Below are positions 1 to 64,000 of a stretch of 64,000 bases of DNA, piece after piece. The stretch is taken from positions 1-64,000 of IMG/VR virus record IMGVR_UViG_3300023199_000204. The stretch is one strand, 5' to 3'. The position numbers and the translations under genes were made by a program. Numbering within the stretch: position 1 is the stretch's first letter; every line of letters starts with the position of its first letter. Below the pieces are notes generated by a model. The model was given only the letters and a program-made list of their open reading frames with translations, had not been told where the DNA came from and did no database searches.

Positions 1-1
1 G

Positions 2-1117
2 CGTGAACTAGTTAAAGAAGCTATGGGCGAAGATATGCTATCATTAGAAGACGATCTTGATTCTGATTTAGGAGATTCCGATTTAGGGGATTCTGATTTA
101 GGGGATTCTGATTTAGGGGATTCTGAAGATTTTGAAGCAGAGCTTGATAAACTAATGTCAGAGGTTAGGGAGTTAAGTGGTGATGTTGATTCATTAGAAG
201 CGGATGTTGATGGAATTAAAGAAATGGAAGAAAAAGAGCCGTGGCATGGAGATCTTCAGGTTGAAGAAGAAGCAAATGATATGTCTCTAGACCAAGAGCT
301 TGCGGCTATGTTAGCTGATGATGGAGACGAAGAAGATAAAGAAGAAGACGAAGAAGATGAGTCAGATGCCAACGATAGTTTAGTTTCTTCTGCTTCAAAG
401 CGTCGTGCTTGGAGAGAAAAAGTAGCGGCAGAATATCAGCTTAAACTAAATCCTCAAACTACTGCTGATACCGATATGCCTCTTGCTCAAAGTGCAAACT
501 TGGGTCAATTATCAACAAGCCCATCTGATGATGGAGCTAAAGTTGAGGGATTGGTGGAGATGCACGAGAAGTTCTTGAGAGAGATTAATAGTCTACCTCA
601 GGTTCGCGAAGCTGTTGAGAAGATTACTTCTTTGATTAAATCTGGAAAACTAAATATTGCTGATCTAGATAATTCTGAAAAACTCAAGGCACTTGCTGTT
701 GATCCAGCTGCTGCGAAATATTACAAAGATTATTTTGGTCAAGCGGATCCGAAAAGCAGTGAGTTTGCCAATGAGCTAGTAAAAGAATTTGGTAAAAAGA
801 AAGTAGAGGCTAGCCTTGATGAGCAGAGACTAAAAATGCGTCGTGCTTATGATGTAGCCATTGATATGCAGGAAAAGGGAATGATTCCTGACACTGTATC
901 TTCTTTACATCAACAAGTTGATGAGCTTATAAATTTTAATGATAGCCAATTTGAAAGTTTCAAAAAAGCTGTTCAACTTGCTGGAAGGCCAACCAAAGTA
1001 GCTACAGCATCTCTAAAGGTTCCAGCAATGGAAGTAGGAATCAATGAGGATGGAGTGGCAAATAACACAACTACAGCTCCTGTTAATCTAGCGGGACAAC
1101 TTAAAAGCCTATGGTAA
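2..1117 (+). CDS. Acidic capsid scaffolding/core-like protein, C-terminal part (frame open to the window edge)
   Basis: Frame is open from position 2. Very D/E-rich coiled-coil character, K-x-A sites, a segment (DGAKVEGLVEMHEK..P) resembling those in the 5559 and 9590 proteins, and a location upstream of the capsid genes. Confidence 0.55.
   Translation, partial: RELVKEAMGEDMLSLEDDLDSDLGDSDLGDSDLGDSDLGDSEDFEAELDKLMSEVRELSGDVDSLEADVDGIKEMEEKEPWHGDLQVEEEANDMSLDQELAAMLADDGDEEDKEEDEEDESDANDSLVSSASKRRAWREKVAAEYQLKLNPQTTADTDMPLAQSANLGQLSTSPSDDGAKVEGLVEMHEKFLREINSLPQVREAVEKITSLIKSGKLNIADLDNSEKLKALAVDPAAAKYYKDYFGQADPKSSEFANELVKEFGKKKVEASLDEQRLKMRRAYDVAIDMQEKGMIPDTVSSLHQQVDELINFNDSQFESFKKAVQLAGRPTKVATASLKVPAMEVGINEDGVANNTTTAPVNLAGQLKSLW
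59..127 (+). repeat. 15-bp coding tandem repeat (GATTCYGATTTAGGR) x4 plus a partial copy, encoding DSDLG
   Basis: Seen directly: units at 59, 74, 89, 104 and a partial unit at 119. Confidence 0.95.
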
Positions 1118-1120
1118 TAT

Positions 1121-1160
1121 TTTGGGGCCCTGGAAAAATGCTATAGGGCCCCAAATTTAT
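1121..1160 (+). terminator. GC-rich hairpin, probable intrinsic terminator
   Basis: TTTGGGGCCCT (1121-1131) pairs with AGGGCCCCAAA (1145-1155), just after the scaffold stop. The T tract is short. Confidence 0.65.
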
Positions 1161-1173
1161 ATCGGAGACCATA

Positions 1174-1347
1174 ATGAAACTTACAAAAAAAGAAATTAGA
1201 AGAGAAATATTAGATTTATCTTATCTTGGCCTTACAACAAATGATATAAGAGGCTATTTTGAGTTTTATAATTTTGAGATAGAAGAAGAGGAAGAAACTA
1301 AGTCTAAAACAAATAGACGATTAATTAATTCAAATAGAAAAAAATAA
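1174..1347 (+). CDS. Small hypothetical protein (57 aa, MKLTKKEIRREILDLSY...)
   Basis: Translated by hand; GGAG RBS upstream; below the ORF-track size cutoff. Confidence 0.55.
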   Translation: MKLTKKEIRREILDLSYLGLTTNDIRGYFEFYNFEIEEEEETKSKTNRRLINSNRKK

Positions 1348-1365
1348 TTCTGTGGAGGATTCACA

Positions 1366-1830
1366 ATGACAAGTCTAAAACCACAATATGTGGATGAAAT
1401 CGTAGCTTCTATGGCAGAAATGCTAGGGGACAAGGATTTTATGTCACTTCATAAAAAAGCAGCTTTGGAGAAAGTTGCCAAAAGTACTCAAGAATATCTA
1501 TCAGCATATCAGGCAGCACAATCGCTAAATGAGGTTGAAACAATTCATAATGAGGTTCAGGCAACTAGAGGGTCTAGATCTCAGCAAGAGGAAGAGGCTC
1601 TTCATAATGCTTATCAGAGTGCGAAATCTCGTTTCTCTCCTGGTGAGAAACCAGTTCCTATTATGAGTGATGATGGTCAAGCGGCTGATGACGGAAAAGA
1701 GAATGTAGCAGCTGACTTTGCTCTTAAAAATCTTTCTGAAGTAGCTGACGCACTTGATAGCAACGGTTTTGAACATCTTGCTAATTTTATTGATGAGGCA
1801 ATGACAAAAATAGCTTCAAAAAAAAAATAA
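1366..1830 (+). CDS. Putative internal head protein with LA..LD..G module; possible -1 frameshift extension to 2060
   Basis: GGAGG RBS; motif LSEVADALDSNGFEHLANFIDEAM; ends in an A10 run then TAA, with the -1 frame open to TAA at 2058-2060. Confidence 0.6.
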   Translation: MTSLKPQYVDEIVASMAEMLGDKDFMSLHKKAALEKVAKSTQEYLSAYQAAQSLNEVETIHNEVQATRGSRSQQEEEALHNAYQSAKSRFSPGEKPVPIMSDDGQAADDGKENVAADFALKNLSEVADALDSNGFEHLANFIDEAMTKIASKKK

Positions 1831-2072
1831 CAAAGTCTAAAGATGGCAAGCCTGGAAAATATAAAAACACAGGCGGTGCTCACCCACCACCCAAAAAGTG
1901 GTGGGACAAGATGTCTAAAGAGATTAAAAAAAATAATAAAGATTACTCTAAAGAGAGAATAAGAGAGACCGTGGGTGATATTTGGTATAATAAACTTAGT
2001 AATTCTAAGCGTTCTGAAATATATAAACGTCACGGAAAAAGCAAAAGCCCTAACAGGTAAGGGAGCATAACA

Positions 2073-2591
2073 GTGGTTCTTAAATATAGCGAAAAAAATA
2101 ACAATACTCTTGCTAATGCTATGGCAAGGGCTTTAAATGAAGATTTTGAAAAATTGGCAAAAACCAAATGTAAATGCGGCTGTTTTAACTGCTCTTGCGG
2201 CAAAGCCAAAAATAATGGAAAATGTCCTTGTAATTGTAAATCTTGTAAAAAAACAAAAGTGGCAGAGTTGGAAGATATATCTTATACTATTTTAAGATCA
2301 GCTGACTTATTAGACAAGGTTGGACACTATGATGCTGCTTTAAGTTTATCATATGCTTTAAAGAAATTGGCAGAGAATGGATGTAATTGCCCTGACTGTC
2401 CTGATGAAATTGAGGATATAGACTCAAAAGAAGATTTAGTATATGTAATAAGCAAGGCTTTATTTGATATTTCAGATACTTTAGATAAGCTTGGACACTT
2501 TGATGTTTCAGATAATGTTGATACTGCTCTTAAATCACTATCCGGAAAGAAATGTGATTGCGGGGGATCTTGTTGTAACGGCAACTCTTAA
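2073..2591 (+). CDS. Putative internal head protein with Cys-rich (metallothionein-like) segments and two LA..LD..G modules
   Basis: CxC/CxxC clusters alternate with SADLLDKVGHYDAA and ISDTLDKLGHFDVSDNVD. Confidence 0.55.
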   Translation: MVLKYSEKNNNTLANAMARALNEDFEKLAKTKCKCGCFNCSCGKAKNNGKCPCNCKSCKKTKVAELEDISYTILRSADLLDKVGHYDAALSLSYALKKLAENGCNCPDCPDEIEDIDSKEDLVYVISKALFDISDTLDKLGHFDVSDNVDTALKSLSGKKCDCGGSCCNGNS

Positions 2592-2602
2592 TAGGGGAGT
2601 TT

Positions 2603-3403
2603 ATGTCTAATATTAGCAAGTATATGGAAAATATAAAACTAGATGTTATTAAACTATATACTAAAGATAATTTAAGTTATAATGCTATAGCTAAAAAATT
2701 TAATGTAAGCCAACCCAGTATTAAAAAATATTTAATTAATTGGGGAGTTAAACAAAAACCAGTCTATGAACAAATGAGTTATGTATTACACGATAGACAA
2801 AAAGATGATAGGTGTTTTCCAAAAAATATTCTTAATTTATTAGAAGGTGGTTTGCTTGGTGATGGTGGAGTTTATAATACCAAACTTCAATCTTATTATC
2901 AGCACGGATGTATTAACAAAGATTATATAGATTTTTTAAAAACATATTTTAATAACAATGAAATTATAGCAAACATTTGCTCTATTGCCCCAAAAGGCAA
3001 AAGTGTTAAAAGATTTTATTGTCTAACAACCAGAAGTAGTTTATTTTTAAGGAATATTAGGAATAAGTGGTATAAAGGCAGTATTAAGATAGTTCCAGAA
3101 GATTTTGAATTATGTCCTTTATCATTAAAGCATTGGTGGATAGGTGATGGATATTTAAACCCTGATTGGGGATGGGCTACTATTGCTACGCAAAGTTTTA
3201 CAGAAAAAGAGAATATGTTTTTAAAAAATAAATTAAATAATATTACTGAACATTATATAACCTTACGTCCAAGTGGTAAAGCAGCTCCAGGTAAATTTCA
3301 TCTATATTTATCAAGAAAAGCAATAAATGATCTAATTAATTATATGGGAAGTTGTCCTGTAAAATCGTTTAAATACAAATGGAAGGTTAAAAATGGTATT
3401 TGA
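2603..3403 (+). CDS. LAGLIDADG homing endonuclease (N-terminal HTH plus two LAGLIDADG motifs)
   Basis: GGLLGDGG and HWWIGDGY motifs, ATQSFT..E; AT-rich. Confidence 0.85.
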   Translation: MSNISKYMENIKLDVIKLYTKDNLSYNAIAKKFNVSQPSIKKYLINWGVKQKPVYEQMSYVLHDRQKDDRCFPKNILNLLEGGLLGDGGVYNTKLQSYYQHGCINKDYIDFLKTYFNNNEIIANICSIAPKGKSVKRFYCLTTRSSLFLRNIRNKWYKGSIKIVPEDFELCPLSLKHWWIGDGYLNPDWGWATIATQSFTEKENMFLKNKLNNITEHYITLRPSGKAAPGKFHLYLSRKAINDLINYMGSCPVKSFKYKWKVKNGI

Positions 3404-4088
3404 AATAATACAATCAGGAAATGCTTTACCATTTTTCTATAAACTGGATCCAACTGCTACATTTGAATCAGGGCAAATTGGTCAGCTTAAGCTTATAGGA
3501 AATGATATAGTTGTAGGATTATCTGACGGAACAGCTCCTTTGGGTATTATTGATGATGTAAGAACTACAGCTTTTTCGCAACCTGTTGCCGATGAAGTTG
3601 TAATTATTCAGGGAATAGATATTACTACAGACGGCTATAATACTTACAACGGAAGAGATTCCATAGGTCCACTAGATAATTCCCCAGTTATTGGGTCAAG
3701 CTTTACTTCAGATTATCCAGATGTATCTTTAATCACAACCAATGGAAATTTAATTTTACCAGCCGGGGCAGAGCTTAATTATGATGCCGATGGAGATGGA
3801 ATAAAAGAATCTGTAAGAATGACAGTTAGTTATGTTTATCATGTGGCTGATTTACCTGGTGGAGATACTACATTAGGAAGTGGAAAAGTCACTATTTGGT
3901 TTCAAAGAGGAATTTTTGCTACGGATCAGTATGATACTACTGCCAAATATCCTTTAAACGCAGTATTATTTGTTAATTCTGAAGGAAAGCTTACCACAAG
4001 TCAAACCACTCCTGAACATCCAGGAGTTGCGATGGTTACAGGTCCTCCGGGAGCTACGATAAACACTTTAGAGTTCCTATGGCTATAA
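3393..4088 (+). CDS. Capsid decoration/cement-like protein 1
   Basis: Beta-rich; shares QSGN, SGKVT.W..G and GKLT with the gene directly upstream of the major capsid gene. Confidence 0.55.
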   Translation: MVFEIIQSGNALPFFYKLDPTATFESGQIGQLKLIGNDIVVGLSDGTAPLGIIDDVRTTAFSQPVADEVVIIQGIDITTDGYNTYNGRDSIGPLDNSPVIGSSFTSDYPDVSLITTNGNLILPAGAELNYDADGDGIKESVRMTVSYVYHVADLPGGDTTLGSGKVTIWFQRGIFATDQYDTTAKYPLNAVLFVNSEGKLTTSQTTPEHPGVAMVTGPPGATINTLEFLWL

Positions 4089-5152
4089 ATAATTATTCTT
4101 TAAATGCTAAAAGTCCAAAATGGACTAAAGAAGAAATTGAAAAATTAAAATCTGTTTATAGAGATTACACTTATAAAGATCTAAGTATTATTTTTGATAG
4201 AAGTGTAGAGGCAATTTCACAAAAACTTAGTAGTCTTGGTTATAGTAAATATAATAAATGGACTGAAGAGGAAATAAACTTACTTAAAAAAAAATATAAT
4301 ACAAGTTCTACTGAACAGCTTATAATATTGTTTCCTGCTCATACTTTAGGAAGTATTAATAAAAAGGCAGAAAAATATAATTTAAAACGTCAAAATATAA
4401 AAAGACCAAAATGGACAGATGATGAAATTGGCACCATCCAAATAATGTATGAAAAAGGGTTTTCAGTTTCAGAAATTTCAAAAAAAATTAATAGAAGTGA
4501 AATAGTAGTAAATATTGAAATTGGTTCTTATAAAGCAAAACTTAAGAAATGGACAGCACAAGAAGAAAAAATATTATTAGATAATTATAAAACTTTATCT
4601 TATAAAGAAATTTCAAATCTTCTATCTAACAAAAGTTTAAGTCAAGTTAAAAAGTATGGTAAAAAGCTTAATCTTAACAAAATTGATCCAAGAGGTGTTT
4701 GGACGGCTGAGGAAGAAAAACTTTTAATTGAAAAATATTCTATTTCAACTATAGAAGAGCTTATGAATATTTTTAAAAACAAAGCTAAGTCTCAAATATC
4801 TAAAAAAGCAAAGCATTTGAGATTAAGAAAAACTAAGAAGACATTATCTAGATGTTTTAGAACAAAAATAGATAATTATAATGATATAGTTAAAATTTAC
4901 ACTTCTTCGCGGCAACGTTGGCGTAAAATAGTTTTAAAAAGAGATAATTATACTTGTGTTGATTGTAATTTAAAAGACATTACTGGTTTAATATTACAAA
5001 TTCATCATATTATTCCTGTAAGAAGTTGTAGTAGTAAAGAACAGATTATAGATATTAAAAATGGTATTACTCTGTGTATAGATTGTCATAATAAAGTGAC
5101 AGGTAGAGAGTATAAATTTATAGAAAAGTATCAAAACTTAGTTGAGTTATAA
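4079..5152 (+). CDS. HNH endonuclease with N-terminal W-T-x-E-E (Myb/SANT-like) repeats
   Basis: Five WTxxE repeats; C-terminal RDNYTCVDC..HHIIP..NGITLCIDCH. Confidence 0.85.
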   Translation: MAINNYSLNAKSPKWTKEEIEKLKSVYRDYTYKDLSIIFDRSVEAISQKLSSLGYSKYNKWTEEEINLLKKKYNTSSTEQLIILFPAHTLGSINKKAEKYNLKRQNIKRPKWTDDEIGTIQIMYEKGFSVSEISKKINRSEIVVNIEIGSYKAKLKKWTAQEEKILLDNYKTLSYKEISNLLSNKSLSQVKKYGKKLNLNKIDPRGVWTAEEEKLLIEKYSISTIEELMNIFKNKAKSQISKKAKHLRLRKTKKTLSRCFRTKIDNYNDIVKIYTSSRQRWRKIVLKRDNYTCVDCNLKDITGLILQIHHIIPVRSCSSKEQIIDIKNGITLCIDCHNKVTGREYKFIEKYQNLVEL

Positions 5153-5167
5153 GCCTAGGAGGAATAA

Positions 5168-5569
5168 ATGTCTTTTTCAAAAGAAGATAAAGCTGCTTGG
5201 AACAACAGCGAAATAATGCAGGAGTTTGAAAAAATTGCTGCGGAAATGGAAATTTTTAATGGACCTCCTGAGGAGGCATATCTTCCAATCAAAAATGCTG
5301 ATGACGATTGGGAAGATGAAATTAATGATGATGTTGAAAACAAAAATATTGAAGCGGAAAATAAGAAAGAGGATTTTTTAAAAATAGCAGAATTTGAAAA
5401 AAACTTGCTAGAAAAAAAGAAAACAGTAGATGATAAATTAATCAATGATTTGCGAACCTTGTCCGAAAAATTAATTTCAAAAAGAAAAATTGAGGCAGCA
5501 TATAAAGTGGAGAGGGCCATTTTAGATATTGAGGCACATCTTCAGACGGAGGAAAATAATGACATTTAA
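5168..5569 (+). CDS. Putative internal head protein
   Basis: AGGAGG RBS; N-terminal W..SEIMQEFEKIAAE shared with the 5559 and 9590 proteins; degenerate helical module at the C-terminus. Confidence 0.55.
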   Translation: MSFSKEDKAAWNNSEIMQEFEKIAAEMEIFNGPPEEAYLPIKNADDDWEDEINDDVENKNIEAENKKEDFLKIAEFEKNLLEKKKTVDDKLINDLRTLSEKLISKRKIEAAYKVERAILDIEAHLQTEENNDI

Positions 5570-8500
5570 TTATAGTGGAACAAGTGTTATGGAAGAATTG
5601 GAGAAAATTGCTATAGAAAAAAAATGGCTAACTGTAGAGGCAGGTCCAGACGCAGGTTTAATTAAATCAATTCAGCAGCAAATGAATGAGTTGGTTGGAA
5701 GATTACATAAACCAATGCCTCCTCAATATAATGTATTTCCTCTTGATGTTGATGGTGTTTTTGGACCAAAATCGACAAAAGGTATTAGAGGAATTATGCT
5801 TGTTGCCCAAGATGCTGTTAAAAACACTCCTAATAGACATATGCCTCAACACAGAGAGTTAATTACTGGTATAAGTGAAATGAGCAGGGGGACTCCAGAC
5901 GCTCTTTTAACTGGTCTTAAATATTTAAATAAATATTTTTATGAGAATTGGGGAGAGAAAATTAAACAAAAGGAGCCTCAAATTAAACTTCCTGAATGGG
6001 CAAAAAATAAGCCAGCACCAGTGGGAGATGGAACTGATGAGCCAGACTGGGAGGCACCTGCCGATGATGAAAAAAAATCTTGTTTACATAGCGAAGAGTG
6101 TCCACCAGGTCAGCGTTGTTATCAAGGATATTGCGAAGAATATATGGAAGAAAGCCCAATTAAAGGGGCGTCAAATAAAACTAACTTGGAGAAAATTGCT
6201 ATGAATCCTCGCGAATGGTTTAACAGCTTAGACTACAACACTCAGAGCAGAGTGAGAAGAAAAGTATATGAATTAATGAAAGGAAGAGGTTTTGATCAGG
6301 AAGGGGCTCTTGGAATGGTAATGAGACAAATGAATCCTCCTGAACCAAAACAAAAGCCTCCTCTTAAACAAGAGTGGCCTGATACGCCTGATTTTAATCC
6401 AGATGATTTTTTACGAGAAGTGGAAAGGGGTGTTCAGGAACAATATCCTTCTTTTAAAATGACCTCTTCTGTTATAAACAGTTTGGTTTCTCTTGCCAAT
6501 GATTTAGATGATATGGGAGCAAAAGAGGCTTCTTTTTCTGTTGATAATCAAATTAAGATATATAAAGAAGCTCTTGATAAGCTTTATGATGTAACTGGAG
6601 AAACTGGAGAGCAACTTATTGAAAAAGCACATCCCGGCGGAGGTCCAACAATTGCTCCTTCAAAAGAAGAGGGTGGCAAAGTTGAGACAGTTGTTGAGGA
6701 GCAGAAAAAATCAATTGACAAGGCGACCAAAAAGCCAACTGGAAAATATGCTCAAACAGTGTCAAAACTAATTGCTTTGGCAAATAAGCTTGAAGATGAA
6801 GGGAATGTTAAAGCCGCATTACAAGTGGATGAGTCAATACGGGAAATGAGGGCCTTGCTCCCTTTTTCAAATAGGAGTTCAGTAATTGAGGCAGCTGGCT
6901 CCGAGGACAAAAAAGCCTCGGTTGTTAAGAAAGGTTTTAGTCTTACGGAGACATTGGAAACAGATATAAATGATTATGCTATAGTTCTTGGAATAATGTA
7001 TAAACTGAATCAAGAGCAAAGACCATTGTATTCAGGAGCTTATAAAAACCTTAAAAACCTTTTGTTGAAATATTTATCTAAAGCTAAATATTATGAAAAT
7101 TATTCAAAACAAAGTAATGCCAAAAACTATCACCAATTAATTATATACTATAATAATTTAGAACGGTTTACTAAAAAAATTGTTGATAATTCTGGGACTA
7201 TGTCAGATATGGGAATGTTTTCTATAAGATTAGCATCTCATTTAAGAAGTATTCAAGAAGGGTTAGTTTATCTTGGGAAAGCTATGGATTCATTTGATTA
7301 TACTACTTCACCAAAAAAAGCTCTTGAGCCTCTTTCTGGAAATTCAAGACAAAGGGCAATAAAATCTTATTTAAAAGATCTTAAAACACTAGAAAATTTA
7401 ATACAAACTCAAGATCCAGTAAAAGTTGGTAAAATTTTAAATGGCGGTCTCAAGGCTATAGACCAGCTAGAGAAATGGATTGAAAAAAGAAGATATAATC
7501 TTACAGTTACTGATGGAAACGATAGTTATATTGGTGATAAACTTGAATTGCCTCATATTACACAGTTAAGAAATTATATTTCTAAGTTACAGAAGGGTTT
7601 AGGAAAAACTTCTGGAATAAAGTTTTATAAATTTGTCAAAACTGCTCTTGATGGCGCACCACCAGTTGGCATTGGAGGCGGATCTGCCACTCCACGAAGA
7701 AGAACAAGAAGTGTTGTTAATAGGAAGCCAAAAGACCAACAAGTGGTTAAATTACAGAGGGCTCTTAAAAAAGCAAATTTTGATACTGGCAAAATAGATG
7801 GATATTGGGGAAAAAACACTGCTGCGGCTTTTAACGCAATGCTGGCAAAACTTGGGCAATCAAGGGGCAGAGCTTTCAAACAGTTTAGTGGTGATAAAAA
7901 ACCCAATCCAAAGGTTTTAAGATTTGGAATATATGCTGCCAATTTATATCAAAGAAAAGATATTCCAAAAGGAAGATTTTTTGTTCTTACTGATACTGGA
8001 GAAATAGATTTGCCATTATCTGCATTAAATAGTCCTTCTAGTTTTATTGGGGCTCTGGAACTAAATTCCGTTATAAGGAAAGATCTTTCGGCAGAGGAAA
8101 AGGTTAAAGCAGCCGAAAAAGTTTTAATATTTACTGCTAAGAAATTAAATCCTCCAGATAAAGCTCCATATGTTTTGGGCAGAGTTGAAGACTTAATGGA
8201 TCTAAGTTATATTGATAAAGCTAAAAATAATTTAAGGCTTTTGAATAAAGCATATGTTATGTTAAAACCGTTTGTCTTAAAAGTAAAAAACAAAGAAAAG
8301 GTTGATGAAAAATCTTTAAAACAGAATAAGTTAAAACCTTCTGTTAAAAGCCCTTCTGCTAAAAGAAGTGTTAAACAAAAATTAGAAAAAGCTATGTTAA
8401 AAATTATGCCTGAGCCTGGGCAACTAACAAGCCTTGAATCTTTTGAACGACTTGCTCAAGTAAATAATATGACTGCTAGAGAATATTATCCACTATTAAA

Positions 8501-8648
8501 AAGCAGAATTGTTGGTGTTATGAGATTTATGAAAAACAATAAATCACAGCTTGTTGCTGAGCTTGGTTCTGATGGATTTTTAGATAAGTGGTGGAAATTA
8601 GAAAGAGTAAGCCGTGATCTTGATAGGTTAAAAGCTGCTATCAGATAA
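5559..8648 (+). CDS. Large putative internal/ejection protein with two peptidoglycan-binding-like domains
   Basis: Start moved to ATG 5559 (GGAGG RBS). PG_binding_1-like segments IQQQMN..VDGVFGPKS and LQRAL..IDGYWGKNT; two LA..LD..G modules; a small CxxxxECPPGQRCxxGxC motif. Confidence 0.6.
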   Translation: MTFNYSGTSVMEELEKIAIEKKWLTVEAGPDAGLIKSIQQQMNELVGRLHKPMPPQYNVFPLDVDGVFGPKSTKGIRGIMLVAQDAVKNTPNRHMPQHRELITGISEMSRGTPDALLTGLKYLNKYFYENWGEKIKQKEPQIKLPEWAKNKPAPVGDGTDEPDWEAPADDEKKSCLHSEECPPGQRCYQGYCEEYMEESPIKGASNKTNLEKIAMNPREWFNSLDYNTQSRVRRKVYELMKGRGFDQEGALGMVMRQMNPPEPKQKPPLKQEWPDTPDFNPDDFLREVERGVQEQYPSFKMTSSVINSLVSLANDLDDMGAKEASFSVDNQIKIYKEALDKLYDVTGETGEQLIEKAHPGGGPTIAPSKEEGGKVETVVEEQKKSIDKATKKPTGKYAQTVSKLIALANKLEDEGNVKAALQVDESIREMRALLPFSNRSSVIEAAGSEDKKASVVKKGFSLTETLETDINDYAIVLGIMYKLNQEQRPLYSGAYKNLKNLLLKYLSKAKYYENYSKQSNAKNYHQLIIYYNNLERFTKKIVDNSGTMSDMGMFSIRLASHLRSIQEGLVYLGKAMDSFDYTTSPKKALEPLSGNSRQRAIKSYLKDLKTLENLIQTQDPVKVGKILNGGLKAIDQLEKWIEKRRYNLTVTDGNDSYIGDKLELPHITQLRNYISKLQKGLGKTSGIKFYKFVKTALDGAPPVGIGGGSATPRRRTRSVVNRKPKDQQVVKLQRALKKANFDTGKIDGYWGKNTAAAFNAMLAKLGQSRGRAFKQFSGDKKPNPKVLRFGIYAANLYQRKDIPKGRFFVLTDTGEIDLPLSALNSPSSFIGALELNSVIRKDLSAEEKVKAAEKVLIFTAKKLNPPDKAPYVLGRVEDLMDLSYIDKAKNNLRLLNKAYVMLKPFVLKVKNKEKVDEKSLKQNKLKPSVKSPSAKRSVKQKLEKAMLKIMPEPGQLTSLESFERLAQVNNMTAREYYPLLKSRIVGVMRFMKNNKSQLVAELGSDGFLDKWWKLERVSRDLDRLKAAIR

Positions 8649-8663
8649 AGGTGGGAGAATTTA

Positions 8664-9593
8664 ATGATGACACTTTCTCTACGAGAGGAACGACAACTGT
8701 TGCCACTGTTGGTTAAAGAAGCCGCCATACCTGAATTTCTTGGCGGCTTTTTAAAAACAATAAAAGATAAGACATCATTTCTGTCAAAACCTTTTGAGAG
8801 TTTTTTGGGAACAGTTGGAATTATTGTTGTTGGCAGAATAAGCAAAATTCTGGGATTTCTGGCTTTAATTGGCGAATATTACGGCTTTGGATTAAGTTCT
8901 ATTGGAAAAATGATAGATACTTCTTTAGGATTTAATACCGGGAAACCAAAAATATCTTTATCTGATATAAAAAAAACAGCAAAAGGTGTTATTGACACCA
9001 TTGCTAAAAAAATTGGTTTAAAAGAGGCGGAATTTAAAAACGAATATCTTTTATCAAAGCGGGCAGGGCTTGGAACATTTTTGGGACAAATTTTTAGAGC
9101 AAAGAGATTAAGTTTTGTTAGTATTTTATATGGTTTTATAAGAACATTTGTTAAAGGTTTAATTGCTGCTGGGCTTATTGGTGGTTTAGCTTCTATGACT
9201 GGTCAAAGACCAGCGCCTCCAGTGGGCGGGAAGTCAAAAAGTCTTACAGGGAAATTACAATACTATAAAAATGTTTCTAACAATGTTGAAGATACTTTAA
9301 TAAAATTCCTAAACGCAGAAATAGCAAACTTTTCAAGAGCCTTCGAAGCACAAAAGGGGAGACCATTAAAAGGCTCTTCTGAATTACAAAAAGTATTATA
9401 TAATATAGAAATATTAAATTATGGGAAAAATATTTCTGATTTAAATTTAAGAGATGCTTTTATTGGTCCAGATGTTAAAACTTTGGCAAAAAAGATTTTA
9501 CCAAAAGTTAATTATCAGCCTTTAGCTTCTTCTTCTTCTACAAAAAAAACAAAAGAACTTTTAAAACTTTTAAACGAGGTGAAAAAAAAATGA
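8664..9593 (+). CDS. Putative internal/ejection protein with hydrophobic Gly-rich helices
   Basis: KEAA, KEA and KRA sites; hydrophobic segments such as FLGTVGIIVVG..ILGFLALIG and GLIAAGLIGGLA. Confidence 0.5.
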   Translation: MMTLSLREERQLLPLLVKEAAIPEFLGGFLKTIKDKTSFLSKPFESFLGTVGIIVVGRISKILGFLALIGEYYGFGLSSIGKMIDTSLGFNTGKPKISLSDIKKTAKGVIDTIAKKIGLKEAEFKNEYLLSKRAGLGTFLGQIFRAKRLSFVSILYGFIRTFVKGLIAAGLIGGLASMTGQRPAPPVGGKSKSLTGKLQYYKNVSNNVEDTLIKFLNAEIANFSRAFEAQKGRPLKGSSELQKVLYNIEILNYGKNISDLNLRDAFIGPDVKTLAKKILPKVNYQPLASSSSTKKTKELLKLLNEVKKK

Positions 9594-10963
9594 CCGGACA
9601 ATGGCACGGTAGTGATGTTATGGCTGGCTTTGCCAAAATAGCTGCCGAATCTGGGCTCATTACCTCAGATTTTAATCCGGATAATAAAGATTTCCTTGGA
9701 AATCCAAGTGAAAAAACTCCGGTGAAAGATAAAACAAGGTATGAGCCAACAGAAGATTATAATAATAGATATAATAAAGAGGGTGAAAAGCTTATAGATA
9801 AAGCACATCCTAAAAATGTGGAAGTGGCCGACGCGATGGGCAAAGGTGGTCTCGTTGAAAACGAGAACCAGAGGCAAGAAAAAGATATTGAAGTGGCAAC
9901 AAGAATGCCAAGTGGAGCATTATTTGGAATTCACGCAGATTTAATTAATGATTTGGTAAAACTTGCTAACAAGCTAGATGATGTTGGAAATTATAAAGCA
10001 GCAAGTTTAGTTGATAAAACCATTAGGGAGGTTCGCGGTCTCCCTTTTGATAAAGGCCACTCCATACAGAAAGAAGCAGCTCTATTTGGTCTTGTAGCAC
10101 TAGTTGCTGGTTTAGCACTTCCTTGGATTGCGACAAAACTAAAATTTAGATCTCCTTATGCTAGAAAATCAGGATTAACAGGAAAGCTTGGTTGGATAAG
10201 TGCTGGTGTAGGACTACTTAACCTATTTGGATCTAAACTTACAAGTATCAAAGAAAATCTAAATACTGATTTACAAGATTTATATGATGTTTTGGAAAAA
10301 CTAGATACACCCTCTTCAAAAAAAGCTATAATGATATTAAAGCCACATTTAAATAAGTTTTCAAAAATTAATTTAAGCACAAAAGAGGGTGCGGCCCAGT
10401 TTTTAAATAACTTTCATAAACTAAGTCAGGCTTATCCACAGGTAGAGGCATTAATTAATAATATTATTATTGAATATCAAAGTAATTGGTTTGATAAGTT
10501 AAAAGGATATGTTGGAATGGATGTATTATCCAGATTTAAGGAAAAATATTCAGATTTTAAGACAACATATAAAGAGACACAAGCTTTGGTTAATAAAACT
10601 TTAAAGGTCGGTGGAAAATTAAACCGCAAAGCTATCTCTCTAGGGGGAGCAGCTTCTGGGACCAAACCTTTTTCTCCTAAAGTTATAAGTGATAAACCAA
10701 TTTACAGACTACAGAGATTATTATTTGAAAGTGGATTTAGAGGAAAGAAATGGGAAGGAAAAATTAGTGGAGAATTGGATCAGGCTACTGTAACTGCTGC
10801 CAAAGAACTGGAAAGTCTTTTAAACGCAGCAATGTCGAAAATGCTTAAAAAGAATAATAAAGACCCAGATTTTTTCAACAACTCTATTATAAAAGATGGA
10901 AAGTTAGTAGGCAATGTTAATTCTTTATATAAAGTTATTCAAATTGCTGAAAATATATCATAA
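9590..10963 (+). CDS. Putative internal/ejection protein (paralogous segment with 5559; TM-like helices; PG-binding-like C-terminus)
   Basis: GEKLIDKAHP...GGLVE...LVKLANKLDDVGNYKAASLVDKTI; KEAA followed by hydrophobic LFGLVALVAGLALPW. Confidence 0.55.
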   Translation: MTGQWHGSDVMAGFAKIAAESGLITSDFNPDNKDFLGNPSEKTPVKDKTRYEPTEDYNNRYNKEGEKLIDKAHPKNVEVADAMGKGGLVENENQRQEKDIEVATRMPSGALFGIHADLINDLVKLANKLDDVGNYKAASLVDKTIREVRGLPFDKGHSIQKEAALFGLVALVAGLALPWIATKLKFRSPYARKSGLTGKLGWISAGVGLLNLFGSKLTSIKENLNTDLQDLYDVLEKLDTPSSKKAIMILKPHLNKFSKINLSTKEGAAQFLNNFHKLSQAYPQVEALINNIIIEYQSNWFDKLKGYVGMDVLSRFKEKYSDFKTTYKETQALVNKTLKVGGKLNRKAISLGGAASGTKPFSPKVISDKPIYRLQRLLFESGFRGKKWEGKISGELDQATVTAAKELESLLNAAMSKMLKKNNKDPDFFNNSIIKDGKLVGNVNSLYKVIQIAENIS

Positions 10964-10964
10964 A

Positions 10965-10985
10965 CTACTAATATTTTATTATAAT
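10965..10985 (+). promoter_or_regulatory. Candidate late promoter CTACTAAT-N7-TATAAT
   Basis: The same motif with the same spacing recurs in other intergenic gaps (18426, 19027, 27424, 46438). Confidence 0.65.
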
Positions 10986-11061
10986 TTACGAAATCTCGAA
11001 TAATAACGGGATATAACGATCAAAGATACAATATAAATATATTTCTTTGGAGGAAATAAAA

Positions 11062-11703
11062 ATGGCATTATACATCTACCAATCGGGCAATGAGCCCCTA
11101 GGTCAATTTGACGTTCTTGACTCATACCAGAGCAGCATTCTTGGTGGTGAGATTGGAACAGTATATGAGGCATCCAGAACTGTAACTGCTTCAGAAAAAG
11201 CCGCATACGACGTTCTTGACGGCTACACTAACACTACTGACGTAACTCGTGCTGGTGTTGCTAATAGAGTTAATACTAATGGACAGCGTCCACTATGGCT
11301 TCTTGATGAAGGAACTACAGGATATGGAACTCTTTTTGGTCAGGTAATTGGAACTCCTACAGGTCTTAGCACCTCTGGAACCAACCTTGGCCCACACACT
11401 TCTGCCGCAAGTGGTAAAGTCACCTGCTGGAATAAACCAGGTCTTTATGCAGTATCACTAGATGCTGTAAATACTGCTTCTGACGGAATTGTTCTTTCAA
11501 ACGTTTCTATGGATCCAGGTTTAGCATTACAACCGCTTAACAACGGTAAGCTAACCCCAACTGGTTCTTCAGGTGCTGTAAACGTAACTGTTGGACACTT
11601 CGTAGAGTTTGAAACTTCACCATTCTTGGTGACAACTCCACCTTCACTAGTTGGAGCCGCTGAAGCAGCAGAGAGAGCTGTATTTAACTTTTTAGCACTG
11701 TAA
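11062..11703 (+). CDS. Capsid decoration/cement-like protein 2
   Basis: Start moved to ATG 11062 (GGAGG RBS). Directly upstream of the major capsid gene; high-expression-type codon usage; paralogous to 3393. Confidence 0.6.
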   Translation: MALYIYQSGNEPLGQFDVLDSYQSSILGGEIGTVYEASRTVTASEKAAYDVLDGYTNTTDVTRAGVANRVNTNGQRPLWLLDEGTTGYGTLFGQVIGTPTGLSTSGTNLGPHTSAASGKVTCWNKPGLYAVSLDAVNTASDGIVLSNVSMDPGLALQPLNNGKLTPTGSSGAVNVTVGHFVEFETSPFLVTTPPSLVGAAEAAERAVFNFLAL

Positions 11704-11726
11704 TTTAAGAGAATAAGAGGATAATA

Positions 11727-11749
11727 TGGGGAGTTTAATAAACTCCCCA
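11727..11749 (+). promoter_or_regulatory. Intergenic hairpin upstream of the major capsid gene (possible mRNA stabiliser or processing site)
   Basis: TGGGGAGTTT-AAT-AAACTCCCCA with no U-tract. Confidence 0.55.
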
Positions 11750-11790
11750 AATCCTAAAAAAATTTTTTCACATAGGAGGACAAAGATACT

Positions 11791-12822
11791 ATGTCTTTAT
11801 TTAGTACACATGGAAAGGGAGGCGAGCTTAATGTTGGTTCAACTCGCGATGCCCTTCAACAAATTGTAAAATATGCAACTATTTTAGAAGATTTGCAGCC
11901 AGCAAATACTGCTTTGGCTCAGAGACCCTCATTTTCTGATCAACAGAGAGATGAGCTAGTAAAAAGAGCACTTTTAACCACAGAGGGCAAAATTGCTTTA
12001 GGTCAGGCAATGGCTAACCCCATTAGAAAGAACCTTGATTATCAAGGGGTAGGAAGAAGAGTTCTTGTTGTAGACCCGTTACCACAGGGAGCACTCCCAG
12101 TTTACGAGCGTGACATTGATGTTGCTGCTACTGTTGTTTCAAGCAATGGTTCAGCACCTGAGAGTCGCGTATTCGGTGACAGGGTAACTATTCCTGAGTT
12201 TGAAGTTGTTTCAAACCCGACAGTAAGAATTGCTGAAGTTCGCAGACGTAGATTCAACGTCATTGACCGTGCCCAGCAGAAAGCTCGCCAAGAAATCCAG
12301 GCTCAAGAGGATGCCAACATCTTCTCAGCTCTTGATTTCGCAGCTGACTCAACTCTTGGTGGTGAAAACACTGCTCAGGACATTGCGGACGCTGGTCTTC
12401 TAAAGCGCGACCTTTCTGAAATTAAGGTTCAGGTTGATCGTTGGGACCTTGTAACCACAAAATTCCTTATGAATATCGTTGAATACAATGATATCCTAAA
12501 CTGGGCAACTGGTGGCGGACAAGGAACTGGTGGTGGCGAGGTTGATCCTGTCACTATGCGTGAAATCCTACAGACTGGTCTTTATGCCCATCTTTGGGGT
12601 GCTGACATCATCGTTTCAAAGGTTGTTCCTCAGGGAACTGTCTTCGGTGTTGCCGATCCTGAGTTTATTGGTGTAATGCCTGTAAGACAGGATATTGAAG
12701 TACTTCCTGCAGACGAGCCTAAACAGTTAAAACTTGGCTGGGTAGTAAACGAAATTATTGGTGTTGGCATTGTCAACTCCCGTGGTTGTGCTGTTGGTCG
12801 TAAATCAGTAGCTGTTGGCTAA
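11791..12822 (+). CDS. Major capsid protein (HK97-like fold)
   Basis: 343 aa; PIRKNLDYQGVGRR.LVVDPLPQG.LP.Y, A.QEIQAQED..IF, G.YAHLWGADIIVS..VP.G and LGWVVNE.IG motifs typical of large-phage capsid proteins; strongly biased codons; followed by a terminator. Confidence 0.85.
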   Translation: MSLFSTHGKGGELNVGSTRDALQQIVKYATILEDLQPANTALAQRPSFSDQQRDELVKRALLTTEGKIALGQAMANPIRKNLDYQGVGRRVLVVDPLPQGALPVYERDIDVAATVVSSNGSAPESRVFGDRVTIPEFEVVSNPTVRIAEVRRRRFNVIDRAQQKARQEIQAQEDANIFSALDFAADSTLGGENTAQDIADAGLLKRDLSEIKVQVDRWDLVTTKFLMNIVEYNDILNWATGGGQGTGGGEVDPVTMREILQTGLYAHLWGADIIVSKVVPQGTVFGVADPEFIGVMPVRQDIEVLPADEPKQLKLGWVVNEIIGVGIVNSRGCAVGRKSVAVG

Positions 12823-12848
12823 ACTTAAAACTTAATAACTAATTAAAG

Positions 12849-12884
12849 GATAAAGGGGCTTTGTTCCCCTTTATCTTTTTTTTT
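12849..12884 (+). terminator. Rho-independent terminator after the major capsid gene
   Basis: GATAAAGGGG / CCCCTTTATC stem followed by T9. Confidence 0.9.
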
Positions 12885-12930
12885 GTCGATAAGAGCGACC
12901 CACACCAAATATAACTCGTTAGGAGGTTGG

Positions 12931-13899
12931 GTGATGGGGAAAAGATTATTTACGAAAAGGGAATTATTAAGAAAATTGGTGGAATTTTCTAAAAAGGTAA
13001 ATAAGAGTAGAATTTCAAAAACCGATTTAGACAAAGATAAAGCATTTCCATCTTCGGCAACATATAAGAGATATTTTGGTAGTTGGAGCAATGCTTTAAA
13101 GTTAGCTAAATTAAAATCTGGAATAATTACTGGAAGACCACAGGATAAGGAGATAATAATTCCAGACAAAGCGTTAGATATAATAAATGGAGAATTATTA
13201 GGTGATGGCTCAATGCCTTTAGGCGGGGAATATAAAAGCAATGCTTATTTTGAGCATTCAACAGCGAATATAGATTATGGAAAATATTTATATAATAAGC
13301 TTAAAAATTATGTTCCATTATTAAATTCCTCATATTGCCCTAAAAGAAATAAGAGATGTAATATTCAATTTAGAACAAGAAGTAGGGTTAATATTGCTTG
13401 GACTAAAATTAGAAACAAATGGTATATTAATGGAAAAAAAATAATACCAAATGATTTAATTCTCACAAAAGAGGTTTGTCTTCATTGGTATTTAGGTGAC
13501 GGATACAGTGAGGATAAGACTTGTAAATTTTCTACTTGTGGATTTACTAAAAAAGAGAACGAAAAATTATGCGAACTATTGTTAAACATTGGCTTTAAAT
13601 CAAACATTAATAAAAGAAGCGGTGGTTATTATATTATAAGAATGAGAAGAAGCAGTTCATTTAAATTTTTAGATTGGTTAGGTCCTTGTCCAGCGAAAGG
13701 ATATGAGCATAGATGGAATATTGGAGAAAAATCCAAGTTATTAACTAAAAAAGATTTAGAAACAGCATTTAAGAAATTTAATAAATCGGTTACAAGAAAA
13801 GAGTTTGATGCTGATAAAGATGTTCCTTCGTCTATAACAGCTATTAGATTATTTGGAAGTTGGAATAAGGCAAAGGAATTTTATTATGAAAATAAGTGA
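12931..13899 (+). CDS. LAGLIDADG endonuclease flanked by homing-endonuclease-associated (PS...FGSW) repeats
   Basis: GELLGDGS and HWYLGDGY motifs; PSSATYKRYFGSW and PSSITAIRLFGSW repeats; AGGAGG RBS before GTG/ATG at 12931/12934. Confidence 0.8.
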   Translation: MMGKRLFTKRELLRKLVEFSKKVNKSRISKTDLDKDKAFPSSATYKRYFGSWSNALKLAKLKSGIITGRPQDKEIIIPDKALDIINGELLGDGSMPLGGEYKSNAYFEHSTANIDYGKYLYNKLKNYVPLLNSSYCPKRNKRCNIQFRTRSRVNIAWTKIRNKWYINGKKIIPNDLILTKEVCLHWYLGDGYSEDKTCKFSTCGFTKKENEKLCELLLNIGFKSNINKRSGGYYIIRMRRSSSFKFLDWLGPCPAKGYEHRWNIGEKSKLLTKKDLETAFKKFNKSVTRKEFDADKDVPSSITAIRLFGSWNKAKEFYYENK

Positions 13900-15024
13900 T
13901 AAGGAATTGATGTTAGACCTAATGAGGGTTAAAAACATTGTTAATAAAATTCCAAGTCAAGCAGATTATATAAAATATGGAAAATATTCCAAAAACACTT
14001 ATATTTCACGAAAACCCTGGTCTAAATGGAACGAGAGTTTGTTTTTATTTTCTAACACCAACAATCTTAATGAAGTTAAAAAGATATCAAATGATGATTT
14101 AATATCTAATTTAAAAAAGCTATATATTAAATTAGGTCGTGTTCCCAAAAAAGACGATTTAAGGATAAGTGAAGGTTCATTATATAGTATGAATGCTTAT
14201 CGCAGGGCATTTGGAGATTTGGCGACAGCTCTAACTTCTGCTAATTTAAAACCAAATTAAATAAAAGGGATTCAAAAGGATGAAATAATAAAAGATATTA
14301 AAAATGTATATTCTTCTTTGGGCACAACACCAAGTTTTAGAATATAGGAAGCTTTCAAAAATAGGATATAGTTTTCCAACAATAAGAGAAAGGTTTGGAT
14401 CTTGGACCAAAGCTTTAATTGCGTCAGGCATCCCAATAATAAACGCAGGAAAAGCTAATAAAGAGTTTATTCTTATTGAGCTAAATAAATGGTATAATAA
14501 AAATAATAATGATGTTAATTGCTTATCTTATTGGACTTTAAGGAAGGCAAAAGCTGCCCGAGAATTTATATTCAGCCCTAGAACAATTAAAAATAATTTT
14601 GATGGAATGTCTTGGGAAGATATAATGAAGAAAATAGATATTAATTATGAAACTCAAGACCCGTTTGTTAAAAAAATATTGTTATATTGGAAAAGATAAT
14701 AATATATATGTTTCTTTGCTTGAATTAAAGACAGGTAATCATTTATTTTATCTAGTAAATAATAACAAGATAAAAGATTACGAATATGAAGCAAAAGTTT
14801 GTAAAGAAAAAAGCTGGACCTGTGATTTTTTAATATTTTGTAATTCTGGAAATAAGGTTTGGTTGGAAATTGACGGAATGAGAAAAAATAGAAAATATCC
14901 ATATTTATTAGGAGAAAATAACAAAATTGAATATTATAAAATTAACAATTTTGATTATGCTATTTTATCTTATAATAACAGGGATTTAATAAAATCTATT
15001 AATTCACTTTTAGGAGTAATATGA
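13886..15024 (+). pseudogene. Disrupted endonuclease: homing-endonuclease-associated repeats plus a PD-(D/E)xK-like C-terminus
   Basis: In-frame TAA at 14258 with sense continuing (IKGIQKDEIIKDIKNVYSSLGTTPS), a frameshift at T4 14335-14338 and another at A7 14670-14676; C-terminal CDFLI..WLEIDG. Confidence 0.7.
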
Positions 15025-15773
15025 CTTTTATAGACAGATATAGTTGGAAATGCTTACTTGGTCCTCAATCAAAAGACATTAAAGAAAATAAATTACTATC
15101 AACTTGGAGGGTTAGAAATAAAACTCATATAGTTTTATTTGAGCCGTTAGAGGATACTAATATATTAGAGAACTATATTCCATTAAGTTTTTATTATATT
15201 GAATTAGAAGATTTAAATAAAATAAAAAAAGTATATAAGGTAAAATCTACGAAAGTAAATACTACCTGTATAGATTTAACAAAAATAGATGATTTGAAAA
15301 AAAGAAAATATAAAAGTTTGAGAAGAAAAATTAATTCTTGTAAAGAGTATAATTTAGAAATATTAGATGATTATAAATCCATAAATGATTTATATGAGAT
15401 GATTAAGATATGGAATGCTGATAGTGGTGATAAATATTTTAGGAATTTCTCTGGTAAAAACAAATATTTTTATTCTTCTGGGTTTCACAAAGATTGTATT
15501 AATTCATTTTGTTATGATAAGGGTAAATTAGTAGCATTTGGGTCTTTATCTCCAAATAATAATGGAAATTCATCATTTATAATTGGAAAAGCATTAAATT
15601 ACAAATATAACGGTTTATCTGAATTTTTAGATTTTTCATTATATAAGAAAGCTATAAGGCAAGGAGTTAAAGTAGTTAACCTCGGGGCAAGTTATTCCAC
15701 TGGAATTAAAAACTATAAAAATAAGTGGTTTGGTTCATTTGAAAAGTTTTGTTATGAAGGAAAGATATTATGA
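15021..15773 (+). CDS. DUF2156/Fem-like GNAT-fold transferase
   Basis: LRRKIN..; GKA..KYNGLSEFL....GVKVVNLG...GIKNYKNKW resembles the C-terminus of aminoacyl-tRNA-dependent GNAT transferases. Confidence 0.5.
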   Translation: MTFIDRYSWKCLLGPQSKDIKENKLLSTWRVRNKTHIVLFEPLEDTNILENYIPLSFYYIELEDLNKIKKVYKVKSTKVNTTCIDLTKIDDLKKRKYKSLRRKINSCKEYNLEILDDYKSINDLYEMIKIWNADSGDKYFRNFSGKNKYFYSSGFHKDCINSFCYDKGKLVAFGSLSPNNNGNSSFIIGKALNYKYNGLSEFLDFSLYKKAIRQGVKVVNLGASYSTGIKNYKNKWFGSFEKFCYEGKIL

Positions 15774-15837
15774 GCGACTTTAATAAAAAATGTAGCTGTT
15801 GTGGAGATTTTTATAATACAAGGGGAAGTAAAGGCAA

Positions 15838-18351
15838 GTGAGAAAAAAAACAACGGCTGAGTTTATAAGCGATGCGATAAAAGTTCATAAAGGTAAATAT
15901 GATTATAGTAAAACAAATTATATTTCATGTAAAAATAAAGTGGAAATAATTTGCTCTATTCACGGAGAGTTTTTTCAAACAGCGAGCGACCATCTATCAG
16001 GGCATGGTTGTAAAAAATGTAAATTCGATAAATTAAATAAATTAAGAAAGGTAAATTTAAAAGAATTTCTTGAAAGAGCAAGAAAATCTCATAACAATTT
16101 TTATGATTATTCTCTAATAGAGAAAATATATGATTGTAATAATGATAAGTTAAAAATTATATGTCCCATACACAGAATATTTTATCAAACGGCATCTTCA
16201 CATATGTCAGGAATAGGATGTAAAGAATGCTATTATGATAATGTTAGAAAAAATCCTCCAAATCCTACTATTACTTTTGATGAATTTTTAGAAAGAGCAA
16301 AAAAGATATTTAGAAATAAATATAAGTATAAAAACTATGAAAATATTTCTTCAAAAATAACAATAATTTGTCCTATACATGGAGAATATGAGCAATTACC
16401 ATATAGTCATTTAAAAAGTAAAGGATGTGTTAAATGTAGAGGAACTGTAAATAATCTTAAAGTATTTATTAGCAAGGCAAATAATATACATAATTTTAGA
16501 TATGATTATAGCAAATCAGCTTATTCTGGAAATGAAGAGTTAATAACAATAATTTGCCCTATACATGGTGAATTTGAACAGATAGCGAGAACTCATTTAA
16601 GTGGCTCAGGATGTAGATTTTGTTATGGAAAACGTAAAAAAACTACTAAAAAATTTATAAAAGAAGTAATGGAAGTTCATGGGAACAAATATGATTACAG
16701 TAAAGTAGATTATCAAAATTGGAAAACAAAAGTTAAAATAATATGCCCTACTCACGGAGAATTTTTCCAAAGGGCTCGACTTCATCTAAAAGGAGCTAAT
16801 TGTCCCAGATGTGCTAATTCTTTTAGAAAGACTACCAAAGAGTTTGTTAAAGAAGTAATGGAAGTTCATGGAAATACATATAATTATAGTAAAACAAAAT
16901 ATATAAATTCTTATACTAAAATAATAATTATATGTTCTACTCACGGAGAATTTAAACAGAACCCAAGAGTTCATTTAAGGGGATCAGGTTGTAGAATTTG
17001 TAATTTATTTAAGGTTTCTAAAATATCTCAAGATTGGCTTGATAATTTCAAAGGAATAGAAAAAGAGGTTCCTATTACCGTTGGTAAAAATAGATTTATA
17101 GTTGATGGATTTAATAAAAATACAAATACTATATATGAGTTTGATGGAGACTTTTGGCATGGAAATCCAGATGTTTTTAACCTTAATGATAAAAATAAAA
17201 CTGCCAAAATGACTTTTAAAAAGCTTAATGAAAAGACATTAAGAAAAAGAAATGTCTTAATTAATGCTGGTTATAATCTTTTATATATATGGGAAAATGA
17301 TTGGAATAAAATTAAAGGAAGTAAAATGGAAAAATATAATAACGCAATTGAAGTGGATGGAAATAAATTAACAAAAAAATATATAGAGAGTTTAGATGAC
17401 AAACAAAGAGAAAAATTAATAGCCCCTATTTTTCATTATTTTAGAATTAATGGCTTTCAATATCCCGATGATGAGAATAAAATAAAAAAAGATTATAAAA
17501 GGCTTAAAGAAAAAGAATTTGATAAAAATATTACTGAATTATATAATAACGCAAGTTTAGCTACTTATATTTGTAAATATTTTTGTAAAAGTTTTTATAA
17601 AACTACAAGTAGAGGAAAACCACATATGATTGATGTTTTTAATGATGATAAATTATTAAGAAAAGTTATTAAAAATAGATTGGGTTTAAATTGGTATAAA
17701 CAAAAAGGAGAAGATGATGTAGAGGCTTTTACGATTTCATTTAAGCAAATAATCCAAGGAATTCGTTCTAGTAGGCTAGTTCCTATGATTTCTATGTTTA
17801 AGCCTAGCATCGCAAAGTTCATATATCAAAAATATAGTAATTATGGAGATACTATTCTAGATTACTCTGCTGGTTTTGGCGGAAGAATGCTTGGTGCTTC
17901 TGTTTTAGATAGAAGATATATCGGAATAGATCCACTAACTTCTTTTGAAATTAATGATATTATCAAATATCTTCAAATTGAAAACTGTTATTTAATAAAA
18001 GGCATTTCTGAAGAAATATATTTAAAGCATAATTCCATAGATCTATCTTTTTCAAGCCCTCCTTACTATGATCTTGAATATTATTCTAACGATAATACTC
18101 AGGCATATAATAAAGGTGAGAATTATTTTTATAATGTATATTGGAGAAAAACATTAGAAAACTCCTATAAAATGCTTAAAAAGGGAAAAATTTTCGCTGT
18201 AAATGTAAAAGACCAGCCAAAAATGGTTGAAATGGCTGGTGATTTTTTCACATATAAGGAAAAAATTGGCTTGAGAACCATAAGATCTCATCTGAACAAA
18301 AAAAATATAGATCCTACCAAATATGAATATATCTACATATTCGAAAAATAA
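15838..18351 (+). CDS. Fusion of DUF723-like repeats and a Vsr/DUF559-like nuclease with an amino (N4C/N6A) DNA methyltransferase
   Basis: Six YDYS..ICPxHGEF.Q...H..G.GC repeats; YEFDGDFWHG and IWENDW; then ILDYSAGFGGR (motif I) and SPPYY (motif IV). Internal AAGGA RBS plus in-frame ATG at 17326. Confidence 0.8.
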   Translation: MRKKTTAEFISDAIKVHKGKYDYSKTNYISCKNKVEIICSIHGEFFQTASDHLSGHGCKKCKFDKLNKLRKVNLKEFLERARKSHNNFYDYSLIEKIYDCNNDKLKIICPIHRIFYQTASSHMSGIGCKECYYDNVRKNPPNPTITFDEFLERAKKIFRNKYKYKNYENISSKITIICPIHGEYEQLPYSHLKSKGCVKCRGTVNNLKVFISKANNIHNFRYDYSKSAYSGNEELITIICPIHGEFEQIARTHLSGSGCRFCYGKRKKTTKKFIKEVMEVHGNKYDYSKVDYQNWKTKVKIICPTHGEFFQRARLHLKGANCPRCANSFRKTTKEFVKEVMEVHGNTYNYSKTKYINSYTKIIIICSTHGEFKQNPRVHLRGSGCRICNLFKVSKISQDWLDNFKGIEKEVPITVGKNRFIVDGFNKNTNTIYEFDGDFWHGNPDVFNLNDKNKTAKMTFKKLNEKTLRKRNVLINAGYNLLYIWENDWNKIKGSKMEKYNNAIEVDGNKLTKKYIESLDDKQREKLIAPIFHYFRINGFQYPDDENKIKKDYKRLKEKEFDKNITELYNNASLATYICKYFCKSFYKTTSRGKPHMIDVFNDDKLLRKVIKNRLGLNWYKQKGEDDVEAFTISFKQIIQGIRSSRLVPMISMFKPSIAKFIYQKYSNYGDTILDYSAGFGGRMLGASVLDRRYIGIDPLTSFEINDIIKYLQIENCYLIKGISEEIYLKHNSIDLSFSSPPYYDLEYYSNDNTQAYNKGENYFYNVYWRKTLENSYKMLKKGKIFAVNVKDQPKMVEMAGDFFTYKEKIGLRTIRSHLNKKNIDPTKYEYIYIFEK

Positions 18352-18425
18352 CCCACCCCGCCTAAATCTACCTACCAATCACTTATCCATTATCTTTTCT
18401 TTCCAAATATACTAATTAATAACAA

Positions 18426-18446
18426 TTACTAATAGATAGTTATTTC
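18426..18446 (+). promoter_or_regulatory. Candidate late promoter TTACTAAT-N7-TATTTC
   Basis: Matches the recurrent motif; directly upstream of GGAGG and ATG 18458. Confidence 0.55.
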
Positions 18447-18457
18447 GGAGGAAAAAG

Positions 18458-19019
18458 ATGTCTAAAAAGATTAAAAACCTTATTATGTTGGCGGACTCTC
18501 TTGATAAAGAAGGGAAGTTTGCTGATGCTGATTATATTGATAATTTAATTCACTCCTTTGCGGCAAAAAGTCCGCCAAAAAAAATATAAACAAACTGGGG
18601 CAAAAAATAAAAGTGATTATGCTGACCCAAAAAATTATAAATATCCCATACATACGGAGAAGAATGTAAGGTCTGCTCTATCATATTTTAGTCAGTCCAA
18701 AAATTACAATAAATATTCTCCAAGTGAGAGAGGCTCTATTTGGTCAAAAATCAAACGAGCAGCTAAAAAGTATAATATTAAACTCGATCCAAAGAACGAT
18801 CCTCCTTGGGGCAAAAAGTCTAAAACAGCAAAATTAAACCAAGAGATGGTAGATTTATTAGCTGGCTCTGGGCTTTGTATTAATGGACAAGACACATTTA
18901 ATAAATATTTAGATTTCTTAAATACACTAGATGATAATGAATTATCTGTTTTTAAATTCAGACTACAGCCATTTTCTGGCTCTAGTAGTGGGGAATCATA
19001 TGATACAAGCCTCAACTAA
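18458..19019 (+). pseudogene. LA..LD..G module fused to a DUF6582-like domain, split by +1 at A8 (18577-18584)
   Basis: ATG 18458 with GGAGG RBS reads MSKKIKNLIMLADSLDKEGKFADADYIDNLI..SPPKK. Removing one A joins it to YKQTG..YADPKNYKYPIHTEKNVRSALSYF..IKRAAKKYNI. Confidence 0.65.
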
Positions 19020-19026
19020 TCAAAAT

Positions 19027-19047
19027 CTATCAATATTTGGGTATTTT
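19027..19047 (+). promoter_or_regulatory. Candidate late promoter CTATCAAT-N7-TATTTT
   Basis: Recurrent motif upstream of 19081. Confidence 0.6.
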
Positions 19048-19080
19048 TAATAGCAGTATATTAATATAGGAGCCTTTTAA

Positions 19081-19368
19081 ATGAGTAGATGGGATTATTT
19101 TAACGAAATTACAGTAACAGAAACGAGCTTTCCTAGTTCTGCTCAAGTTGATTTTAATTTTCACACGGTTGGATTTAATTTAATAAATCAAGGGTCTGAA
19201 ATTATTGAATATTCTTTTGATGGGACCAATGTTCATGGTCAATTAGATGCTTCTGGAGATACAGTAGAGGCTGATTTTATCAGCAGAATAGTAAATAAAA
19301 TATGGTTCCGCGTGTCTTCTGGGATTTCTCAAGTTAGAGTCGAAGGATGGGGGAGTTCAGGAGGATGA
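19081..19368 (+). CDS. Small virion protein, single ~90-aa beta anchor domain
   Basis: W.YF..ITV.ETSFP..GF.L.N.G..IEYSFDG.NVHG..NKIWF..VEGWG; four copies in this locus. Confidence 0.55.
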   Translation: MSRWDYFNEITVTETSFPSSAQVDFNFHTVGFNLINQGSEIIEYSFDGTNVHGQLDASGDTVEADFISRIVNKIWFRVSSGISQVRVEGWGSSGG

Positions 19369-19371
19369 TTA

Positions 19372-21648
19372 ATGTCTAAATGGGACCATTATAGTGTAAT
19401 CGAAGTAACAGACGCAAGTTTTCCTTCCATTCCGCAAGTTTCTTTTAAATTTAATTCAAAAGGATTTAAGCTTGTTAATATTGGCGAGACAGAAGTTGTT
19501 TATTCTTTCGATGGGACAAATGTTCATGGAAAATTAAATCCTAATGATAATTCAGTAATACGAGAATTTCCTGACAGAATCGTTAATAAAATTTGGTTTA
19601 TAAGTTCTTCTTCTGGATATGTTAGAATTTCTGGCTGGGGGGCTGGTGGGGTAATATCTCAAGGAATTGGGTCTTCTTCTGGTGAAGACAGTAGCTCAAG
19701 CGATAATATTATAGAAGTACCTTTATTTGATGTAAATTATTCTTTGGAAAACGGAGTTGACTATTTAAATCCAGTATTAACTATCAACGGCATAACCGAG
19801 ACGCCTGTATTTAGATACAAGGGTGGCGATGCTTCGGCCAGTGGTTTGCCCGCATGGGGCTATGGACCCGATTTGGATTTTGCTTCTGCTGGTGATGACC
19901 CTACCTATAACGACGGTTCCCCTTTGCTTGGCGCCAATGACGATAGCGTTAAGTTCAACAATGGTGATTTTTTCCGCTATGACGCTTCGACAACATTCGC
20001 GGATATAACCTCCGAAGATATTGTGATGGAAATGGTGGTCGTTAGGGGAGGCTTGGGCGGTATATTTTCAAAGCGTGATAGCTCCAATCATGGCTGGGTT
20101 ATTCAGGACGAAACAAACGATATTCGCCTTCTATTAAGTGACCCCGACGGTGATAACGTTTCCATCATTACGAACGCGCTAGCGGCTGGCCAGTGGATAC
20201 ACCTAATGTTTTTTGTGGACCGTAGCAACGTTATTGGTGGAGCGGTTTATATTAATGGTACGAACGAGACACTTACTATTATTGGCTCTATCACAGACAT
20301 AGGTACGCTCGTAACATCGGCGAATCTTGCCGTAGGCGCTTTGCGTTTCGACGGTGTGCTAAAATCTCTCGCCAATGTCGCCTACGTCGCCATGTGGAAA
20401 CGCGACGCTTGGCTCGATACTCACCTACAAGCGGCGGTAGCAAAAGAACGCTTTGCGAAACTAACGGGTGTATGGCCCCAAAGGGCCACGGGTACAAAAG
20501 TTCCAACGGTAATGACCAGAACTACCACGGCCTATTCTGAAAAGATTGAAGCCGATGGAACAAGAAGGCTTTACTACGTAGGAATGAATTGGCCGCGCGT
20601 GGTTTCAAGGCCCGATGCTAACGGAGATATAGTAACGGGATACTTGGCGGAGCCTGCAACGACTAACCTTATTGGCTACAGCGAATATTTTAATAATTGG
20701 TCAAAGGGTAACTGTACCATAAGCAGCGATGCTCTAGTAGGGCCTACGGGACAAAGTACAGCGGATGAACTACACGAATCAGGTTCGTTTACAAGTAGCA
20801 ATGCAGCGGTGGGCAGAACAGCAAGTTTAACGGATGGAACGACATACACATTTTCTTGCTGGGTTAAAGCAGCTGGTAGAAGTTGGGTGCGCCTTGCAGC
20901 AATATCGGCTCCAACGGCTACGGCATACTTTGACGTAACAAACGGGATTGTTGGCACAACAAGCGGCACCACCGCTGCAGGAATGGAGTCTTGGGGGGAC
21001 GGCTGGTATCGATGCTGGATTACATATGCCGCTACAGGTACGGCAGGAAGAGTACATAATATCGTTCCAGCCGAGGACGACAACGATCCTGTGTACGATA
21101 GTCTTGATGACCACTCGCTTTCACTTTACGGCGCCCAAGTGGTAGCAGGTGCTGTCCCTTCTAGCTACATCATTACAGTCTCGTCGGCAGTCGCCACGCG
21201 TACCGCCGATAACCTTTACTACAAGGGCGATGACGGGAACATTAATGCGGATGGGAAGGGTTCTGTATACGTCGAAGCTTTGCCCCCTGTGTCTACGGCT
21301 GGAACACATTTGGTAAATCTCAACGATGGAGGTAGCGCTAGCGACCGTATCTTTACGATTATCGATAGTTCTGGTTTCTTTGCCGCCGATAGTCGCGCAA
21401 GTGGGGGCAACGATGGCGTAGTAGACTCGACAATCAACGCGCTTGACGGTGTATCTCACTCGGTAATGGTGAAGTGGAAAGCGAATTCACTGCAATTGTT
21501 TGTTGATGGAACATCGGAGGGCACTGTCGACACGTCGGTGGATATCCCCGATGACCTTGATCGCATAGCAATTGGTGAGGCAGAAGCAGGTGCTGTACGG
21601 CTTGACGGCATAGTCCAACGCGTGAAAATCAACAAGGATGATTCATAA
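19372..21648 (+). CDS. Head/tail fibre: anchor domain, LamG/concanavalin-like domains and a spike-fibre carbohydrate-binding-like domain
   Basis: N-terminus matches the 19081 domain; WIHLMF..AVYING (LamG-like); EPATTNL, GDGWYRCWIT and YGAQV...PSSYI...TRTAD motifs; GC-rich body. Confidence 0.65.
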   Translation: MSKWDHYSVIEVTDASFPSIPQVSFKFNSKGFKLVNIGETEVVYSFDGTNVHGKLNPNDNSVIREFPDRIVNKIWFISSSSGYVRISGWGAGGVISQGIGSSSGEDSSSSDNIIEVPLFDVNYSLENGVDYLNPVLTINGITETPVFRYKGGDASASGLPAWGYGPDLDFASAGDDPTYNDGSPLLGANDDSVKFNNGDFFRYDASTTFADITSEDIVMEMVVVRGGLGGIFSKRDSSNHGWVIQDETNDIRLLLSDPDGDNVSIITNALAAGQWIHLMFFVDRSNVIGGAVYINGTNETLTIIGSITDIGTLVTSANLAVGALRFDGVLKSLANVAYVAMWKRDAWLDTHLQAAVAKERFAKLTGVWPQRATGTKVPTVMTRTTTAYSEKIEADGTRRLYYVGMNWPRVVSRPDANGDIVTGYLAEPATTNLIGYSEYFNNWSKGNCTISSDALVGPTGQSTADELHESGSFTSSNAAVGRTASLTDGTTYTFSCWVKAAGRSWVRLAAISAPTATAYFDVTNGIVGTTSGTTAAGMESWGDGWYRCWITYAATGTAGRVHNIVPAEDDNDPVYDSLDDHSLSLYGAQVVAGAVPSSYIITVSSAVATRTADNLYYKGDDGNINADGKGSVYVEALPPVSTAGTHLVNLNDGGSASDRIFTIIDSSGFFAADSRASGGNDGVVDSTINALDGVSHSVMVKWKANSLQLFVDGTSEGTVDTSVDIPDDLDRIAIGEAEAGAVRLDGIVQRVKINKDDS

Positions 21649-22217
21649 TGAGTACAAAATGGAACTACTTTGAAAAAATAACAGTTTCAGAAACTTCTTT
21701 TCCAACAAATCCTCAAACTACTTTTGAGTTTCACGGACAAGGAGTTGTATTTTATAATGAAGGTGGCGTTGATGTAGAGTATTCACTTGATGGAGTTAAT
21801 ATTCACGGCATTGTGCCCGCTACAACTAAACTACAATTTAACTACAGAAATGTAAATAAGATATGGTTTCAAACCGCTTCTGGCTCTCCTGTCATAAGAG
21901 TTGAAGGATGGGCGGATACGGAAGCAACTCAAAAGGGTGATTTTTTCAATGATGTAGAAATCAATTCAAATATCTTCCCAGAGTCCCCTCAAGTTGTTTT
22001 TGGATTTATAACCCGAGGGTTTAAGCTAAAAAACACAGGGGCTTCAATTATTGAATATTCTTTTGATGGAAGTAATCTAGGCGGAACATTGAATCCTGCT
22101 GATAATACCATTGAAAGATTTTTTGAAGATAGAATGGCAACAAAAATTTGGTTTAGAAGCCCTGTTAGTTCAGGAACCGTAGAGACAGAGGGCTGGGGCA
22201 ATTCAAGAATTCAATAA
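21648..22217 (+). CDS. Virion protein with two tandem anchor domains
   Basis: Two copies of the 19081 domain (EYSLDG..KIWF..EGW; EYSFDG..KIWF..EGWG). Confidence 0.55.
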   Translation: MSTKWNYFEKITVSETSFPTNPQTTFEFHGQGVVFYNEGGVDVEYSLDGVNIHGIVPATTKLQFNYRNVNKIWFQTASGSPVIRVEGWADTEATQKGDFFNDVEINSNIFPESPQVVFGFITRGFKLKNTGASIIEYSFDGSNLGGTLNPADNTIERFFEDRMATKIWFRSPVSSGTVETEGWGNSRIQ

Positions 22218-22252
22218 TAAAAATTGCTAAAATACTTATGGAGTAAATAAAA

Positions 22253-22576
22253 ATGTTTAAAAGGGTAGGGGATTTGAAAATAGACATAGATGAAAAAACT
22301 ATGGAAGAGGTTCAGGAAAAAACTCTTGAATTAATGGAATTAATAAAAGAACAATCAAAAACTGTAGATGGTGGTTCTATTGTTAAGGCTTCTGATGGTA
22401 CAACTTACAAAGTAGGTGGGCATTATTTTCCCGAAGAGGAAGTTGATCAGGATAAAGATTCTGATGAGTTAGGAAGCAACAATCGCCCTAAAATATTTGG
22501 TAGTATAAAAAGTAAAAATCAAAATACCAACGGTTATGTTATAACTACTTGGACAAGGAGTGTTGATGAAAGATGA
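22253..22576 (+). CDS. Hypothetical protein
   Basis: ORF with GGAG RBS, in operon. Confidence 0.6.
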   Translation: MFKRVGDLKIDIDEKTMEEVQEKTLELMELIKEQSKTVDGGSIVKASDGTTYKVGGHYFPEEEVDQDKDSDELGSNNRPKIFGSIKSKNQNTNGYVITTWTRSVDER

Positions 22577-22841
22577 GAAAGAAATTAGAAAGTTAATGTT
22601 AGAACGGGCAGCAAGAATGGGTTGTAAAGAAGATTTACAGCAAACGTTTGATAAATGGGATAGGGCTATTTTACTTGCCCCAGAAAGTGAAAAAGTCGAA
22701 ATGTCTCGTGCTGCCATACTAGAAGTACAGGCGTTATTGGATATTCATCCAGAAACAGGTGATGGTTTAACCATAAATGGAGAAGTTATTACTGAGGCCG
22801 CAAAAGAAGGGGAAAGATGGAAATCCTGGGGAAGTAAATAA
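22560..22841 (+). CDS. Hypothetical protein
   Basis: AAGGAG RBS; overlaps the upstream stop. Confidence 0.6.
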   Translation: MLMKDEKEIRKLMLERAARMGCKEDLQQTFDKWDRAILLAPESEKVEMSRAAILEVQALLDIHPETGDGLTINGEVITEAAKEGERWKSWGSK

Positions 22842-22851
22842 GGAGAGTTGT

Positions 22852-23088
22852 ATGAGTAAAATACTTAATAGCAATGATAATGATTTTCTTTGCTCTGTTG
22901 GCGAAGCCATACAGGTATATGAAGGTAAAGTTAAAATTGGTTTTATGAAGTTTTTAATAGACCCTAATTATGACTATTTAGTCAGTGATTGGAAAATAGT
23001 TAAGGGTAAAATTAAGCAAGAAGGTAATTTAGTTAAGGTTGAAGGGACAGGAAAGGTTGTTATTCTAAATTGTCAAATAACAAATTAA
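22852..23088 (+). CDS. Hypothetical protein
   Basis: Start moved to ATG 22852 behind AGGAG. Confidence 0.5.
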   Translation: MSKILNSNDNDFLCSVGEAIQVYEGKVKIGFMKFLIDPNYDYLVSDWKIVKGKIKQEGNLVKVEGTGKVVILNCQITN

Positions 23089-23089
23089 A

Positions 23090-24421
23090 GTGAAAAAGAA
23101 ATATTTGAGCGAATATGATAAAATAAATTGTTGGGATTATGATAAAAACAAAAATTTAGATCCTAGTAAATTAACTTACGGGAGCCATAAGTTAGCGTGG
23201 TGGAAATGTAATAAATGTGACCAATCTTATAAAAAATCTATTAAAGAACAATTAAAACACAAATTATGTCCGTTTTGTTCTAATAAAAAAGTATATGAAG
23301 GCAATTGCCTTTTAAATTTATATCCAGAAATATCAAAAGAGTGGGATTATAATAAAAATGATTTAAAACCAAATAATGTAGTTTCTGGAAGTAATAGAAA
23401 AGTATGGTGGAAGTGTAGTAAATGTAATCAAGAGTGGGAAGCACCTATTTTTAAAAGAACTCTTTATAATTATGGATGCCCATACTGTTCAAATAGAAAA
23501 GTCTCTAAAAAAAATTGCTTATCTAGCACTAACCCAGAATTATTAAAAGAGTGGTGGTATGAAAAAAATATTATTAAGCCACATAATATAACAGCAGGCA
23601 GTGGAAAAAAAGTTTGGTGGAAGTGCTTAAATTGTAAAGAAAAATATAAAATAATTATACATAGAAAAGTAAGCGGAAGAGGTTGCCCATATTGCATAAA
23701 TATAAAAATTTCTAAAAAAAATTGTTTATCAGCAACACATCCCGAAATAGCAAGTGAATGGAATTATGATAAAAACCGTTTAACACCAGATGATGTAGTT
23801 TCAGGAAGCAACAAAAAAGTATGGTGGAAATGTAATAAGTGTAATCAAGAATGGAGCACTAAAATTCAACATAGGACATTATCTAACAGCAACTGTCCTT
23901 TTTGTAGCAACCAGAAAGTATATAATGGAAACTGTTTAGAGACTTTATATCCTGATGTAGCAAAAGAATGGAATTATAATAAAAATGATTTAACACCAAA
24001 AGATGTAGTTTATGGTAGCAATAAGAAAGTATGGTGGATATGTAAAAATAGCCACGAATGGAAAACTGATGTCTATAGTAGAACTATTAGCAAAACATTA
24101 TGTAAAAAATGTAGTAATAATGTTTCAAAGACATCTCAAAAATGGTTAAATAAAATGGAAGAAATATATGGAAAAATTGAAAGAGAATTTCCTATAAAAA
24201 CAAAAAAAAGAGTTTATAATGTTGATGGGTTTTCAAAAAAGCATAATATAATATTTTCTTACCACGGAAATTATTGGCACGGAAACCCAGAAATATATGA
24301 TTTAAATGAGTATAATAATGTAGCTAAAAAGACTTTTAGAGAGTTATATTTAGATACTTTAATTAGAGCACAATATTTAAAAGCTGAAGGGTATTGTGTT
24401 ATTGAAAAATGGGGTAAATAA
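23090..24421 (+). CDS. Zinc-ribbon-repeat (DUF4379-like) protein with a Vsr-like nuclease C-terminus
   Basis: Five EW.Y.KN..GS.KKVWWKC..C..CPxC repeats; VDGF..YHGNYWHGNP. Confidence 0.8.
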   Translation: MKKKYLSEYDKINCWDYDKNKNLDPSKLTYGSHKLAWWKCNKCDQSYKKSIKEQLKHKLCPFCSNKKVYEGNCLLNLYPEISKEWDYNKNDLKPNNVVSGSNRKVWWKCSKCNQEWEAPIFKRTLYNYGCPYCSNRKVSKKNCLSSTNPELLKEWWYEKNIIKPHNITAGSGKKVWWKCLNCKEKYKIIIHRKVSGRGCPYCINIKISKKNCLSATHPEIASEWNYDKNRLTPDDVVSGSNKKVWWKCNKCNQEWSTKIQHRTLSNSNCPFCSNQKVYNGNCLETLYPDVAKEWNYNKNDLTPKDVVYGSNKKVWWICKNSHEWKTDVYSRTISKTLCKKCSNNVSKTSQKWLNKMEEIYGKIEREFPIKTKKRVYNVDGFSKKHNIIFSYHGNYWHGNPEIYDLNEYNNVAKKTFRELYLDTLIRAQYLKAEGYCVIEKWGK

Positions 24422-24451
24422 AGTTGCCTACTAAAAAGGAGAAAGAGAAAT

Positions 24452-24679
24452 ATGGAAAAGAAAAATGGTAAGGTCTGCTGGTTTAATGGTAATTATGGTT
24501 TTATAACGCCAGATGATGGAAGTCAAGATTTATTTTGTCATTGGTCTAACATTGTTGATGAACCAGGGAAGTTTAAAACTTTGACTGCTGGTCAAAAAGT
24601 TTCTTATGTTCTAGGAACAAATGATAAAGGCCCTCAGGCAGAAAATATTGAAGTTTTTGGTGAATCAGAACTGGAATAA
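24452..24679 (+). CDS. csp: Cold-shock domain protein (CspA family)
   Basis: GKVCWFN..YGFITPDDG..DLFCHWS (RNP1/RNP2), FKTL..GQKVSY..GPQAENI. Confidence 0.9.
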   Translation: MEKKNGKVCWFNGNYGFITPDDGSQDLFCHWSNIVDEPGKFKTLTAGQKVSYVLGTNDKGPQAENIEVFGESELE

Positions 24680-25111
24680 ATGAAAAAACATTCATTTTTA
24701 TTAAGAAATGTAACTAAAAGAGATATAAACCTAGGAGACTTAAGATTTAAAATCCCAGCGATGGGAGTTAAAAATCTTCTTTCTCCTAAATCTCACATAA
24801 CTGTTGAAGATCTGGCGAATTCAATTTCTTCAGGCTCTTTATCAAAATATTTGGGAAAAAGTTTAATTCATATTAAAAATTTATCTCGCGTTTCTCCAAA
24901 ATATAAAACAGAGTCAAAGGTCACCACAAAGGGTCTTAAAAGGTTAAAAACATCTGTAAAAGAAAAAGCTGAAGACTTATCAAAAGAGCTTGAAGAAATG
25001 ACTTTAATGGATGATGAAGAATATTTGAGAGAACTTTCTATGGTAGATGATATTAGTAAAGGTTCAGCTCCTTTGGTGAGGAAACAAAATGAAAAAAAGA
25101 CCAAAGATTAA
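24680..25111 (+). CDS. Hypothetical protein
   Basis: ORF coupled to the csp stop. Confidence 0.6.
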   Translation: MKKHSFLLRNVTKRDINLGDLRFKIPAMGVKNLLSPKSHITVEDLANSISSGSLSKYLGKSLIHIKNLSRVSPKYKTESKVTTKGLKRLKTSVKEKAEDLSKELEEMTLMDDEEYLRELSMVDDISKGSAPLVRKQNEKKTKD

Positions 25112-25400
25112 ATGTGAAATCTGCGGAAATGATAATAAAAGAATACTTCATAGGCATCATATAATACCGCGTCACGATCCACGTTCTACAAATTCTGATA
25201 ATAATTTAGCAATTTTGTGCCCAAATTGTCACTCTTCTGTTCATACAGGAGAGCTAATAATTATCGGAGTTTATAAAACGACCTCTGGCACAGAAGTTTT
25301 ATGGTTTAAAGAAGGGGATGAGCCACCTCTTCCAAAAAAAAATTGGAGAGTTAAAGAAAATCCATTGGTAATAACTTTAAAAAAAAAGGGAGTGAATTAG
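25089..25400 (+). CDS. Small HNH endonuclease
   Basis: CEICG..HRHHIIP..NLAILCPNCH..VH. Confidence 0.85.
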   Translation: MKKRPKIKCEICGNDNKRILHRHHIIPRHDPRSTNSDNNLAILCPNCHSSVHTGELIIIGVYKTTSGTEVLWFKEGDEPPLPKKNWRVKENPLVITLKKKGVN

Positions 25401-25401
25401 A

Positions 25402-25812
25402 ATGAATAATATATCTATAGCATTTTATTATAGTCCTCATCTTAGGGATTTTTGGGATCAATTAATTAGATCTTTCTCTATAAATAATGCTTATGAAATA
25501 GGCGCACCTCTTAATGTTGAAATGGGTGGATGGAGTAGAATAGATGATATTAAAGACTTGCCAACTGAAAATAGAATATTTTTTTCCCCTAAAACATCTA
25601 AGTATTTTCCTGGAACGATAGAATTGTCAAATTTTGTTCATTTAGAGTCTGGTTTATATATTTTTGGATCAGATGACCATCATAATAAGCCTATTGTTTG
25701 CGACAACGTTGTTTATATTGATATGCCAAAAGAAAACAAGCCAATGTGGTCTGCCCAGACAGCTGCGATAGTTCTTTATGATCAGTGGAGACGGAATGGC
25801 GATAGTAGATAA
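25402..25812 (+). CDS. SPOUT/SpoU-like methyltransferase fold protein (divergent)
   Basis: LYIFGSD...DNVVYIDMP...AQTAAIVLYD resembles the TrmH/SpoU C-terminal knot. Confidence 0.4.
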   Translation: MNNISIAFYYSPHLRDFWDQLIRSFSINNAYEIGAPLNVEMGGWSRIDDIKDLPTENRIFFSPKTSKYFPGTIELSNFVHLESGLYIFGSDDHHNKPIVCDNVVYIDMPKENKPMWSAQTAAIVLYDQWRRNGDSR

Positions 25813-27391
25813 TAGAACCCTTATAACTGCAAATGATACTGCTACAAATATTGATAATTTAACAGGCGGTGCCGCTGGAAGCCAAAATACAGAAACTTTC
25901 ATTGAAGGCTCAGCCTCTGTATCTGATAAAATATCTAACACTGTAGATGGACTTTTATACGATTTCGGGTCCGCTCAGGATTTTAGTAGTCAGCATTTTT
26001 ATATTTGGTGGAACGTAGCTACTGCCGGTAAATTAGATACTCTTGCAAATGGCGGAGTTAGAATTAGGTTCTGTGGAGCAACTGTTACTGATTGGTTTGA
26101 AAAATATATAGAAGGGAGCGATACTTACTCGGGCGGATTTAGAATGACAGTTATTGATATTGAAACTGCTCGTTCTGATGCCGTAGGAGGAACATTGGGA
26201 GGAATAAATGGAACTACCCCTGCAACTACAGCCATTAGATATGTAGGAGTTGTTTTTGATGTGGCTGCAATGATTAGTGGTAATGTTGATAATTGTTTTA
26301 TTGATGCAATGTGGAGACTTCCAGCAAGTACTCCAGGAATGTTAGTTGAGGGGCAAAATACAGGCTCTGTTGACTGGACCTGGTCTGACATTGTTGATGC
26401 GGCAGATGAAGGAGATCCTAATAAAGCCTGGGGGACAGCATTTAATCGTGACGGCGTTATTTTTATTAACACTCCAATTCGTTTTGGGGATACAGATGGC
26501 GTAACTCATGGTTTTTCTGATACAGATGCCATCGTAGGGTGGGAAAATCAGCTAGTTGATGCAAATTTTTATGGGTTAGAGGTTATTGGTGGAACAGGCA
26601 CTCAAAGTTTCCAATTAGGCACAAAAACAGGAACTGGTGACGACGCCGTAGGAACGCAGGGCGGGGTTATTTTATCATCTTCTTCTGGACCAAGATGGTA
26701 TTTTGATGCAGATGATTCTAATATTGATTCATGTAATATATATGGAACTTCATTTTTTCATGGAGATGATTTTCAACTAGATAATTCTAACAATGAAATA
26801 ATTAGTTGTGTTTTTTCAGATTGTTCCTCAGCAAGAGTTGATAATTCATTAATATTAAAATGTCGTATATTAGATTCAAATACTGCTGACGGAGTTGCTT
26901 TTATGACGACTGACGATCTCACAGATATTCGCAGATGTGAATTTATTTTCAGTGATGGGCATGCTATTGAATTAACAACTCCTAGGGTAGCTACTCAAAC
27001 ATCAAAAGGAAACTCTTTTACTGGCTTTGGTTCAACAGGAACCAATGATGCTGCTATATATAATAATACTGCTGGAGCAGTAACTATTCAGGTTACTGAT
27101 GGAGGGGATACTCCAACTTATAGAAACGGAACAAGTGCTTCTACAACAGTTGAAAATGCAGTTGATATTACAATAACAGTTGTTAAGGAGCCTTTAACTG
27201 TAGATAGACCCATTCTGTCAGATGCTGATAGAATATTACCAACACTTTCTATATCAGAACAAGGAGATATTCCTGTAATTTCAGCCACTTCTAGTGAGCA
27301 AAAGCCAACCATTAGCTCAACAAATCCAACCGGGAAACCAAAAATTTCCAAAACGTCCAACCTTAAACCAAAAATATCAAAAATTGAATAA
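25796..27391 (+). CDS. Beta-rich/beta-helix virion fibre-like protein with C-terminal P-x-I-S repeats
   Basis: Start moved to ATG 25796 (GGAG). G/T/D/N-rich with beta-helix-like periodicity; terminal PILS/PTLS/PVIS/PTIS/PKIS/PKIS. Confidence 0.5.
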   Translation: MAIVDNRTLITANDTATNIDNLTGGAAGSQNTETFIEGSASVSDKISNTVDGLLYDFGSAQDFSSQHFYIWWNVATAGKLDTLANGGVRIRFCGATVTDWFEKYIEGSDTYSGGFRMTVIDIETARSDAVGGTLGGINGTTPATTAIRYVGVVFDVAAMISGNVDNCFIDAMWRLPASTPGMLVEGQNTGSVDWTWSDIVDAADEGDPNKAWGTAFNRDGVIFINTPIRFGDTDGVTHGFSDTDAIVGWENQLVDANFYGLEVIGGTGTQSFQLGTKTGTGDDAVGTQGGVILSSSSGPRWYFDADDSNIDSCNIYGTSFFHGDDFQLDNSNNEIISCVFSDCSSARVDNSLILKCRILDSNTADGVAFMTTDDLTDIRRCEFIFSDGHAIELTTPRVATQTSKGNSFTGFGSTGTNDAAIYNNTAGAVTIQVTDGGDTPTYRNGTSASTTVENAVDITITVVKEPLTVDRPILSDADRILPTLSISEQGDIPVISATSSEQKPTISSTNPTGKPKISKTSNLKPKISKIE

Positions 27392-27423
27392 AATTCAATA
27401 ATTATATTATTTTATATCAATAA

Positions 27424-27444
27424 CTACTAAATTTTCACTATTAA
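27424..27444 (+). promoter_or_regulatory. Candidate late promoter CTACTAAA-N7-TATTAA
   Basis: Recurrent motif in the intergenic gap. Confidence 0.55.
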
Positions 27445-27461
27445 TAAAGAGGCACTAGTTT

Positions 27462-28164
27462 ATGATTAAGGACTATAAAGACATAATTGACTTAGCTGAA
27501 AACTTAGACAGTGAAGTTAAATATTCTCCTAGATATGGAGGGAGATTGTCTTTAACAATGAAGGGAAAGCACATTCCCACTTCTATAACGGAGTTTGAAT
27601 TCAACTTTATAAGAAACATAGTAAAAACTTATAAACTAAAATGTGGGTATGAATGTGCTACCGCATTTGGCATTTCGATGTTAGCCCCTGCTCTTGAAAT
27701 GAAAGAATATAATGGAAAAATAATAATAATTGATTGTTATTTGGAAGAAAAAGACGGTGAATTTTTTCCACAATAAAGATGTAAATACTGATTCTTGGGG
27801 ATATAAGTCAGCAAAGTTTTTACGAGATGCTGTTGGTCTTGATAACACTTGTTTTTTTAAAATTGGTTGGAGCCCAGATGATGTTTTAGAAAAATTATTG
27901 GAAAATTTAGATTTTCCAAATGAAAAACTAGATTATGTTTTTATAGACGCAGAGCATAAAACGGAGTGCGCAATAAAAGATATTAACGCTATCAAGTCGT
28001 ATCTAGCGGAAAAGTTTATAATATTTTTACACGATGTCCATTGCCTTGGTGGCATTAACGAGTACTTAATGAAAGAATTCGGAATGAAATATACGAAAGC
28101 CGAGGGGTGTGAATACCCTAGTGGGAAAGGATATAATTTAGCATATATTATAAATTTATTCTAG
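27462..28164 (+). pseudogene. Class I SAM-dependent methyltransferase (Methyltransf_24-like) split by +1 at T6 (27762-27767)
   Basis: YECATAFGIS..IIIIDCY lies in the first ORF; LDYVFIDAEH..IFLHD lies in the second; removing one T fuses them. Confidence 0.7.
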
Positions 28165-28172
28165 GAGATTAA

Positions 28173-29324
28173 ATGTCAACACTTAAACTAACAATTACTG
28201 TATCAGATATAAGTGATGTAATTTCTTTATATGATAAGATACAAATTCAAAGGTCTGAATCGGGCCCACCATATTCAGATGCTGTTGATATAACATCTTC
28301 TGCTTCTACTTCCGCAACTCTTTCCAGTGAGTTAAATGGCCCATATAATATAAACGGGCAAACTTTATCTTTTAAAATAAATGGAGGCAACACTCAAACT
28401 TTAACCTTTACTTCATCAAACCCTGTTTCATCTACAGCGGCTGCTTCTGAATTTACGACATTTGCCTCTGGAGCCACAGCTTCTGGAGCACTTGGAAACT
28501 TTATTATGACAACTGCTTTGACTGGAACTGGTTCTTCTATAGAAGTAATAGGAGGAACTGCTTTAACTGAATTAGGATTTGATGCCGGAGATAAAGATAC
28601 GGGTGAAAACTCTGAAATAACTTTAGTTGCGAACACTTCAACTTATGAGTTCACTGACAGCAGTGGAAGTGAAAATTACTATTATAGAACAAGATACTAC
28701 AACTCTTCAACAGATGCTGTTAGCTGTTATTCTGATTGGATTCAAGGTGCTGACATAAGTGCTGATTTAGAAATTGGTGACGCTCCAATATACGCCTGGA
28801 CTCAAGATGAAATATGTGGAATTAATATATTGCTGAAACAGTTAAAAGCCAGACTAAAAAGTGATGGATTGGCAGAAACTATTGATGAGTATGGAAACAT
28901 AGAATTATCAAATTGTCCAATATTTACAGATGATGAATTAGTATGTTTCTTACAAAACAGTTTAAGTGAGTTTAATCAAACGCCACATTTTACTAGTTTT
29001 ACGTTTGCGGACCAGGTTATTTATGACAGATATGCTCATATTATTGTAGAAGGTGCTTTTATATTAGCAACAGGGGCACAAATGTTAATTGAAGCGGGAA
29101 GAGAGTTTACAATTACAGATAATGGAATTACTATGAATCCGCCACCATTATCTAATGTTCTAAATAATCAACTTGGACATTTTGTTACAAGGCACACACA
29201 AGCTTTAGAAAAGATTAAATGGAGTATTAAACCAAAACCAACGGGATTTGGAAGCTTCAGGGTACTTGCTTCAAATCCAAATTATCTTCGTCTACGGCAC
29301 CTAAGGCAAAGGAGAATTATATAG
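28173..29324 (+). CDS. Neck/head-tail adaptor protein with N-terminal Ig-like extension
   Basis: C-terminal FTDDEL..FL..SLSEFN.TP..IIVEGA..LIEAGREF.ITDNGI helical connector-like domain; synteny. Confidence 0.55.
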   Translation: MSTLKLTITVSDISDVISLYDKIQIQRSESGPPYSDAVDITSSASTSATLSSELNGPYNINGQTLSFKINGGNTQTLTFTSSNPVSSTAAASEFTTFASGATASGALGNFIMTTALTGTGSSIEVIGGTALTELGFDAGDKDTGENSEITLVANTSTYEFTDSSGSENYYYRTRYYNSSTDAVSCYSDWIQGADISADLEIGDAPIYAWTQDEICGINILLKQLKARLKSDGLAETIDEYGNIELSNCPIFTDDELVCFLQNSLSEFNQTPHFTSFTFADQVIYDRYAHIIVEGAFILATGAQMLIEAGREFTITDNGITMNPPPLSNVLNNQLGHFVTRHTQALEKIKWSIKPKPTGFGSFRVLASNPNYLRLRHLRQRRII

Positions 29325-30439
29325 TGAAAGAAGAGTGTCCAGTTTGCGGTAGAAAAAGTAAAACAAAAACAGGTGTAAGTAGTCATTTATTCAAATGTAA
29401 AGATGAAAAACATATAAATTATATAGAAAATATGAATAAAACTATAATAAATAATTTTTCTATAATGAAATCTCCATATGAATTAGATGTATATTGTTCT
29501 CCATATTATATTAGGAAGATATGGGATACAATTCCAGAAAATAAAGATAGAAAAAAATTAGCTAACTCTACATCTTTAAAAAAGCAGTGGAAAAAAGGAA
29601 CAAGGACTGTTCCAAAGGGATTAACTAATAAAAATTATAAATATAGTTTAAATCACAAACATACTATTAGTGAAACAGCCAAAAATACTATAATAGAATT
29701 ATTTAATTCCAATCTTACATCAAAAGAAATTTCTATTAAAGCCAGTTGTGATGTTAAAACTGTTATTCCTGTTTTTAGAAGATATTTTAGTGACGAAGAG
29801 GTAGATGAACGAATTAAGAGAATTTTAAAATTAGCAAGCATTAAATCTGGAGTGTCAAATAGTTTAAAGGTAAAGTTCCCTGAAAAATACAAAAATATTG
29901 TAAAAGAATTTAATGATACTAATGGGTTAAAAACAATAGCAGAAAAATATAAAACGGGAACAGGGGCAGTTAAGAAGATATGGATAGAAAAATTTGGAAA
30001 AAAGGCATATGAAGGCCGTCTTGCTATGATGTTAAAATTACAAAAAGAGAGGGCAGGGAAATCTCTTAAAAAGGCAAAATTCTTAGGTTCTAAAAATGAA
30101 AGACTATGTTATAGTCTTTTAAAAGAGAGTATAGAGTATAATGTAAAACATCACGATTATAGTGTAGTTCCCAGATTAGAAATAGATATAACAATTCCTG
30201 ATCTTAAAATCGCCATTTGTTGGGATGGAATAGGGCATAGGAAACCGGTTTTTGGGAAAAAGCCTTATAATAAAGTAGTTAAAAATGATAAAATAAGAAA
30301 ATTAATACTTGATAGAAAAAAATGGACACATATTTCTGTTGTTGATAATGGAAGTCATAACAAGGAATTTGTTAAAGAAAAAGTCAAAGATATTATAAAA
30401 ATTATAAATGATGGAAATCAACAGTATATTGAAATATAG
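29324..30439 (+). CDS. HTH plus DUF559/Vsr-like endonuclease (putative homing endonuclease)
   Basis: SKNE..EIDITIPDLKIAICWDGIGH..D; N-terminal CxxC..H. Confidence 0.7.
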   Translation: MKEECPVCGRKSKTKTGVSSHLFKCKDEKHINYIENMNKTIINNFSIMKSPYELDVYCSPYYIRKIWDTIPENKDRKKLANSTSLKKQWKKGTRTVPKGLTNKNYKYSLNHKHTISETAKNTIIELFNSNLTSKEISIKASCDVKTVIPVFRRYFSDEEVDERIKRILKLASIKSGVSNSLKVKFPEKYKNIVKEFNDTNGLKTIAEKYKTGTGAVKKIWIEKFGKKAYEGRLAMMLKLQKERAGKSLKKAKFLGSKNERLCYSLLKESIEYNVKHHDYSVVPRLEIDITIPDLKIAICWDGIGHRKPVFGKKPYNKVVKNDKIRKLILDRKKWTHISVVDNGSHNKEFVKEKVKDIIKIINDGNQQYIEI

Positions 30440-30539
30440 CATCAGTTATAGAACTCTGGGTGCTGTGTATAATATTTTCCTTTGCTGCTGTTATTAGTTA
30501 CTTAACAGGACGGAGGAAATTTTCAAGAAAGGAGATAGA

Positions 30540-30794
30540 ATGGTTTTAAAGAAAAATATAGCATATATAGGAATTAAAGAACCTGCGACAGTCGAAGAAG
30601 TTAATGTTGAAATTTGCGGGCTTAAAACAGTAATAATGACCGCACAGGAAATGATTGCCAGGCTTGAGCAGGCAGTTGCTCTGATGGAAATGGACAAAAA
30701 GAAAAAACAAGCTGAAGAGCAGGAGCCAGAAAATGAATTACAAAGCGAAGGCAAATTAGAGGAGATGCGTTCAGAAACTAAAGATGGTTCCTAA
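30540..30794 (+). CDS. Hypothetical protein
   Basis: AAGGAG RBS. Confidence 0.55.
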   Translation: MVLKKNIAYIGIKEPATVEEVNVEICGLKTVIMTAQEMIARLEQAVALMEMDKKKKQAEEQEPENELQSEGKLEEMRSETKDGS

Positions 30795-31754
30795 AAAAGA
30801 GAAAGAGTTTATAGAATTGTTTTATAGTAATATGTCTTTAAAAGATATGGAAAACACATATGGAGTTGACCAAAGGAAAATTAGAGGAATTTGGAGACAA
30901 AAATTCGGAAACGAGATGGTTAAAAATCGTGGCAAAAGTATAACTTCTAATAAAGTTAAGAATAGTAAAGAATTAAATAATGATATTATAAATAATATAT
31001 ACTTCCTTTCCGAAAAGCATAGTACAAAAGAGGTTGCTAAAAAACTTAATATATCCAAAAGTGTTGTTAATAAATATTTATCTAAAAATAAAAAAGTATT
31101 ATATAAAATTAAAGAGAGAAATATAGAGAACTCTCGTGTTAGAATGAAAGAGCTGAGGAAAAACAGTGTTAAACAACCTAAAACGCTAAGTGAAGGGAAA
31201 ATTGAATCCATAATTAAAGAGTTTAGTTCAAATTTACTGCTTATTGATATATCAAGAAAAAAATAATGTTTGTGTGAGCACAGTTTGTAATATATTTATT
31301 AATAAATATGGAAAAGATGCTCATATGGCGAGGGTAAAAAGATTAAAAGATATAAGAATTAAAAGAATTTTTAAGGCATTGGAGAAGGCAGGAAAGCTTG
31401 GTTCTAAACCAGAAAGAGAGTTTTATAAAAAAATAAATAGTAAACTTAATATTAATGTAAAACATCACGATTATGATTTAATACCTCCTTTTGAAATAGA
31501 TATTACAATTCCAAAATATAAAATTGCTATATTTTGGGATGGAATAGGACACTATAAACCTATTTTTGGTGAAAATATATTTAAGCAAGTTGTATATAGA
31601 GATAAATTTAAAAGAAAAAAAACTTAAAACATTGGGGTGGGGATACTTTTAAGTAAAAGATTTAAATAATAAAGTTAAAGAAGCATTTTTAAACAAACAA
31701 TTTAATAATTTACTTAAAAAATTTCCTATATTAAAAAATGAACTATCAGGTTAA
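30784..31754 (+). pseudogene. Disrupted paralog of the 29324 endonuclease
   Basis: Shares GSK.E, NVKHHDY and EIDITIP..KIAI.WDGIGH.KP.FG. +1 at A7 31257-31263, +1 at A8 31615-31622 and in-frame TAA at 31650. Confidence 0.75.
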
Positions 31755-32217
31755 AGCAAAGCAAAGGCGATTAATTCAAAAACTAAAGATGGCTCTAAAA
31801 AAAGAAAAAGAGTTTATAGAAAAATGCGAAAAATATGATCGTAGACCAAATTTTATAGATGATGTTAAAGTTTCGTTTCAGCCTTTGGACGTATCAGCGA
31901 AAACAATTAATGGAGAGATAATTTTAAATGAGAGCCTTTTAGAAAAAGACTGGGTAGAGCAAATGAGGTATTTGTTACACGAATCTACCCACGTTTTACA
32001 ACAAGAAGCGGGACAAGTTAATGGAAAGGTTGATAAAGATAATTATCTTGATGACGAAAATGAACAAGAAGCTTTTCAAGCACAAATTTCTTTTCAAAAT
32101 AAACATGAAGGACCTGAAGAGGTTCAAGAATATATAGAAAACTTATTAGATCATCACGACATAAAAGGAAAGGAGAGAAAAGAGAAAGAAAAAATGCTAA
32201 CTGAAGAAGTTAAGTAA
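31738..32217 (+). CDS. Zincin-like (HExxH) putative metallopeptidase
   Basis: LLHESTHVLQ plus downstream E.EAF. Confidence 0.55.
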   Translation: MNYQVKAKQRRLIQKLKMALKKEKEFIEKCEKYDRRPNFIDDVKVSFQPLDVSAKTINGEIILNESLLEKDWVEQMRYLLHESTHVLQQEAGQVNGKVDKDNYLDDENEQEAFQAQISFQNKHEGPEEVQEYIENLLDHHDIKGKERKEKEKMLTEEVK

Positions 32218-32228
32218 AATGGAGTAAA

Positions 32229-34241
32229 ATGGCACAATTTACCAATTTTTTTCCTACATTTGGGCAAACAGATATTCCTAAAACAACAACAGTTAGTTAT
32301 ACCATATTAACTGATGGCTACGATGGTGCTCAAATTGGAACACTTTCTACTATAATAGATGGCTATCAGGTAATAGAAAATGGAGCATTTGTTAATGGAT
32401 ATTCTGGGAATATATTTTCTAGTACTGGAAAATATGTTGTTGGAGTTTATCCAAAATCTCCTGATTTTCTAGGCGGAGCAAAGGCAATAAGTGTTGAACT
32501 AGAAGTTCTTGACTCGTATGGAAGTCTTGATGCCTATAGCTATACCTTTTATACAGCTGGATATGGAGTTGCTGAAGAGGTGGTGGAGAGCCCTCCTTTA
32601 ACAAACAGAGCTTGCCAGTATAAACCATTTTTTCCTTCTACAGATTTAGGATTGGTTGCCGCTTTAGATTCCGGAATAGGAACAGAGGTGGAACTAACCT
32701 GGAAACAAGCACATCCTTATGATGAAGATAATGTAGTTTACTATAATATAAGATTCAATACAGATAGATCGTTGGTTTTAAATAGTGATCCAATATTTAT
32801 TGTTTCTGATGTGGAAGCAACTATTGCTGGTTTATGTCCTGGAGATACGAATTATTTTAACTTAAAAGCAGTAGAGTTTGATCCTACATTACTTACAACT
32901 GATGGTATGACTCAGGGCGGAACAAATATGTTCTTTTACCCTGAAAGTGTGGTCGATTTAGAAGTTGCCATTGATGATTTATTGATTCCAGGATCTACGG
33001 ATGGATTTCCTGATTATGGAATTCTGGATATTGGAACAGAGCTTATTAGATATGTTTCTAAATCTGTAATTCCAGAAGGATTTGTTATATCCTCAAATGG
33101 AAGGGGCTATGGAGATACATTAGCTGAAGAACACTCAGAAAATGATCAAATTAAGTTATATTTTGGAATAGAGGACGGCAATACAATTGTGGTACAAGCC
33201 ACTCCAACTTTTACAAAGCCAAACGATCAAGTAACTTGGGTTAAAATTGATGGTTATGGAAATGATGGATATAGAGATGGTTATGATGGATATGATAAAG
33301 TTTATTCTGGTGGACCCAATGCCTATAGATTATTTGATGGATATGATGGATATTATAGGTATAGACAAGAAGAGTTTGATAATATAACAACAGATGGGAC
33401 CAATAATGATTCTTTAGGAGATTTTAAAAGATTTGATTATTGTGGCACTTATAGAAGATTATCTCCGGCAAGTTTTATGCAGGGTCAGTGTTCTGGGTCA
33501 TATTGGGGCGGAGTTCAGTTGAAAAATGGTAATAGGGTAAGAGTTCCTGATTTAACCACTCATATATTACAGAGAGAGGAGCTTCTTCTTGAGACTACAG
33601 GAGAGCCTTTTATTTTATTAAGAAGAATGTGGACAGGAATAAGATGTGCTTGTATGATGAGTAGAAGAGAGCATTCAGACGCAAGGTGCTCGATCTGCTA
33701 TGGCACAGGTTTTGTTCAAGGGTATACGCAATTCTTTAACCCAAGAAGACCAGATAGAAGAATTCTTGTAAGCATAGATCCTGCGACAGATGATGTACAA
33801 ATAGTGGATAGAGGTGGTTTGGAGCCAGTATACGAGCCAGATGGCTGGACACTACCATTTCCATCGATAAAAGACAGAGATGTTGTAATTAGGTTTAATG
33901 AGAATGGAACTGTTGAATATAGATATGAAGTTCTTAATGTAACTAGAGTTAGAAATGTTTTTAGTACCTCTGGTGCTCAAAAGATAAAATTTAAAAGATT
34001 TCCTGTTACAGATATAATATATCAATTCCCTATAGTTGGAGACACTTCTCCAGCACCAGAGGGTTTAACTACCTCTACTAATATTGCTCCAGGTTTACCT
34101 GCTCATAGTCACGATATTATTATACCTAATGGAGCAGATATAAATACTATAAGAATAGCAACATTGCTTTCTGAAGGGCACAACCATACAATTATCAATG
34201 GAGTTGTTATGCCTGTTCTAGGGCACACTCATACGATATAA
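32229..34241 (+). CDS. Neck/head-closure-like protein with FN3/Ig-like N-terminus, a DGY cluster and a His-rich tail
   Basis: TGEP..LLRR.WTG.RC.C...C..CYGTG and WTL..P.IKDRD..RYEV..VTR (stopper-like); VELTW..YYNI..YFNLKAV (FN3-like); HSH/HNH/HTH tail. Confidence 0.55.
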   Translation: MAQFTNFFPTFGQTDIPKTTTVSYTILTDGYDGAQIGTLSTIIDGYQVIENGAFVNGYSGNIFSSTGKYVVGVYPKSPDFLGGAKAISVELEVLDSYGSLDAYSYTFYTAGYGVAEEVVESPPLTNRACQYKPFFPSTDLGLVAALDSGIGTEVELTWKQAHPYDEDNVVYYNIRFNTDRSLVLNSDPIFIVSDVEATIAGLCPGDTNYFNLKAVEFDPTLLTTDGMTQGGTNMFFYPESVVDLEVAIDDLLIPGSTDGFPDYGILDIGTELIRYVSKSVIPEGFVISSNGRGYGDTLAEEHSENDQIKLYFGIEDGNTIVVQATPTFTKPNDQVTWVKIDGYGNDGYRDGYDGYDKVYSGGPNAYRLFDGYDGYYRYRQEEFDNITTDGTNNDSLGDFKRFDYCGTYRRLSPASFMQGQCSGSYWGGVQLKNGNRVRVPDLTTHILQREELLLETTGEPFILLRRMWTGIRCACMMSRREHSDARCSICYGTGFVQGYTQFFNPRRPDRRILVSIDPATDDVQIVDRGGLEPVYEPDGWTLPFPSIKDRDVVIRFNENGTVEYRYEVLNVTRVRNVFSTSGAQKIKFKRFPVTDIIYQFPIVGDTSPAPEGLTTSTNIAPGLPAHSHDIIIPNGADINTIRIATLLSEGHNHTIINGVVMPVLGHTHTI

Positions 34242-34250
34242 AGGAAGAAA

Positions 34251-35303
34251 ATGAAAAGAACAAGTAAAGAAATAGAAAACAAAGTAGTTGAGATGTACAA
34301 AAGTGGTTTATCTTATAGAAAAATTTCAGAAATAACTGATATTAAATTACACGTAATAAGAAAAATAGTAAAACAAAGTGATACTATTGTATCTACACCA
34401 GGATTTAAAAAAAAATATAATTATGATGAAATCATAAATATTTATAAAAATGGAAAGACAATTAAAGAAGTATCGATTGCTACTGGGGCGTCATTCTCGT
34501 GTGTAACAAATATACTAAAATCTAAAAATGTGCCGTTACGCAGGAAAGTTAATTTTAATAAAGATGATATTGTAAATTTATATTTATCTGGGCATAGTAT
34601 AAAATTTATTTCTCAAAAATTAAAATTACCTAAAACTAATATAGCACGTAGAGTAAAAAGATATGGAATAAGTAGGTCAATTTCACAGGCGAAAAGAAAT
34701 GAGCAAATTAATCATAAATGTTTCAAAGAATACAATATTAACTCTGCTTACTGGGCTGGATTTTTAGCGGCAGATGGTAGCATTAGAAAGAAAGGGGGAG
34801 TTAGACTAGCACTTCAAAAACGCGATATTGGACATCTTAAAAAATTTGGTGAATTTATTAATTATAATAAAATTAAATTATACAGTAATACCCCCGAGAT
34901 TGTTTTTGGCTCAAAAGAAATAGAAAAAGATTTAGAGTTTAACTTTAACATAATAAATAATAAAGTTTATATTTTAAATCCCCCTTCACAAATTAATAAA
35001 AATTTTATTTCTCATTTCATAAGGGGCTATTTGGACGGAGATGGGTGTATTCACAAGACAAAGTGTAAAATAAGTTTCGCTGGAACATATATGATGCTTT
35101 GTTGGATAAAAGAAAATATTAAACTATTTGTGGAAGAAGCTAAAAACCCAAGTGTTTTGCCTCAAAAGCAATCTAAATATACTTATACATTGACTTTTAA
35201 TGGTAAGATTCAATCTAGAAAAATAGTTAAGTGGTTATATGAAGGTTCTACAGAAAACACAAGGTTAGATAGAAAATACGAGATAGCAAAAAATTATATG
35301 TGA
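34251..35303 (+). CDS. LAGLIDADG homing endonuclease with three HTH repeats
   Basis: YWAGFLAADG, FIRGYLDGDG and LDRK motifs. Confidence 0.9.
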   Translation: MKRTSKEIENKVVEMYKSGLSYRKISEITDIKLHVIRKIVKQSDTIVSTPGFKKKYNYDEIINIYKNGKTIKEVSIATGASFSCVTNILKSKNVPLRRKVNFNKDDIVNLYLSGHSIKFISQKLKLPKTNIARRVKRYGISRSISQAKRNEQINHKCFKEYNINSAYWAGFLAADGSIRKKGGVRLALQKRDIGHLKKFGEFINYNKIKLYSNTPEIVFGSKEIEKDLEFNFNIINNKVYILNPPSQINKNFISHFIRGYLDGDGCIHKTKCKISFAGTYMMLCWIKENIKLFVEEAKNPSVLPQKQSKYTYTLTFNGKIQSRKIVKWLYEGSTENTRLDRKYEIAKNYM

Positions 35304-35307
35304 TTTA

Positions 35308-36082
35308 ATGAATATATTTCAAATGATAGGGTTAGAGAGAACTGGGACAAATTATTTACAATGGCTAATTGTAAATAATTTTAAAGACTGTATTATAATA
35401 GCGATAGGGAAGCATTCAGCACGCATGCCAACTCATTTAAGCCTTGGTGAAAAAGAGTTTATTGATTTTTTTCAATATAGAATATAAAAGTTATGCTTCA
35501 TATTTACATTGTAGTAAAAATATTAAAGACCCTGGTATATTAAAGAACGGAATTATTAAAATTCCAAGTAAATTTATTATATCAAGTTTAAAAGAAAATA
35601 GAAATAATATTAATTATATTATAAATGTTAGAGAGCCCATTGCTTGTGCATTGGGAATGAATAATGCTTAGAAATATAGAAAAATAATAGATAATATAAA
35701 ATCTTGGAATAAATTCTATTCAAAATGGCATATAATGATGAAAGACGCGGATAATTCGATATTTATAAAAAATGAAGATTGTATGCGTGATTATAAAAAA
35801 GAACTTATGAAAATAAAAGAAAAGTTCAATCTTGAAGTAATTAATAATGATTTTATTACGACTGATAAGGTTATAAACTTCTCTATGAGAGAAACTTCTT
35901 ACGAGAGTTGTAAAAAGGCGGCAGAGGGAAATAATTCAATTTATTCATTTAAGCCTCACACCAATGGTTTTGATAATAATTATTTTTTAGATAAAAAATA
36001 TTTAGCTAGGCTAAAAGAAAAAGAAATTAAAGAATTAGAAAATCTTATTAATAAAGAAGTTAAGAATATTTTTAAATACTAA
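35308..36082 (+). pseudogene. Sulfotransferase-like gene disrupted by +1 (T7 35466-35472) and in-frame TAG (35669)
   Basis: ATG 35308 reads MNIFQMIGLERTGTNYLQWLIVNNF (5'-PSB-like loop); later YIINVREP (3'-PB-like) and IFIKNED; the pieces join into one ~258-codon frame. Confidence 0.6.
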
Positions 36083-36099
36083 TTTTAAGAGGTTTATAT

Positions 36100-38700
36100 A
36101 TGGCAACAAATTATCCAAACGCAATAGACGGATATTCTGAAATAAGAGAGGTTGTAGATAGGCGAGACGAGATTCTGGCATCGGACCATAATGATCTTCG
36201 CAGTGCTATTATATCTATTGAGCAAACTCTTGGACAAAATCCACAAGGACCGTTTGGAACCGTTGTGGAAAGACTCAATGACGCATATTCTAATATTGAA
36301 GCACATATCGCTGGTGATCCGCCAAGACACATTGACACAGTTATTGATAGTGTTGCTAGAACTGGTGCTCCTTATTCATTATCAATTGGGACTGTTGGTT
36401 CTCAATTAACTTCTTTACTAAGTAGTTTAAACTCTTCAACACTTTATTCTGGCAGTGGTGCGAATACACTTGCTGACGGATATGCTTTACCAGCATCATA
36501 TACGACAAGTGCTATAACTGAAATTATAAGAAGACTTGGGGCTACAGCCGGCTCTGCCGCTATTGGAGCGGATGCTGTTGTCGGATCTCCTTTTTCTTTA
36601 AGTTCTGGTTCTGTAGCTTCTCAAACATCTTCTTTATTAACAAATCTTAATAATACTTCTCTATATACTGGTGGAAGCAGCCCTTATTCTTTCGCAGATT
36701 CTTATGTTCTTGATGAATCATATTTGTCTAGTGGAGTAACCGAAATTGTAAGAAGATTGGGCTCAACTGTAGGGGCAGGTGCAATAGGAGTTGATATTGG
36801 TCCTATGTCAGTAATAAATGTTGCGTCTCCTAGCAATGATATTCAAGACCTATTGAATAATATTGATGCTTATGTAGATACACTTGGAAATGAAGTGACA
36901 ACCGCCAGAACGAGTCCATATTATGGAGCTTTTGATAAATTAGATGATAGGATAGATGTTACTGATGGTTATTTAAACACTTTTGTATCTGTTGGAAATA
37001 CTGGAAAAATGTATACCAGTTTAACAGATGCTATAACTGATTTAAATAACGCCAATGGGGGAACCATAATAGTTGAACCAAATTATTCTTTTACAGTGAC
37101 TACTACTGCCGCAACCCACCCGCCGGCTATTGTAAAGCCAATTAAAATAATAGCTCTTGGTTCTGCTATAATAACTAATTCAAAGGGAAGCGGAGCAGAC
37201 GGATTATTTAAATTTCAATCAGGAAGTGGTGGTTCGGGATTGTTTGGATTGAGTATAGTTGAAGGTGGAACACCTTCGCCAACTGCTATTACTATTGATG
37301 TTAAAAATATTACAATTGAGGATTGTGATATAACTGGTCAAGTTTCGGTTGCCAATGGCGGAGGAATTACTAGAGCATATTTTAGAAATAGTGATTTTTT
37401 GGGAAGTGGTACGCCAAGCGGCAATGCTGCTATTGATTGCTATGGAACTGTCACAGATTTAAAAGTAGAAAATTGTTTTATATCTCCAGGTTCAGAATCA
37501 ATAGCATTTAGGCACCACAATGGAAGATCAGTTCAACTATCTAATTGTTATTTCTCTGCTGGACCTGCTACAGCAATTGATGCTACTGGCGGGGGCTTAA
37601 CTGTTGAAAGAAGTTCTATTGTTTTAACAGCGTTGAATTCTACTAATAAGGGAATAGTTTTTGATAGCCCAAGAGGCAGTTATACAAGAAATATTATTAA
37701 AGATGTAGAAATATATGCTGTGTCAAGTATCACAAATTCAGTTTTAAAGTTATCTGGAGAGGCTTTGGCTCAAAATATTAAAGTTAATTTAGGTGACGCA
37801 ATAGGAAATTATTCTGGATCGTCTGATCAAAATCCAATACAGATTTTAGATAGTGCTATTTTGGATGGGCTAGATTTAGTTGGAGTTAATTTACCAAATT
37901 CCACGGATGATGGGTTTGAAATTGGTGCTAATGAGCCTATAATTATGTTAGATGGATCTGATGGATATAATCAACCAGCTCAACCAGCTACACTTAGAAA
38001 TTCTATAATTTCAGATATGGATGATGGGTTATCTTATGGCACTAGTGCAGTAACTATAATAGGCAGTGTTGGAACTGGAGGGGCCGGAGAGGCGGCCACT
38101 CATTTAAAAAATCCAATATTAATCGAAAATGTAACAGTAATAGGTACTGGTAGAAATGATAATACTAACTATCTAAAGGTCTCTTATGTTGCTAACTTGC
38201 CCGATCATGCTGTTATTAGAAACTGTTTATTTGAGGGAGGCCTTTGGGCATATGGAATAAATGCCGTTGATGCCGACCATTTAGTAATATCAGGAAACAG
38301 ATTTAATTTTAATACTAGTGATGAAGATAGAATTATATCTGCTATTATTTTAACAGGAAATGATGCCAACTCACCAGAGGGATGCTCTATAGAGAATAAT
38401 GAAATCGATGTATACAGGACAGGTGCAAGTGGACAATATATTTTTTGGTTAAATCAAACTTCTGGAACCTCTGGAGATGAAGCAAGATATAACAGAATAT
38501 GTAATAATAAAGTGAGAGTATTTAATAAAACATTTACAACAATGTCTATGATGGTTATAAATAATATAAGGGACTCAATTATTCAAGGAAATATGTTATA
38601 TAAAGGAAATGCCTCAAACGTAGGTTTTAGTTTTCCAGGGACAGAGGTAAATATAGTGCCTGCGGCAGCAAGCATAACTGATCAAAATGTGGTAAGTTAA
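36100..38700 (+). CDS. Tailspike/whisker-like protein: shared N-terminal anchor, internal repeat, right-handed beta-helix
   Basis: YP..ID..V.D...I....N.LRSA...IE..LG..PQG shared with 39036; pectin-lyase-like I.N..F/I repeats. Confidence 0.65.
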   Translation: MATNYPNAIDGYSEIREVVDRRDEILASDHNDLRSAIISIEQTLGQNPQGPFGTVVERLNDAYSNIEAHIAGDPPRHIDTVIDSVARTGAPYSLSIGTVGSQLTSLLSSLNSSTLYSGSGANTLADGYALPASYTTSAITEIIRRLGATAGSAAIGADAVVGSPFSLSSGSVASQTSSLLTNLNNTSLYTGGSSPYSFADSYVLDESYLSSGVTEIVRRLGSTVGAGAIGVDIGPMSVINVASPSNDIQDLLNNIDAYVDTLGNEVTTARTSPYYGAFDKLDDRIDVTDGYLNTFVSVGNTGKMYTSLTDAITDLNNANGGTIIVEPNYSFTVTTTAATHPPAIVKPIKIIALGSAIITNSKGSGADGLFKFQSGSGGSGLFGLSIVEGGTPSPTAITIDVKNITIEDCDITGQVSVANGGGITRAYFRNSDFLGSGTPSGNAAIDCYGTVTDLKVENCFISPGSESIAFRHHNGRSVQLSNCYFSAGPATAIDATGGGLTVERSSIVLTALNSTNKGIVFDSPRGSYTRNIIKDVEIYAVSSITNSVLKLSGEALAQNIKVNLGDAIGNYSGSSDQNPIQILDSAILDGLDLVGVNLPNSTDDGFEIGANEPIIMLDGSDGYNQPAQPATLRNSIISDMDDGLSYGTSAVTIIGSVGTGGAGEAATHLKNPILIENVTVIGTGRNDNTNYLKVSYVANLPDHAVIRNCLFEGGLWAYGINAVDADHLVISGNRFNFNTSDEDRIISAIILTGNDANSPEGCSIENNEIDVYRTGASGQYIFWLNQTSGTSGDEARYNRICNNKVRVFNKTFTTMSMMVINNIRDSIIQGNMLYKGNASNVGFSFPGTEVNIVPAAASITDQNVVS

Positions 38701-38760
38701 AAATGAGAATATTAAAATATTTATTACTGCTTTTGTTAAAAAGTTACAAAAGGAAAAAAA

Positions 38761-39024
38761 ATGATTGAAAATGAAGAAAAAATTAAAAGATCTAGAAAAT
38801 GGGTTTTAGCTTTAATGGTGATAATTATCGCAACAGTGGCTGCTTTTGTTCCGCCCCTATTAAGTACTTGGGTTTTTAAAGATACTAGTCGTGTAGTAAT
38901 ATTGACAGGAACAGAATGGGTTTCAGTTATTACTTTAGTCACTGGAGCTTACATAGGCGGTAATGTGTGGCAACGCAAGGTTGAAATAGAGAACGGAAAA
39001 ACTAAAGAAAATGCGGAAGCATAG
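38761..39024 (+). CDS. Small two-TM membrane protein (holin-like)
   Basis: SRKW followed by two hydrophobic helices and a charged C-terminus. Confidence 0.4.
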   Translation: MIENEEKIKRSRKWVLALMVIIIATVAAFVPPLLSTWVFKDTSRVVILTGTEWVSVITLVTGAYIGGNVWQRKVEIENGKTKENAEA

Positions 39025-39035
39025 TGGAGGAATAA

Positions 39036-42000
39036 ATGGGAGATAGCACATATCCAAGTCAAATAGACAACGACCAAAATCTACCGAGGGTAGATGACAA
39101 TATAAGTGAAATTGGTGGAGAGGCTATTAACTCTGTCAGGAGTGCTGTATTTGCTATCGAAGAAGCTTTGGGTATAGAGCCGCAAGGGACTGCGACAGAC
39201 TTAGCAACAAGGCTCGATGCTTCTTTAAATTCAGATGGAACATTAAAAGCTTCAGCCCTTTCTACTGTCGGATTAGTAACTCTTCCTATTACAAATAGTC
39301 AGGTCGCAACGAACGCAGGCATAGTTGAATCAAAGCTTGATTTAAACTATAATACCACATATTTGAAAACAAGGATAGAAGAAGTAAATACGTTTGCTCT
39401 TTCTATTAATGAAGCGTTACTTAGTGATATTGCTAATCTTAATCAGCACGTTGGTCATCCTGGGGTTTTTGGCAGGCATCAAACCTCAGACATTGATGGG
39501 TATATTTCCCCTTATGCTTCATTGAATCTTCAAGGAATTGTTAATGACCTATACACAAGAATTACTAATCATATTGGTGATTTAATAGATGCTCACGACG
39601 CTAGTGCTATATCTGTTGTTCAGGCAAATCTACAATCAATATCTGCCGATGATGTTCAAGAGGCAATAGAAGCCCTAGATTTAGCTCAACTTGTAGAGGT
39701 GATTAAACATAGGGACCAAAACCATAGCAATGGAATTAATAATGACTCAAATGTAAATCTTATTGGTGAAAATCATTCTACTACTTCAGTATCATCTGCG
39801 GCACTAAATTCGTTTAATAGTGGAACAAGAACTATTCAATTTTCTTCTGTCCCTGCTGGAATAAGCTCTGTTAAAAGATATGATAGAATTGATGTGACTG
39901 TTGGTGGAAATACTTATAGAAGAAATATTAAATCAGTAAATACCGCAACTGCCGCCATAGAGGTGTTTAGAGAACTTCCTGTCGGTGGCGCTGGAACTGC
40001 TGTAATTTATCAAAGTTCTGAGGAAACATCAGCAGACTCGCAACTTAAATTAGCATTAAGGCAGCCAAATGTTTCATCAACAGGCGGCTCTGTTATTCAG
40101 TTAATTCACCCATCTTCACCATATATATTGAGCAGTGGATGTGATCCAAGGTTATTGAGTTCAGCAGCCAGTGATATTAAAATTAGATGGGCTACGGGCG
40201 AAACTGCTGATATTGATGTAAATACAGCAATTCAAACTTATCCAGTAGCAAGTTCTTTGCAAAGCACCTGGACTGTTGAAAACCTAGTGATTGCCCTCAA
40301 TGAAACATTTAGATCTGAAACACTAGGATATCACTATCCTCTAATCGCATTTGTTCATAATGGAGAGATTGGAATAGCTTTTGATGAAGCTGATGGATAC
40401 ATTGAAGCTGTCGCCCCAACTTCAAATAGTGCTTGGTCGGCACTAGGATTTAGCGGCACCGAAAAAGTTGACGCATTAGAAAATAGAAACTTTTATATTG
40501 ATGGATATGAATTTTCTGGAATAAGAAAAATAATAGATGCTAATGGAGAAACCACTGGTTCTAGCAATGTAAGCAGCATTGATGTTGATTTGGTTTCAGC
40601 GGGAATTGTTGCTAGTGGATTAGTGAGAGTATCAAACAGTGTTGCTGATGATGGGACATATGTTTATGATGCTATTACTACGTCTACATTAACTATAAAC
40701 GAACACCCTATTTTTACTTCGGATTCTAGCGTTGATATTAAAATTTATTCCGATTATTTTAGTGTTCCCACAACTCCTGTAAATAGAACTCTGTTTGAGC
40801 TTTTTATTGACGGGTATGAATTAGGTGAGGCTGAGTTAAGAGGAATTCCCAGAGCAGAATATATTAATGCTGGAGGAACTCCAGACAATCCAGAAATATT
40901 TTTTGATATAATCTCTGTTTCAAGAAACTTCTCTGCTTCCGAAAAAAGAATTAGATTTGAGGATAATTCTGGTGTAAAAACAGCCCAGCTTGGTTCAAGA
41001 GGCTCCGGATTATTATTGTCAACTTCTGGAGAAACTGTTACTTTACCGACAACAACTGCTGAAGGATATAAATTTAAACTTTATGATCTTAATGGTATTG
41101 ATTACGTGGAATTAATGGTAGCATACAGTAGCTATGCGACCGTCACTAACGACAATGCCATTGATGTCGAGATATATGATAGAATTAGCGAAGATAAGTT
41201 TTTACTTTTGGGAACTGTACTTCACGACAAAACTTCTTTTAAACATCTATTTGATAGAAGACTTTTAGGTAGTGTCGGCAGAAAAGATGTAAGGACTGAT
41301 TATACAAGAGATTATGTTTCCTATCCTCGTTCTTTAATGAGAGGGAATGGAGTTATATATGGATGTGTAGTAGAAAATCCGACAGGAGATTTATATATTT
41401 CTGGCGGGCAAGTAGTTGTTGATGGTCAGATATTTAATATAGAGAGAACTGTATTCTTTGTTCCAGAAGACGCATTGGTTTCAACATATAATGTTTTTAT
41501 TGACTCTGACGGAACCCCTAGATTGTTAAAGGATGACCAACACGTTAGTGGTCAACTAACAACCCCCTCTGTTGCTGAAATTATAGCAAGCAATGATAAG
41601 ACAATTATTGCTCAAGTTGAAGTTAATGCCGGAAATTCTGTAACAGCTATTAATGATTTTAGAAGATTTGTTAATAATCTTGATAATAAAGTTGATTTAT
41701 TTGTTGAAGAAAACAGCATAACTCACGGTTCTTTTGCTTCTATAGACGCAGCTTTAAATTATGCTGATATAGCAGTCGGTGATAATCAACCATTGTCTAG
41801 GGTGTTGAGAATTAAAGGAGATATAAGTATTACATCTAATGTTATTTTATCTAGTAATTTAACTATTGAAGGAGATTGTGGAGGCTCACAAACTACTCAA
41901 ACAGGATCAAGGCTTTCCTTTAATGGCTCAGGATATTTAACTCTTGGAAATAATAATACTTTAAGAAATTTAAATCTATATTCTGAAACCACTAATTTCA

Positions 42001-43577
42001 GTGGCTTAGTTAGAGCAACAGGTAAAGATGATATTTTAATAGAAAATTGTAGTTTTCAATACTCAACTTATGATCCCTCAAATACTGGTATATCTTTATT
42101 AACATCTGGAACAAATATTAATGTTAATAAATGCTCCTTTGCAAATACTGGTTCTTCTATATCTTGCGTTGGTGCTAATCAAGTAATATTTAAAAATAAT
42201 GTATTTGATGATATAGCATTAGCGGTATTATCAGTCGATTCATATGATATGATTATATCAAATAATGTTGTTGATACAAGCAATGTTTACTCAGTGTCTC
42301 CGTATCTAATAAAGCTCCAAAACTGTGGAAGAATTAATATAAGTGATAATATTTTATCAACAGATGCTACGTCAGCAGAAACGGGAGCAATGATACGTCT
42401 TCAAACAACGAGTAACCGAGTTAATATTGAAAACAATATTTTAATGAATACAGATGTTAATTCACAAGGGTTTTCAAAAGGAATTTGGATGGAGGGGTCT
42501 GTTATAGGAGACCACTTTTTTAATATTGTTTCAAATAATCAACTACACTTCTTTTTTGGAACAGCTCCATCTATAGCAATTGATATAGATGCAGGAGATA
42601 ACATATCGGTGTTAAATAATAAAGTATTTAATGCTGCAAGGGCACTTGATATGTTTGACTGTCAATTCTCTACTGTCTCAGGGAATACCCTAAATACTTG
42701 GTTTTCTTCAGAAACAACTGTTAAAATTGATGCCACTACCCCTCTGTTATCTGGAGCATTTAATAATTTAATTAATAATCAAATTGCTTCGTCTAATGTA
42801 GCTCCGAATGCCGAGTTGGTCGAGATAACAGATATTGGGTTTGGAAACACTATATCTGGAAATCTATTTTGTCACTTATTTGCAGTTATTTCTTCAGCAG
42901 CTCTATTATCATGTGCTGCCGATGTGACTCAAATTACTAATAATATTTTTAATGGAGGGATATATAGTACAGCTTCTCCTTTGGTGTATTCAGGTAGTAA
43001 CGGAATGGTAGCTTATAATAATTTGAATCAAATTACTGCAGTTCCAGCAGCAGGGCACACAGATGTTGATGGCTACAGCGCTGATACTATGAATTTAGGA
43101 ACGGAATATAATACATTTATACCGTTAAATCGAGCTAAAAGAAACCATGCCGCATCAGACTGGGAATTTACAGTTGGAGTTGTAACAAATAAAGTATTTC
43201 TTATTGCAACTACTTCCAGCGGAACTCCCAATAATCATTTGTTAATAGAATTTACTCAAGCCGATCTTATGCCATCTAAAACAAATAACTCAATCGAATT
43301 AGTTAAAGTTGAAGTTAGATGTGCGGCAACATTATCGGCAGGTTTAGATTTAGAATTAGTAAAATCAGAATTTAGCTTTGCCGGCAGCGGCGGGTCAACT
43401 ATTGTTTCTGTAACTAATCCAGTTGGCGGCTACGGCTACGGCCCAGAAACAGTTACCTTGACTCCAGCAAGCAGAAAGTTTTTAGGTCCAGATGAATCAT
43501 TCGCTGTTAGGGCAATCTCTCAAGTTGCATCAGTAAATAATATATATGGAGTTATGGTTTATTGGAAATTAAATTAA
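39036..43577 (+). CDS. Large tailspike/fibre protein with C-terminal beta-helix
   Basis: Same N-terminal anchor as 36100; HDASAIS..VQEAI fibre motif; many I.NN beta-helix rungs. Confidence 0.7.
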   Translation: MGDSTYPSQIDNDQNLPRVDDNISEIGGEAINSVRSAVFAIEEALGIEPQGTATDLATRLDASLNSDGTLKASALSTVGLVTLPITNSQVATNAGIVESKLDLNYNTTYLKTRIEEVNTFALSINEALLSDIANLNQHVGHPGVFGRHQTSDIDGYISPYASLNLQGIVNDLYTRITNHIGDLIDAHDASAISVVQANLQSISADDVQEAIEALDLAQLVEVIKHRDQNHSNGINNDSNVNLIGENHSTTSVSSAALNSFNSGTRTIQFSSVPAGISSVKRYDRIDVTVGGNTYRRNIKSVNTATAAIEVFRELPVGGAGTAVIYQSSEETSADSQLKLALRQPNVSSTGGSVIQLIHPSSPYILSSGCDPRLLSSAASDIKIRWATGETADIDVNTAIQTYPVASSLQSTWTVENLVIALNETFRSETLGYHYPLIAFVHNGEIGIAFDEADGYIEAVAPTSNSAWSALGFSGTEKVDALENRNFYIDGYEFSGIRKIIDANGETTGSSNVSSIDVDLVSAGIVASGLVRVSNSVADDGTYVYDAITTSTLTINEHPIFTSDSSVDIKIYSDYFSVPTTPVNRTLFELFIDGYELGEAELRGIPRAEYINAGGTPDNPEIFFDIISVSRNFSASEKRIRFEDNSGVKTAQLGSRGSGLLLSTSGETVTLPTTTAEGYKFKLYDLNGIDYVELMVAYSSYATVTNDNAIDVEIYDRISEDKFLLLGTVLHDKTSFKHLFDRRLLGSVGRKDVRTDYTRDYVSYPRSLMRGNGVIYGCVVENPTGDLYISGGQVVVDGQIFNIERTVFFVPEDALVSTYNVFIDSDGTPRLLKDDQHVSGQLTTPSVAEIIASNDKTIIAQVEVNAGNSVTAINDFRRFVNNLDNKVDLFVEENSITHGSFASIDAALNYADIAVGDNQPLSRVLRIKGDISITSNVILSSNLTIEGDCGGSQTTQTGSRLSFNGSGYLTLGNNNTLRNLNLYSETTNFSGLVRATGKDDILIENCSFQYSTYDPSNTGISLLTSGTNINVNKCSFANTGSSISCVGANQVIFKNNVFDDIALAVLSVDSYDMIISNNVVDTSNVYSVSPYLIKLQNCGRINISDNILSTDATSAETGAMIRLQTTSNRVNIENNILMNTDVNSQGFSKGIWMEGSVIGDHFFNIVSNNQLHFFFGTAPSIAIDIDAGDNISVLNNKVFNAARALDMFDCQFSTVSGNTLNTWFSSETTVKIDATTPLLSGAFNNLINNQIASSNVAPNAELVEITDIGFGNTISGNLFCHLFAVISSAALLSCAADVTQITNNIFNGGIYSTASPLVYSGSNGMVAYNNLNQITAVPAAGHTDVDGYSADTMNLGTEYNTFIPLNRAKRNHAASDWEFTVGVVTNKVFLIATTSSGTPNNHLLIEFTQADLMPSKTNNSIELVKVEVRCAATLSAGLDLELVKSEFSFAGSGGSTIVSVTNPVGGYGYGPETVTLTPASRKFLGPDESFAVRAISQVASVNNIYGVMVYWKLN

Positions 43578-43587
43578 AAGGATAGAT

Positions 43588-44097
43588 ATGAATAAAGAAA
43601 AATCAGGAATAGATTTATTAAAAGAAATAAATGAAAAATTAGATTTGCTCAATAAAAGATTAGAAATAGTTGAGCAAAATAGCAAAATAATGCTTAACAC
43701 AAGAGGAGCGGTTGAACAACCAAAAGAGTTTAAGCCCTCAATTGCCCCAACCCCGAAACCCATTGAAAAGAAGCCAAGAATTATTAATGATCACAGGGAG
43801 TTGAAAAGAGATGATAAAGGGACAGAGTTTAAAGGAGTGAAAGGAAAAACTAAGGTTATAGGCAAAATTAAAAAAGATAATAAGTTTGTTGCTGGGGTTA
43901 TGATAAAAGTTTTTGATTCACAGAAAAATTTAGTTAAACAAACAAAAACAAATAGGGCTGGCGAATGGATGTCTTTTCTTCCCGAAGGCACATATAGTGC
44001 GATATATAGCTTAAAAGATATGATTAATGCAAAAGTTAATTTTAATGTAACTGCTGGGAATAGCATAGTTAGAGTTCCACAACCAAAGGAGATTTAA
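43588..44097 (+). CDS. Coiled-coil plus carboxypeptidase-regulatory/transthyretin-like domain protein
   Basis: V.GV.IKVFD....VK.TKTN..GEW...LPEG.Y. Confidence 0.5.
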   Translation: MNKEKSGIDLLKEINEKLDLLNKRLEIVEQNSKIMLNTRGAVEQPKEFKPSIAPTPKPIEKKPRIINDHRELKRDDKGTEFKGVKGKTKVIGKIKKDNKFVAGVMIKVFDSQKNLVKQTKTNRAGEWMSFLPEGTYSAIYSLKDMINAKVNFNVTAGNSIVRVPQPKEI

Positions 44098-45090
44098 GTG
44101 ATAGAATGTAATAGATGCCGTAGAAATAGAAAACACAAAGCAAAAGGAATGTGTCTTTCTTGTTATTCTGGATCTTTATATAAAAAAATAATTTGCTCAA
44201 ATTGTAAAAATAAAAGAAGACAGTTTAGAAAAAGTTCTTCATTGTGCTCTAAATGTTTTAAACACTTATCTAAATTTAAATGTAAAAATTGTAATAGCAA
44301 AATACATTTTGAAAATGGATTTTGTAAATTTTGTTACATACCTCCAGAGAAAACTTGTAATAGTTGCTATAAAGTCGGTATTCTTAAATCTAATTTATGC
44401 TCTAAATGTTATAATAAAAAATATTATTCTAAAAATATTGGAAAATGCGAAATATGTAAAAAAGAAAAAAACATATTTAACCATAGTGGTAAATATATAT
44501 GTTCAAAATGTAATCATAGGAATATAAGAACTATATCTATTTGTAAAATATGTTCAAAAGAGAAGGTTATATATAAAGACGACAAGTGTAAATATTGTTG
44601 CGTGAAGGTTGGGAAATGTAAAAAATGTAATATAATAAGAAAATTATTTTATGATAATAAAACAGTATGTAGATTATGTTATTATCCTCCTAAAAGAGAA
44701 TGTTATTTTTGTAATAAATATGGAATAATATCAAAAATAAAAGATGGCAAATATATGTGTAATAAATGCTATAATTCTCAACCAGAAAGAATAGCTATTT
44801 TACAAAATAACAGAGCAAGTAGGGGAAATATTTCAGGAAGTGAGTGGTTATATATAATGAATTCTACAAATTGGAAATGTTTTTATTGTGAGCAAAAGTT
44901 GAACAAGAATAATAGAACTGTTGATCATATTATTCCTATAATAAAAGGCGGTTCTAATAGTATAGATAACTTAGTTCCTTCTTGTAATATATGTAATTCA
45001 AGCAAGAACGCCCAAAATGTATTTAAATGGCTTAAAATAAAAAATATTGAATTGACGGAAGAAAAATTAAAAACCCTTGGAGTTAAGTAA
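44098..45090 (+). CDS. Cys-rich HNH endonuclease
   Basis: Many CxxC pairs; CFYC..TVDHIIP..GG....NLVPSC..CN.SK. Confidence 0.85.
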   Translation: MIECNRCRRNRKHKAKGMCLSCYSGSLYKKIICSNCKNKRRQFRKSSSLCSKCFKHLSKFKCKNCNSKIHFENGFCKFCYIPPEKTCNSCYKVGILKSNLCSKCYNKKYYSKNIGKCEICKKEKNIFNHSGKYICSKCNHRNIRTISICKICSKEKVIYKDDKCKYCCVKVGKCKKCNIIRKLFYDNKTVCRLCYYPPKRECYFCNKYGIISKIKDGKYMCNKCYNSQPERIAILQNNRASRGNISGSEWLYIMNSTNWKCFYCEQKLNKNNRTVDHIIPIIKGGSNSIDNLVPSCNICNSSKNAQNVFKWLKIKNIELTEEKLKTLGVK

Positions 45091-45872
45091 TGAGTACATC
45101 GCACAGAGTATATAGTGATCTTTTTCAAGAAGCTAATTTTGTAAATCAGACGGCTGTATCTCAAGGGAAAAATTTACTTATAGATGTTATTAGAGAATCG
45201 TTTAAAAAAGATACATTTTATCGCTATACTCACGACGCCTTTGGTTTCCCTTTAACACCGGATTTAACAGCTCTTCCTCCAGATATTCAAGAGGAAAGAA
45301 CAACAAGAATATATATAGGAGATGTATATCGTTATGATAAAAGATTTAATCCTTCAATAACAGTTAGACATTCTTCGGGAAAATATAAGCCAATATCTAT
45401 TAATCAAAATCATACCACTAAATATAGATTGGATTTGGTAATTGATGGATATGGAAATAGATCATATATTAGGGTTCCGACACATAGGGTCATTACTGGA
45501 GCTTGGGAACAAACATTTGAAGTTAAAATAACTTCAGAAAGCACACAGGACCGCGAAGAATTGACGGATATTGTGACAGGGTATTTACAAGGTGTTGTTC
45601 GTCAAGAACTGTATGAGGCTGGACTTTTTGTTAGAGGAGTGAGTATGAGTTCTGAAACTGAAGAAGATTGGGCTAATGATAAGTTATATATACAGAGTAG
45701 TAGTCTGGAAACATATTCAGAATGGCGTAGGCACCTTCCAATAAATAGTGTAATTGAAACACTTAATTTTTGTTTTAACTATGGTATTTTAGGAAGTGGC
45801 AACTTTGCTTTAGACAGTATTATGGTTCATACTGAAGATAATACAATCAGTTATGAAGTTCCAGTCACTTAA
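45090..45872 (+). CDS. Tail completion/terminator-like protein
   Basis: Position before the sheath; P.ITV..GAW...FEV.I.SES..DREEL.D.V pattern. Confidence 0.5.
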   Translation: MSTSHRVYSDLFQEANFVNQTAVSQGKNLLIDVIRESFKKDTFYRYTHDAFGFPLTPDLTALPPDIQEERTTRIYIGDVYRYDKRFNPSITVRHSSGKYKPISINQNHTTKYRLDLVIDGYGNRSYIRVPTHRVITGAWEQTFEVKITSESTQDREELTDIVTGYLQGVVRQELYEAGLFVRGVSMSSETEEDWANDKLYIQSSSLETYSEWRRHLPINSVIETLNFCFNYGILGSGNFALDSIMVHTEDNTISYEVPVT

Positions 45873-46360
45873 TTTTTAATCCATTCTCTCATAGCACAGC
45901 AGTTTTTACATAAAAGATCATAGTTTTTAAGAGTGTCTCTCATTTTTTTTAAAGACATCCCTTTAAGTTTACTTCTAGTATATTTTTTTCCGTTGTAGAA
46001 TTCATATATTATATAAGGATATGATAAATTACAATCTTCACAACTACCACCTCTTTCTATAATAATTTCTTCCAAATTTTCATTAAATTTTATATCTTTT
46101 ACTTTGTTTTGGCATTCAATACAATAGCTATATGGAGTTCCACTTTTTCTTATATAAAATTCTTTAATATTCTTTCTATTTAAGCACCTAGCACAAAAAG
46201 CCTCATCTTTTTTTAAATTTACAATATAGCTTCTAGAGTTTCCTCCCTTATATTCTGAACAAGAAAGGCAAAATTTTCTACTGGATAATTCCAGTACCTC
46301 TCCAGCTTTGTCTTTGATTTTATTAGGAAATTCTTTATTACAGTTTTTACATTTTATCAT
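45869..46360 (-). CDS. Zinc-finger/HNH-like endonuclease, the only minus-strand gene
   Basis: CxxC pairs, GG.CEDC...YEF...LLCKNC; GAGGA RBS on the minus strand. Confidence 0.6.
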   Translation of the reverse strand: MIKCKNCNKEFPNKIKDKAGEVLELSSRKFCLSCSEYKGGNSRSYIVNLKKDEAFCARCLNRKNIKEFYIRKSGTPYSYCIECQNKVKDIKFNENLEEIIIERGGSCEDCNLSYPYIIYEFYNGKKYTRSKLKGMSLKKMRDTLKNYDLLCKNCCAMREWIKN

Positions 46361-46372
46361 TTTGTCCTCAAA

Positions 46373-46393
46373 TATATTTAGATTTATTGATAG
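46373..46393 (-). promoter_or_regulatory. Candidate late promoter (minus strand) CTATCAAT-N7-AATATA
   Basis: Reverse-complement copy of the motif just upstream of the RBS of the 46360 gene. Confidence 0.45.
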
Positions 46394-46437
46394 TTACTTA
46401 TTTATCTGTCAATCTAAAATGGTTGAAGTTTTATTAT

Positions 46438-46458
46438 CTATCAATAAAACATTATATC
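46438..46458 (+). promoter_or_regulatory. Candidate late promoter CTATCAAT-N7-TATATC
   Basis: Recurrent motif upstream of the sheath gene. Confidence 0.6.
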
Positions 46459-46550
46459 AATGATGCTAAAAATTTTCAATAAAGTCTTGAAATCATATGT
46501 TTTAAGCTATTGTGGGCATCGTCAAATATATATATTTTGGAGGATTTCAA

Positions 46551-49094
46551 ATGCCTAATATTCCTGGAGTACAAGGTCCATTAATACCATCTGTAGTGAC
46601 GAGGGTAAGGGTAAGATCAAGGGCTCTATCAATTCCTGGGGGATTGAGAGTTTTATGTTTAGTTGGCGAAGGTCGTCGCGAGGAGGTTCTTGTAGATTCT
46701 GCTCAAGGGGGCGGTGCCGATGGATTTGTGCCAGATTTTTCTCAATTAGCCACTGATGGTTATGGAAGATTTTTCCGTCTGGCAAACACCAGCATAGTTT
46801 CAAACAGAACATCTCTTTTATTAAACGGATCAGAATTAAGACTTTTAGAAGAAGCTCTTGATGGAAACAGCTTCTCATCAAGTTATGACGCAAGAATTGA
46901 TATTTCTACAGGTCAAATAGAGCTTCAAAGTGCTTCTATTGTTGATCAGGGCGGAATATTATATTCAGAAAGCTCAGGAAACACCGGTGATGGTTATTTA
47001 TCAGCAATAAATCTTACAGATTCTAATGCTCCTGCGGAAACTTGGACAATTAGGTGTACTAGTGTTTTAAAAGACAGTTATGGTGCTCCTATAAGAGAGC
47101 AAGCTACATTTATAGCCTCAGGTTCAGTTAGCGGACAATTAGTAGACTCATATGGTCAGCCATTTACTTGGAAAAGTGATGGAGCCGCCGTAGATAATGG
47201 AATTTTGTCTTTTGCTATATATAATCCTTCTCCTAGTCAGCCTCACGATGTAGGCGACAGATACTCTATTCAGGTTTCTAGTAAGGTGTTACAGGAAAGA
47301 GATACTTTAGAAGCCAGATATATTGCTGAAGCAGATTTGCTTGATCCTCAAACATTTACAGAGCCAGAAAAACTTTATATTAAGCACGGACAGCCCGATT
47401 TGGAAAATACATTATCTTTTGCCGCGCAATTGGCTTTTGAAAATGGAGCAACAAGTGTTCTGGCTGTTCAGGCGAAACCAGCATTGCCAAGAAGAACTAG
47501 TGAAATTGTTCTTCCTGCTCAAAATTCACTAACAGGCGAAACTGGTGCTGATGGTGGTTCTGATCCAGATGATTTAATTTTTCCAATCACTGCTCCAGGA
47601 AAACCAGGAGCTGATTCAGAAGTTCATTTCTTTATTATAAATGCTGATGGGTCAGAGGACCAAATATTCCCTAATAAAGTTTCATTTTATGATCCTGATA
47701 TTACGACCGCATTTTCCACTTATGAAGATACTGGCGTAAGTGCTGATTTACTAACTGAATTTATGGCTCCAGGCTCAAGTGGAACTCCATATAGCTATAC
47801 TGTTGTAAGTGATGATAAAATTGAAGATACTGGAATTGATGGGTATATTTCACCAATTGGTGTTGGCTCAACAGCATTTTTTACAGCCTCTTCTGCCTCA
47901 TTTACAAGTGAAGCAGTAACTGATGGAAAATATATTGATGTCGTAAATACTGGAACTGCTAATCTTGGCAGATGGGAAATTACAGAGGTTGTAAGTGCCA
48001 CAACTGTAAGAATTTCAAGAGATTCTGGATTTTTTGCTACCGAAACAGATTTAAAATGGCAGCTATTACTTCCTGGAGAATCATCTTATAGAGTTTTATT
48101 TACAACTGATTTAGCTTTAGCTTCGGGCAAAGGTTTAAGAGTTAGTTATATAGATGAGAAAGATGAAGACTTTTTTGATGCTAACTGGGCAGTGGCTCTT
48201 GATACTTTAGAGACTCAAGATTTACAGATTCTTGGTCTATATCCTAGTCAAACATTTTCAGCAATTCAGCAGGCTGGTCGTGTCCACGTGGAGAGAATGT
48301 CTTCAACATTCTATAAGAGAGAGCGTGTGCTCTTCACAGGTGCTTTGGATGGTTTAACGACTGATAATGTGCTCGGCGTATCCAACGCGGCTGTAGAGAA
48401 TATAGGAATTCTTGAGGGCATTCAGGGTGATTCTGCCGAAGAGATATTAGATGGAAATATCGAAGATTTGACAGATTACAGTGTTGTAAATAGCTTTGGA
48501 GACAGCTTTAGAGTTGCGTATTTCTATCCAGATCAAGCTATTAGGGTTGTTAATGGAACAGCAACCACAATTCCAGGGTATTGGATTTCAGCCGCTGCGG
48601 CAGGAAGAATGTCAGGAGAGCCTAATATTGCTCAGCCTCTAACAAATAAGGTATTATCTGGAATAACAATTCTAAACAGTCGTCAATATAAAGAAACCGT
48701 TCTTGCTTCTCTTGGAGATGATGGAATTATTGTATGTCAGCCAGTTACAGGCGGCGTGAGAGTTATTCACGGAATTACAACTTCTCAAAGTGGAAACCCA
48801 GAAGATGAAGAACTATCAATCGTGTTCATTCGTGATCATATCGCGAGAACTATGAGAGATACATTTAGAGAGTTTATCGGGCAACCAGAAGATCCTACAC
48901 TAATTCCTTCTTTAACTGCCAAAGCAATTTCGCTACTTAATGCTTTTGTCTCTCAAAACTTGATTACTGCTTATAGAAACCTATCTGTATCCAGAGATGA
49001 TGTAGAGCCAAGACAATACAATATCGTGGTTGAAGTCCAACCTAACTATCCAGTTAACTGGATATTCTGTGATGTGAGCGTAGGACTCTTTTAA
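46551..49094 (+). CDS. Contractile tail sheath protein
   Basis: Start at ATG 46551 (GGAGG). H...MS....ER, AAA.AG......PLTNK, GITT....ELS...IRD and PNYPVNWI...V sheath C-terminal motifs. Confidence 0.9.
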   Translation: MPNIPGVQGPLIPSVVTRVRVRSRALSIPGGLRVLCLVGEGRREEVLVDSAQGGGADGFVPDFSQLATDGYGRFFRLANTSIVSNRTSLLLNGSELRLLEEALDGNSFSSSYDARIDISTGQIELQSASIVDQGGILYSESSGNTGDGYLSAINLTDSNAPAETWTIRCTSVLKDSYGAPIREQATFIASGSVSGQLVDSYGQPFTWKSDGAAVDNGILSFAIYNPSPSQPHDVGDRYSIQVSSKVLQERDTLEARYIAEADLLDPQTFTEPEKLYIKHGQPDLENTLSFAAQLAFENGATSVLAVQAKPALPRRTSEIVLPAQNSLTGETGADGGSDPDDLIFPITAPGKPGADSEVHFFIINADGSEDQIFPNKVSFYDPDITTAFSTYEDTGVSADLLTEFMAPGSSGTPYSYTVVSDDKIEDTGIDGYISPIGVGSTAFFTASSASFTSEAVTDGKYIDVVNTGTANLGRWEITEVVSATTVRISRDSGFFATETDLKWQLLLPGESSYRVLFTTDLALASGKGLRVSYIDEKDEDFFDANWAVALDTLETQDLQILGLYPSQTFSAIQQAGRVHVERMSSTFYKRERVLFTGALDGLTTDNVLGVSNAAVENIGILEGIQGDSAEEILDGNIEDLTDYSVVNSFGDSFRVAYFYPDQAIRVVNGTATTIPGYWISAAAAGRMSGEPNIAQPLTNKVLSGITILNSRQYKETVLASLGDDGIIVCQPVTGGVRVIHGITTSQSGNPEDEELSIVFIRDHIARTMRDTFREFIGQPEDPTLIPSLTAKAISLLNAFVSQNLITAYRNLSVSRDDVEPRQYNIVVEVQPNYPVNWIFCDVSVGLF

Positions 49095-49113
49095 TAAGTA
49101 TGGGAAATAATTA

Positions 49114-50100
49114 ATGAAATTAGATGAAGAAATAACTGAAAGACACACTGCTAAGGAAAAAATTAATTATGGATTAATATTTGAGGAATATTTAAATGGA
49201 AAAACTGCTAATTTCTTAATTAATAAATATAATATTTCAAGAAAACAATTTTTTAAAAAATCAAAAGAATTTAATATAAAAAAACAAACCAAACTGCGTT
49301 CAGAATTATTTTTAGAGAATACTGCTGAGACTTATTATTGGGCAGGATTTATAGCTGCCGATGGCAATATAAGCAAATGTGGAAAAAGAATATCTATACA
49401 ATTAAAACTAGATGATTTATCACATTTGCAGAAATTAAGTCTTTGGTCTGGGGCAAAAACTTTATATTTTAGAGAGACTATAAAAAATAACAAAATTATT
49501 AAATCCTGTTGTTTAAACTTAAATTCAAAATCAGCAGTTACGGCAATATTTAAGTTAAATATAATTCCTAATAAAACAAGAATATTACTTCCCCCTCCTA
49601 AAACCATATATAGTTGGCATTATATTAGAGGGTATTTTGATGGAGACGGTTCAATAAGTTGGCATAAGTCAAATAATAAAGCAAGAATTTATTTAGCATC
49701 AGGTTCTTTAAAGTTATTAAAATGGATAAAAAATAAAATATCTTTTATCGAAGGAGTTGGTAATCCAAAAATTACTTATAAACTTGATAAAAACTCAAAT
49801 AATAAAACATATTGTCTAGAATATATGGGTTTTCAAACAATTAATATACTTAACAAGATATATGAAAATTCTAATAAAACAATAAGGCTTGATAGAAAAT
49901 ATAATAGATTTATTGATTATAAACAAAGAATGTTAAACCAGATTAGGAATAAAGAAGAAAAAGATAATAAAATTTTAATTCGTAATATGGAAATTGTTAA
50001 TTTATATAATTCTTTAAATATAAAAATGAAGGATTTGGCGGACAGATTTAATTTATCGCGAGCATCTATAAGCAATATAATAGCAAAAAATGAAGCGTAA
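49114..50100 (+). CDS. LAGLIDADG homing endonuclease
   Basis: YWAGFIAADG, YIRGYFDGDG and LDRK motifs. Confidence 0.9.
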   Translation: MKLDEEITERHTAKEKINYGLIFEEYLNGKTANFLINKYNISRKQFFKKSKEFNIKKQTKLRSELFLENTAETYYWAGFIAADGNISKCGKRISIQLKLDDLSHLQKLSLWSGAKTLYFRETIKNNKIIKSCCLNLNSKSAVTAIFKLNIIPNKTRILLPPPKTIYSWHYIRGYFDGDGSISWHKSNNKARIYLASGSLKLLKWIKNKISFIEGVGNPKITYKLDKNSNNKTYCLEYMGFQTINILNKIYENSNKTIRLDRKYNRFIDYKQRMLNQIRNKEEKDNKILIRNMEIVNLYNSLNIKMKDLADRFNLSRASISNIIAKNEA

Positions 50101-50896
50101 ATCACCAGGTTGTAAAGGCTTTGATTTAAATTACGAAGCTATTTCCAAAGAGTATTTGAGCGGAGGTAGTTTAAAAGATTTGGCAGAAAAATATAATGTA
50201 TCTAAATGGACGTTATTGGATAATTTTAAGAAACTTGGAGTTAGAAAAAATACTAAAAGATATTTAGATAAAACGAAGTTTGATACTTATACACCAGAAA
50301 GCTGTTATTGGGCAGGTTTTATAGGGGCAGACGGGTGGATAAATAACAATGGATATTTGGGTATTGAAATAAAACAAACAGATAAAAACCATTTAGAGAA
50401 AATTAAAAGATTTTTGAGTAGCAATGCTGATATAAATTTTAGAGAAAGGAATAAATTTAGTTCTGTTCAAAAATCAGCGTATATTCAGTTTAATTCAAGA
50501 TATTTAATAAACAGTCTAGAATATAACTTTAATATAATCCCAAAAAAATCATTAATACTTCAACCTCCAAATATACCAGAAAATATGATAAGACATTATA
50601 TTAGGGGCTATTTTGATGGTGATGGCTCTCTAGGGTGGCACAAACACAATAAAAATCCTAGAGTTACAATATGTTCAGGTTCAATTAAGTTTTTAAAAAC
50701 GATATTTAATGAAATAAAACGTAATATTAACTCAACAGGAAATCCTAAAATTATAAAGCGAAGGCATTCTAACACTTGTACGGTAGAATTTATGGGTAAG
50801 CAGTGTTATGATATTCTTGATTGGTTATATGAGGATGCTGAATATTATTTAGATAGGAAATATAAAAGGTATTTAAAATATAAATCCAAAAGGTGA
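50090..50896 (+). CDS. LAGLIDADG homing endonuclease
   Basis: YWAGFIGADG, YIRGYFDGDG and LDRK motifs. Confidence 0.9.
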   Translation: MKRKSPGCKGFDLNYEAISKEYLSGGSLKDLAEKYNVSKWTLLDNFKKLGVRKNTKRYLDKTKFDTYTPESCYWAGFIGADGWINNNGYLGIEIKQTDKNHLEKIKRFLSSNADINFRERNKFSSVQKSAYIQFNSRYLINSLEYNFNIIPKKSLILQPPNIPENMIRHYIRGYFDGDGSLGWHKHNKNPRVTICSGSIKFLKTIFNEIKRNINSTGNPKIIKRRHSNTCTVEFMGKQCYDILDWLYEDAEYYLDRKYKRYLKYKSKR

Positions 50897-50899
50897 TTA

Positions 50900-51490
50900 A
50901 TGGCTTATCCTAGGACAGGAACTTTATTACAACGACCTCAGATAAACGCAACTCTTTCCACCCAACTGGTAATAAAGGTGGGAAGGATCACAGTTGGTGC
51001 CATTCAAAGGTTACAAATAACTCAAAGAAGAGAGCACCAGGTTTGGGAAGAAATAGGAACTGACGGGATAGTTGAAATTCATCCAAAGGGGGCGGCAAAA
51101 ATTTCTTTATCAGTTGAAAGGGTTGTTTTTGATAATTTAAGATTAACAGAATCTTTCGGAAGGGGTTTTGTTAATATACAATCTCAGAGATTTCCATTTG
51201 ATATTGAAGTAATTGATTTGTCGCTTTCTGATGAAATAGGAAATGACTCCATTCTTCACGTTTTTCATAATTGTTGGTTTAGTGAGTACTCTCCAACAAT
51301 AAGTGCTGATAGTTTTGTTATTTCTGAAAGAGCAAATATTTTATGTGAAAGAGTAACCTCTTCTCAAAATAGTATCAGTATGGTTAATGGAGGCTTAAGA
51401 GGAATTTCTGTTGAATATGATACTATGGAGAGAGCAACAGATACAATAGGCAGACCTGGAAGATTTGATCCTACCGGTAATCTAACATAA
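50900..51490 (+). CDS. Tail tube protein 1
   Basis: Follows the sheath; IKVG..TVGAIQRL.I.Q.R...EIGTDG..E..P..NCWF..YS pattern. Confidence 0.8.
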   Translation: MAYPRTGTLLQRPQINATLSTQLVIKVGRITVGAIQRLQITQRREHQVWEEIGTDGIVEIHPKGAAKISLSVERVVFDNLRLTESFGRGFVNIQSQRFPFDIEVIDLSLSDEIGNDSILHVFHNCWFSEYSPTISADSFVISERANILCERVTSSQNSISMVNGGLRGISVEYDTMERATDTIGRPGRFDPTGNLT

Positions 51491-51497
51491 GAAAATA

Positions 51498-52262
51498 ATG
51501 ATTGAATTAGACATTGAAGAAATAAAAGATCTATATACAAATAAAGGGAAATCAATTCAAAAAATAGCGGATATATTAAAGTGTAATTATGGAACTATTA
51601 GGAATAGAATGATTTTAAATAATATTAATATCAGATCACAAACATCAATTAACTTTAATGCTAAACACAAATATTTTGATTTTTTAAATGAAAAAAGTTG
51701 TTATTGGGCAGGATTTATAGCTGCTGACGGCAATGTTTATAAAAATATTTTAAGTATTCAGCTAAAAGAAGATGATAAAAATCATCTCAAAAAGTTTAAA
51801 AATAATCTTGATATAAAATCTAAGATACTATTTCACAATGGGACTTGTAGTATTAAAATAAGGTCTAATTTATTAATAAATAGCCTTAATAATAATTTTT
51901 CTATTACGCCTAATAAATCTTTAACTTTACAGCCTCCAGATAATATGCCAAAAAACATGATTAGACATTATATAAGAGGATATTTTGATGGAGACGGACA
52001 TATAGGATATAATAATTTCCGTAAAGTATTTGTTTCAGAACTATATTCTGGTTCATATGATATATTAAAGTGGATTTTAGATAATATTAAAAATAACTTT
52101 AATACCAAGGCAACAGTTAGAAAAAGAAAGAATAAAAATCTTTATAGATTTGGCTTTTCAGGAAATTTGGCAAACAAGTTTTTAGATTACATTTATGAAG
52201 ATACTAATATCTATTTAGATAGGAAATACAAAAAATATATTAACATAATGGAGGCTATATAA
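51498..52262 (+). CDS. LAGLIDADG homing endonuclease
   Basis: YWAGFIAADG, YIRGYFDGDG and LDRK motifs. Confidence 0.9.
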   Translation: MIELDIEEIKDLYTNKGKSIQKIADILKCNYGTIRNRMILNNINIRSQTSINFNAKHKYFDFLNEKSCYWAGFIAADGNVYKNILSIQLKEDDKNHLKKFKNNLDIKSKILFHNGTCSIKIRSNLLINSLNNNFSITPNKSLTLQPPDNMPKNMIRHYIRGYFDGDGHIGYNNFRKVFVSELYSGSYDILKWILDNIKNNFNTKATVRKRKNKNLYRFGFSGNLANKFLDYIYEDTNIYLDRKYKKYINIMEAI

Positions 52263-52263
52263 T

Positions 52264-52893
52264 ATGGCTCAGTATCCCACTACAGGCTCTAAATTAGAGT
52301 CAAACATACAAACTGGATTATCTACGCAGATAATTATCAAGGTTGGAACTGAAACTGTTGGAGCAATTCAGAGACTTCAAATTCAGCAGGAAAGGAGTTT
52401 AGAGAGGGTCAAGGAAGTTGGAACAGATGGTGTTTTGGAAATTGTTCCAAGACAACCAACAACTCATCAGGCACAAATAGAAAGAATTGTTTTTGATAGA
52501 TTACATCTTCCAGAAGCTTTTGCCAGAGGTTTTATCAACATTAAATCTCAGCTTCTTACATTTGATATTTTGGTCATCGATAGGACCAATGGAGAAAATG
52601 AAGGTGCGGTTTCTCACAAACTTACTGGATGTTGGTTTGCTAGTTTAAGTGCTACATATCAAGCTGATAATTTTATTATTTCAGAAAGTGGAACCATTTG
52701 GATTGAAGATATAAGCTCAACTCTTGGCTCAAGTGAAGCAAATGCTGCTCAGGGCGGAAGTCGTGGGATTAATTTTCAGATTAATCAGAGAGAAAGATCT
52801 ACTGACCGTGGTTCAGGAGGCTCAGGCGGAGCTGGAGGTTTTAGAGGCACAATGGATGTTGCTAATCTAATCAATGCGAGTTTCGAGAATTAA
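52264..52893 (+). CDS. Tail tube protein 2 (paralog of 50900)
   Basis: Shares LSTQ..IKVG..TVGAIQRLQI.Q.R, GTDG..EI.P, ER.VFD.L.L.E.F.RGF.NI.SQ and CWF. Confidence 0.8.
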   Translation: MAQYPTTGSKLESNIQTGLSTQIIIKVGTETVGAIQRLQIQQERSLERVKEVGTDGVLEIVPRQPTTHQAQIERIVFDRLHLPEAFARGFINIKSQLLTFDILVIDRTNGENEGAVSHKLTGCWFASLSATYQADNFIISESGTIWIEDISSTLGSSEANAAQGGSRGINFQINQRERSTDRGSGGSGGAGGFRGTMDVANLINASFEN

Positions 52894-52912
52894 TTTAGAT
52901 TGTTTATTAAAC

Positions 52913-52934
52913 GGGGAGAGAACTCTCCCCTTTT
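52913..52934 (+). terminator. Intrinsic terminator after tail tube 2
   Basis: GGGGAGAG-AA-CTCTCCCC-TTTT. Confidence 0.75.
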
Positions 52935-53000
52935 CCTTCCAATAGTTAAACTTATAACTATTAAATAAAACCTACCCAATACCTTGGGAAAGGCAGAGGT

Positions 53001-53459
53001 GTGATTATGACAGAGATTAAACATAGCACTTTTGGCTCCTCAAAGGGTCATTCCAAAGAAAAGCAAAATCCTCAACAGCAAATAAAAGAAGCTGATCTGG
53101 GCTCATTAATTGAACTTGGATGTATTAAAGAGGATGTTGTGATTGGAAACCTTAGTTTTAAAATGAGAAGCTTAAGTTCTACAGAAAGACTAATGGCCGC
53201 TGATTATATTGATGAATATGCGGACGTGGAGAAACTATTTAGTTTTAATAAAATGATTTTATCAATGGCAATTGACAGTGTAAATGGAACCCCTTTGGAA
53301 AACTTTTACGATGGTCCAGATAATTTAGATGTTTTAAGCAAAAGAATGGAGGTAATGGGGAAATTACAGTCTCCAGTTATAGCTGTTCTTTTAGAGGCAT
53401 ATGATAAAATTACTGACAGATGTGATGCTCAATTTAATGTTGAACAAGTAAAAAAATAG
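53001..53459 (+). CDS. Tail assembly chaperone (gpG-like)
   Basis: Lies between tube and tape measure; ends in slippery A AAA AAA TAG. Confidence 0.75.
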   Translation: MIMTEIKHSTFGSSKGHSKEKQNPQQQIKEADLGSLIELGCIKEDVVIGNLSFKMRSLSSTERLMAADYIDEYADVEKLFSFNKMILSMAIDSVNGTPLENFYDGPDNLDVLSKRMEVMGKLQSPVIAVLLEAYDKITDRCDAQFNVEQVKK

Positions 53460-53484
53460 CAACTGGGTCGTGGCATCGGCTCAG
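53450..53484 (+). other. Programmed -1 ribosomal frameshift signal
   Basis: A AAA AAA (53450-53456); stem CTGGGTCG / CGGCTCAG (53463-53484, two G.U pairs) 6 nt downstream. Confidence 0.8.
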
Positions 53485-53905
53485 ATGGAAATTATGTAAA
53501 ATCTTTCAGGTGCCAGTCGATGACAAGATATTTCAAAAAATCAACGACGCTCAGTGGGCTTGGTATCAAACCCAAATTATTGAAGATGAGACAGAAAGAT
53601 TTGAGTTACAAAGAGATATAACTGAATATGGAGCAATGTTTGTAAACCCAGATGCCGTTCGTCAAGTAAGAGAAAATCGTGATAATGTTTACGAAACTTC
53701 AGAAGAAGATTTTGATGCTATGCTTAAAGAAACATTTGGTAGAGGAATTCCTAAGGTTGAAAATAAAGAAATGTCAATTAAAGATTTTAAGAAAAGCTTA
53801 CAAGATGAAATTAAAAAAGATAAGAAAAAGAAAGTTAATCAAAGTGAAATAGAACAATATTTAAATATGGATTTAGATTTGGTTAATTTCATTCCATATA
53901 AATGA
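53450..53905 (+). CDS. Frameshift extension of the tail chaperone (gpGT-like C-terminal part)
   Basis: The -1 frame reads KKIATGSWHRLRWKLCKIFQVPVDD... into the 53510 ORF, whose GTG lacks a clear RBS. Confidence 0.75.
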   Translation, partial: KKIATGSWHRLRWKLCKIFQVPVDDKIFQKINDAQWAWYQTQIIEDETERFELQRDITEYGAMFVNPDAVRQVRENRDNVYETSEEDFDAMLKETFGRGIPKVENKEMSIKDFKKSLQDEIKKDKKKKVNQSEIEQYLNMDLDLVNFIPYK

Positions 53906-53912
53906 GGTTTAA

Positions 53913-55997
53913 ATGGCTGATGATCCCAAGGTGATAAGTGAAAAAGATGTTGAAGGAGTAAAAAAATACGACGATGCTAATAAAAATCTTAATAAAACCT
54001 TGGATAAAACCAAGGAAAGCCTTGATGGTGTCAAAAAAAGTGCTGATGGCACCAAGCTAAGTAAAATAGAACTTGCCGAAAACGCCAAAAAATTAAAAGA
54101 TGAGGCAGATAAACTTAATATTAGTCTTGATGGCATTAAAGATAGGTTAGCTAATGCTTCAGAAGGGGCTGAAAGTCTTGGAAGAAAAATTGCTTTAAAA
54201 CTAACCAGCTCTATGTCCAAATATGCTGAAATTGCTGGTGTGGCTGGAAGCAAAACTATTCAAAGTTTGGTTATTCCCACAAATGAAGCGGGGGCGGCTG
54301 TTGATCATTTGTTTGGCAAATATGGAAAATTATTAGCTCCTCTTAAAAGAGTTGAAACTTATTTAAGATCTCTTTATCAAACCCAGGCATTGGCGAGACA
54401 GGCAGCAATTCTTCACGGTGACTCAATTGATAAGGCAAACGAGTTTGCTGGAAAGTATGCTCAAGGTCTAAGAAAATCAGCATTGGCAACAGGGCTAACT
54501 GCCAAAGAAATTTACGGAATGAATCAAACTATGAAAGATGTTCCTGGAGCATTAGCTCCAACAACCCGTGGGTTGGAAGATATATTGGGTGCTCAAGTTA
54601 GAATGATTCAGCCATCAGCGGCTCTTGCCACGACTATGAAAGCTTTTGGAATGTCAGCGGCAGAAGCTGGGACATTCGGCAGAGAAGCATTTTTATCATT
54701 TAACCAAACTGCTGAACAAACAATTAAGCAGATGGGTTTTATCGCTCAAGCGTCAAAAGAAACAAATGCCCCAATGTCTGTTGCCAGAGAGCAAATAGTT
54801 AGTGCCAGCAAAAGCCTTGCTATTTTTGGTCGTGGAAGTTCTGTTGCTGCCAATATGTGGACAACTTTTGCTCGAACATTAAGAGAAAGCAGAGTTCCTT
54901 TACAAAATATTGGTCAAATTGTTTCCAATTTAACTCAAGGATTGGCAAATATGTCAATTCAAAACAGAGCTTTTATTTCTATGATGAGTGGTTTAGGAAG
55001 AGGAGCAACTGCCCTTGGAGGAGGTCTTCAGCTTGAGCTAGCGATGAGGAGCCCAAGAGGTATGCAGAGAAATCTACAAGCTCTAACAAGGTCTCTTTCT
55101 AGATTTGGTGGTGGAAGAATTATAACTCTTCAGCAAGCGGCAAATGATCCAAGATTAGAAATGCAGTTTATGATTCAAAGACAAATGTTAAGAAAGCTAA
55201 CAGGAGTTTCTGGCCGTGAGCAACAAAACAGAATTCTTGAAGTTCTAAGAAAAGTTCGTCAAGGCGGAATGTCTCAGCTTGAAGGAAGTAGGGCTTTAAA
55301 AGATGCTTTTCAGGCTGGCAGAACAATTCAACAAAAGAGCCTCACCGCTTTACAAAGAATTGAACAACTGTTAAGAGCAGCCATAGGTAAAAGATCAGAC
55401 GCCATTGGCGCTGCTGCTGATAGAACGGTTGCTAAATCACTAGATAGGGTTAGTGGTGCCGCAGGGCAAGGTGTATTAAGTGCTAGAGATTTTAATAATG
55501 CCATTTCTCGAATTGGTGCCGCTATGAGAAATGTTCCAAGAAACATTAAATATACCAGTGATAGTTTAGGTCCAAGTCGTTTTTCATTAGGTTCGTTAGC
55601 TCAGATATTTAAAAGAGAGGCGGTAGTTCCTAGATTAAACTTAACGACTCCATCACAACAGCCTAGTATGGCAGCAACACCTTTGCTTAGAGCTATTCAG
55701 GGAAATCAAGCAAGAAGAACAAGTCAAAACGCAATGATGCCGATATTAAAGGCAATTGAAAATAATGTAAAGAATGATCAAACTTCAGTAAGAAGGGACG
55801 CAACTCTTCCAAACAATCCTCTTTCTGTTTTAACTCCACAGGCACAAAAAGAACAAAAAAATTTAGAGCTAGTGGTTAAAATTGTAAGCAACTTAAATGA
55901 TCCTGATTTAAAATCTTCTATTGAAAATGTTGTTCAGAATCACTTAGTTAAAAAAATAAATTCCTTAGCACCTTTAGGAATAACCAATAATAAATAG
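53913..55997 (+). CDS. Tape measure protein
   Basis: Ala/Gln/Arg-rich helical protein directly after the chaperones. Confidence 0.75.
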   Translation: MADDPKVISEKDVEGVKKYDDANKNLNKTLDKTKESLDGVKKSADGTKLSKIELAENAKKLKDEADKLNISLDGIKDRLANASEGAESLGRKIALKLTSSMSKYAEIAGVAGSKTIQSLVIPTNEAGAAVDHLFGKYGKLLAPLKRVETYLRSLYQTQALARQAAILHGDSIDKANEFAGKYAQGLRKSALATGLTAKEIYGMNQTMKDVPGALAPTTRGLEDILGAQVRMIQPSAALATTMKAFGMSAAEAGTFGREAFLSFNQTAEQTIKQMGFIAQASKETNAPMSVAREQIVSASKSLAIFGRGSSVAANMWTTFARTLRESRVPLQNIGQIVSNLTQGLANMSIQNRAFISMMSGLGRGATALGGGLQLELAMRSPRGMQRNLQALTRSLSRFGGGRIITLQQAANDPRLEMQFMIQRQMLRKLTGVSGREQQNRILEVLRKVRQGGMSQLEGSRALKDAFQAGRTIQQKSLTALQRIEQLLRAAIGKRSDAIGAAADRTVAKSLDRVSGAAGQGVLSARDFNNAISRIGAAMRNVPRNIKYTSDSLGPSRFSLGSLAQIFKREAVVPRLNLTTPSQQPSMAATPLLRAIQGNQARRTSQNAMMPILKAIENNVKNDQTSVRRDATLPNNPLSVLTPQAQKEQKNLELVVKIVSNLNDPDLKSSIENVVQNHLVKKINSLAPLGITNNK

Positions 55998-56007
55998 GAG
56001 AATATAA

Positions 56008-56838
56008 ATGGCTTTTGATAACAGGGCTCGGTTAGAGCCAAGAGATTTGCCTATTAATGATACTATAGATAATAGTAAAGCATCAGTTAGAATAGGAGAT
56101 TATGAATCTCCATCAATTTTACAACTTAATCCAAATATTAAGGATGGTAAAAGAGATAGGCAGCTCATAATTTGGAGAGTTCCACAACTTGGGTTTGTTC
56201 CTATGTATATTAATCCACAACAAATGAGATTACAAGAGAAAAAAGTTATTCAAAAGCAAAGAACTAAGGGCGGATATGTAATTCAATATTGGGGAGAGGA
56301 GCTTCCTATAATAACCTTAGAGGGTTCAACTGGTGCTTCAGGAATTGAAGGTATTAATATTTTAAGAAAAGTGTATAGGGCTGAACAAAATGCTTTTCAA
56401 CAAGTATCTCAGACATTAGCAGATAGATTACAATCATTTACTGTTGGAGGGACCCTGGCAAACTTAATTGGAGCAGGAGCGGAACAAAATACAGGAAATG
56501 CTATTGCTCAGGTAGGCGCAAGTTTATTTGGAGGTTCGGCAAATCCTCCTTTGCTTCCAACACTTGGTTCTTTAGCAGTTTCAGTTGAGCTTTTCCACCA
56601 GGGTTGGGTATTTAAAGGATATTTTAATGAATTTTCAATTACAGAGTCAGTTACACAGGGTGTTGGGGTATTTAATTATAGTATGACATTTACAGTATTA
56701 GATAGAAGGGGAACGAGAACTAATTTTATGCCCTGGCATAGATCTCCAGCAACTCTTGACTCAGAATCAGAAAATCCACTTGCTTATTTCAAATCTAATG
56801 CTGATTCTACGCCACCAAGTTTTGGCGGGGAGGAATAA
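56008..56838 (+). CDS. Baseplate/tube-initiator-like protein
   Basis: MYINPQ....K......TKGG...QYWGE....I...G.TG and F.GYF..F...E....F.YS..F tube-like fold; synteny. Confidence 0.6.
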   Translation: MAFDNRARLEPRDLPINDTIDNSKASVRIGDYESPSILQLNPNIKDGKRDRQLIIWRVPQLGFVPMYINPQQMRLQEKKVIQKQRTKGGYVIQYWGEELPIITLEGSTGASGIEGINILRKVYRAEQNAFQQVSQTLADRLQSFTVGGTLANLIGAGAEQNTGNAIAQVGASLFGGSANPPLLPTLGSLAVSVELFHQGWVFKGYFNEFSITESVTQGVGVFNYSMTFTVLDRRGTRTNFMPWHRSPATLDSESENPLAYFKSNADSTPPSFGGEE

Positions 56839-59800
56839 TGACAGTTTTTGTTTCCACACAAGCGGGTCTTGGCGATGGATTAAATAGTGTATTAAATGAG
56901 TTTGGAAAATCCGTGGGCATTCCGGGTTTTCCAGAACCAGGGGTTTCTTCAAACACTCCAGATATTCAAAGGTTAAAAGATTTTGCTGGAGGAATATTAT
57001 CTAAATTAAGGGGCGAGACGCCAGTAGAAAAGTTTGATCCAAATTATGTCGGAACAGGAAGACAACTTGTTGTTGGTGGCAATATTCAGCAAGGAAAAAC
57101 ATCTCCTTTGGAAGAGGGAAATGTAAGACAAGTTTATTCTCAAACTCCCAATATAAGTATTATTGTAAAAAAACGACCTTTTTCTTCTCTTAAAAATTTA
57201 TATGATCCTAAGCTAATGGATCCCGCAGAAAAGTGGCTTTTAAGAGCTACGAAGAGACTTATTTCAAGAAAATGCTCTATAATGGCAGATTATGAAAGAC
57301 TAAATAAAATAGATGTGGCGTTTAGTAATAATAAAGATACGAGCCAGATTATATCAGCTTTGTTTGCTCAAGCAGCAGAGCTTGATGGTGATATTAATTC
57401 ATTTACCTCTGCTACAATTTTAGAAAAATCAGTTCAGGATAGAAGACCAGTAGCCATAAGCACATATTTTACCAATCAATCACTTCCTGTTTTAGAGGAG
57501 TTAGGTCCGGGAACAGGAGTTTTTGAAATCACTACAATCTCCAACCTTAACACAAATCTAGATCTTGACGGTAATGGAAACGCTAGTTTTAATTTAGAAG
57601 ATCCTTATCATATATTATTTGTAACCGAAGAGGATATTGAGTCAGCAATAAGAGACACTGCGTTGTCAAATTTTGTTGATTCTTTAAACCAAGCATCTGC
57701 TTCAAGTTTAGCAACTGCTCAAATGAGAGATTCTTTACTATCTGAATCAAGAAGATCAAAGAGCCAAAGTGCTATCAGTTTTACTGTTAATATCGGTGGT
57801 AAAAAGCCCGTAACTGCTGTAATAGATTCGCTTGGTTTTGAAATTTCTCCAGATAATCTTGAAGATGTTCCAGAAGCACAAGCTTTAGACTCTGATGATC
57901 AGTCATCTTTTGAAGCAATCTATAATCTTTTAGAAACATATAGTCAGGCAACTAATAAAACTATTTTATCAGGTTTTAATAATATAAATGGAAAAGATAT
58001 TAAAGAACAGATAAAATATACTAGAAGTAAAATGAGATTATATTATTTAGGTAAGTATTTAATTCAACCAATGGACACTATCCATATGTATATTGATGGA
58101 GGAACGAGAAGAAATAACGAAGGGAATGATATAAATAACAACCTAAATAATGATCCAATTAGCATTGCTGGAAATATTTTAGGACTACAAGATGAAGCTC
58201 AAATTGATAATTCCTTATTAAGAGTTGAATGGGAAAATGAAGCAAAGGGGCTGATGAAGTTTGAGGATTTTAAAAAATTACGCTCTTTACAAACAAGTGG
58301 TGAAGGAGCAGGATTTCACGTTTTTGGAGGAATAGTGGGCAAAGTAACAGATAAGTATGATGCCGAGTCTGGAAAATATAGTATGTCAGTTAGTGTTCAA
58401 TCAAATATGGAATGGCTTAGAATTTCTAGATATAATGCTCAACCTTCTTTAGATCAAACTCAAGGAATCGTTTATGATCCGCTAACTCCTTTTAAAATTA
58501 ACACAGACCCTGCTACTGGATTACCCACAGGAAAGCCAGAGCTTCTCGATGCTAATTTAAGAAGGCTTGGAAGCAGTGCTTGTAAGTTATATTTCAATAA
58601 TGGTCCGTCTCTAGGTTCAGAAGTTACAAGTGTTGAAGATATGAATCAAGATGTTAGACCCCTAGGGGGCAATCTTATTGCTTTATACCAGCACGCTCCT
58701 GGCTTAGTTTATCGTTGGAAAGAAGGAATTATGACGGCGGTATATGATATGCAGACAACTGATCCTTTAAATAGAACCCGTGTTGATAATAGACAACTAA
58801 GGAGAGATGTTGGTTTTTTTGCTAGTCATACTGCTTTTGATAATATGGATGCGGCAAATATAATTAGTGTAATGGTTACGGGTTTTCCTTACAACCCTTC
58901 TACATTTGTTCAGTCTGCTATTCAAACAGGAGCTTTCGTTCCAGACACAACATTAAACAGCAAAACTGATTTCTTTTCCACATTTTTGGAGATTCAGAGA
59001 TCTGTAAATTATGTTCACGGTTCTTTTCAACCATTTCGGTCTTTTAATACTGACCCCGCTGATCTTGCCAATGCTATAAGATTTCAAAGACAGCTTACTG
59101 GAAAATCAAATAAGCTCACTCAATTGAGAAATCAAGAAGCAACTATATTGGACAGAATAAGAATTTTGGTTCAGGACGCCAAAGTTTCTGATGTAGCTAG
59201 AACACAGCTTACAAATTTAAATATCACAAGAGAGAAAATAACAAAAGCAGAAGAGGAATTTTCCAGTCTTGTTAAAACTAGTGGTAAAGAGCAGGAGCAA
59301 AATATTATTAGAGTTGCTGGTGATGATATTACCTTTGATTTAGAGTTTTTAGATTCTGACGACAGGGTTAGATTATTTGGCGATAGAATGATACACGCTG
59401 TTTTAAGAAGAAGAGAAGATGTAATTAACAACAGAGATAAAAACTATTTAATTATATCTGATGAATATGATAAAGATTTTGATATTCAGGCATTTGCTTT
59501 AAGATTAAGAGAACAAAGCCCAGATTTATTTAAAAGTGATTGGCAATCAGTTTATCAGCTTTGCCAGACTGTGGCAAATACGTTGAACTTCGAGTTTTTC
59601 GCAAACACCCAAGGTCATTTGGAATTTAGACCGCCTCAATATAATAGAACTCCTGTCTCTGTTTTAGAGGCAATGTTTAGATTATCAAGTACAGCTGGCA
59701 TTAAAGTATATCCAGATTTTCTATCAAGTTTGTTTGAAGGAAGGGAGAGAAATCTAGTAAAAGATATAGAAATATTAGAGTGGCAAATAAGATTAAAAGC

Positions 59801-61544
59801 AGCTTTGCTTGGAGCATCTAGTGATTCTGATGTTCAAGACATTGTTTTTAAAAAATCGGGCTCTGAACTTTTATTTCTTTCACAAGAGCTTGATGCTATA
59901 AGAGCCGCTGCTAAGGATAGAGCACAGTTCTCTAAGCAAAGGTTAGGTTTGTTAGAGGTAATTAGAGGAGCGAACGCAAGTGCCCAGTTGCTTAACTTTA
60001 CTAATGAAGGTTTATTTTCTGTCAAATCACAAATTAATTTACAAAGAAGATTAAATCCAAAAGTAGATGCTAGTAGTACAAATATAATTGGAAAAATAAG
60101 TGCTGAAGGAAACGAAGGGTTTTATAACACTACTAGGAAGAAATTAGTAAACCTTACAGGAAGACAACTTAGAAATTTCCCTGAATTTAATGATGCGAAA
60201 ATTGGAGCTTCAAGGAATGGTCAAACTACTCCTGCTACTGATGTTGCTAGAATTATTTCTGACATCTCTGGTTTTATAAGTAGAAGGTCTAGATTATTAA
60301 GAACTCTAGAGAAAGTTCTTGAGCAAAGTATTGAAATAGGACAAATTTCAGAAGGTGGAAAGCTAAGTTTAGGTGGATTTAGAAGTCCAGATTTAAGTGA
60401 TTTTACTTCTGGAGCATTTAGCAAACTAGTTCAAGATGATACTAAAAACACTTTGGGTCATTTATCAGGATCTAGATTTGTAATAAGAGATGACGTAGTA
60501 AAAGATTTTACATTTGAAGAAGCACCTCCTGCTATAACAACTGTTTCTGTTAGTGGCACCGATCCTATAGTTGGAGAACCCAATGGAGGAATTGCTGGCG
60601 GAATGCCTCTTTACCTAGCTTATGGGGTAGATTTTGATTCTTGGAGACAATATGGTTGGAGGGCGGAAAAGCCGTTTAATAAACCATTTTTCTGGAGTGC
60701 TGAATTACAATGTGCCTCATACGCTGTAATGTTACTTTCAAGACAAAGAGCAGATATTTTAAAAGGTAATATTACTGTTATGGGTAATGAGTTTTATCAA
60801 CTTGGAGATGTTGTTTATGTTGTTGATAGGCAAATGTTATACTATGTTCACGGAATAAGTCATCAGATAGGGTATGACAACTCATTTAGCACATCTTTAA
60901 CTTTAAGATACGGTCATCCTCCTGGAGAATATATTCCAACCCCACTTGATGTTATTGGAAAAGGATTAACAACCAAGGCTGGCTCACAGAGTGCCTATCG
61001 CATAAGAAGAGAAAGACCAAGAAATGATTTTGTTCTTGGGGTTGTGAAATTTGATGCAGAACTGGATAGTGATAATCCATTAGCAGGGTCGCACGGAGCA
61101 AGAAACTTTAATATACTTAAAAATGCCGCCATAGCAGCCAAAAAAGACATAGATCCTAATGATACTACGAATAGTCCTAGAATATATGTTGTAGGGTTTG
61201 GATCAGAAGATATGAGCAGTAAGGTCAACAATGTTAAAAGTTGGTTCTTAAATCCAGAGAGACCAGGTGCTTCAAGTGGAATAGGAATTCCGTCACCTTT
61301 TTCATTATTGTCTGGATCAGGAAATGATTTAGCAAAATATAAAATCTCATCAGCTTTATTAAACACACAGTTGGTAAGACAGTGTTTGCCTAAAAATGAA
61401 TTAAATCCTGAAGAATTAGAGGCAATAAGGAAAGGGATTGTTGCTGATGAACAATCTTTCTTTTTTGATGAAATGTTAAATACAGTGGTTGAAATTAGAT
61501 TAAGACTCCCTCCAGCAGGTGGTTGGACTAGGAGTAATCAATGA
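56838..61544 (+). CDS. Baseplate hub protein (gp27/gpD-like, expanded)
   Basis: FEFFA..QG.LEFRPPQYN; G.ITV.G.....LG..VY......YYV..ISH......F.T.L.L.YG. Confidence 0.65.
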   Translation: MTVFVSTQAGLGDGLNSVLNEFGKSVGIPGFPEPGVSSNTPDIQRLKDFAGGILSKLRGETPVEKFDPNYVGTGRQLVVGGNIQQGKTSPLEEGNVRQVYSQTPNISIIVKKRPFSSLKNLYDPKLMDPAEKWLLRATKRLISRKCSIMADYERLNKIDVAFSNNKDTSQIISALFAQAAELDGDINSFTSATILEKSVQDRRPVAISTYFTNQSLPVLEELGPGTGVFEITTISNLNTNLDLDGNGNASFNLEDPYHILFVTEEDIESAIRDTALSNFVDSLNQASASSLATAQMRDSLLSESRRSKSQSAISFTVNIGGKKPVTAVIDSLGFEISPDNLEDVPEAQALDSDDQSSFEAIYNLLETYSQATNKTILSGFNNINGKDIKEQIKYTRSKMRLYYLGKYLIQPMDTIHMYIDGGTRRNNEGNDINNNLNNDPISIAGNILGLQDEAQIDNSLLRVEWENEAKGLMKFEDFKKLRSLQTSGEGAGFHVFGGIVGKVTDKYDAESGKYSMSVSVQSNMEWLRISRYNAQPSLDQTQGIVYDPLTPFKINTDPATGLPTGKPELLDANLRRLGSSACKLYFNNGPSLGSEVTSVEDMNQDVRPLGGNLIALYQHAPGLVYRWKEGIMTAVYDMQTTDPLNRTRVDNRQLRRDVGFFASHTAFDNMDAANIISVMVTGFPYNPSTFVQSAIQTGAFVPDTTLNSKTDFFSTFLEIQRSVNYVHGSFQPFRSFNTDPADLANAIRFQRQLTGKSNKLTQLRNQEATILDRIRILVQDAKVSDVARTQLTNLNITREKITKAEEEFSSLVKTSGKEQEQNIIRVAGDDITFDLEFLDSDDRVRLFGDRMIHAVLRRREDVINNRDKNYLIISDEYDKDFDIQAFALRLREQSPDLFKSDWQSVYQLCQTVANTLNFEFFANTQGHLEFRPPQYNRTPVSVLEAMFRLSSTAGIKVYPDFLSSLFEGRERNLVKDIEILEWQIRLKAALLGASSDSDVQDIVFKKSGSELLFLSQELDAIRAAAKDRAQFSKQRLGLLEVIRGANASAQLLNFTNEGLFSVKSQINLQRRLNPKVDASSTNIIGKISAEGNEGFYNTTRKKLVNLTGRQLRNFPEFNDAKIGASRNGQTTPATDVARIISDISGFISRRSRLLRTLEKVLEQSIEIGQISEGGKLSLGGFRSPDLSDFTSGAFSKLVQDDTKNTLGHLSGSRFVIRDDVVKDFTFEEAPPAITTVSVSGTDPIVGEPNGGIAGGMPLYLAYGVDFDSWRQYGWRAEKPFNKPFFWSAELQCASYAVMLLSRQRADILKGNITVMGNEFYQLGDVVYVVDRQMLYYVHGISHQIGYDNSFSTSLTLRYGHPPGEYIPTPLDVIGKGLTTKAGSQSAYRIRRERPRNDFVLGVVKFDAELDSDNPLAGSHGARNFNILKNAAIAAKKDIDPNDTTNSPRIYVVGFGSEDMSSKVNNVKSWFLNPERPGASSGIGIPSPFSLLSGSGNDLAKYKISSALLNTQLVRQCLPKNELNPEELEAIRKGIVADEQSFFFDEMLNTVVEIRLRLPPAGGWTRSNQ

Positions 61545-63745
61545 ATTATGTTAGCAATCTCATTAGGTTGGCAGTTATAACAAATGTTGATCACGATGGT
61601 GGAATTGTAAGCACAAGATGGCTTGACCAAACAGCTTTACCTGGACCAGATGTTCCTGTTCCCCATCCCTTTGCTGGAAAGGGCGGGGAAGGAATTTTTA
61701 TAGCTCCAAAGCCTGGAAACATTATAGCTTTAGATGTATCTGCTCACGAAAGATATATCCCTGTATCTATTCTTCCTTTAAGAGCCTATTATCAAGATTT
61801 AAACTCTATTTCTGAAATAGGTTTTGATGAAATAGAATTTCCTCAACTTGATAATGGAGAAATTGTTATTCAAGGTTCTACTGGAGGTCAATTTAGGTTT
61901 GATAATGATGGTGAGGTTTCTATTAAAAATGCTTTTTCTGAAGGAATATCTTTTGGTGGAGACGATGATAGCTCTCACAGATGTTCAATCTATATAGGAA
62001 CTCCTGTAGATTATAAAGTAGACCAAACTGGCTTAAGTGCTTCTGGATTGGTAAGAAGAGATGTGCGAATAGAATCTTCGGAGAGAGACTTTGTTGATTT
62101 TCTTACTGAGATTAGTTCCGAACAAAGCCTCGAAGAAATTGGATGGGATCCAAGCAAAAAAGTAAGTTTTATAACAAGGTCCTCGTCTGCTGAGGTAAAG
62201 GGCAAGGCGCAAAATAGAAAGTTTAGAAATCCTGGTTTAATTGAAAAAAGAAATATTATACTTGAATATGGCAGAGATTGGGATTTTGGAACTTATCAGG
62301 AAGAACTTGATAGGCTTACAACTTCTCAAGTTACTCTAAACGAACTTGATGATAGAAGGGAAAGAAGAAGCAATTCGTTAAGTTTATCTTTGGCATTTCC
62401 TAATGAATTAATGGAAGTAATTAGTGGAACGGTAGTTGATATTTTTGGAAACCCAATTGATATTAATAGAGTTGCTATCGAAGCTCCAAGAGGCAAAGAT
62501 AGGGAATTTCTTAATGATATTTTGGAAAAAATGCGTCATACAATGGCATATCATATGGAAATTAATGCTAGAAAGGGGTGGGATTATAGGGCGAGAAATA
62601 CATTTGCTGACCGACCAGACCCTCCTATATTTACTGTTCCTGATATATTTAGCTCTGCGAACAATGCTAGAGACAGAAGTAAATTTTCTTTAGATATTGA
62701 TAAAGAAGGGCAGCTTAAAATAAATGTTCCGGCATCGTCAGAAACTGGAAATATATCATTTTTAACCAGAAATGAAAACTCTAGTACTATTGAAGTTGAT
62801 GATAATGGAAATCCTAAAAAGAATGTTAGAGATGATTTTAGAGGATTGCATAGAAATATAAAAAATCAAGATATATTTTTGGACCAAGTTGGTCCTGGTG
62901 GAATTAAAGTTTTAGGGACCTCTGTCAAAAATAGATTAAGTGGGAATAAATCAAGTTGGATAGATCCAGATCCAACAGACAGTTCCTCTTCTACGGGAGA
63001 AAGGAAAGAGTTGCCCGAGTTTATTGAAGCCGGAACTGCTTTTCACAACATAACTCAAACAGCTGCTCTTTTATTAAGAAGCAATTTAAATCAAACAGCA
63101 ACTGGTGAGTTAAATGAGGACGATGCTGCTCCTTCTGAAGGGGCAGTTTTGAAAGAGATTAACTCTAGAACCCCAAGTAACGAAAATCCTTCTCCTAATG
63201 CGGGAGGAAGAAGTTTACAATTAAATTTGGATGGAAGTATAGAAACATCTATAGGTGCGAACACATCAGATAGAATTTCTTGGATGTTAGATACGGCAGG
63301 AGCGCTTATTGCTAGAATAGGAAGGGATAAATCTGGGCGAAGTGCTATAATTCAAACAGATGGCGAAATTGCTTTAGAGATTGGGGGATTTGATTATATA
63401 GGGGAGGATGGAACAGATGAAGTTGATACGAGATTTGTGGGAAGAGGTAAAGATAGGACTATTTCTTTACCTTCTGACCCTAATAGATTTAAAAGTGGAA
63501 AGTTTGTCATAAGGGTTAGAAGATCCAATGGTGAGCAAACTGGACCTGATGTAGATAAAGAAGATCATTTAATTATAATTGAACAAACAGGAATAACTAT
63601 TCACTCTGCCGGAAGGATGAATTTCATAAGTGAAATGGACACTGTAATAAAAAGTGGCAGCAGGGTGGTAATAGATGCTCCAAAAGTTCAAATTTATGAG
63701 CAAAATCCAAGATACTTCTCAAGATCAGGCAGAAGAATATCGTAA
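61541..63745 (+). CDS. Baseplate central spike (gp5/gpV-like)
   Basis: N-terminal OB-fold-like I..VD...G.V...P..G; beta-strand repeats at the C-terminus; follows the hub. Confidence 0.55.
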   Translation: MNYVSNLIRLAVITNVDHDGGIVSTRWLDQTALPGPDVPVPHPFAGKGGEGIFIAPKPGNIIALDVSAHERYIPVSILPLRAYYQDLNSISEIGFDEIEFPQLDNGEIVIQGSTGGQFRFDNDGEVSIKNAFSEGISFGGDDDSSHRCSIYIGTPVDYKVDQTGLSASGLVRRDVRIESSERDFVDFLTEISSEQSLEEIGWDPSKKVSFITRSSSAEVKGKAQNRKFRNPGLIEKRNIILEYGRDWDFGTYQEELDRLTTSQVTLNELDDRRERRSNSLSLSLAFPNELMEVISGTVVDIFGNPIDINRVAIEAPRGKDREFLNDILEKMRHTMAYHMEINARKGWDYRARNTFADRPDPPIFTVPDIFSSANNARDRSKFSLDIDKEGQLKINVPASSETGNISFLTRNENSSTIEVDDNGNPKKNVRDDFRGLHRNIKNQDIFLDQVGPGGIKVLGTSVKNRLSGNKSSWIDPDPTDSSSSTGERKELPEFIEAGTAFHNITQTAALLLRSNLNQTATGELNEDDAAPSEGAVLKEINSRTPSNENPSPNAGGRSLQLNLDGSIETSIGANTSDRISWMLDTAGALIARIGRDKSGRSAIIQTDGEIALEIGGFDYIGEDGTDEVDTRFVGRGKDRTISLPSDPNRFKSGKFVIRVRRSNGEQTGPDVDKEDHLIIIEQTGITIHSAGRMNFISEMDTVIKSGSRVVIDAPKVQIYEQNPRYFSRSGRRIS

Positions 63746-63765
63746 GAATATCGAAAGAATATCGT
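63733..63765 (+). repeat. 11-bp tandem repeat AAGAATATCG(T/A) x3
   Basis: Units at 63733, 63744 and 63755, spanning the spike stop codon up to the next RBS. Confidence 0.9.
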
Positions 63766-63776
63766 AAGGAGATATA

Positions 63777-64000
63777 ATGGCACAAGATACACTTCCGGTT
63801 CAAATACCATTTCCGGAGGAAGGCGAACAGCCAAAAACATATTCTGAACAATTATCGCAACTTAACTGTGTTTGTTCAGGAGGGGCAATAATTAGTCCAA
63901 TAACACTTCCTAGTGCTACAGTTAATTTAGGAGATATTATTGCTGATCATTCTAGAGTATTATCTAATTTTGCCTCAGCCTACAGTGTAATTACAATAAT
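63777..64000 (+). CDS. Next baseplate-region protein (5' part, truncated by the window)
   Basis: AAGGAG RBS; frame MAQDTLPVQIPFPEEG... open to the window end. Confidence 0.65.
   Translation, partial: MAQDTLPVQIPFPEEGEQPKTYSEQLSQLNCVCSGGAIISPITLPSATVNLGDIIADHSRVLSNFASAYSVITI

What the first reader, a model, noticed from the sequence alone, without database searches (positions are those of the whole stretch)
400..11900. Recurrent K-x-A sites: a candidate prohead-protease cleavage code, including the capsid N-terminus
Head-region proteins are punctuated at domain boundaries by K-[IVTEYLK]-A: EKVAA and TKVAT (scaffold); KKAALEKVA and TKIAS (1366); EKLA and TKVA (2073); EKIAA and LKIA (5168); EKIA x2, YKEA, GKYA and VKTA (5559); VKEAA and LKEA (8664); AKIAA and QKEAA (9590); and IVKYA near residue 28 of the major capsid protein. 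In 9590, KEAA directly precedes the hydrophobic helix, as expected if cleavage frees a membrane-active mature protein. T4 gp21 and phiKZ gp175 cleave many head proteins after short motifs ending in Glu. An Ala-ending K-x-A code would be a different specificity.
Basis: inference. Interest (0 to 1): 0.7.

Follow-up and report, generated by a model that had tools for sequence, protein, structure and literature searches.

The report
Candidate head-protease cleavage tag in megaphage
Head-gene proteins of this huge phage and about 80 uncultivated relatives share a short tag (hydrophobic-x-Lys-x-Ala), mostly near their N-termini and repeated through the scaffold, which most likely marks where the capsid-maturation protease cuts, though no cutting has been shown.

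Summary
The actual motif is longer: [LFIMV]-x-K-x-A.

- **Window.** Eight head proteins carry 19 copies against 6.4 expected. The rest of the 316-kb contig sits at chance (104 against 99.5).
- **Relatives.** In 200 head-module proteins from 80 related viral contigs, K-x-A is the most over-represented of all gapped residue pairs. The five-residue motif is 8.5-fold enriched at residues 7-45. Proteins encoded downstream of the capsid gene show no enrichment.
- **Scaffold and protease.** Whole copies in relatives keep K-x-A right after the protease domain and 30-37 residues from the C-terminus. This layout resembles the release and maturation sites of herpesvirus assemblin, which cuts after Ala.
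- **Cultivated relatives.** Phage G and Tunturi 5 show the same tag.

The best reading is an N-terminal targeting helix followed by a protease site, with multiple sites in the scaffold. Cleavage itself is untested, and the scissile bond could lie after Ala or after Lys. About half of the listed sites are not conserved. I rate it a new variant of a known kind, of moderate interest, testable by mass spectrometry on phage G.

The parts
2..1117 (+). C-terminal 371 residues of a protease-scaffold fusion protein, truncated by the contig start. The protease domain lies off the contig.
   Evidence: The frame is open from base 2. Relatives carry whole ORFs of 1,289-1,385 aa. Their N-terminus matches phage G gp19 (40-44% identity), phrog_18299 head maturation protease and NF045541. 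Their C-terminus matches this ORF.
413..427 (+). REKVA site between the acidic linker and the conserved scaffold core.
   Evidence: Conserved as W/R-R-E-[KR]-[VI]-A-A-E in the three close relatives with whole fusions, but not in distant ones.
989..1003 (+). PTKVA site 37 residues before the scaffold C-terminus. This is the analogue of the herpesvirus maturation (M) site.
   Evidence: All 18 fusion proteins have K-x-A 30-37 residues from the C-terminus, followed by a polar linker and a conserved L..LW tail. Tunturi 5 gp332 has PTKVAS about 20 residues from its end.
1366..1830 (+). Small head-module protein with the motif at K30 (1447-1461), K36 (1465-1479) and K148 (1801-1815).
   Evidence: K30 is kept at the same column in 4 of 7 homologs, 5 of 7 within four columns. 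It ends a conserved N-terminal segment (ADEI..AMA..LGD..F..L.K.A) and variable sequence follows.
2073..2591 (+). Cys-rich head-module protein with the motif at K27 (2145-2159) and K98 (2358-2372).
   Evidence: No homolog in the 80 related loci, so conservation is untestable.
5168..5569 (+). Small acidic head protein with an N-terminal helix SEIMQEFEKIAAE. Motif at K22 (5225-5239) and K72 (5375-5389).
   Evidence: The helix is conserved in 8 homologs. K22-x-A is kept in 4 of 7; K72 is not conserved.
5529..8648 (+). Internal head protein of 1,039 aa (start at 5529 or 5559) with a peptidoglycan-binding domain. N-terminal helix SVMEELEKIAIE. Motif at K26 (5598-5612), K222 (6186-6200), K346 (6558-6572) and K704 (7632-7646).
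   Evidence: PF01471 match. K26 is kept in 4 of 5 homologs and K346 in 5 of 5; the others are not conserved.
8664..9593 (+). Hydrophobic (membrane-like) head protein. Motif at K18 (8709-8723), K104 (8967-8981) and K132 (9051-9065).
   Evidence: Five of seven homologs have K-x-A (one more has R-E-A, one K-E-G) within the first 35 residues, after N-terminal leaders of varying length and sequence.
9590..10963 (+). Head protein with N-terminal helix SDVMAGFAKIAAE, a repeated hairpin domain, then a hydrophobic segment. Motif at K16 (9629-9643), K124 (9953-9967, inside the domain) and K161 (10064-10078, just before the hydrophobic segment).
   Evidence: K16 is kept in 9 of 11 homologs. K161 is kept in 7 of 11, with R-x-A in one more, although local identity is only 0.26.
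11791..12822 (+). Major capsid protein (HK97-type, phrog_2522) with a 45-residue N-terminal extension absent from phage G gp27. Motif at K27 (11863-11877) and K58 (11956-11970).
   Evidence: phrog_2522 at E = 5e-76. 53% identity to phage G gp27 / PDB 6wkk from residue about 45. K27 and A29 are invariant in 23 relatives, and A60 is invariant including phage G.
3393..4088 (+). Conserved beta-rich head-module protein with no K-x-A at all. Probably an exterior capsid protein and a negative case.
   Evidence: 0 sites. Homologs in 40 loci at 50-65% identity.
11047..11703 (+). Protein encoded just upstream of the capsid gene, in the position of a decoration protein. It lacks the five-residue motif.
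   Evidence: Conserved in 77 loci. No detectable similarity to phage G gp26.

Best explanation
[LFIMV]-x-K-x-A is the recognition motif of this phage lineage's capsid-maturation protease.

The protease is the N-terminal domain of a roughly 1,300-residue protease-scaffold polyprotein. The window's first ORF is its C-terminal end.

Most proteins that go inside the prohead carry an N-terminal tag. The tag is a short amphipathic helix, probably the part that docks them to the scaffold core, followed within 0-15 residues by the motif. After shell assembly the protease would do four things (all inferred):
1. Cut off these N-terminal tags.
2. Release itself from the scaffold at a site just after the protease domain.
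3. Chop the scaffold at several internal sites.
4. Detach the scaffold's capsid-binding C-terminal tail at a site 30-37 residues from the end.

The capsid protein's N-terminal extension would be removed at K27-Y-A29, at K58-R-A60, or at both.

**Shown:** the motif, its enrichment, its position, its conservation, and the fusion architecture in relatives.

**Inferred:** that it is cut at all; that the cut follows Ala (hydrophobic = P5, Lys = P3, Ala = P1); and that the helix is a targeting signal.
For: - **Enrichment restricted to head-module proteins.** In the window, 19 copies against 6.4 expected, with the rest of the genome at 1.04x. In relatives, 463 against 158.7 (z = 24), with downstream proteins at 1.18x.
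- **K-x-A is the top pattern.** It leads all gapped pairs in 200 proteins of relatives.
- **Position.** The motif is 8.5-fold enriched at residues 7-45. 62% of upstream proteins have K-x-A at residues 9-43 against 24% in shuffles. Downstream proteins stand at 12% against 12%, and the window's other ORFs at 12% against 13%.
- **Controls near 1.** The reversed motif, R or E in place of K, S or G in place of A, and a shifted hydrophobic residue give 0.7-1.35x.
- **Spacing.** The i, i+2, i+4 spacing is that of side chains on one face of an extended strand. It matches the P3-x-P1 logic of SPN3US gp245, which cuts after A-X-E (PMC10052503).
- **The motif moves independently of the helix.** Where the helix has R-I-A or N-I-A instead of K-I-A, a new hydrophobic-x-K-x-A appears a few residues downstream, followed by variable or Pro-rich sequence.
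- **Fusion protein.** K-x-A is conserved right after the protease domain (15 of 17), before a Pro-rich linker (14 of 17), and 30-37 residues from the C-terminus (18 of 18).
- **Residue after Ala.** It is A, S or G in 46% of N-terminal sites.
- **Same tag in cultivated relatives.** Phage G gp9, gp13, portal gp14, protease gp19 and gp20 carry it. Tunturi 5's capsid protein has LLKSA at its N-terminus, and its scaffold-like gp332 has 16 K-x-A against 5.6 expected.
- **Negative cases.** Two proteins lack the five-residue motif (3393 has no K-x-A at all); by their position and beta-rich sequence I take them to be exterior capsid proteins.
Against: - There are no protein-level data; no mature N-terminus is known for any member.
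- In three families, and in the capsid protein, the K-x-A lies inside a predicted helix. The capsid model shows a helix at 18-34 but at pLDDT 38. Proteases prefer extended segments.
- Many sequences are paralogs or orthologs, so the counts overstate the number of independent events.
- Only about half of the window's K-x-A sites are conserved.
- Phage G's capsid protein, said to be processed (my recollection of the abstract of Gonzalez et al. 2020, which is not held), has no K-x-A.
- The protease-peptide co-fold gave no answer.
- The protease model was too poor to examine its pockets.
Confidence: 0.6

Rival explanations
1. The motif is part of a non-cleaved docking or targeting element. An N-terminal amphipathic helix and similar helices in the scaffold bind the scaffold core, the portal or the inner capsid surface. 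K and A are contact residues, and nothing is cut there.
For: S-E-V-M-x-E-F-x-K-I-A-x-E is a conserved amphipathic helix shared by three paralogous families. The capsid protein's K27-A29 lies in a predicted helix (low confidence). In T4 the first residues of the capsid targeting sequence act in targeting, separately from the processing residues (PMC9026906).
Against: The i, i+2, i+4 spacing does not fit a helical face, which would use i, i+3/4, i+7. The motif keeps its identity while its distance from the helix varies between 0 and about 15 residues. It also occurs where no helix tag exists, for example after the protease domain and before Pro-rich linkers.
Confidence: 0.2
2. It is a protease site, but the cut follows Lys (hydrophobic = P3, Lys = P1, Ala = P2'). 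That would be a Lys-specific capsid protease rather than an Ala-specific one.
For: L-x-K is enriched almost as strongly as K-x-A (z = 11.3 against 11.8). The protease domain matches NF045541, a prohead protease/major capsid protein fusion family. HK97 gp5 is reported to be cut after Lys103; this is from my memory and was not checked here.
Against: Hydrophobic-x-K without Ala at +2 is not enriched (1.1x), so Ala is needed as much as Lys. At conserved sites Lys is replaced (mostly by Arg) a little more often than Ala (41 against 29 cases), and Ala is often replaced by small residues such as V, S, T or G. That pattern fits a small S1 pocket.
Confidence: 0.15
3. It is a chance or compositional artefact of Lys- and Ala-rich helical proteins, inflated by shared ancestry.
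For: Within the window alone, K-x-A ranks only 4th of 1,074 patterns and would fail Bonferroni correction. The related loci are phylogenetically non-independent.
Against: Per-protein shuffles control for composition. A-x-K, K-x-x-A and the reversed five-residue motif are not enriched. The N-terminal positional bias is absent from 293 downstream proteins and from 300 other ORFs of the same genome. The motif recurs in at least six unrelated sequence contexts and in phage G and Tunturi 5.
Confidence: 0.05

Closest known systems
Herpesvirus assemblin-scaffold polyprotein (pUL26/pUL26.5; release site and maturation site, cut after Ala)
   Same: The protease is fused N-terminally to the scaffold. 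One site lies just after the protease domain. Another lies near the scaffold C-terminus and would remove the capsid-binding tail: pseudorabies virus removes 37 residues at VQA|S and has its release site at YLQA|T (PMC4498786), and the window's PTKVA also leaves 37 residues. The recognition unit is x-x-Ala followed by a small residue.
   Different: There is no detectable sequence similarity to herpesvirus proteases. The third-last position is Lys rather than Val/Leu/Gln. A further hydrophobic residue two positions earlier is required. Many other head proteins carry the site. Cleavage is not demonstrated here.
T4 gp21 with the capsid targeting sequence of internal proteins IPI-III
   Same: A short N-terminal tag shared by otherwise unrelated internal head proteins combines targeting residues with a protease site at its end. 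The scaffold core is cut at many sites, and the protease processes itself (PMC9026906).
   Different: T4 cuts after Glu in L/I-x-E. The T4 tag is 10 residues, whereas here it is 15-40. The T4 protease is a separate protein.
phiKZ gp175 / SPN3US gp245 giant-phage prohead proteases
   Same: Many head proteins (capsid, portal, ejection proteins) are processed at a P3-x-P1 motif with a small residue preferred after the cut, and N-terminal propeptides are removed (PMC10052503).
   Different: Their motif is A-X-E. A-x-E is not enriched here.
Phage protease-scaffold fusions (lambda gpC/Nu3, P2 gpO)
   Same: Protease and scaffold lie in one reading frame with self-processing (from my own knowledge, not checked here).
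   Different: Those proteins are 3-4 times shorter, and their cleavage motifs are not K-x-A to my knowledge.
Bacillus phage G head module (gp14 portal, gp19 protease, gp20, gp21, gp27 capsid protein; PDB 6wkk)
   Same: It is the closest cultivated relative: capsid protein 53% identical and protease domain 40-44% identical. N-terminal hydrophobic-x-K-x-A is present on gp9, gp13, gp14, gp19 and gp20, and gp19 has two copies in its C-terminal tail.
   Different: In phage G the protease (gp19) and the scaffold-like gp21 are separate genes. The capsid protein lacks the 45-residue N-terminal extension and any K-x-A.

Membership tests
Prohead-protease cleavage code (T4 / phiKZ type system) | A capsid-maturation protease encoded in the head module | tested here: inconclusive
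   It is not on the contig: PF04586 and phage G gp19 found nothing. However, the window's first ORF is open to base 2. In all five relatives searched, the homologous ORF starts with a domain matching phage G gp19, phrog_18299 and NF045541.
Prohead-protease cleavage code (T4 / phiKZ type system) | A short motif over-represented in head proteins and not in other proteins of the same phage | tested here: met
   19 against 6.4 in head proteins and 104 against 99.5 elsewhere. In relatives, 2.9x upstream against 1.18x downstream of the capsid gene.
Prohead-protease cleavage code (T4 / phiKZ type system) | Sites near the N-termini of substrates (propeptides), with multiple sites in the scaffold and in the protease itself | tested here: met
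   8.5-fold enrichment at residues 7-45. Conserved sites flank the protease domain and run through the scaffold part.
Prohead-protease cleavage code (T4 / phiKZ type system) | Mature virion proteins begin or end at the motif | not testable with these tools
   This needs mass spectrometry or Edman sequencing. The one paper likely to hold such data for phage G is not in the library.
Herpesvirus assemblin (peptidase family S21) polyprotein | Protease fused to the scaffold, with a site after the protease domain and a site 25-40 residues from the C-terminus | tested here: met
   Seen as a sequence architecture in 17-18 relatives' fusion proteins. The window holds only the C-terminal site, at 989-1003.
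Herpesvirus assemblin (peptidase family S21) polyprotein | Sequence or fold homology to assemblin with a Ser-His-His triad | tested here: inconclusive
   No Pfam or PDB sequence match. His147 and Ser198 are invariant in 16 sequences. The AF2 model reached only pLDDT 51, and Foldseek gave nothing significant; T4 gp21 (5jbl) appeared at E about 1. I treat the resemblance as an analogy, not as membership.
HK97-type prohead protease (Pfam Peptidase_S78; NCBIfam NF045541) | Profile match above the family threshold | tested here: inconclusive
   PF04586 gave no match. NF045541 matched 15 of 16 members at E about 1e-8, but only over its protease part and far below the whole-protein cut-off. phrog_18299 matched at E = 1e-10 to 3e-19.
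T4-like capsid targeting sequence | An N-terminal tag shared by otherwise unrelated internal head proteins and ending in the protease site | tested here: met
   The S-E-V-M-x-E-F-x-K-I-A helix occurs in 54 of 200 proteins from several families, and other helix types are followed by the same motif.
T4-like capsid targeting sequence | The tag is sufficient to load a foreign protein into the head | not testable with these tools
   This needs a fusion-protein packaging experiment in a cultivated relative.

The most novel reading that the evidence does not exclude
A widespread lineage of huge phages (the phage G relatives) matures its capsid with a 1,300-residue protease-scaffold polyprotein. It would work like herpesvirus pUL26: self-release after the protease domain, removal of a roughly 35-residue capsid-binding tail, and cutting after Ala. 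The same hydrophobic-x-K-x-A site, placed behind a short N-terminal helix, would be a portable "load into the head, then trim" tag. That tag would let the packaged and ejected proteome of uncultivated megaphages be read from sequence alone.
Probability: 0.35. Interest if true: 0.7.

Novelty: new variant of a known kind. Interest (0 to 1): 0.55.

Why it matters
Prohead proteases of tailed phages and herpesviruses share a fold. The experimentally defined phage specificities I could check cut after Glu (T4, phiKZ, SPN3US), while herpesviruses cut after Ala. A phage lineage with an Ala-ending site and a herpes-like protease-scaffold polyprotein would link the two systems functionally.

In practice, a validated tag would predict which proteins are packed inside the heads of uncultivated 300-460 kb phages, including the membrane-active and peptidoglycan-binding proteins encoded at 5529, 8664 and 9590. 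By analogy with the T4 targeting sequence, it could also serve as a handle for loading foreign proteins into such heads. The prediction can be tested directly in two cultivated phages, phage G and Tunturi 5.

Tried and rejected
- **Protease on the contig.** PF04586 and phage G gp19 found nothing, and the last 20 kb holds no head genes. The contig is a linear fragment, and the protease lies off its 5' end.
- **Related loci from single proteins.** Searches with the scaffold fragment and with 9590 found none. The capsid protein worked.
- **phiKZ-type A-x-E as the real motif.** I considered this because K-I-A-x-E is common in the N-terminal helix. I rejected it: A-x-E occurs 16 times against 16.7 expected in the window and at 1.08x in relatives.
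- **AlphaFold2 model of the capsid protein.** Mean pLDDT was 38, so only a tentative helix at 18-34 could be read.
- **AlphaFold2 model of the protease domain.** Mean pLDDT was 51. Foldseek against the PDB gave nothing significant, with T4 gp21 at E about 1. A profile search of PDB sequences also found nothing. The pockets could not be modelled.
- **Protease plus capsid N-terminus co-fold.** The result was "no answer", which is evidence neither way.
- **Literature.** Gonzalez et al. 2020 (phage G virion mass spectrometry) is not held. Searches for phage G cleavage data or for an Ala-specific phage protease found nothing usable. The Tunturi paper has no proteomics.
- **Similarity among the motif-free proteins.** 3393 against 11047 gave only a 21-residue match at E = 9e-4. 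11047 against phage G gp26 gave none.

Full report
**What the window is.**
The window is the first 64 kb of a 316,473-bp linear viral contig from IMG/VR, which is a fragment. The region 1-12.8 kb is a head-assembly module. It ends in an HK97-type major capsid protein at 11791-12822 (phrog_2522, E = 5e-76). This protein is 53% identical to gp27 of Bacillus phage G, whose structure is PDB 6wkk. Eighty related viral contigs, some up to 459 kb, carry capsid proteins 68-90% identical with a syntenic head module.

**The observation.**
- In the seven head proteins, K-x-A occurs 37 times against 22.6 expected from per-protein shuffles (p about 0.001). K-[IVL]-A occurs 13 times against 4.5. The rest of the genome is at 0.94x.
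- In an unbiased scan of 1,074 gapped residue pairs in the window's head proteins, K-x-A ranks fourth (z = 3.4).
- The independent test is the relatives. In 200 de-duplicated proteins encoded upstream of the capsid gene, K-x-A is the single most enriched pattern (949 against 648, z = 11.8), closely followed by L-x-K. Among 293 proteins encoded downstream it is at 0.91x.

**The real motif.**
- Splitting the sites shows that only [LFIMV]-x-K-x-A is enriched: 2.9x overall, and 8.5x (128 against 15.0) at residues 7-45.
- K-x-A without the hydrophobic residue (0.99x) and hydrophobic-x-K without Ala (1.1x) are at chance.
- In the window the five-residue motif occurs 19 times in eight head proteins against 6.4 expected (z = 5.2, none of 3,000 shuffles). 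It occurs 104 times against 99.5 in the other 458 ORFs.
- The reversed motif, Arg or Glu for Lys, Ser or Gly for Ala, and a shifted hydrophobic residue all give 0.7-1.35x.
- Seven of the nine non-endonuclease proteins between 1366 and 12822 carry the motif at residues 7-45, against 12 of 372 other ORFs (p = 8e-9).
- The two without the motif are 3393 and 11047. They are beta-rich proteins in positions typical of exterior capsid proteins.

**Context of the sites.**
Sixty-two percent of upstream proteins in the relatives have K-x-A at residues 9-43, against 24% in shuffles. The figures are 12% against 12% for downstream proteins and 12% against 13% for the window's other ORFs.

Typically an amphipathic helix comes first, then the motif, then variable, acidic or Pro-rich sequence. 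Three helix types recur:
- S-E-V-M-x-E-F-x-K-I-A-x-E in the 5168, 5529 and 9590 families;
- G-D-x-I-A-x-E-F..L-L in 1366-like proteins;
- S-E-I-F-D-x-Y in others.

Where the helix has R-I-A or N-I-A instead of K-I-A, a new hydrophobic-x-K-x-A appears up to about 15 residues downstream. The motif therefore behaves as its own unit and not merely as part of the helix. The residue after Ala is A, S or G in 46% of cases.

Sequence becomes more polar after the site: the hydrophobic fraction falls from about 0.33 before to 0.26 after. This effect is modest.

**Which window sites are conserved.**
- Well kept: 1366 K30; 5168 K22; 5529 K26 and K346; the N-terminal site of 8664 (by eye 5 of 7 homologs with K-x-A, plus one R-E-A and one K-E-G); 9590 K16 (9 of 11) and K161 (7 of 11, plus one R-x-A, at local identity 0.26, directly before the hydrophobic segment); and capsid K27/A29 (invariant in 23 sequences).
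- Not kept: most of the 14 K-x-A sites in 5529; 5168 K72; 8664 K104, K120 and K132; 9590 K136 and K244.
- 9590 K124 (LVKLAN) lies inside a domain repeated in 5529 and in many relatives' proteins.

**The protease.**
- The first ORF is open from base 2, so it is truncated by the contig start.
- In relatives the homologous protein is 1,289-1,385 residues long.
- Its first roughly 280 residues are 40-44% identical to phage G gp19.
- They match phrog_18299 "head maturation protease" and NCBIfam NF045541 "prohead protease/major capsid protein fusion" in 15 of 16 members.
- They contain an invariant Asp-His at 146-147 and Ser-Met-Gly-Thr at 198-201.

Across 17-18 such proteins, K-x-A is conserved at several points:
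- before the protease core (RFTK[YLF]A, 17 of 17);
- immediately after the protease domain (IMKTA-CG or ELKRA-GC, 15 of 17);
- before a Pro-rich linker (LLK[TSG]A-Q, 14 of 17);
- at several places in the scaffold part;
- 30-37 residues from the C-terminus in all 18, followed by a polar linker and a conserved L..LW tail.

The window's copy of the last site is PTKVA at 989-1003, 37 residues from the end.

**How it most likely works.**
The pattern matches what is known for capsid-maturation proteases.
- T4 internal proteins carry a 10-residue N-terminal capsid targeting sequence. Its early residues target and its residues 8 and 10 direct cutting by gp21 (PMC9026906).
- SPN3US gp245 cuts nine head proteins after A-X-E (P3-P2-P1) with Ser preferred after the cut (PMC10052503).
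- Herpesvirus pUL26 is a protease-scaffold fusion cut after Ala at a release site and at a maturation site. In pseudorabies virus the maturation cut removes 37 C-terminal residues that bind the capsid protein (YLQA|T and VQA|S; PMC4498786).

I therefore read hydrophobic-x-K-x-A as P5-P4-P3-P2-P1 of the protease site. Its alternate-residue spacing is typical of an extended substrate strand. The N-terminal helix would be the loading tag. This is inference; nothing here shows a cut.

For the capsid protein there are two candidate sites:
- K27-Y-A29 lies inside the 45-residue extension that phage G lacks.
- K58-R-A60 has an Ala invariant even in phage G. Tunturi 5 has LLKSA four residues away in the alignment.

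**Reach of the motif.**
- Phage G head-module proteins gp9, gp13, gp14 (portal), gp19 (three N-terminal and two C-terminal copies) and gp20 carry it. Of the phage G proteins gp28-gp54 that I examined, only gp38 does.
- In Tunturi 5 (an Acidobacteriota phage) the "DNA ejection protein" has 19 K-x-A against 8.8 expected, and the scaffold-like gp332 has 16 against 5.6, including PTKVAS near its end. The preceding residues there are often P-T rather than hydrophobic.

**Limits.**
- The structure predictions were poor.
- The fold search and the co-fold gave nothing usable.
- I could not read the one paper likely to hold phage G cleavage data, so the motif may already be known for phage G.
- Counts from related contigs are not phylogenetically independent.
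- The scissile bond could follow Lys instead of Ala. Lys and Ala are lost at similar rates at conserved sites (41 against 29), with Lys going mostly to Arg and Ala mostly to small residues such as V, S, T or G.

**Verdict.**
The motif is real, specific and conserved, and it is most plausibly a capsid-protease and targeting code with a specificity different from T4 and phiKZ. It sits in a herpes-like protease-scaffold polyprotein architecture. It is a new variant of a known kind and is directly testable in phage G.

Noticed in passing
window 50-130: Four tandem DSDLG repeats form an acidic low-complexity linker in the scaffold part of the fusion protein. Relatives have long Lys/Glu/Asp-rich linkers at the same place.
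   Followed up: partly
window 2603-3403, 4079-5152, 12883-13899: Free-standing homing endonuclease genes sit inside and just after the head module: LAGLIDADG_2, HNH with Myb-like repeats, and LAGLIDADG_2 with an HNH_repeat. In relatives L002 and L020 the flanking head genes are adjacent with no such inserts.
   Followed up: partly
window 13853-18351 (GC 26%): A low-GC block of small ORFs is followed by an 837-aa protein with repeated Cys/His modules (DUF723). Further on, 23090-24421 holds five DUF4379 treble-clef zinc-finger repeats (E = 2.5e-90). These look like more mobile-endonuclease-type genes.
   Followed up: no
window 2073-2591: A Cys-rich 172-aa head-module protein (CKCGCFNCSCGK..., C-terminal CDCGGSCC) has no homolog in any of the 80 related loci. 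It contains two copies of the L..LD..GH.D hairpin motif. A 1366-like paralog in L005 (1941-2591) has a CCHC zinc-knuckle-like CGKFGHEQKNC.
   Followed up: no
window 6550-6850 (5529 residues about 340-440) and 9780-10040 (9590 residues about 65-150): The two proteins share a domain (AHP...GG.VEN...L..LANKLD..G....A..VD..I) that recurs in one or more head-module proteins of 67 of the 80 loci. Its function is unknown. 5529 also has a PG_binding_1 domain, and the C-terminus of 9590 resembles one by eye.
   Followed up: partly
window 19372-21648: This 758-aa ORF has about 47% GC in a 33% GC genome and carries a concanavalin-A-like lectin (Laminin_G_3) domain at its C-terminus. It may be a laterally acquired receptor-binding or decoration protein.
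   Followed up: no
window 3393-4088 and 11047-11703: These two beta-rich head-module proteins lack the five-residue motif (3393 has no K-x-A at all). They share similar N-termini (QSGN.LP..F) and a 21-residue match at E = 9e-4. They may be distant paralogs forming exterior capsid decoration.
   Followed up: partly
whole contig (G000): CheckV completeness is given as 18% for a 316-kb contig. A 442-kb relative is rated 100% and a 340-kb relative 84%. Either the estimate is off or the full genome is very large. The last ORF also runs off the 3' end.
   Followed up: no

What the first reader, a model, noticed from the sequence alone, without database searches (positions are those of the whole stretch)
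1797..2060. Second candidate programmed -1 frameshift, in a head gene
The 1366 ORF ends TCA AAA AAA AAA TAA (A10 at 1818-1827), the same architecture as the tail chaperone site (A AAA AAA TAG). The -1 frame is open from 1797 to TAA 2060, fills the gap before the next RBS exactly, and reads like a real basic domain (KKITKSKDGKPGKYKNTGGAHPPPKKWWDKMSKEIKKNNKDYSKERIRETVGDIWYNKLSNSKRSEIYKRHGKSKSPNR). Its only ATG (~1911) has no RBS. The direction is opposite to the +1 lesions seen elsewhere. It may produce a short and a long, possibly DNA-binding, form of an internal head protein.
Basis: partly seen in the sequence, partly recalled or inferred. Interest (0 to 1): 0.6.

Follow-up and report, generated by a model that had tools for sequence, protein, structure and literature searches.

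The report
Poly-A slippage site joining two head-module ORFs
In this jumbo phage, a head-module gene is split by a run of ten A's, and slippage on that run most likely makes both a short protein and a longer one that carries an HMG-box-like DNA-binding domain; several distant relatives have the same split, so it is a real but familiar kind of recoding site.

Summary
ORF 1366-1830 ends TCA AAA AAA AAA TAA, with A10 at 1818-1827. The -1 frame is open from 1797 to 2060, and its only ATG is at 1911.

The two ORFs are one gene. The conceptual -1 fusion (231 aa) aligns end to end with continuous single-ORF homologues, and the similarity starts right at the A run.

It is unlikely to be a sequencing error:
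- At least four assemblies carry A10.
- Other A10 and A11 runs in the genome sit in frame.
- Six diverged lineages have the same domain junction broken at an A9-A10 run: four more at -1 and two at +1.
- ORF2 is under strong purifying selection (pN 0.10-0.17 against pS about 0.83), including residues upstream of the ATG.

The mechanism is not settled. I slightly favour RNA-polymerase stuttering on the run over a classical ribosomal -1 shift. The runs are always 9 or more A's, both shift directions occur, and no stimulator is conserved. No raw reads or RNA data were available.

Verdict: a real recoding site and a new member of a known kind. The phage HMG-box-like family is the more novel by-product.

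The parts
1353..1357 (+). GGAGG ribosome-binding site of ORF1, 8 nt before ATG 1366
   Evidence: sequence
1366..1830 (+). ORF1, 154 aa, acidic (pI 4.9), helical. Conserved MTSLK N-terminus and a C-terminal '..VADALDxxGFxxxAxxIDEAxxKIA' helix pair. This is the short product.
   Evidence: AF2 model of homologue P0019
1818..1827 (+). A10 slippage tract. Zero frame reads tcA AAA AAA AAA; it contains A_AAA_AAA heptamers.
   Evidence: equivalent A9-A10 tracts in L009, L014, L016, L022, L039, L040
1828..1830 (+). Zero-frame TAA directly after the tract; it ends the short form.
   Evidence: the same in L009, L014 and L040
1827..2060 (+). ORF2 in the -1 frame (77 codons plus TAA 2058-2060), basic (pI 10.2): a linker followed by an HMG-box-like domain. 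Read only after a -1 change of frame, which gives the 231-aa long product.
1884..2030 (+). HMG-box-like three-helix core (PPKKWWDKM ... VGDIWYNKL ... EIYK)
   Evidence: profile vs PDB sequences; Pfam HMG_box weak hits in 33 of 46 members; AF2 pLDDT 91.8; structure searches
1911..1913 (+). The only ATG of the -1 frame. It is the conserved Met inside helix 1 (WWDKM), not a plausible start.
   Evidence: invariant Trp upstream of it
1845..1905 (+). Two predicted RNA hairpins, 17 and 55 nt after the tract. The second is formed by the Pro-Pro/Trp-Trp codons. Probably incidental; the spacing is not conserved in relatives.
2059..2075 (+). AGGGAG site and GTG start (2073) of the next gene, which bounds the element
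   Evidence: the next gene is syntenic in L005

Best explanation
ORF1 (1366-1830) and the -1 ORF (1827-2060) are one head-module gene interrupted at a conserved A10 tract. Ordinary expression stops at the TAA after the tract and gives an acidic, helical 154-aa protein. In a minority of expression events the frame changes on the tract, and a 231-aa protein is made that carries a basic HMG-box-like DNA-binding domain at its C-terminus. I think the main route is stuttering of RNA polymerase on the run, which gives some mRNAs with A11. A ribosomal -1 slip on A_AAA_AAA next to the stop probably contributes. Shown here: the tract, the two frames, full-length homology of the fusion, recurrence of the interrupted junction, purifying selection on ORF2, and the HMG-like fold. 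Inferred: that slippage occurs at all, its rate, which machine slips, and the role in the head. My odds: about 0.75-0.8 that functional recoding of some kind happens here, and 0.45 that transcription is the main route.
For: One gene: the -1 fusion aligns end to end with continuous proteins P0019 (228 aa), P0051, P0046, P0027, P0093, P0069 and L030. The linker similarity begins at the tract.
Not an error: A10 is present in at least 4 assemblies. Other A10 and A11 runs in the same genome lie in frame inside long ORFs.
Recurrence at the same domain junction: L009 TCA AAA AAA AAG TAA (-1); L014 GCA A..A TAA (A10, -1); L040-44 GTA AAA AAA AAG TAA (-1; five assemblies from at least 3 samples); L039, a 312-kb syntenic jumbo relative (A10, -1); L016 (A10, +1); L022 (A9, +1).
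ORF2 is translated: for window vs L009, pS is 0.84 and pN 0.17; for L014 vs L040, pS is 0.83 and pN 0.10. There is no start codon before the conserved PPKKWW motif in the four -1 lineages listed (window, L009, L014, and L003-type aside).
The interrupted state needs at least 4 changes on the tree and is interleaved with continuous forms.
Both architectures exist naturally: many homologues end after the helical domain and lack the HMG box.
Favouring transcription: every interrupted junction has 9 or more A's, although 7 would be enough for a ribosomal shift. Both -1 and +1 solutions occur within one clade around the continuous P0022. No SD-like or structured stimulator sits at a conserved spacing. 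The close precedent is C. rodentium tssM1, with A11 followed by a stop, mRNAs carrying 10-15 A's, and both forms required (PMC4256274).
Long A runs are depleted in this genome's ORFs (A>=10: 6 observed vs 20.0 +/- 3.4 after synonymous shuffling), so slippery runs appear to carry a cost here, and this one is kept at a domain boundary.
Against: There are no RNA data, raw reads or protein data, so slippage itself is unobserved.
Long runs are also mutational hot spots, so 'A>=9 goes with interrupted' is expected from mutation bias alone.
Features that fit a ribosomal shift: five of seven lineages need -1; three of these place A_AAA_AAG, the most shift-prone heptamer in E. coli (PMC5009743), in the zero-frame phase; four have a stop codon directly after the tract.
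One continuous homologue (L047) carries an in-frame A10 in its linker.
A10 is at the lower end for efficient polymerase slippage, and the polymerase that transcribes late genes of this phage is unknown.
The tree rests on about 54 columns and is poorly resolved.
Confidence: 0.45

Rival explanations
1. Classical programmed -1 ribosomal frameshift. Lys-tRNAs re-pair one base back on A_AAA_AAA (A_AAA_AAG in relatives) while the zero-frame TAA waits in or next to the A site. RNA polymerase copies the run faithfully.
For: The slippery heptamer is in phase, and the stop follows the tract directly in the window, L009, L014 and L040. A_AAA_AAG is in zero-frame phase in L009, L040 and L039, about 0.04 by chance if the three are independent. 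The same genome has an A AAA AAA TAG site with an open -1 ORF just before a 694-aa gene, the usual place of the tail-chaperone shift. A_AAA_AAG is the dnaX site and is highly shift-prone in E. coli.
Against: No stimulatory structure lies at 5-9 nt and no upstream SD-like element at the dnaX distance. The only shared hairpin comes from the PP/WW codons, 12-56 nt away. L016 and L022 need +1 or -2. Tracts are never 7-8 A's. The RTAA after the run also occurs in frame in a continuous relative (L052), so the adjacent stop may simply be inherited sequence.
Confidence: 0.3
2. No programmed recoding. The tract is a replication-slippage hot spot, and phage populations mix A10 and A11 genomes (phase-variation-like). 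The long protein comes only from in-frame genomes, or the interrupted state is a tolerated lesion with only incidental rescue.
For: Interrupted, continuous, -1 and +1 states alternate among close relatives. Long runs mutate fast. A different, apparently accidental frameshift sits inside the HMG domain of P0160. Many homologues lack the HMG domain, so it may be dispensable.
Against: The consensus allele is the interrupted one in every assembly of two different phages. Pairs that share the interrupted state are saturated at synonymous sites, yet they keep ORF2 intact with pN 0.10-0.17. That is hard to reconcile with an untranslated or rarely translated ORF.
Confidence: 0.13
3. Assembly or sequencing error: the true run is A11 and the gene is a plain continuous ORF.
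For: Homopolymers are the classic site of indel errors. Only contigs, not reads, could be inspected. X1 may be the source sample, and X2 belongs to the same study.
Against: The same length appears in the 316-kb record, a JGI contig and two Logan runs. In-frame A10 and A11 runs occur elsewhere in the genome. The same junction is interrupted in six other lineages from unrelated samples, with both signs.
Confidence: 0.04
4. ORF2 is a separate small gene, started at ATG 1911 or at a non-canonical codon by termination-reinitiation after the TAA.
For: Gene callers annotate a 49-aa protein from ATG 1911 (P0005). GGUGGG lies 6-11 nt upstream of it. Free-standing proteins with this domain do exist (L017, L027, L033-L037).
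Against: The Met is the conserved internal residue of WWDKM in all family members. The invariant Trp, the conserved Pro and the start of helix 1 lie upstream of it, and so does the linker homology back to the tract. There is no ATG, GTG or TTG between the upstream stop and PPKKWW in the window, L009 or L014. The free-standing homologues start with an ATG well before the PPKKWW motif.
Confidence: 0.04

Closest known systems
Citrobacter rodentium tssM1 / Yersinia pseudotuberculosis tssM (PMC4256274)
   Same: A poly-A run directly precedes the stop of a truncated ORF. The missing C-terminal domain lies in another frame, and orthologues are continuous. Slippage yields a short and a full-length form.
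   Different: There the run is A11, the gene is bacterial (T6SS), and transcriptional slippage and the need for both forms were shown experimentally. Here the run is A10, the gene is a phage head-module gene, and nothing has been measured.
dnaX tau/gamma: E. coli A_AAA_AAG ribosomal -1 shift, and Thermus thermophilus A9 transcriptional slippage (Atkins et al. 2016, PMC5009743)
   Same: The same slippery sequences. Homologous genes reach two products by either mechanism.
   Different: In dnaX the shifted product is the shorter one. E. coli dnaX has an upstream SD-like element and a downstream stem-loop, and no equivalents are seen here.
Frameshift-added C-terminal domains on phage structural proteins: T7/T3 gene 10A/10B, Lactobacillus phage A2, Listeria phages A118/A500/PSA, Ig-like domains (PMC5009743)
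   Same: A fraction of a virion-module protein receives an extra C-terminal domain by recoding. Relatives are indifferent to -1 vs +1, or encode the domain in frame.
   Different: Those are major capsid or tail proteins with surface (often Ig-like) domains and short slippery sites. Here the carrier is a small helical protein of unknown role, the added domain is HMG-box-like, and the site is a long homopolymer.
Lambda G/GT-type tail assembly chaperone frameshift
   Same: A slippery run near the end of a small ORF with a -1 extension. A candidate of this type exists in the same window (53450-53459).
   Different: The position is different: the head module, 10 kb upstream of the major capsid gene, not in front of the tape measure. 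There is no sequence relation, and the tract is A10 rather than a heptamer.
Eukaryotic HMG-box domains (BAF57 7cyu, HMGB3 2yqi, SSRP1 6l34, Abf2p 5jgh)
   Same: The same three-helix arrangement and the same sequence signature: basic N-terminal strand with Pro, NP-D/G turn, G-x-x-W in helix 2. Profile E = 9e-5, and Z up to 6.1 over 53-54 residues.
   Different: Helix 1 is shorter. No member tested reaches more than a weak Pfam HMG_box score (best E 7e-6). The domain is found in tailed-phage proteins, and DNA binding is untested.

Membership tests
Programmed -1 ribosomal frameshift site | Slippery heptamer X_XXY_YYZ in the zero-frame phase | tested here: met
   A_AAA_AAA at 1821-1827 before TAA; A_AAA_AAG in L009, L040 and L039
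Programmed -1 ribosomal frameshift site | The -1 ORF is coding and is joined functionally to ORF0 | tested here: met
   Full-length alignment of the fusion to continuous homologues; pN much lower than pS in ORF2
Programmed -1 ribosomal frameshift site | Stimulator: structure 5-9 nt downstream and/or an SD-like element upstream | tested here: not met
   Folds of seven lineages show no element at a shared spacing. The window's hairpins start 17 and 55 nt after the tract. The nearest GAGG is 22 nt upstream. An adjacent stop codon is present in 4 of 5 -1 lineages.
Programmed -1 ribosomal frameshift site | Transframe product made from an unedited mRNA | not testable with these tools
   No RNA or protein data
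Programmed transcriptional slippage | Homopolymer about as long as the RNA-DNA hybrid (9 or more A/T) | tested here: met
   A10 in the window; A9-A10 in all six other interrupted lineages. Continuous relatives have 8 A's or fewer at the junction, except L047.
Programmed transcriptional slippage | mRNA population with a heterogeneous run length that is absent from the DNA | not testable with these tools
   Only DNA contigs were available
HMG-box superfamily | L-shaped three-helix fold of about 70 residues | tested here: met
   AF2 pLDDT 91.8 with three helices. The top 14 rows of an exhaustive structure search are all HMG boxes, Z 4.8-6.1 over 53-54 aa. Foldseek TM 0.60-0.65, rmsd 1.2-1.6 A over 46-47 aa, but E > 0.8.
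HMG-box superfamily | Significant sequence-profile match to HMG boxes | tested here: inconclusive
   The family profile hits 9 HMG boxes among the top 10 PDB sequences, best E 9.3e-5. Pfam HMG_box is hit weakly by 33 of 46 members, best E 7.2e-6. The window's own copy gives no hit.
HMG-box superfamily | Binds or bends DNA through the minor groove | not testable with these tools
   Only inferred from the fold and from the basic charge (pI 10.2)
Tail assembly chaperone G/GT | Gene pair immediately upstream of the tape-measure gene | tested here: not met
   The gene lies 10 kb upstream of the major head protein gene (11791-12822). Its neighbours are a protease-containing giant protein and head-module genes.
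Head scaffold / internal head protein | Encoded between the prohead protease and the major capsid gene; helical; homology to known scaffold or internal proteins | tested here: inconclusive
   Position fits: the upstream 1373-aa protein has a head-maturation-protease segment; L008 places the homologue directly after a trypsin-like protease; the predicted structure is all helical. No PHROG, Pfam or structural match to any scaffold or internal protein was found.

The most novel reading that the evidence does not exclude
Tailed phages carry a large, undescribed family of HMG-box-like DNA-binding modules (more than 330 clusters at 50% identity). In several lineages of large AT-rich phages the module is attached to a head-module protein only conditionally, through a poly-A 'rheostat'. 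This arrangement has arisen or been kept at least four times, works in either frame direction, and sets the ratio of DNA-binding to non-binding copies of a protein packaged with, or acting on, the genome.
Probability: 0.3. Interest if true: 0.7.

Novelty: new member of a known kind. Interest (0 to 1): 0.55.

Why it matters
For annotation: the 154-aa and 49-aa gene calls found in public collections for this phage and its relatives should be merged into one recoded gene. The same A9-A10 junction can be used to find further cases.

For recoding biology: the family is a natural series in which continuous, -1 and +1 versions of one domain junction coexist among relatives. This is good material for testing whether polymerase or ribosome slippage is used in phages that may carry their own RNA polymerases.

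For phage biology: an HMG-box-like domain, a fold usually associated with eukaryotic chromatin and mitochondrial DNA packaging, is fused to head-module, Dps/ferritin-like and many other phage proteins. This points to an unexplored class of phage DNA-architectural proteins.

Tried and rejected
- PHROGs and Pfam on ORF1, ORF2 and their neighbours gave no usable family for either ORF.
- blastn of 1100-2700 against 50,697 phage records: no match.
- The search for related loci with ORF1 alone: no relatives in IMG/VR.
- Reads: the single run search returned three DNA runs kept only as contigs, and no RNA. A10/A11 read counts and transcript editing could not be examined.
- Two pattern scans of IMG/VR for A9 runs upstream of PKKWW codons returned only the L014 and L016 contigs and two chance hits, L048 and L049. 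This gave no unbiased sample of in-frame tracts.
- A scan for other tract-length alleles of this phage: none.
- Foldseek with the full-length homologue model: nothing significant.
- ESM Atlas look-up for ORF1: nothing above noise.
- A conserved downstream frameshift stimulator was looked for and not found.
- The adjacent TAA as proof of a 'shifty stop' was rejected as decisive. An immediate stop would be favoured under any mechanism, and the RTAA motif occurs in frame in a continuous relative.
- 'Run of 9 or more goes with interrupted' as proof of transcriptional slippage was rejected as decisive, because mutation bias predicts the same pattern.
- Literature searches for HMG boxes in tailed phages found nothing. 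This shows only that the held library has no such paper.

Full report
**Where the window lies.** The window is the first 64 kb of a 316,473-base linear virus record with 32% GC. All long ORFs are on the + strand. The major head protein gene is at 11791-12822 (phrog_2522, E 5e-76). The 5'-open ORF at 2-1117 is the end of a 1373-aa protein that carries a head-maturation-protease-like segment (L011). The finding therefore lies in the head module of a jumbo phage, among several homing-endonuclease genes.

**The observation.** ORF 1366-1830 (154 aa) ends TCA AAA AAA AAA TAA, and the run is A10 at 1818-1827. The -1 frame is open from 1797 to 2060. Its first ATG, GTG or TTG is ATG 1911. The next gene starts at GTG 2073, after AGGGAG.

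An open -1 frame of this length is not special in itself. In this genome 26% of long ORFs have one, because genes overlap. Only three ORFs have 7 or more A's directly before their stop: this one; 8664-9593, where the next gene's ATG overlaps the stop; and 53001-53459, the tail-chaperone-like site.

**The two ORFs are one gene.**
- ORF1 homologues P0002, P0003 and P0004 run past the '...MTKIA.KK' point as single ORFs into variable basic tails. P0002 ends KTKSPSK, much like the end of the window's -1 ORF.
- The -1 ORF has relatives at 51-80% identity.
- A profile search of 1.84 billion representatives found 331 clusters with this domain.
- Six of these clusters also match ORF1 over its full length. 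The conceptual -1 fusion (231 aa) aligns with them from the MTSLK start to the ...KSPNK end. The linker similarity (K.K..GK.EKPPKGAEHKAPKEWWDKM against KITKSKDGKPGKYKNTGGAHPPPKKWWDKM) begins at the A run. A GC-rich full-length continuous homologue is L030.

**Error or real?**
- The same A10 is present in the 316-kb record, a JGI contig (L011), a Logan contig (L010 = run X1) and contigs of a second run, X2, without gaps. X1 may be the source sample, and X2 comes from the same study.
- No raw reads or RNA runs were available.
- The assembly is not generally broken at homopolymers. Of the 117 runs of 8 or more A's, most lie in frame inside long ORFs, including one A11 and several A10.

**Recurrence in relatives.** The junction between the helical domain and the WWDK domain is interrupted at a poly-A run in six other lineages.

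| Lineage | Sequence at the junction | Frame of ORF2 |
|---|---|---|
| L009 | TCA AAA AAA AAG TAA | -1 |
| L014 | GCA + A run + TAA (A10) | -1 |
| L040-L044 (five assemblies, at least three samples) | GTA AAA AAA AAG TAA | -1 |
| L039 (312,596-base syntenic jumbo relative) | CAA AAA AAA AAG AGA... (A10) | -1 |
| L016 = L025 | TCA + A10 + GAA TAA | +1 |
| L022 | GCA AAA AAA AAG TCA... (A9) | +1 |

- Continuous relatives have 8 A's or fewer at the junction: L008, L024, L030, L045, L052 and L053. The exception is L047, which has an in-frame A10 in a long Lys-rich linker.
- By nearest neighbour and on a poorly resolved tree of 54 columns, interrupted and continuous forms are interleaved. The interrupted state needs four changes on the best tree, and well-supported branches force at least two.

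**ORF2 is translated in the interrupted lineages.**
- Pairs that share the interrupted state are saturated at synonymous sites but conserved at replacement sites. For window vs L009, pS is 0.84 and pN 0.17. For L014 vs L040, pS is 0.83 and pN 0.10.
- The conserved PPKKWW residues, including the family's invariant Trp, lie upstream of the only ATG. No canonical start precedes them in the window, L009 or L014.
- I therefore infer that ORF2 is reached from ORF1.

**Both architectures are natural.** Many homologues of both ORF1 types end after the helical domain and have no HMG domain, while others carry it in frame. A gene that makes both forms is biologically reasonable.

**What ORF2 encodes.**
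- Pfam and PHROGs give nothing for the window's own copy.
- A profile of 46 family members hits HMG boxes in nine of the ten best PDB sequences. The best are BAF57 at E 9.3e-5 and HMGB3 at E 0.0017.
- Pfam HMG_box is weakly matched by 33 of the 46 members.
- AlphaFold2 on the window's 63 residues, using that alignment, gives pLDDT 91.8 and three helices.
- In an exhaustive structure comparison the top 14 rows are all HMG boxes, with Z 4.8-6.1 over 53-54 residues.
- Foldseek agrees on the fold but with weak E-values.
- The long form changes from pI 4.9 to 9.2.
Binding itself is untested.
- A model of the full-length homologue is all helical, with modules joined by disordered linkers, and has no significant match.

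**Mechanism.** This is not settled.

For a ribosomal -1 shift:
- The heptamer is in phase.
- A_AAA_AAG is in zero-frame phase in three relatives.
- A stop follows the run directly in four of the five -1 lineages.
- An A7+TAG site sits at the usual tail-chaperone position in the same window.
- Published work shows that A_AAA_AAG is very shift-prone in E. coli (PMC5009743).

For transcriptional slippage:
- Runs are always 9-10 A's, never 7-8.
- Both -1 and +1 solutions occur in the clade around the continuous P0022.
- No stimulator sits at a conserved spacing. The only shared hairpin is made by the Pro-Pro/Trp-Trp codons, 12-56 nt from the run.
- The close precedent is C. rodentium tssM1: A11 followed by a stop, mRNAs with 10-15 A's, and both forms needed (PMC4256274).

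Other points:
- Ribosome sliding on poly-A is a third route, but it was weak below A11 in vitro (PMC4363877).
- Several of the arguments above cut both ways. An immediate stop is useful under any mechanism, and long runs are also where interrupting mutations arise.
- Long A runs are depleted in this genome's ORFs relative to synonymous shuffles. Runs of 9 or more: 22 observed vs 47.3. Runs of 10 or more: 6 observed vs 20.0 +/- 3.4. None of 200 shuffles was as low. So slippery runs are costly here, and this one is kept at a domain boundary.

My odds are:
- transcription as the main route, 0.45;
- the ribosome as the main route, 0.30;
- DNA-level polymorphism or a tolerated lesion, 0.13;
- assembly error, 0.04;
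- independent initiation of ORF2, 0.04.

**Comparison and novelty.** Recoding that adds a C-terminal domain to a share of a phage structural-module protein is well known (T7/T3 gene 10, phage A2, Listeria phages), and relatives can be indifferent to -1, +1 or in-frame encoding. Poly-A plus stop giving two forms is known from tssM. This locus is therefore a new member of a known kind.

The less expected result is the domain. It is a large HMG-box-like family in tailed-phage proteins, found at N-termini, at C-termini or alone. I found no paper on it in the held library. That is an absence of evidence only.

**Limits.** There is no read-level, RNA or protein evidence. L009 is cut at its 5' end, so its ORF1 type is unknown. 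The role in the head rests on gene position alone.

Noticed in passing
window 1884-2030; proteins P0008-P0156; loci L012-L038: The WWDK domain is a divergent HMG-box-like module present in at least 331 protein clusters (50% identity level). It occurs at N-termini (L012, L015, L018, L020), at C-termini, alone (L017, L027, L033-L037), and in proteins of up to 2173 aa. It is fused to Dps/ferritin-like domains in one subfamily (L040, P0022). It is not captured by Pfam or PHROGs for the window's own copy.
   Followed up: partly
window 53001-53905: ORF 53001-53459 ends A AAA AAA TAG (53450-53459), and the -1 frame stays open for 149 codons, up to just before the 694-aa gene at 53913. This is the expected place of a tail-assembly-chaperone frameshift. 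Neither part has a PHROG match.
   Followed up: partly
window 9577-9593: ORF 8664-9593 ends GAGGTG AAA AAA AAA TGA (A9 at 9582-9590), and the next gene (9590-10963) is in the -1 frame. An ordinary ATGA overlap with a GAGG site explains it, but the architecture would also allow a 309+457-aa fusion.
   Followed up: no
whole genome G000 (316,473 b): Long A runs are strongly depleted inside ORFs relative to synonymous-codon shuffles (A>=9: 22 vs 47; A>=10: 6 vs 20), although 77% of Lys codons are AAA.
   Followed up: yes
L003 2974-3110 (= L004, L026): In GC-rich viral contigs the HMG-like domain opens a roughly 600-aa ORF, but the conserved residues lie before the first ATG, GTG or TTG (GTG 3109). 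The frame opens right after a TAG overlapping an AGGAG. This suggests a non-canonical start (ATC 2989?) or another kind of recoding. The relatives L028 and L029 have a GTG start.
   Followed up: no
protein P0160 (1.3-kb Logan contig): A continuous Dps-helical-HMG homologue goes out of frame inside the HMG domain, at the A-rich KMKK region. It looks like an accidental homopolymer error or mutation, and it is a reminder that such lesions do occur in these collections.
   Followed up: no
L013 2953-3582: In one 206-kb viral contig the domain order is reversed: the HMG-like domain comes first and the 'LYKVAYxLD...ADxFD' helical repeats come after it, in one ORF.
   Followed up: no
window 2-1117 (L011 86-4207): The upstream giant protein (1373 aa) combines a head-maturation-protease-like segment (aa 124-223) with a very acidic region that contains tandem DSDLG repeats (window about 60-125).
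   Followed up: partly
window 2603-3403, 4079-5152, 12883-13899, 15838-18351, 23090-24421, 29324-30439: The structural module holds an unusually dense set of LAGLIDADG and HNH homing-endonuclease genes. One of them is absent from the syntenic relatives L005 and L006.
   Followed up: no
window 2073-2591: The next gene encodes a 172-aa protein with three Cys-rich clusters (CKCGCFNCSCG..., CNCPDCP, CDCGGSCCNG). It is conserved in synteny (L005) and has no family match.
   Followed up: no

What the first reader, a model, noticed from the sequence alone, without database searches (positions are those of the whole stretch)
1366..19019. Shared LA..LD..G...A..VD helical module across many head-region proteins: a candidate capsid-packaging signal
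Seen in otherwise unrelated proteins: LSEVADALDSNGFEHLANFIDEAM (1366), ILRSADLLDKVGHYDAA and LFDISDTLDKLGHFDVSDNVDTAL (2073), LRTLSEKLISKRKIEAAYKVERAI (5168, degenerate), LVSLANDLDDMGAKEASFSVDNQI and LIALANKLEDEGNVKAALQVDESI (5559), LVKLANKLDDVGNYKAASLVDKTI (9590), and LIMLADSLDKEGKFADADYIDNLI (18458). The attached cargo differs: Cys clusters, PG-binding domains, TM helices, a DUF6582-like domain. By analogy with the T4 internal-protein capsid-targeting sequence, this may be a portable tag that recruits cargo into the prohead core. If so, it could be used to load proteins into capsids.
Basis: partly seen in the sequence, partly recalled or inferred. Interest (0 to 1): 0.82.

Follow-up and report, generated by a model that had tools for sequence, protein, structure and literature searches.

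The report
Portable helical hairpin on phage head proteins
Several genes next to the capsid gene of an uncultured giant phage share a real, previously unnamed 32-34-residue two-helix hairpin that usually sits at the very end of proteins. It is probably a docking tag for building or loading the phage head, but that role is inferred and untested.

Summary
The window is the first 64 kb of a 316-kb IMG/VR jumbo-phage contig whose capsid protein is 53% identical to that of Bacillus phage G. The module is real. A profile built only from other genomes recovers six of the eight listed copies (17.5-45.5 bits; shuffles reach at most 11.9). The two ORF2073 copies are not significant, and the ORF5168 type is only weakly linked to the rest.

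The module is widespread. It occurs in 770 clusters among 1.84 billion representatives. No match was found in Pfam, PHROGs, NCBIfam, 185,579 species genomes or the cultured-phage collection, and it is absent from the phage G locus examined.

AlphaFold predicts an independent helix-turn-helix hairpin (pLDDT 81-91). Modules lie at extreme N- or C-termini about four times more often than chance. In 59 relatives' capsid loci, all 110 lie upstream of the capsid gene, between prohead protease and capsid. Some relatives also carry distal arrays of small genes that each begin with the module.

Best reading: a portable docking hairpin that brings scaffold-like, envelope-penetrating and accessory proteins into the prohead. 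It would work like the P22 or 80alpha scaffold capsid-binding ends or the T4 capsid-targeting sequence, but belongs to none of those families. Function is untested.

The carriers are partly paralogous, not unrelated.

The parts
1..1117 (+). C-terminal part (listed as ORF 23-1117) of a large head protein cut by the contig start. Its relatives are products of about 1,200-1,300 aa.
   Evidence: it aligns to the last 270-340 residues of open frames of 1,222-1,313 aa. The equivalently placed 1,043-aa protein of L023 carries a head-maturation-protease domain; equivalence to it is by gene order only, since no L023 match was listed. No module.
1366..1830 (+). ORF1366 (154 aa). Its module lies at 1714-1815 and ends 5 residues before the stop.
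   Evidence: 28.9 bits with the non-window HMM; 20.6 bits with its whole sub-family left out; orthologues in relatives carry the same C-terminal module.
2073..2591 (+). ORF2073 (172 aa, Cys-rich), with two module-like stretches at 2274-2375 and 2442-2543.
   Evidence: Not significant independently: 7.2 bits or no hit. Marginal hits fall mostly on module regions, and the gene sits where relatives carry a second 1366-type paralogue, one of them Cys-rich.
5168..5569 (+). ORF5168 (133 aa, acidic, mostly disordered). Scaffold-like by inference. N-terminal motif at 5189-5245 and a diverged C-terminal hairpin at 5432-5533.
   Evidence: N-motif 31.0 bits. The hairpin scores 21.4 bits only when its own sub-family is in the model and -0.6 bits when it is left out. 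ESM model pTM 0.32, pLDDT 0.52. Orthologues occur in the same gene order across the clade.
5559..8648 (+). ORF5529/5559 (about 1,029 aa). N-terminal motif at 5583-5633, module a at 6465-6566, conserved linker, module b at 6750-6851, and a PG_binding_1 domain further on.
   Evidence: 24.9 and 32.3 bits; PG_binding_1 27.9 bits against a cut-off of 23. AlphaFold: two separate hairpins at pLDDT 86-91, linker below 50, pTM 0.28. 46 orthologous segments aligned.
8664..9593 (+). ORF8664 (309 aa, hydrophobic segments). Conserved neighbour between the two large module proteins; carries no module.
   Evidence: Orthologues at the same position in 11 loci; no HMM hit.
9590..10963 (+). ORF9590 (457 aa). 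N-terminal motif at 9599-9664, a 92-aa block shared with ORF5529 at 9782-10051 that includes the module at 9935-10036, then a hydrophobic segment and a confidently folded helical C-terminal domain.
   Evidence: 45.5 bits. 50 orthologues at 31-42% identity keep the module. AlphaFold places the hairpin at residues 110-149, pLDDT 81-89. Block homology E 2e-22.
11791..12822 (+). Major capsid protein. Its first 45 or so residues (11791-11931) are an N-terminal extension conserved in the module-bearing clade and absent from phage G.
   Evidence: phrog_2522 5e-76; 53% identity to phage G gp27; extension comparison. Its role as the module's partner is inference only.
18458..19019 (+). A 43-aa ORF that is little more than the module (18461-18562), overlapping a DUF6582 ORF (18558-19019) in the +1 frame. 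An A8 run lies at 18577-18584.
   Evidence: 17.5 bits and 19.5 bits with its sub-family left out. DUF6582 63.2 bits against a cut-off of 27.3. The junction read across the A-run matches the continuous module-DUF6582 junction of P0090. A8 is present in contigs of two samples.

Best explanation
The module is an autonomous helix / Gly-turn / helix hairpin of 32-34 residues. Its core pattern is L..[K]hA..LD..G....A..hD.TI..h, where h is a hydrophobic residue.

It acts as a portable protein-docking unit in a large clade of uncultured jumbo myoviruses related to phage G. It has been spread by duplication and domain shuffling onto the ends, and sometimes the interior, of several kinds of protein:
- scaffold-like proteins;
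- envelope-penetrating (PG-binding or transmembrane) proteins;
- small accessory proteins.

Most likely role: during head assembly the hairpin docks its carrier to a common, highly conserved partner inside the prohead. The partner would be the inner face or N-terminal extension of the major capsid protein, or the scaffold core. Carriers are thereby co-assembled and enclosed. Some would later be ejected with the DNA.

What is shown: existence, spread, hairpin prediction, terminal bias, position next to the protease and capsid genes, and variety of attached parts.

What is inferred: the partner, packaging into the head, any removal by the protease, and ejection.
For: Independent profile support for six of eight copies and sub-family cross-validation.

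The module is conserved in orthologues that are otherwise only 31-42% identical, while the capsid protein stays 85-91% identical in the same close relatives and about 64-81% in the more distant ones.

Spread and naming:
- 770 clusters at E<=1e-3 among 1.84 billion representatives.
- No Pfam, PHROGs or NCBIfam model matches.

Structure:
- AlphaFold hairpins at pLDDT 81-91 with disordered flanks. Two modules in one chain get no fixed mutual arrangement (pTM 0.28), so each looks like a free docking unit.
- Conserved hydrophobic positions are wider than one hairpin needs: 3, 4, 7, 8, 10, 11, 14 on helix 1 and 22, 23, 26, 30, 33 on helix 2. This implies a partner surface.

Position in proteins: 84 of 256 modules lie within 8 residues of a terminus against 19.9 expected. 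For proteins up to 700 aa the figures are 80 of 160 against 18.2.

Position in genomes:
- All 110 modules in 59 capsid-bearing loci lie upstream of the capsid gene, 105 of them within 10 kb.
- In L023 the order is protease protein, module protein, 232-aa protein, module protein, module protein, 220-aa protein, capsid.

Cargo fits internal or ejection proteins: PG-binding domain and hydrophobic segments.

Precedents:
- The T4 capsid targeting sequence brings diverse internal proteins into the core (PMC3012670, PMC9026906).
- 80alpha scaffold and SaPI1 CpmB share a C-terminal capsid-binding motif that grips the capsid N-arm (PMC5644958).
- The P22 scaffold has a helix-turn-helix essential for coat binding (10.1101/2022.12.13.520362, abstract as listed).
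Against: - There is no direct evidence that any carrier is in a prohead or virion. No cultured relative with the module was found, so no proteome exists.
- Three of the six window carriers hold the module internally, not terminally.
- No conserved protease-type cleavage motif is evident at the module borders.
- Part of the sharing is plain paralogy.
- In relatives, arrays of small module-first genes lie about 100 kb from the head genes. They sit beside a transcription-antiterminator-like gene or an anti-restriction-like gene. These could be early, non-virion proteins.
- Terminal-bias statistics treat related proteins as independent and depend on gene calls.
- Phage G has the same capsid family but no module, so the module is not required by this capsid fold.
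Confidence: 0.45

Rival explanations
1. The hairpin is a self- or hetero-association unit: hairpin pairs with hairpin to form four-helix bundles, or a hairpin grips the N-terminal amphipathic helices of partner proteins. It links these proteins to each other, for example as an ejection-protein complex that spans the cell envelope, rather than targeting them to the capsid shell.
For: - Most of the best-scoring proteins carry two or three modules. Some are mini-proteins of 61-95 aa made of little else.
- The hydrophobic stripes are broad.
- ORF5168, 5529 and 9590 each combine an N-terminal helix motif with a hairpin.
- The nearest solved sequences are designed helical-repeat and TPR hairpins, which pack side by side.
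Against: AlphaFold gives no confident packing of the two modules of ORF5529 despite 47 aligned sequences (pTM 0.28). ESM models of ORF1366 and ORF5168 are not compact (pTM 0.36 and 0.32). The top-hit list is biased towards multi-module proteins because scores add up.
Confidence: 0.2
2. There is no targeting role. The module is simply the best-conserved structural remnant of an expanding paralogue family of head proteins, like the paralogue families of SPN3US and phiKZ heads. The rest of each protein has diverged beyond recognition.
For: Clear paralogy among the carriers:
- a 92-aa shared block in ORF5529 and ORF9590;
- a shared N-terminal motif in three carriers;
- two paralogues of the 1366 type in relatives.

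Giant phage heads are known to hold variable paralogue families (PMC5694885).
Against: - The module is joined to recognisably unrelated domains: DUF6582, PG_binding_1, zinc ribbons, ferritin-like.
- It occurs at the N-terminus, at the C-terminus or at both.
- The terminal bias and the independence of each hairpin in models fit a shuffled unit better than a decayed common core.
Confidence: 0.15
3. The module serves a function outside the virion. For example, it could bind a host or phage cytoplasmic hub protein, with the small module-first proteins acting as early host-takeover or anti-defence factors. Its presence on head-region proteins would then be secondary.
For: There are arrays of 6-11 small module-first genes far from the head genes. 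One lies next to an anti-restriction-like gene (phrog_7245), another next to an antiterminator-like gene.
Against: In every capsid-bearing locus the modules sit between protease and capsid. In T4, packaged internal proteins are themselves anti-restriction factors encoded away from the head genes (PMC3012670; map), so this context does not contradict packaging.
Confidence: 0.1
4. Chance or convergent resemblance of generic amphipathic helix-turn-helix sequence, with no common origin.
For: The ORF2073 stretches and the ORF5168 type fail independent profile tests. Idealised designed hairpins match the core pattern at E 3e-5 to 4e-3.
Against: Six copies score 17.5-45.5 bits against a model from other genomes, while shuffles stay at or below 11.9 bits. 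The module is conserved in orthologues across 45 loci. Nothing else in 64 kb of six-frame translation scores.
Confidence: 0.03

Closest known systems
T4 capsid targeting sequence (CTS) of internal proteins IPI, IPII, IPIII and Alt
   Same: A short shared element on otherwise diverse proteins that brings them into the prohead. In T4-like phages the internal proteins are highly diverse, share only a conserved CTS, and act as anti-restriction factors (PMC3012670, PMC9026906). The arrays of small module-first genes in relatives look similar.
   Different: The T4 CTS is a 10-20-residue N-terminal propeptide removed by gp21. The module here is a 32-34-residue hairpin found at the C-terminus, in the interior or at the N-terminus. 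It has no sequence similarity to T4 IPs (negative HMM scores). Cleavage is unknown.
C-terminal helix-turn-helix coat-binding domain of the P22 scaffolding protein
   Same: A helix-turn-helix that docks an otherwise extended or disordered assembly protein to the capsid protein (10.1101/2022.12.13.520362 and PMC11565965, abstracts listed). From my own knowledge, the truncated P22 scaffold is used as an encapsulation tag in P22 nanocages.
   Different: No sequence match to any P22 chain in the PDB at E<=10. From my own knowledge, P22 binding relies on basic residues, whereas here the conserved polar positions are acidic (D15, D27). In P22 the element is on one protein; here it is on many.
80alpha scaffolding protein and SaPI1 CpmB C-terminal 'helix-and-hook' (RIIK motif)
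   Same: Two different proteins share one homologous C-terminal motif that binds the N-arm helix of the capsid protein and compete for it (PMC5644958). This is the best precedent for one capsid-docking motif on several proteins. The capsid protein here also has a conserved N-terminal helical extension.
   Different: That motif is 16-21 residues, a single helix plus hook, with RIIK. No such motif occurs here, and the hairpin is twice as long and acidic.
Long propeptides and paralogue families of giant phage heads (SPN3US, phiKZ)
   Same: Giant myovirus heads hold many internal or ejection proteins. These occur in variable paralogue families, with N-terminal propeptides thought to target them to the prohead (PMC5694885, PMC10052503).
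   Different: It is a different phage lineage and a different sequence family (pfam12699 there; no Pfam hit here). The proposed targeting parts there are over 100-residue N-terminal propeptides, not a short hairpin.
TPR and designed helical-repeat hairpins
   Same: A helix-turn-helix unit of about 34 residues with small residues where the helices cross. The only PDB sequence matches are designed TPR and helical-repeat proteins.
   Different: The module occurs singly, or as two copies 60 to over 300 residues apart, not in tandem arrays. No Pfam TPR model matches. The PDB matches cover only 16-21 core positions.
Encapsulin cargo-loading peptides (own knowledge, not tested here)
   Same: A short terminal tag on diverse cargo proteins that binds the inner face of an HK97-fold shell.
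   Different: Those are short extended peptides of about 10 residues, not helical hairpins, and there is no sequence relation. This is a comparison of principle only.

Membership tests
T4 capsid targeting sequence | N-terminal propeptide of 10-20 residues | tested here: not met
   The module is 32-34 residues. In the window it is C-terminal (ORF1366, ORF5168), internal (ORF2073, 5529, 9590) or N-terminal (ORF18458 only). N-terminal copies are common in relatives.
T4 capsid targeting sequence | Sequence similarity to the IPII/IPIII/IPI propeptides | tested here: not met
   The T4 IP proteins were taken from NC_000866. Both the module HMM and the N-motif HMM give only negative scores on them.
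T4 capsid targeting sequence | Removed by the prohead protease after assembly | not testable with these tools
   No proteome exists. No conserved cleavage-like motif was seen at the module borders.
T4 capsid targeting sequence | Necessary and sufficient for enclosure in the prohead | not testable with these tools
   This needs fusion and deletion experiments.
P22-type scaffold coat-binding helix-turn-helix | Helix-turn-helix fold | tested here: met
   AlphaFold predicts hairpins H110-131/H135-149 (pLDDT 81-89), and H16-35/H39-63 and H113-130/H134-150 (pLDDT 86-91).
P22-type scaffold coat-binding helix-turn-helix | Located at the C-terminus of the scaffolding protein | tested here: inconclusive
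   It is C-terminal in ORF1366, ORF5168 and in 3-4 adjacent head proteins of many relatives. It is internal or N-terminal elsewhere. Which protein is the scaffold is inferred, not shown.
P22-type scaffold coat-binding helix-turn-helix | Sequence homology to P22 gp8 | tested here: not met
   A profile search of all PDB chains at E<=10 returns no phage scaffold chain.
P22-type scaffold coat-binding helix-turn-helix | Binds the capsid protein | not testable with these tools
   No multimer modelling or assay was available.
80alpha SP / SaPI1 CpmB helix-and-hook | C-terminal 16-21 residues: one amphipathic helix plus a hook with the RIIK motif | tested here: not met
   The column profile of 103 modules shows no RIIK-like hook and shows two helices.
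Tetratricopeptide repeat | Match to TPR profiles and tandem arrays of three or more units | tested here: not met
   No TPR family in the Pfam scans. There are one to three well-separated copies per protein.
DUF6582 (PF20223), for ORF18558 | Pfam gathering score | tested here: met
   63.2 bits against a cut-off of 27.3.
PG_binding_1 (PF01471), for ORF5529 | Pfam gathering score | tested here: met
   27.9 bits against a cut-off of 23, residues 736-767.
Phage G-type major capsid protein (phrog_2522) | Full-length profile match | tested here: met
   5.2e-76 over 11-338 of 343 residues; 53% identity to phage G gp27.

The most novel reading that the evidence does not exclude
The hairpin and the N-terminal amphipathic helices form a two-part docking code. 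The hairpin would grip a helix, either the conserved N-terminal extension of the capsid protein or the N-terminal motif of partner proteins. This would give the clade a general, exchangeable system for loading proteins into very large capsids. The same system would deliver arrays of fast-evolving small proteins, possibly anti-defence factors, into the host with the DNA. It would be a T4 internal-protein strategy invented independently with a different, structured tag usable at either end of a protein.
Probability: 0.15. Interest if true: 0.85.

Novelty: new variant of a known kind. Interest (0 to 1): 0.6.

Why it matters
How giant phages fill their heads with dozens of internal and ejected proteins is largely unknown, and no scaffold counterpart has been confirmed for several giant phages (PMC5694885).

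This finding offers a compact, recognisable element for that question. It is a 34-residue hairpin present in 770 protein clusters of an uncultured jumbo-phage clade. It is tied to the protease-capsid interval and sits at protein ends.

If it proves to be the loading signal, three things follow:
- It would let one predict the packaged proteome of these phages from sequence alone.
- It would flag candidate injected anti-defence proteins.
- It would offer a small structured tag for putting foreign proteins into large HK97-fold shells.

If it is only an association domain, it is still an undescribed, widespread viral protein module that deserves a family entry.

Tried and rejected
- **Phage G and LR745208 head regions.** No module, and no analogous shared terminal motif seen by eye in phage G gp11-gp28.
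- **Cultured-phage collection.** No tblastn match for ORF9590 or a two-module mini-protein.
- **Species genomes.** Two scans found no relative.
- **Foldseek of the ORF9590 model against the PDB.** Only insignificant helical-bundle matches.
- **ESM Atlas.** Only unnamed viral clusters for ORF1366 and disordered-protein look-alikes for ORF5168.
- **Short contigs for two-module proteins.** No useful context.
- **Capsid N-terminal extension as a copy of the N-terminal motif.** Rejected: the N-motif HMM does not hit it.
- **N-motif 'QEF' resemblance to the T4 CTS.** Rejected: -3.6 bits.
- **EF-hand reading of 'LD..G'.** Rejected: the Gly spacing differs and the predicted turn is only about three residues.
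- **ORF11047 as a homologue of the phage G decoration protein gp26.** No similarity. ORF3393 and ORF11047 as paralogues: only a 21-residue match.
- **Conserved protease-site motif after N-terminal modules.** None evident.
- **Literature.** Five searches found no description of this motif.
Full report
**What the window is.** The window equals the first 64 kb of IMG/VR contig IMGVR_UViG_3300023199_000204, which is 316,473 bp long. All the genes discussed here lie on the + strand, and G+C is about 33%. The gene at 11791-12822 is the major capsid protein: phrog_2522 at E 5e-76, with Bacillus phage G gp27 as best cultured relative at 53% identity. Of the ten largest products in the remaining 45 kb, only three have PHROGs matches with an assigned function: a tail sheath, a virion structural protein and an HNH endonuclease. 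No early or replication genes were recognised. The head region is interrupted by homing endonuclease genes. The first listed ORF (23-1117) is the C-terminal part of a much larger protein cut by the contig start. It aligns to the last 270-340 residues of open frames of 1,222-1,313 aa in relatives. A similarly placed 1,043-aa protein in the more distant locus L023 carries a head-maturation-protease domain.

Leaving out one protein at a time within the window gave these scores:
- ORF9590: 28.3 bits.
- ORF18458: 24.3 bits.
- ORF5529: 13.8 and 11.2 bits.
- ORF2073: 8.5 bits, E 0.13 (not recovered).
- ORF5168: 3.8 bits (not recovered).
- ORF1366: 1.0 bit (not recovered).

Relatives resolve this. I collected 95 modules from other genomes and built a model from those alone. 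That model gave these scores, against at most 11.9 bits in 20 shuffled controls:

| Copy | Score |
|---|---|
| ORF9590 | 45.5 bits |
| ORF5529b | 32.3 bits |
| ORF1366 | 28.9 bits |
| ORF5529a | 24.9 bits |
| ORF5168 | 21.4 bits |
| ORF18458 | 17.5 bits |
| ORF2073b | 7.2 bits |
| ORF2073a | no hit |

Leaving out whole sub-families keeps all types linked except the ORF5168 type. For that type only 2 of 23 members pass, and the window copy scores -0.6 bits.

In short, five copies in four proteins are solid. ORF5168 is a diverged or analogous C-terminal hairpin. ORF2073 is supported only by its position and by marginal hits that fall mostly on module regions.

**The carriers are not unrelated.**
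- ORF5529 and ORF9590 share a 92-residue block ending in the module (46% identity, E 2e-22). This block, with module a, is the best-conserved part of the ORF5529 family.
- ORF5168, 5529 and 9590 also share an N-terminal motif (W..S.VM.EF.KIA). A model of it built from relatives finds exactly these three proteins in the window.
- ORF1366 has two paralogues in relatives.

**Spread.** ORF9590 has about 50 orthologues at 31-42% identity, all keeping the module. In 60 IMG/VR loci an iterated profile finds 121 modules in 46 loci. A profile of 103 modules finds 770 clusters at E<=1e-3 among 1.84 billion representatives. Searches elsewhere were negative:
- No Pfam, PHROGs or NCBIfam model matches it.
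- No relative appears in 185,579 species genomes.
- None appears in the cultured-phage collection.
- None appears around the capsid genes of phage G or LR745208.

**Anatomy.** AlphaFold predicts a helix / three-residue turn / helix hairpin. In ORF9590 it spans residues 110-149 at pLDDT 81-89, with disordered flanks. In the two-module segment of ORF5529 both hairpins reach pLDDT 86-91. The conserved linker stays below 50 and pTM is 0.28. The hairpins therefore look like independent units on a flexible tether and not one bundle.

The column profile shows nearly invariant L7 and A11, strong L14, G18, A23, I/V26 and I30, and acidic D15 and D27. The hydrophobic stripes are broader than a lone hairpin needs, which points to a partner surface. 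The only solved sequences that match are designed TPR and helical-repeat hairpins.

**Where it sits.**
- In proteins: among the 142 best representatives, 84 of 256 modules lie within eight residues of a terminus against 19.9 expected. For proteins up to 700 aa the figures are 80 of 160 against 18.2. Relatedness inflates the nominal significance.
- In more distant relatives: three or four adjacent head proteins each end in the module 1-8 residues before the stop.
- In genomes: in 59 loci with a capsid homologue, all 110 modules lie upstream of the capsid gene, 105 of them within 10 kb. In L023 the order is protease protein, module protein, 232-aa protein, module protein, module protein, 220-aa protein, capsid.
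- Relative conservation: the capsid protein is 85-91% identical in the close relatives and 64-81% in the more distant ones, while the carriers drift to 31-42%.

**A second setting in relatives.** Some contigs carry arrays of small genes that each begin with the module. One array has 11 genes in 10 kb and another has 6. One array lies about 100 kb from the head genes of the same 232-kb contig. Its neighbours include an antiterminator-like gene. In another contig the neighbour is an anti-restriction-like gene. This resembles the T4 internal-protein loci, which are encoded away from the head genes and counter restriction (PMC3012670). The expression time of these arrays is unknown.

**Mechanism.** I commit to a docking hairpin that brings its carrier into the assembling prohead by binding a conserved partner. 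Candidate partners are the capsid protein and the scaffold core. The capsid protein of this clade has a conserved N-terminal extension of about 45 residues that phage G lacks. The scaffold core would include the disordered acidic ORF5168 type. My confidence is about 0.45.

Precedents exist for one capsid-docking element on several proteins:
- The T4 capsid targeting sequence (PMC9026906).
- The 80alpha scaffold and SaPI1 CpmB helix-and-hook, which grips the capsid N-arm (PMC5644958).
- The P22 scaffold helix-turn-helix.

Membership in each was tested and not met: there is no similarity to T4 IPs, no scaffold chain in the PDB search, and no RIIK hook. It may work like them but is a new sequence family.

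The rivals are a hairpin-hairpin or hairpin-helix association unit, a mere paralogue remnant, a role outside the virion, and chance. Chance remains open only for ORF2073 and partly for ORF5168.

**Limits.** There is no proteome, no cultured host and no multimer model, and only 64 kb of the 316-kb genome was available. Terminal positions depend on gene calls.

Noticed in passing
window 18458-19019 (A8 run at 18577-18584): The 43-aa module ORF and the DUF6582 ORF overlap in different frames. Skipping one A of the A8 run joins them so that the junction reads SPPKK-YKQTGA. This matches the uninterrupted module-DUF6582 junction TPPKKYRETGA in a relative's protein, P0090. The A8 run is identical in assembled contigs of two samples. 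It is therefore a real +1 shift site (programmed or transcriptional slippage, or a split gene) and not an error of a single assembly.
   Followed up: partly
It is found by a model built from relatives only, at 31.0, 18.4 and 32.5 bits, and nowhere else in the window. Other module carriers have family-specific N-terminal amphipathic helices in the same place.
   Followed up: partly
window 6606-6869 and 9782-10051: ORF5529 and ORF9590 share a 92-residue block, ...AHP...GG.VE(T/N)..(E/Q)Q.K...P.G... followed by the module (46% identity). The stretch before the module is highly conserved yet predicted disordered. It could be a binding or cleavage segment.
   Followed up: partly
window 11791-11931: The capsid protein carries a conserved N-terminal extension of about 45 residues with a predicted amphipathic helix (..ALxQIVKYA..). 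It is present in all 38 listed relatives of the module-bearing clade and absent from phage G. It is a candidate propeptide or docking site.
   Followed up: partly
window 1-1117: The first ORF is the C-terminal part of a larger protein (1,200-1,300 aa in relatives) cut off by the contig start. The similarly placed 1,043-aa protein of L023 carries the prohead protease domain, so the protease domain itself probably lies outside the window.
   Followed up: yes
window 2603-3403, 4079-5152, 12883-14260, 23090-24421: The head gene cluster is peppered with homing endonuclease genes: two LAGLIDADG, an HNH with Myb-like repeats, ORFs with homing-endonuclease-associated repeats, and another HNH further on.
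   Followed up: partly
window 19081-19368 and 19372-19640: The 95-aa ORF19081 and the first 90 or so residues of the 758-aa ORF19372 (which ends in a Laminin_G_3 domain) are paralogous. Both match the same 92-121-aa proteins of relatives.
   Followed up: partly
window 20001-22000: G+C rises to 0.47 here against about 0.33 elsewhere, inside the C-terminal half of ORF19372. Long antisense ORFs appear as a side effect. The cause was not examined.
   Followed up: no
L066/L067 1700-10430; L068 4300-13400: Relatives carry arrays of 6-11 adjacent small genes that each start with the module and then diverge completely. One array is next to an anti-restriction-like gene (phrog_7245).
   Followed up: partly
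window 15838-18351: An 837-aa ORF with several repeats of a Cys/His-rich unit of about 60 residues (weak DUF723 match), followed by a long unassigned C-terminal part. It sits between the homing-endonuclease block and the module-DUF6582 gene.
   Followed up: no
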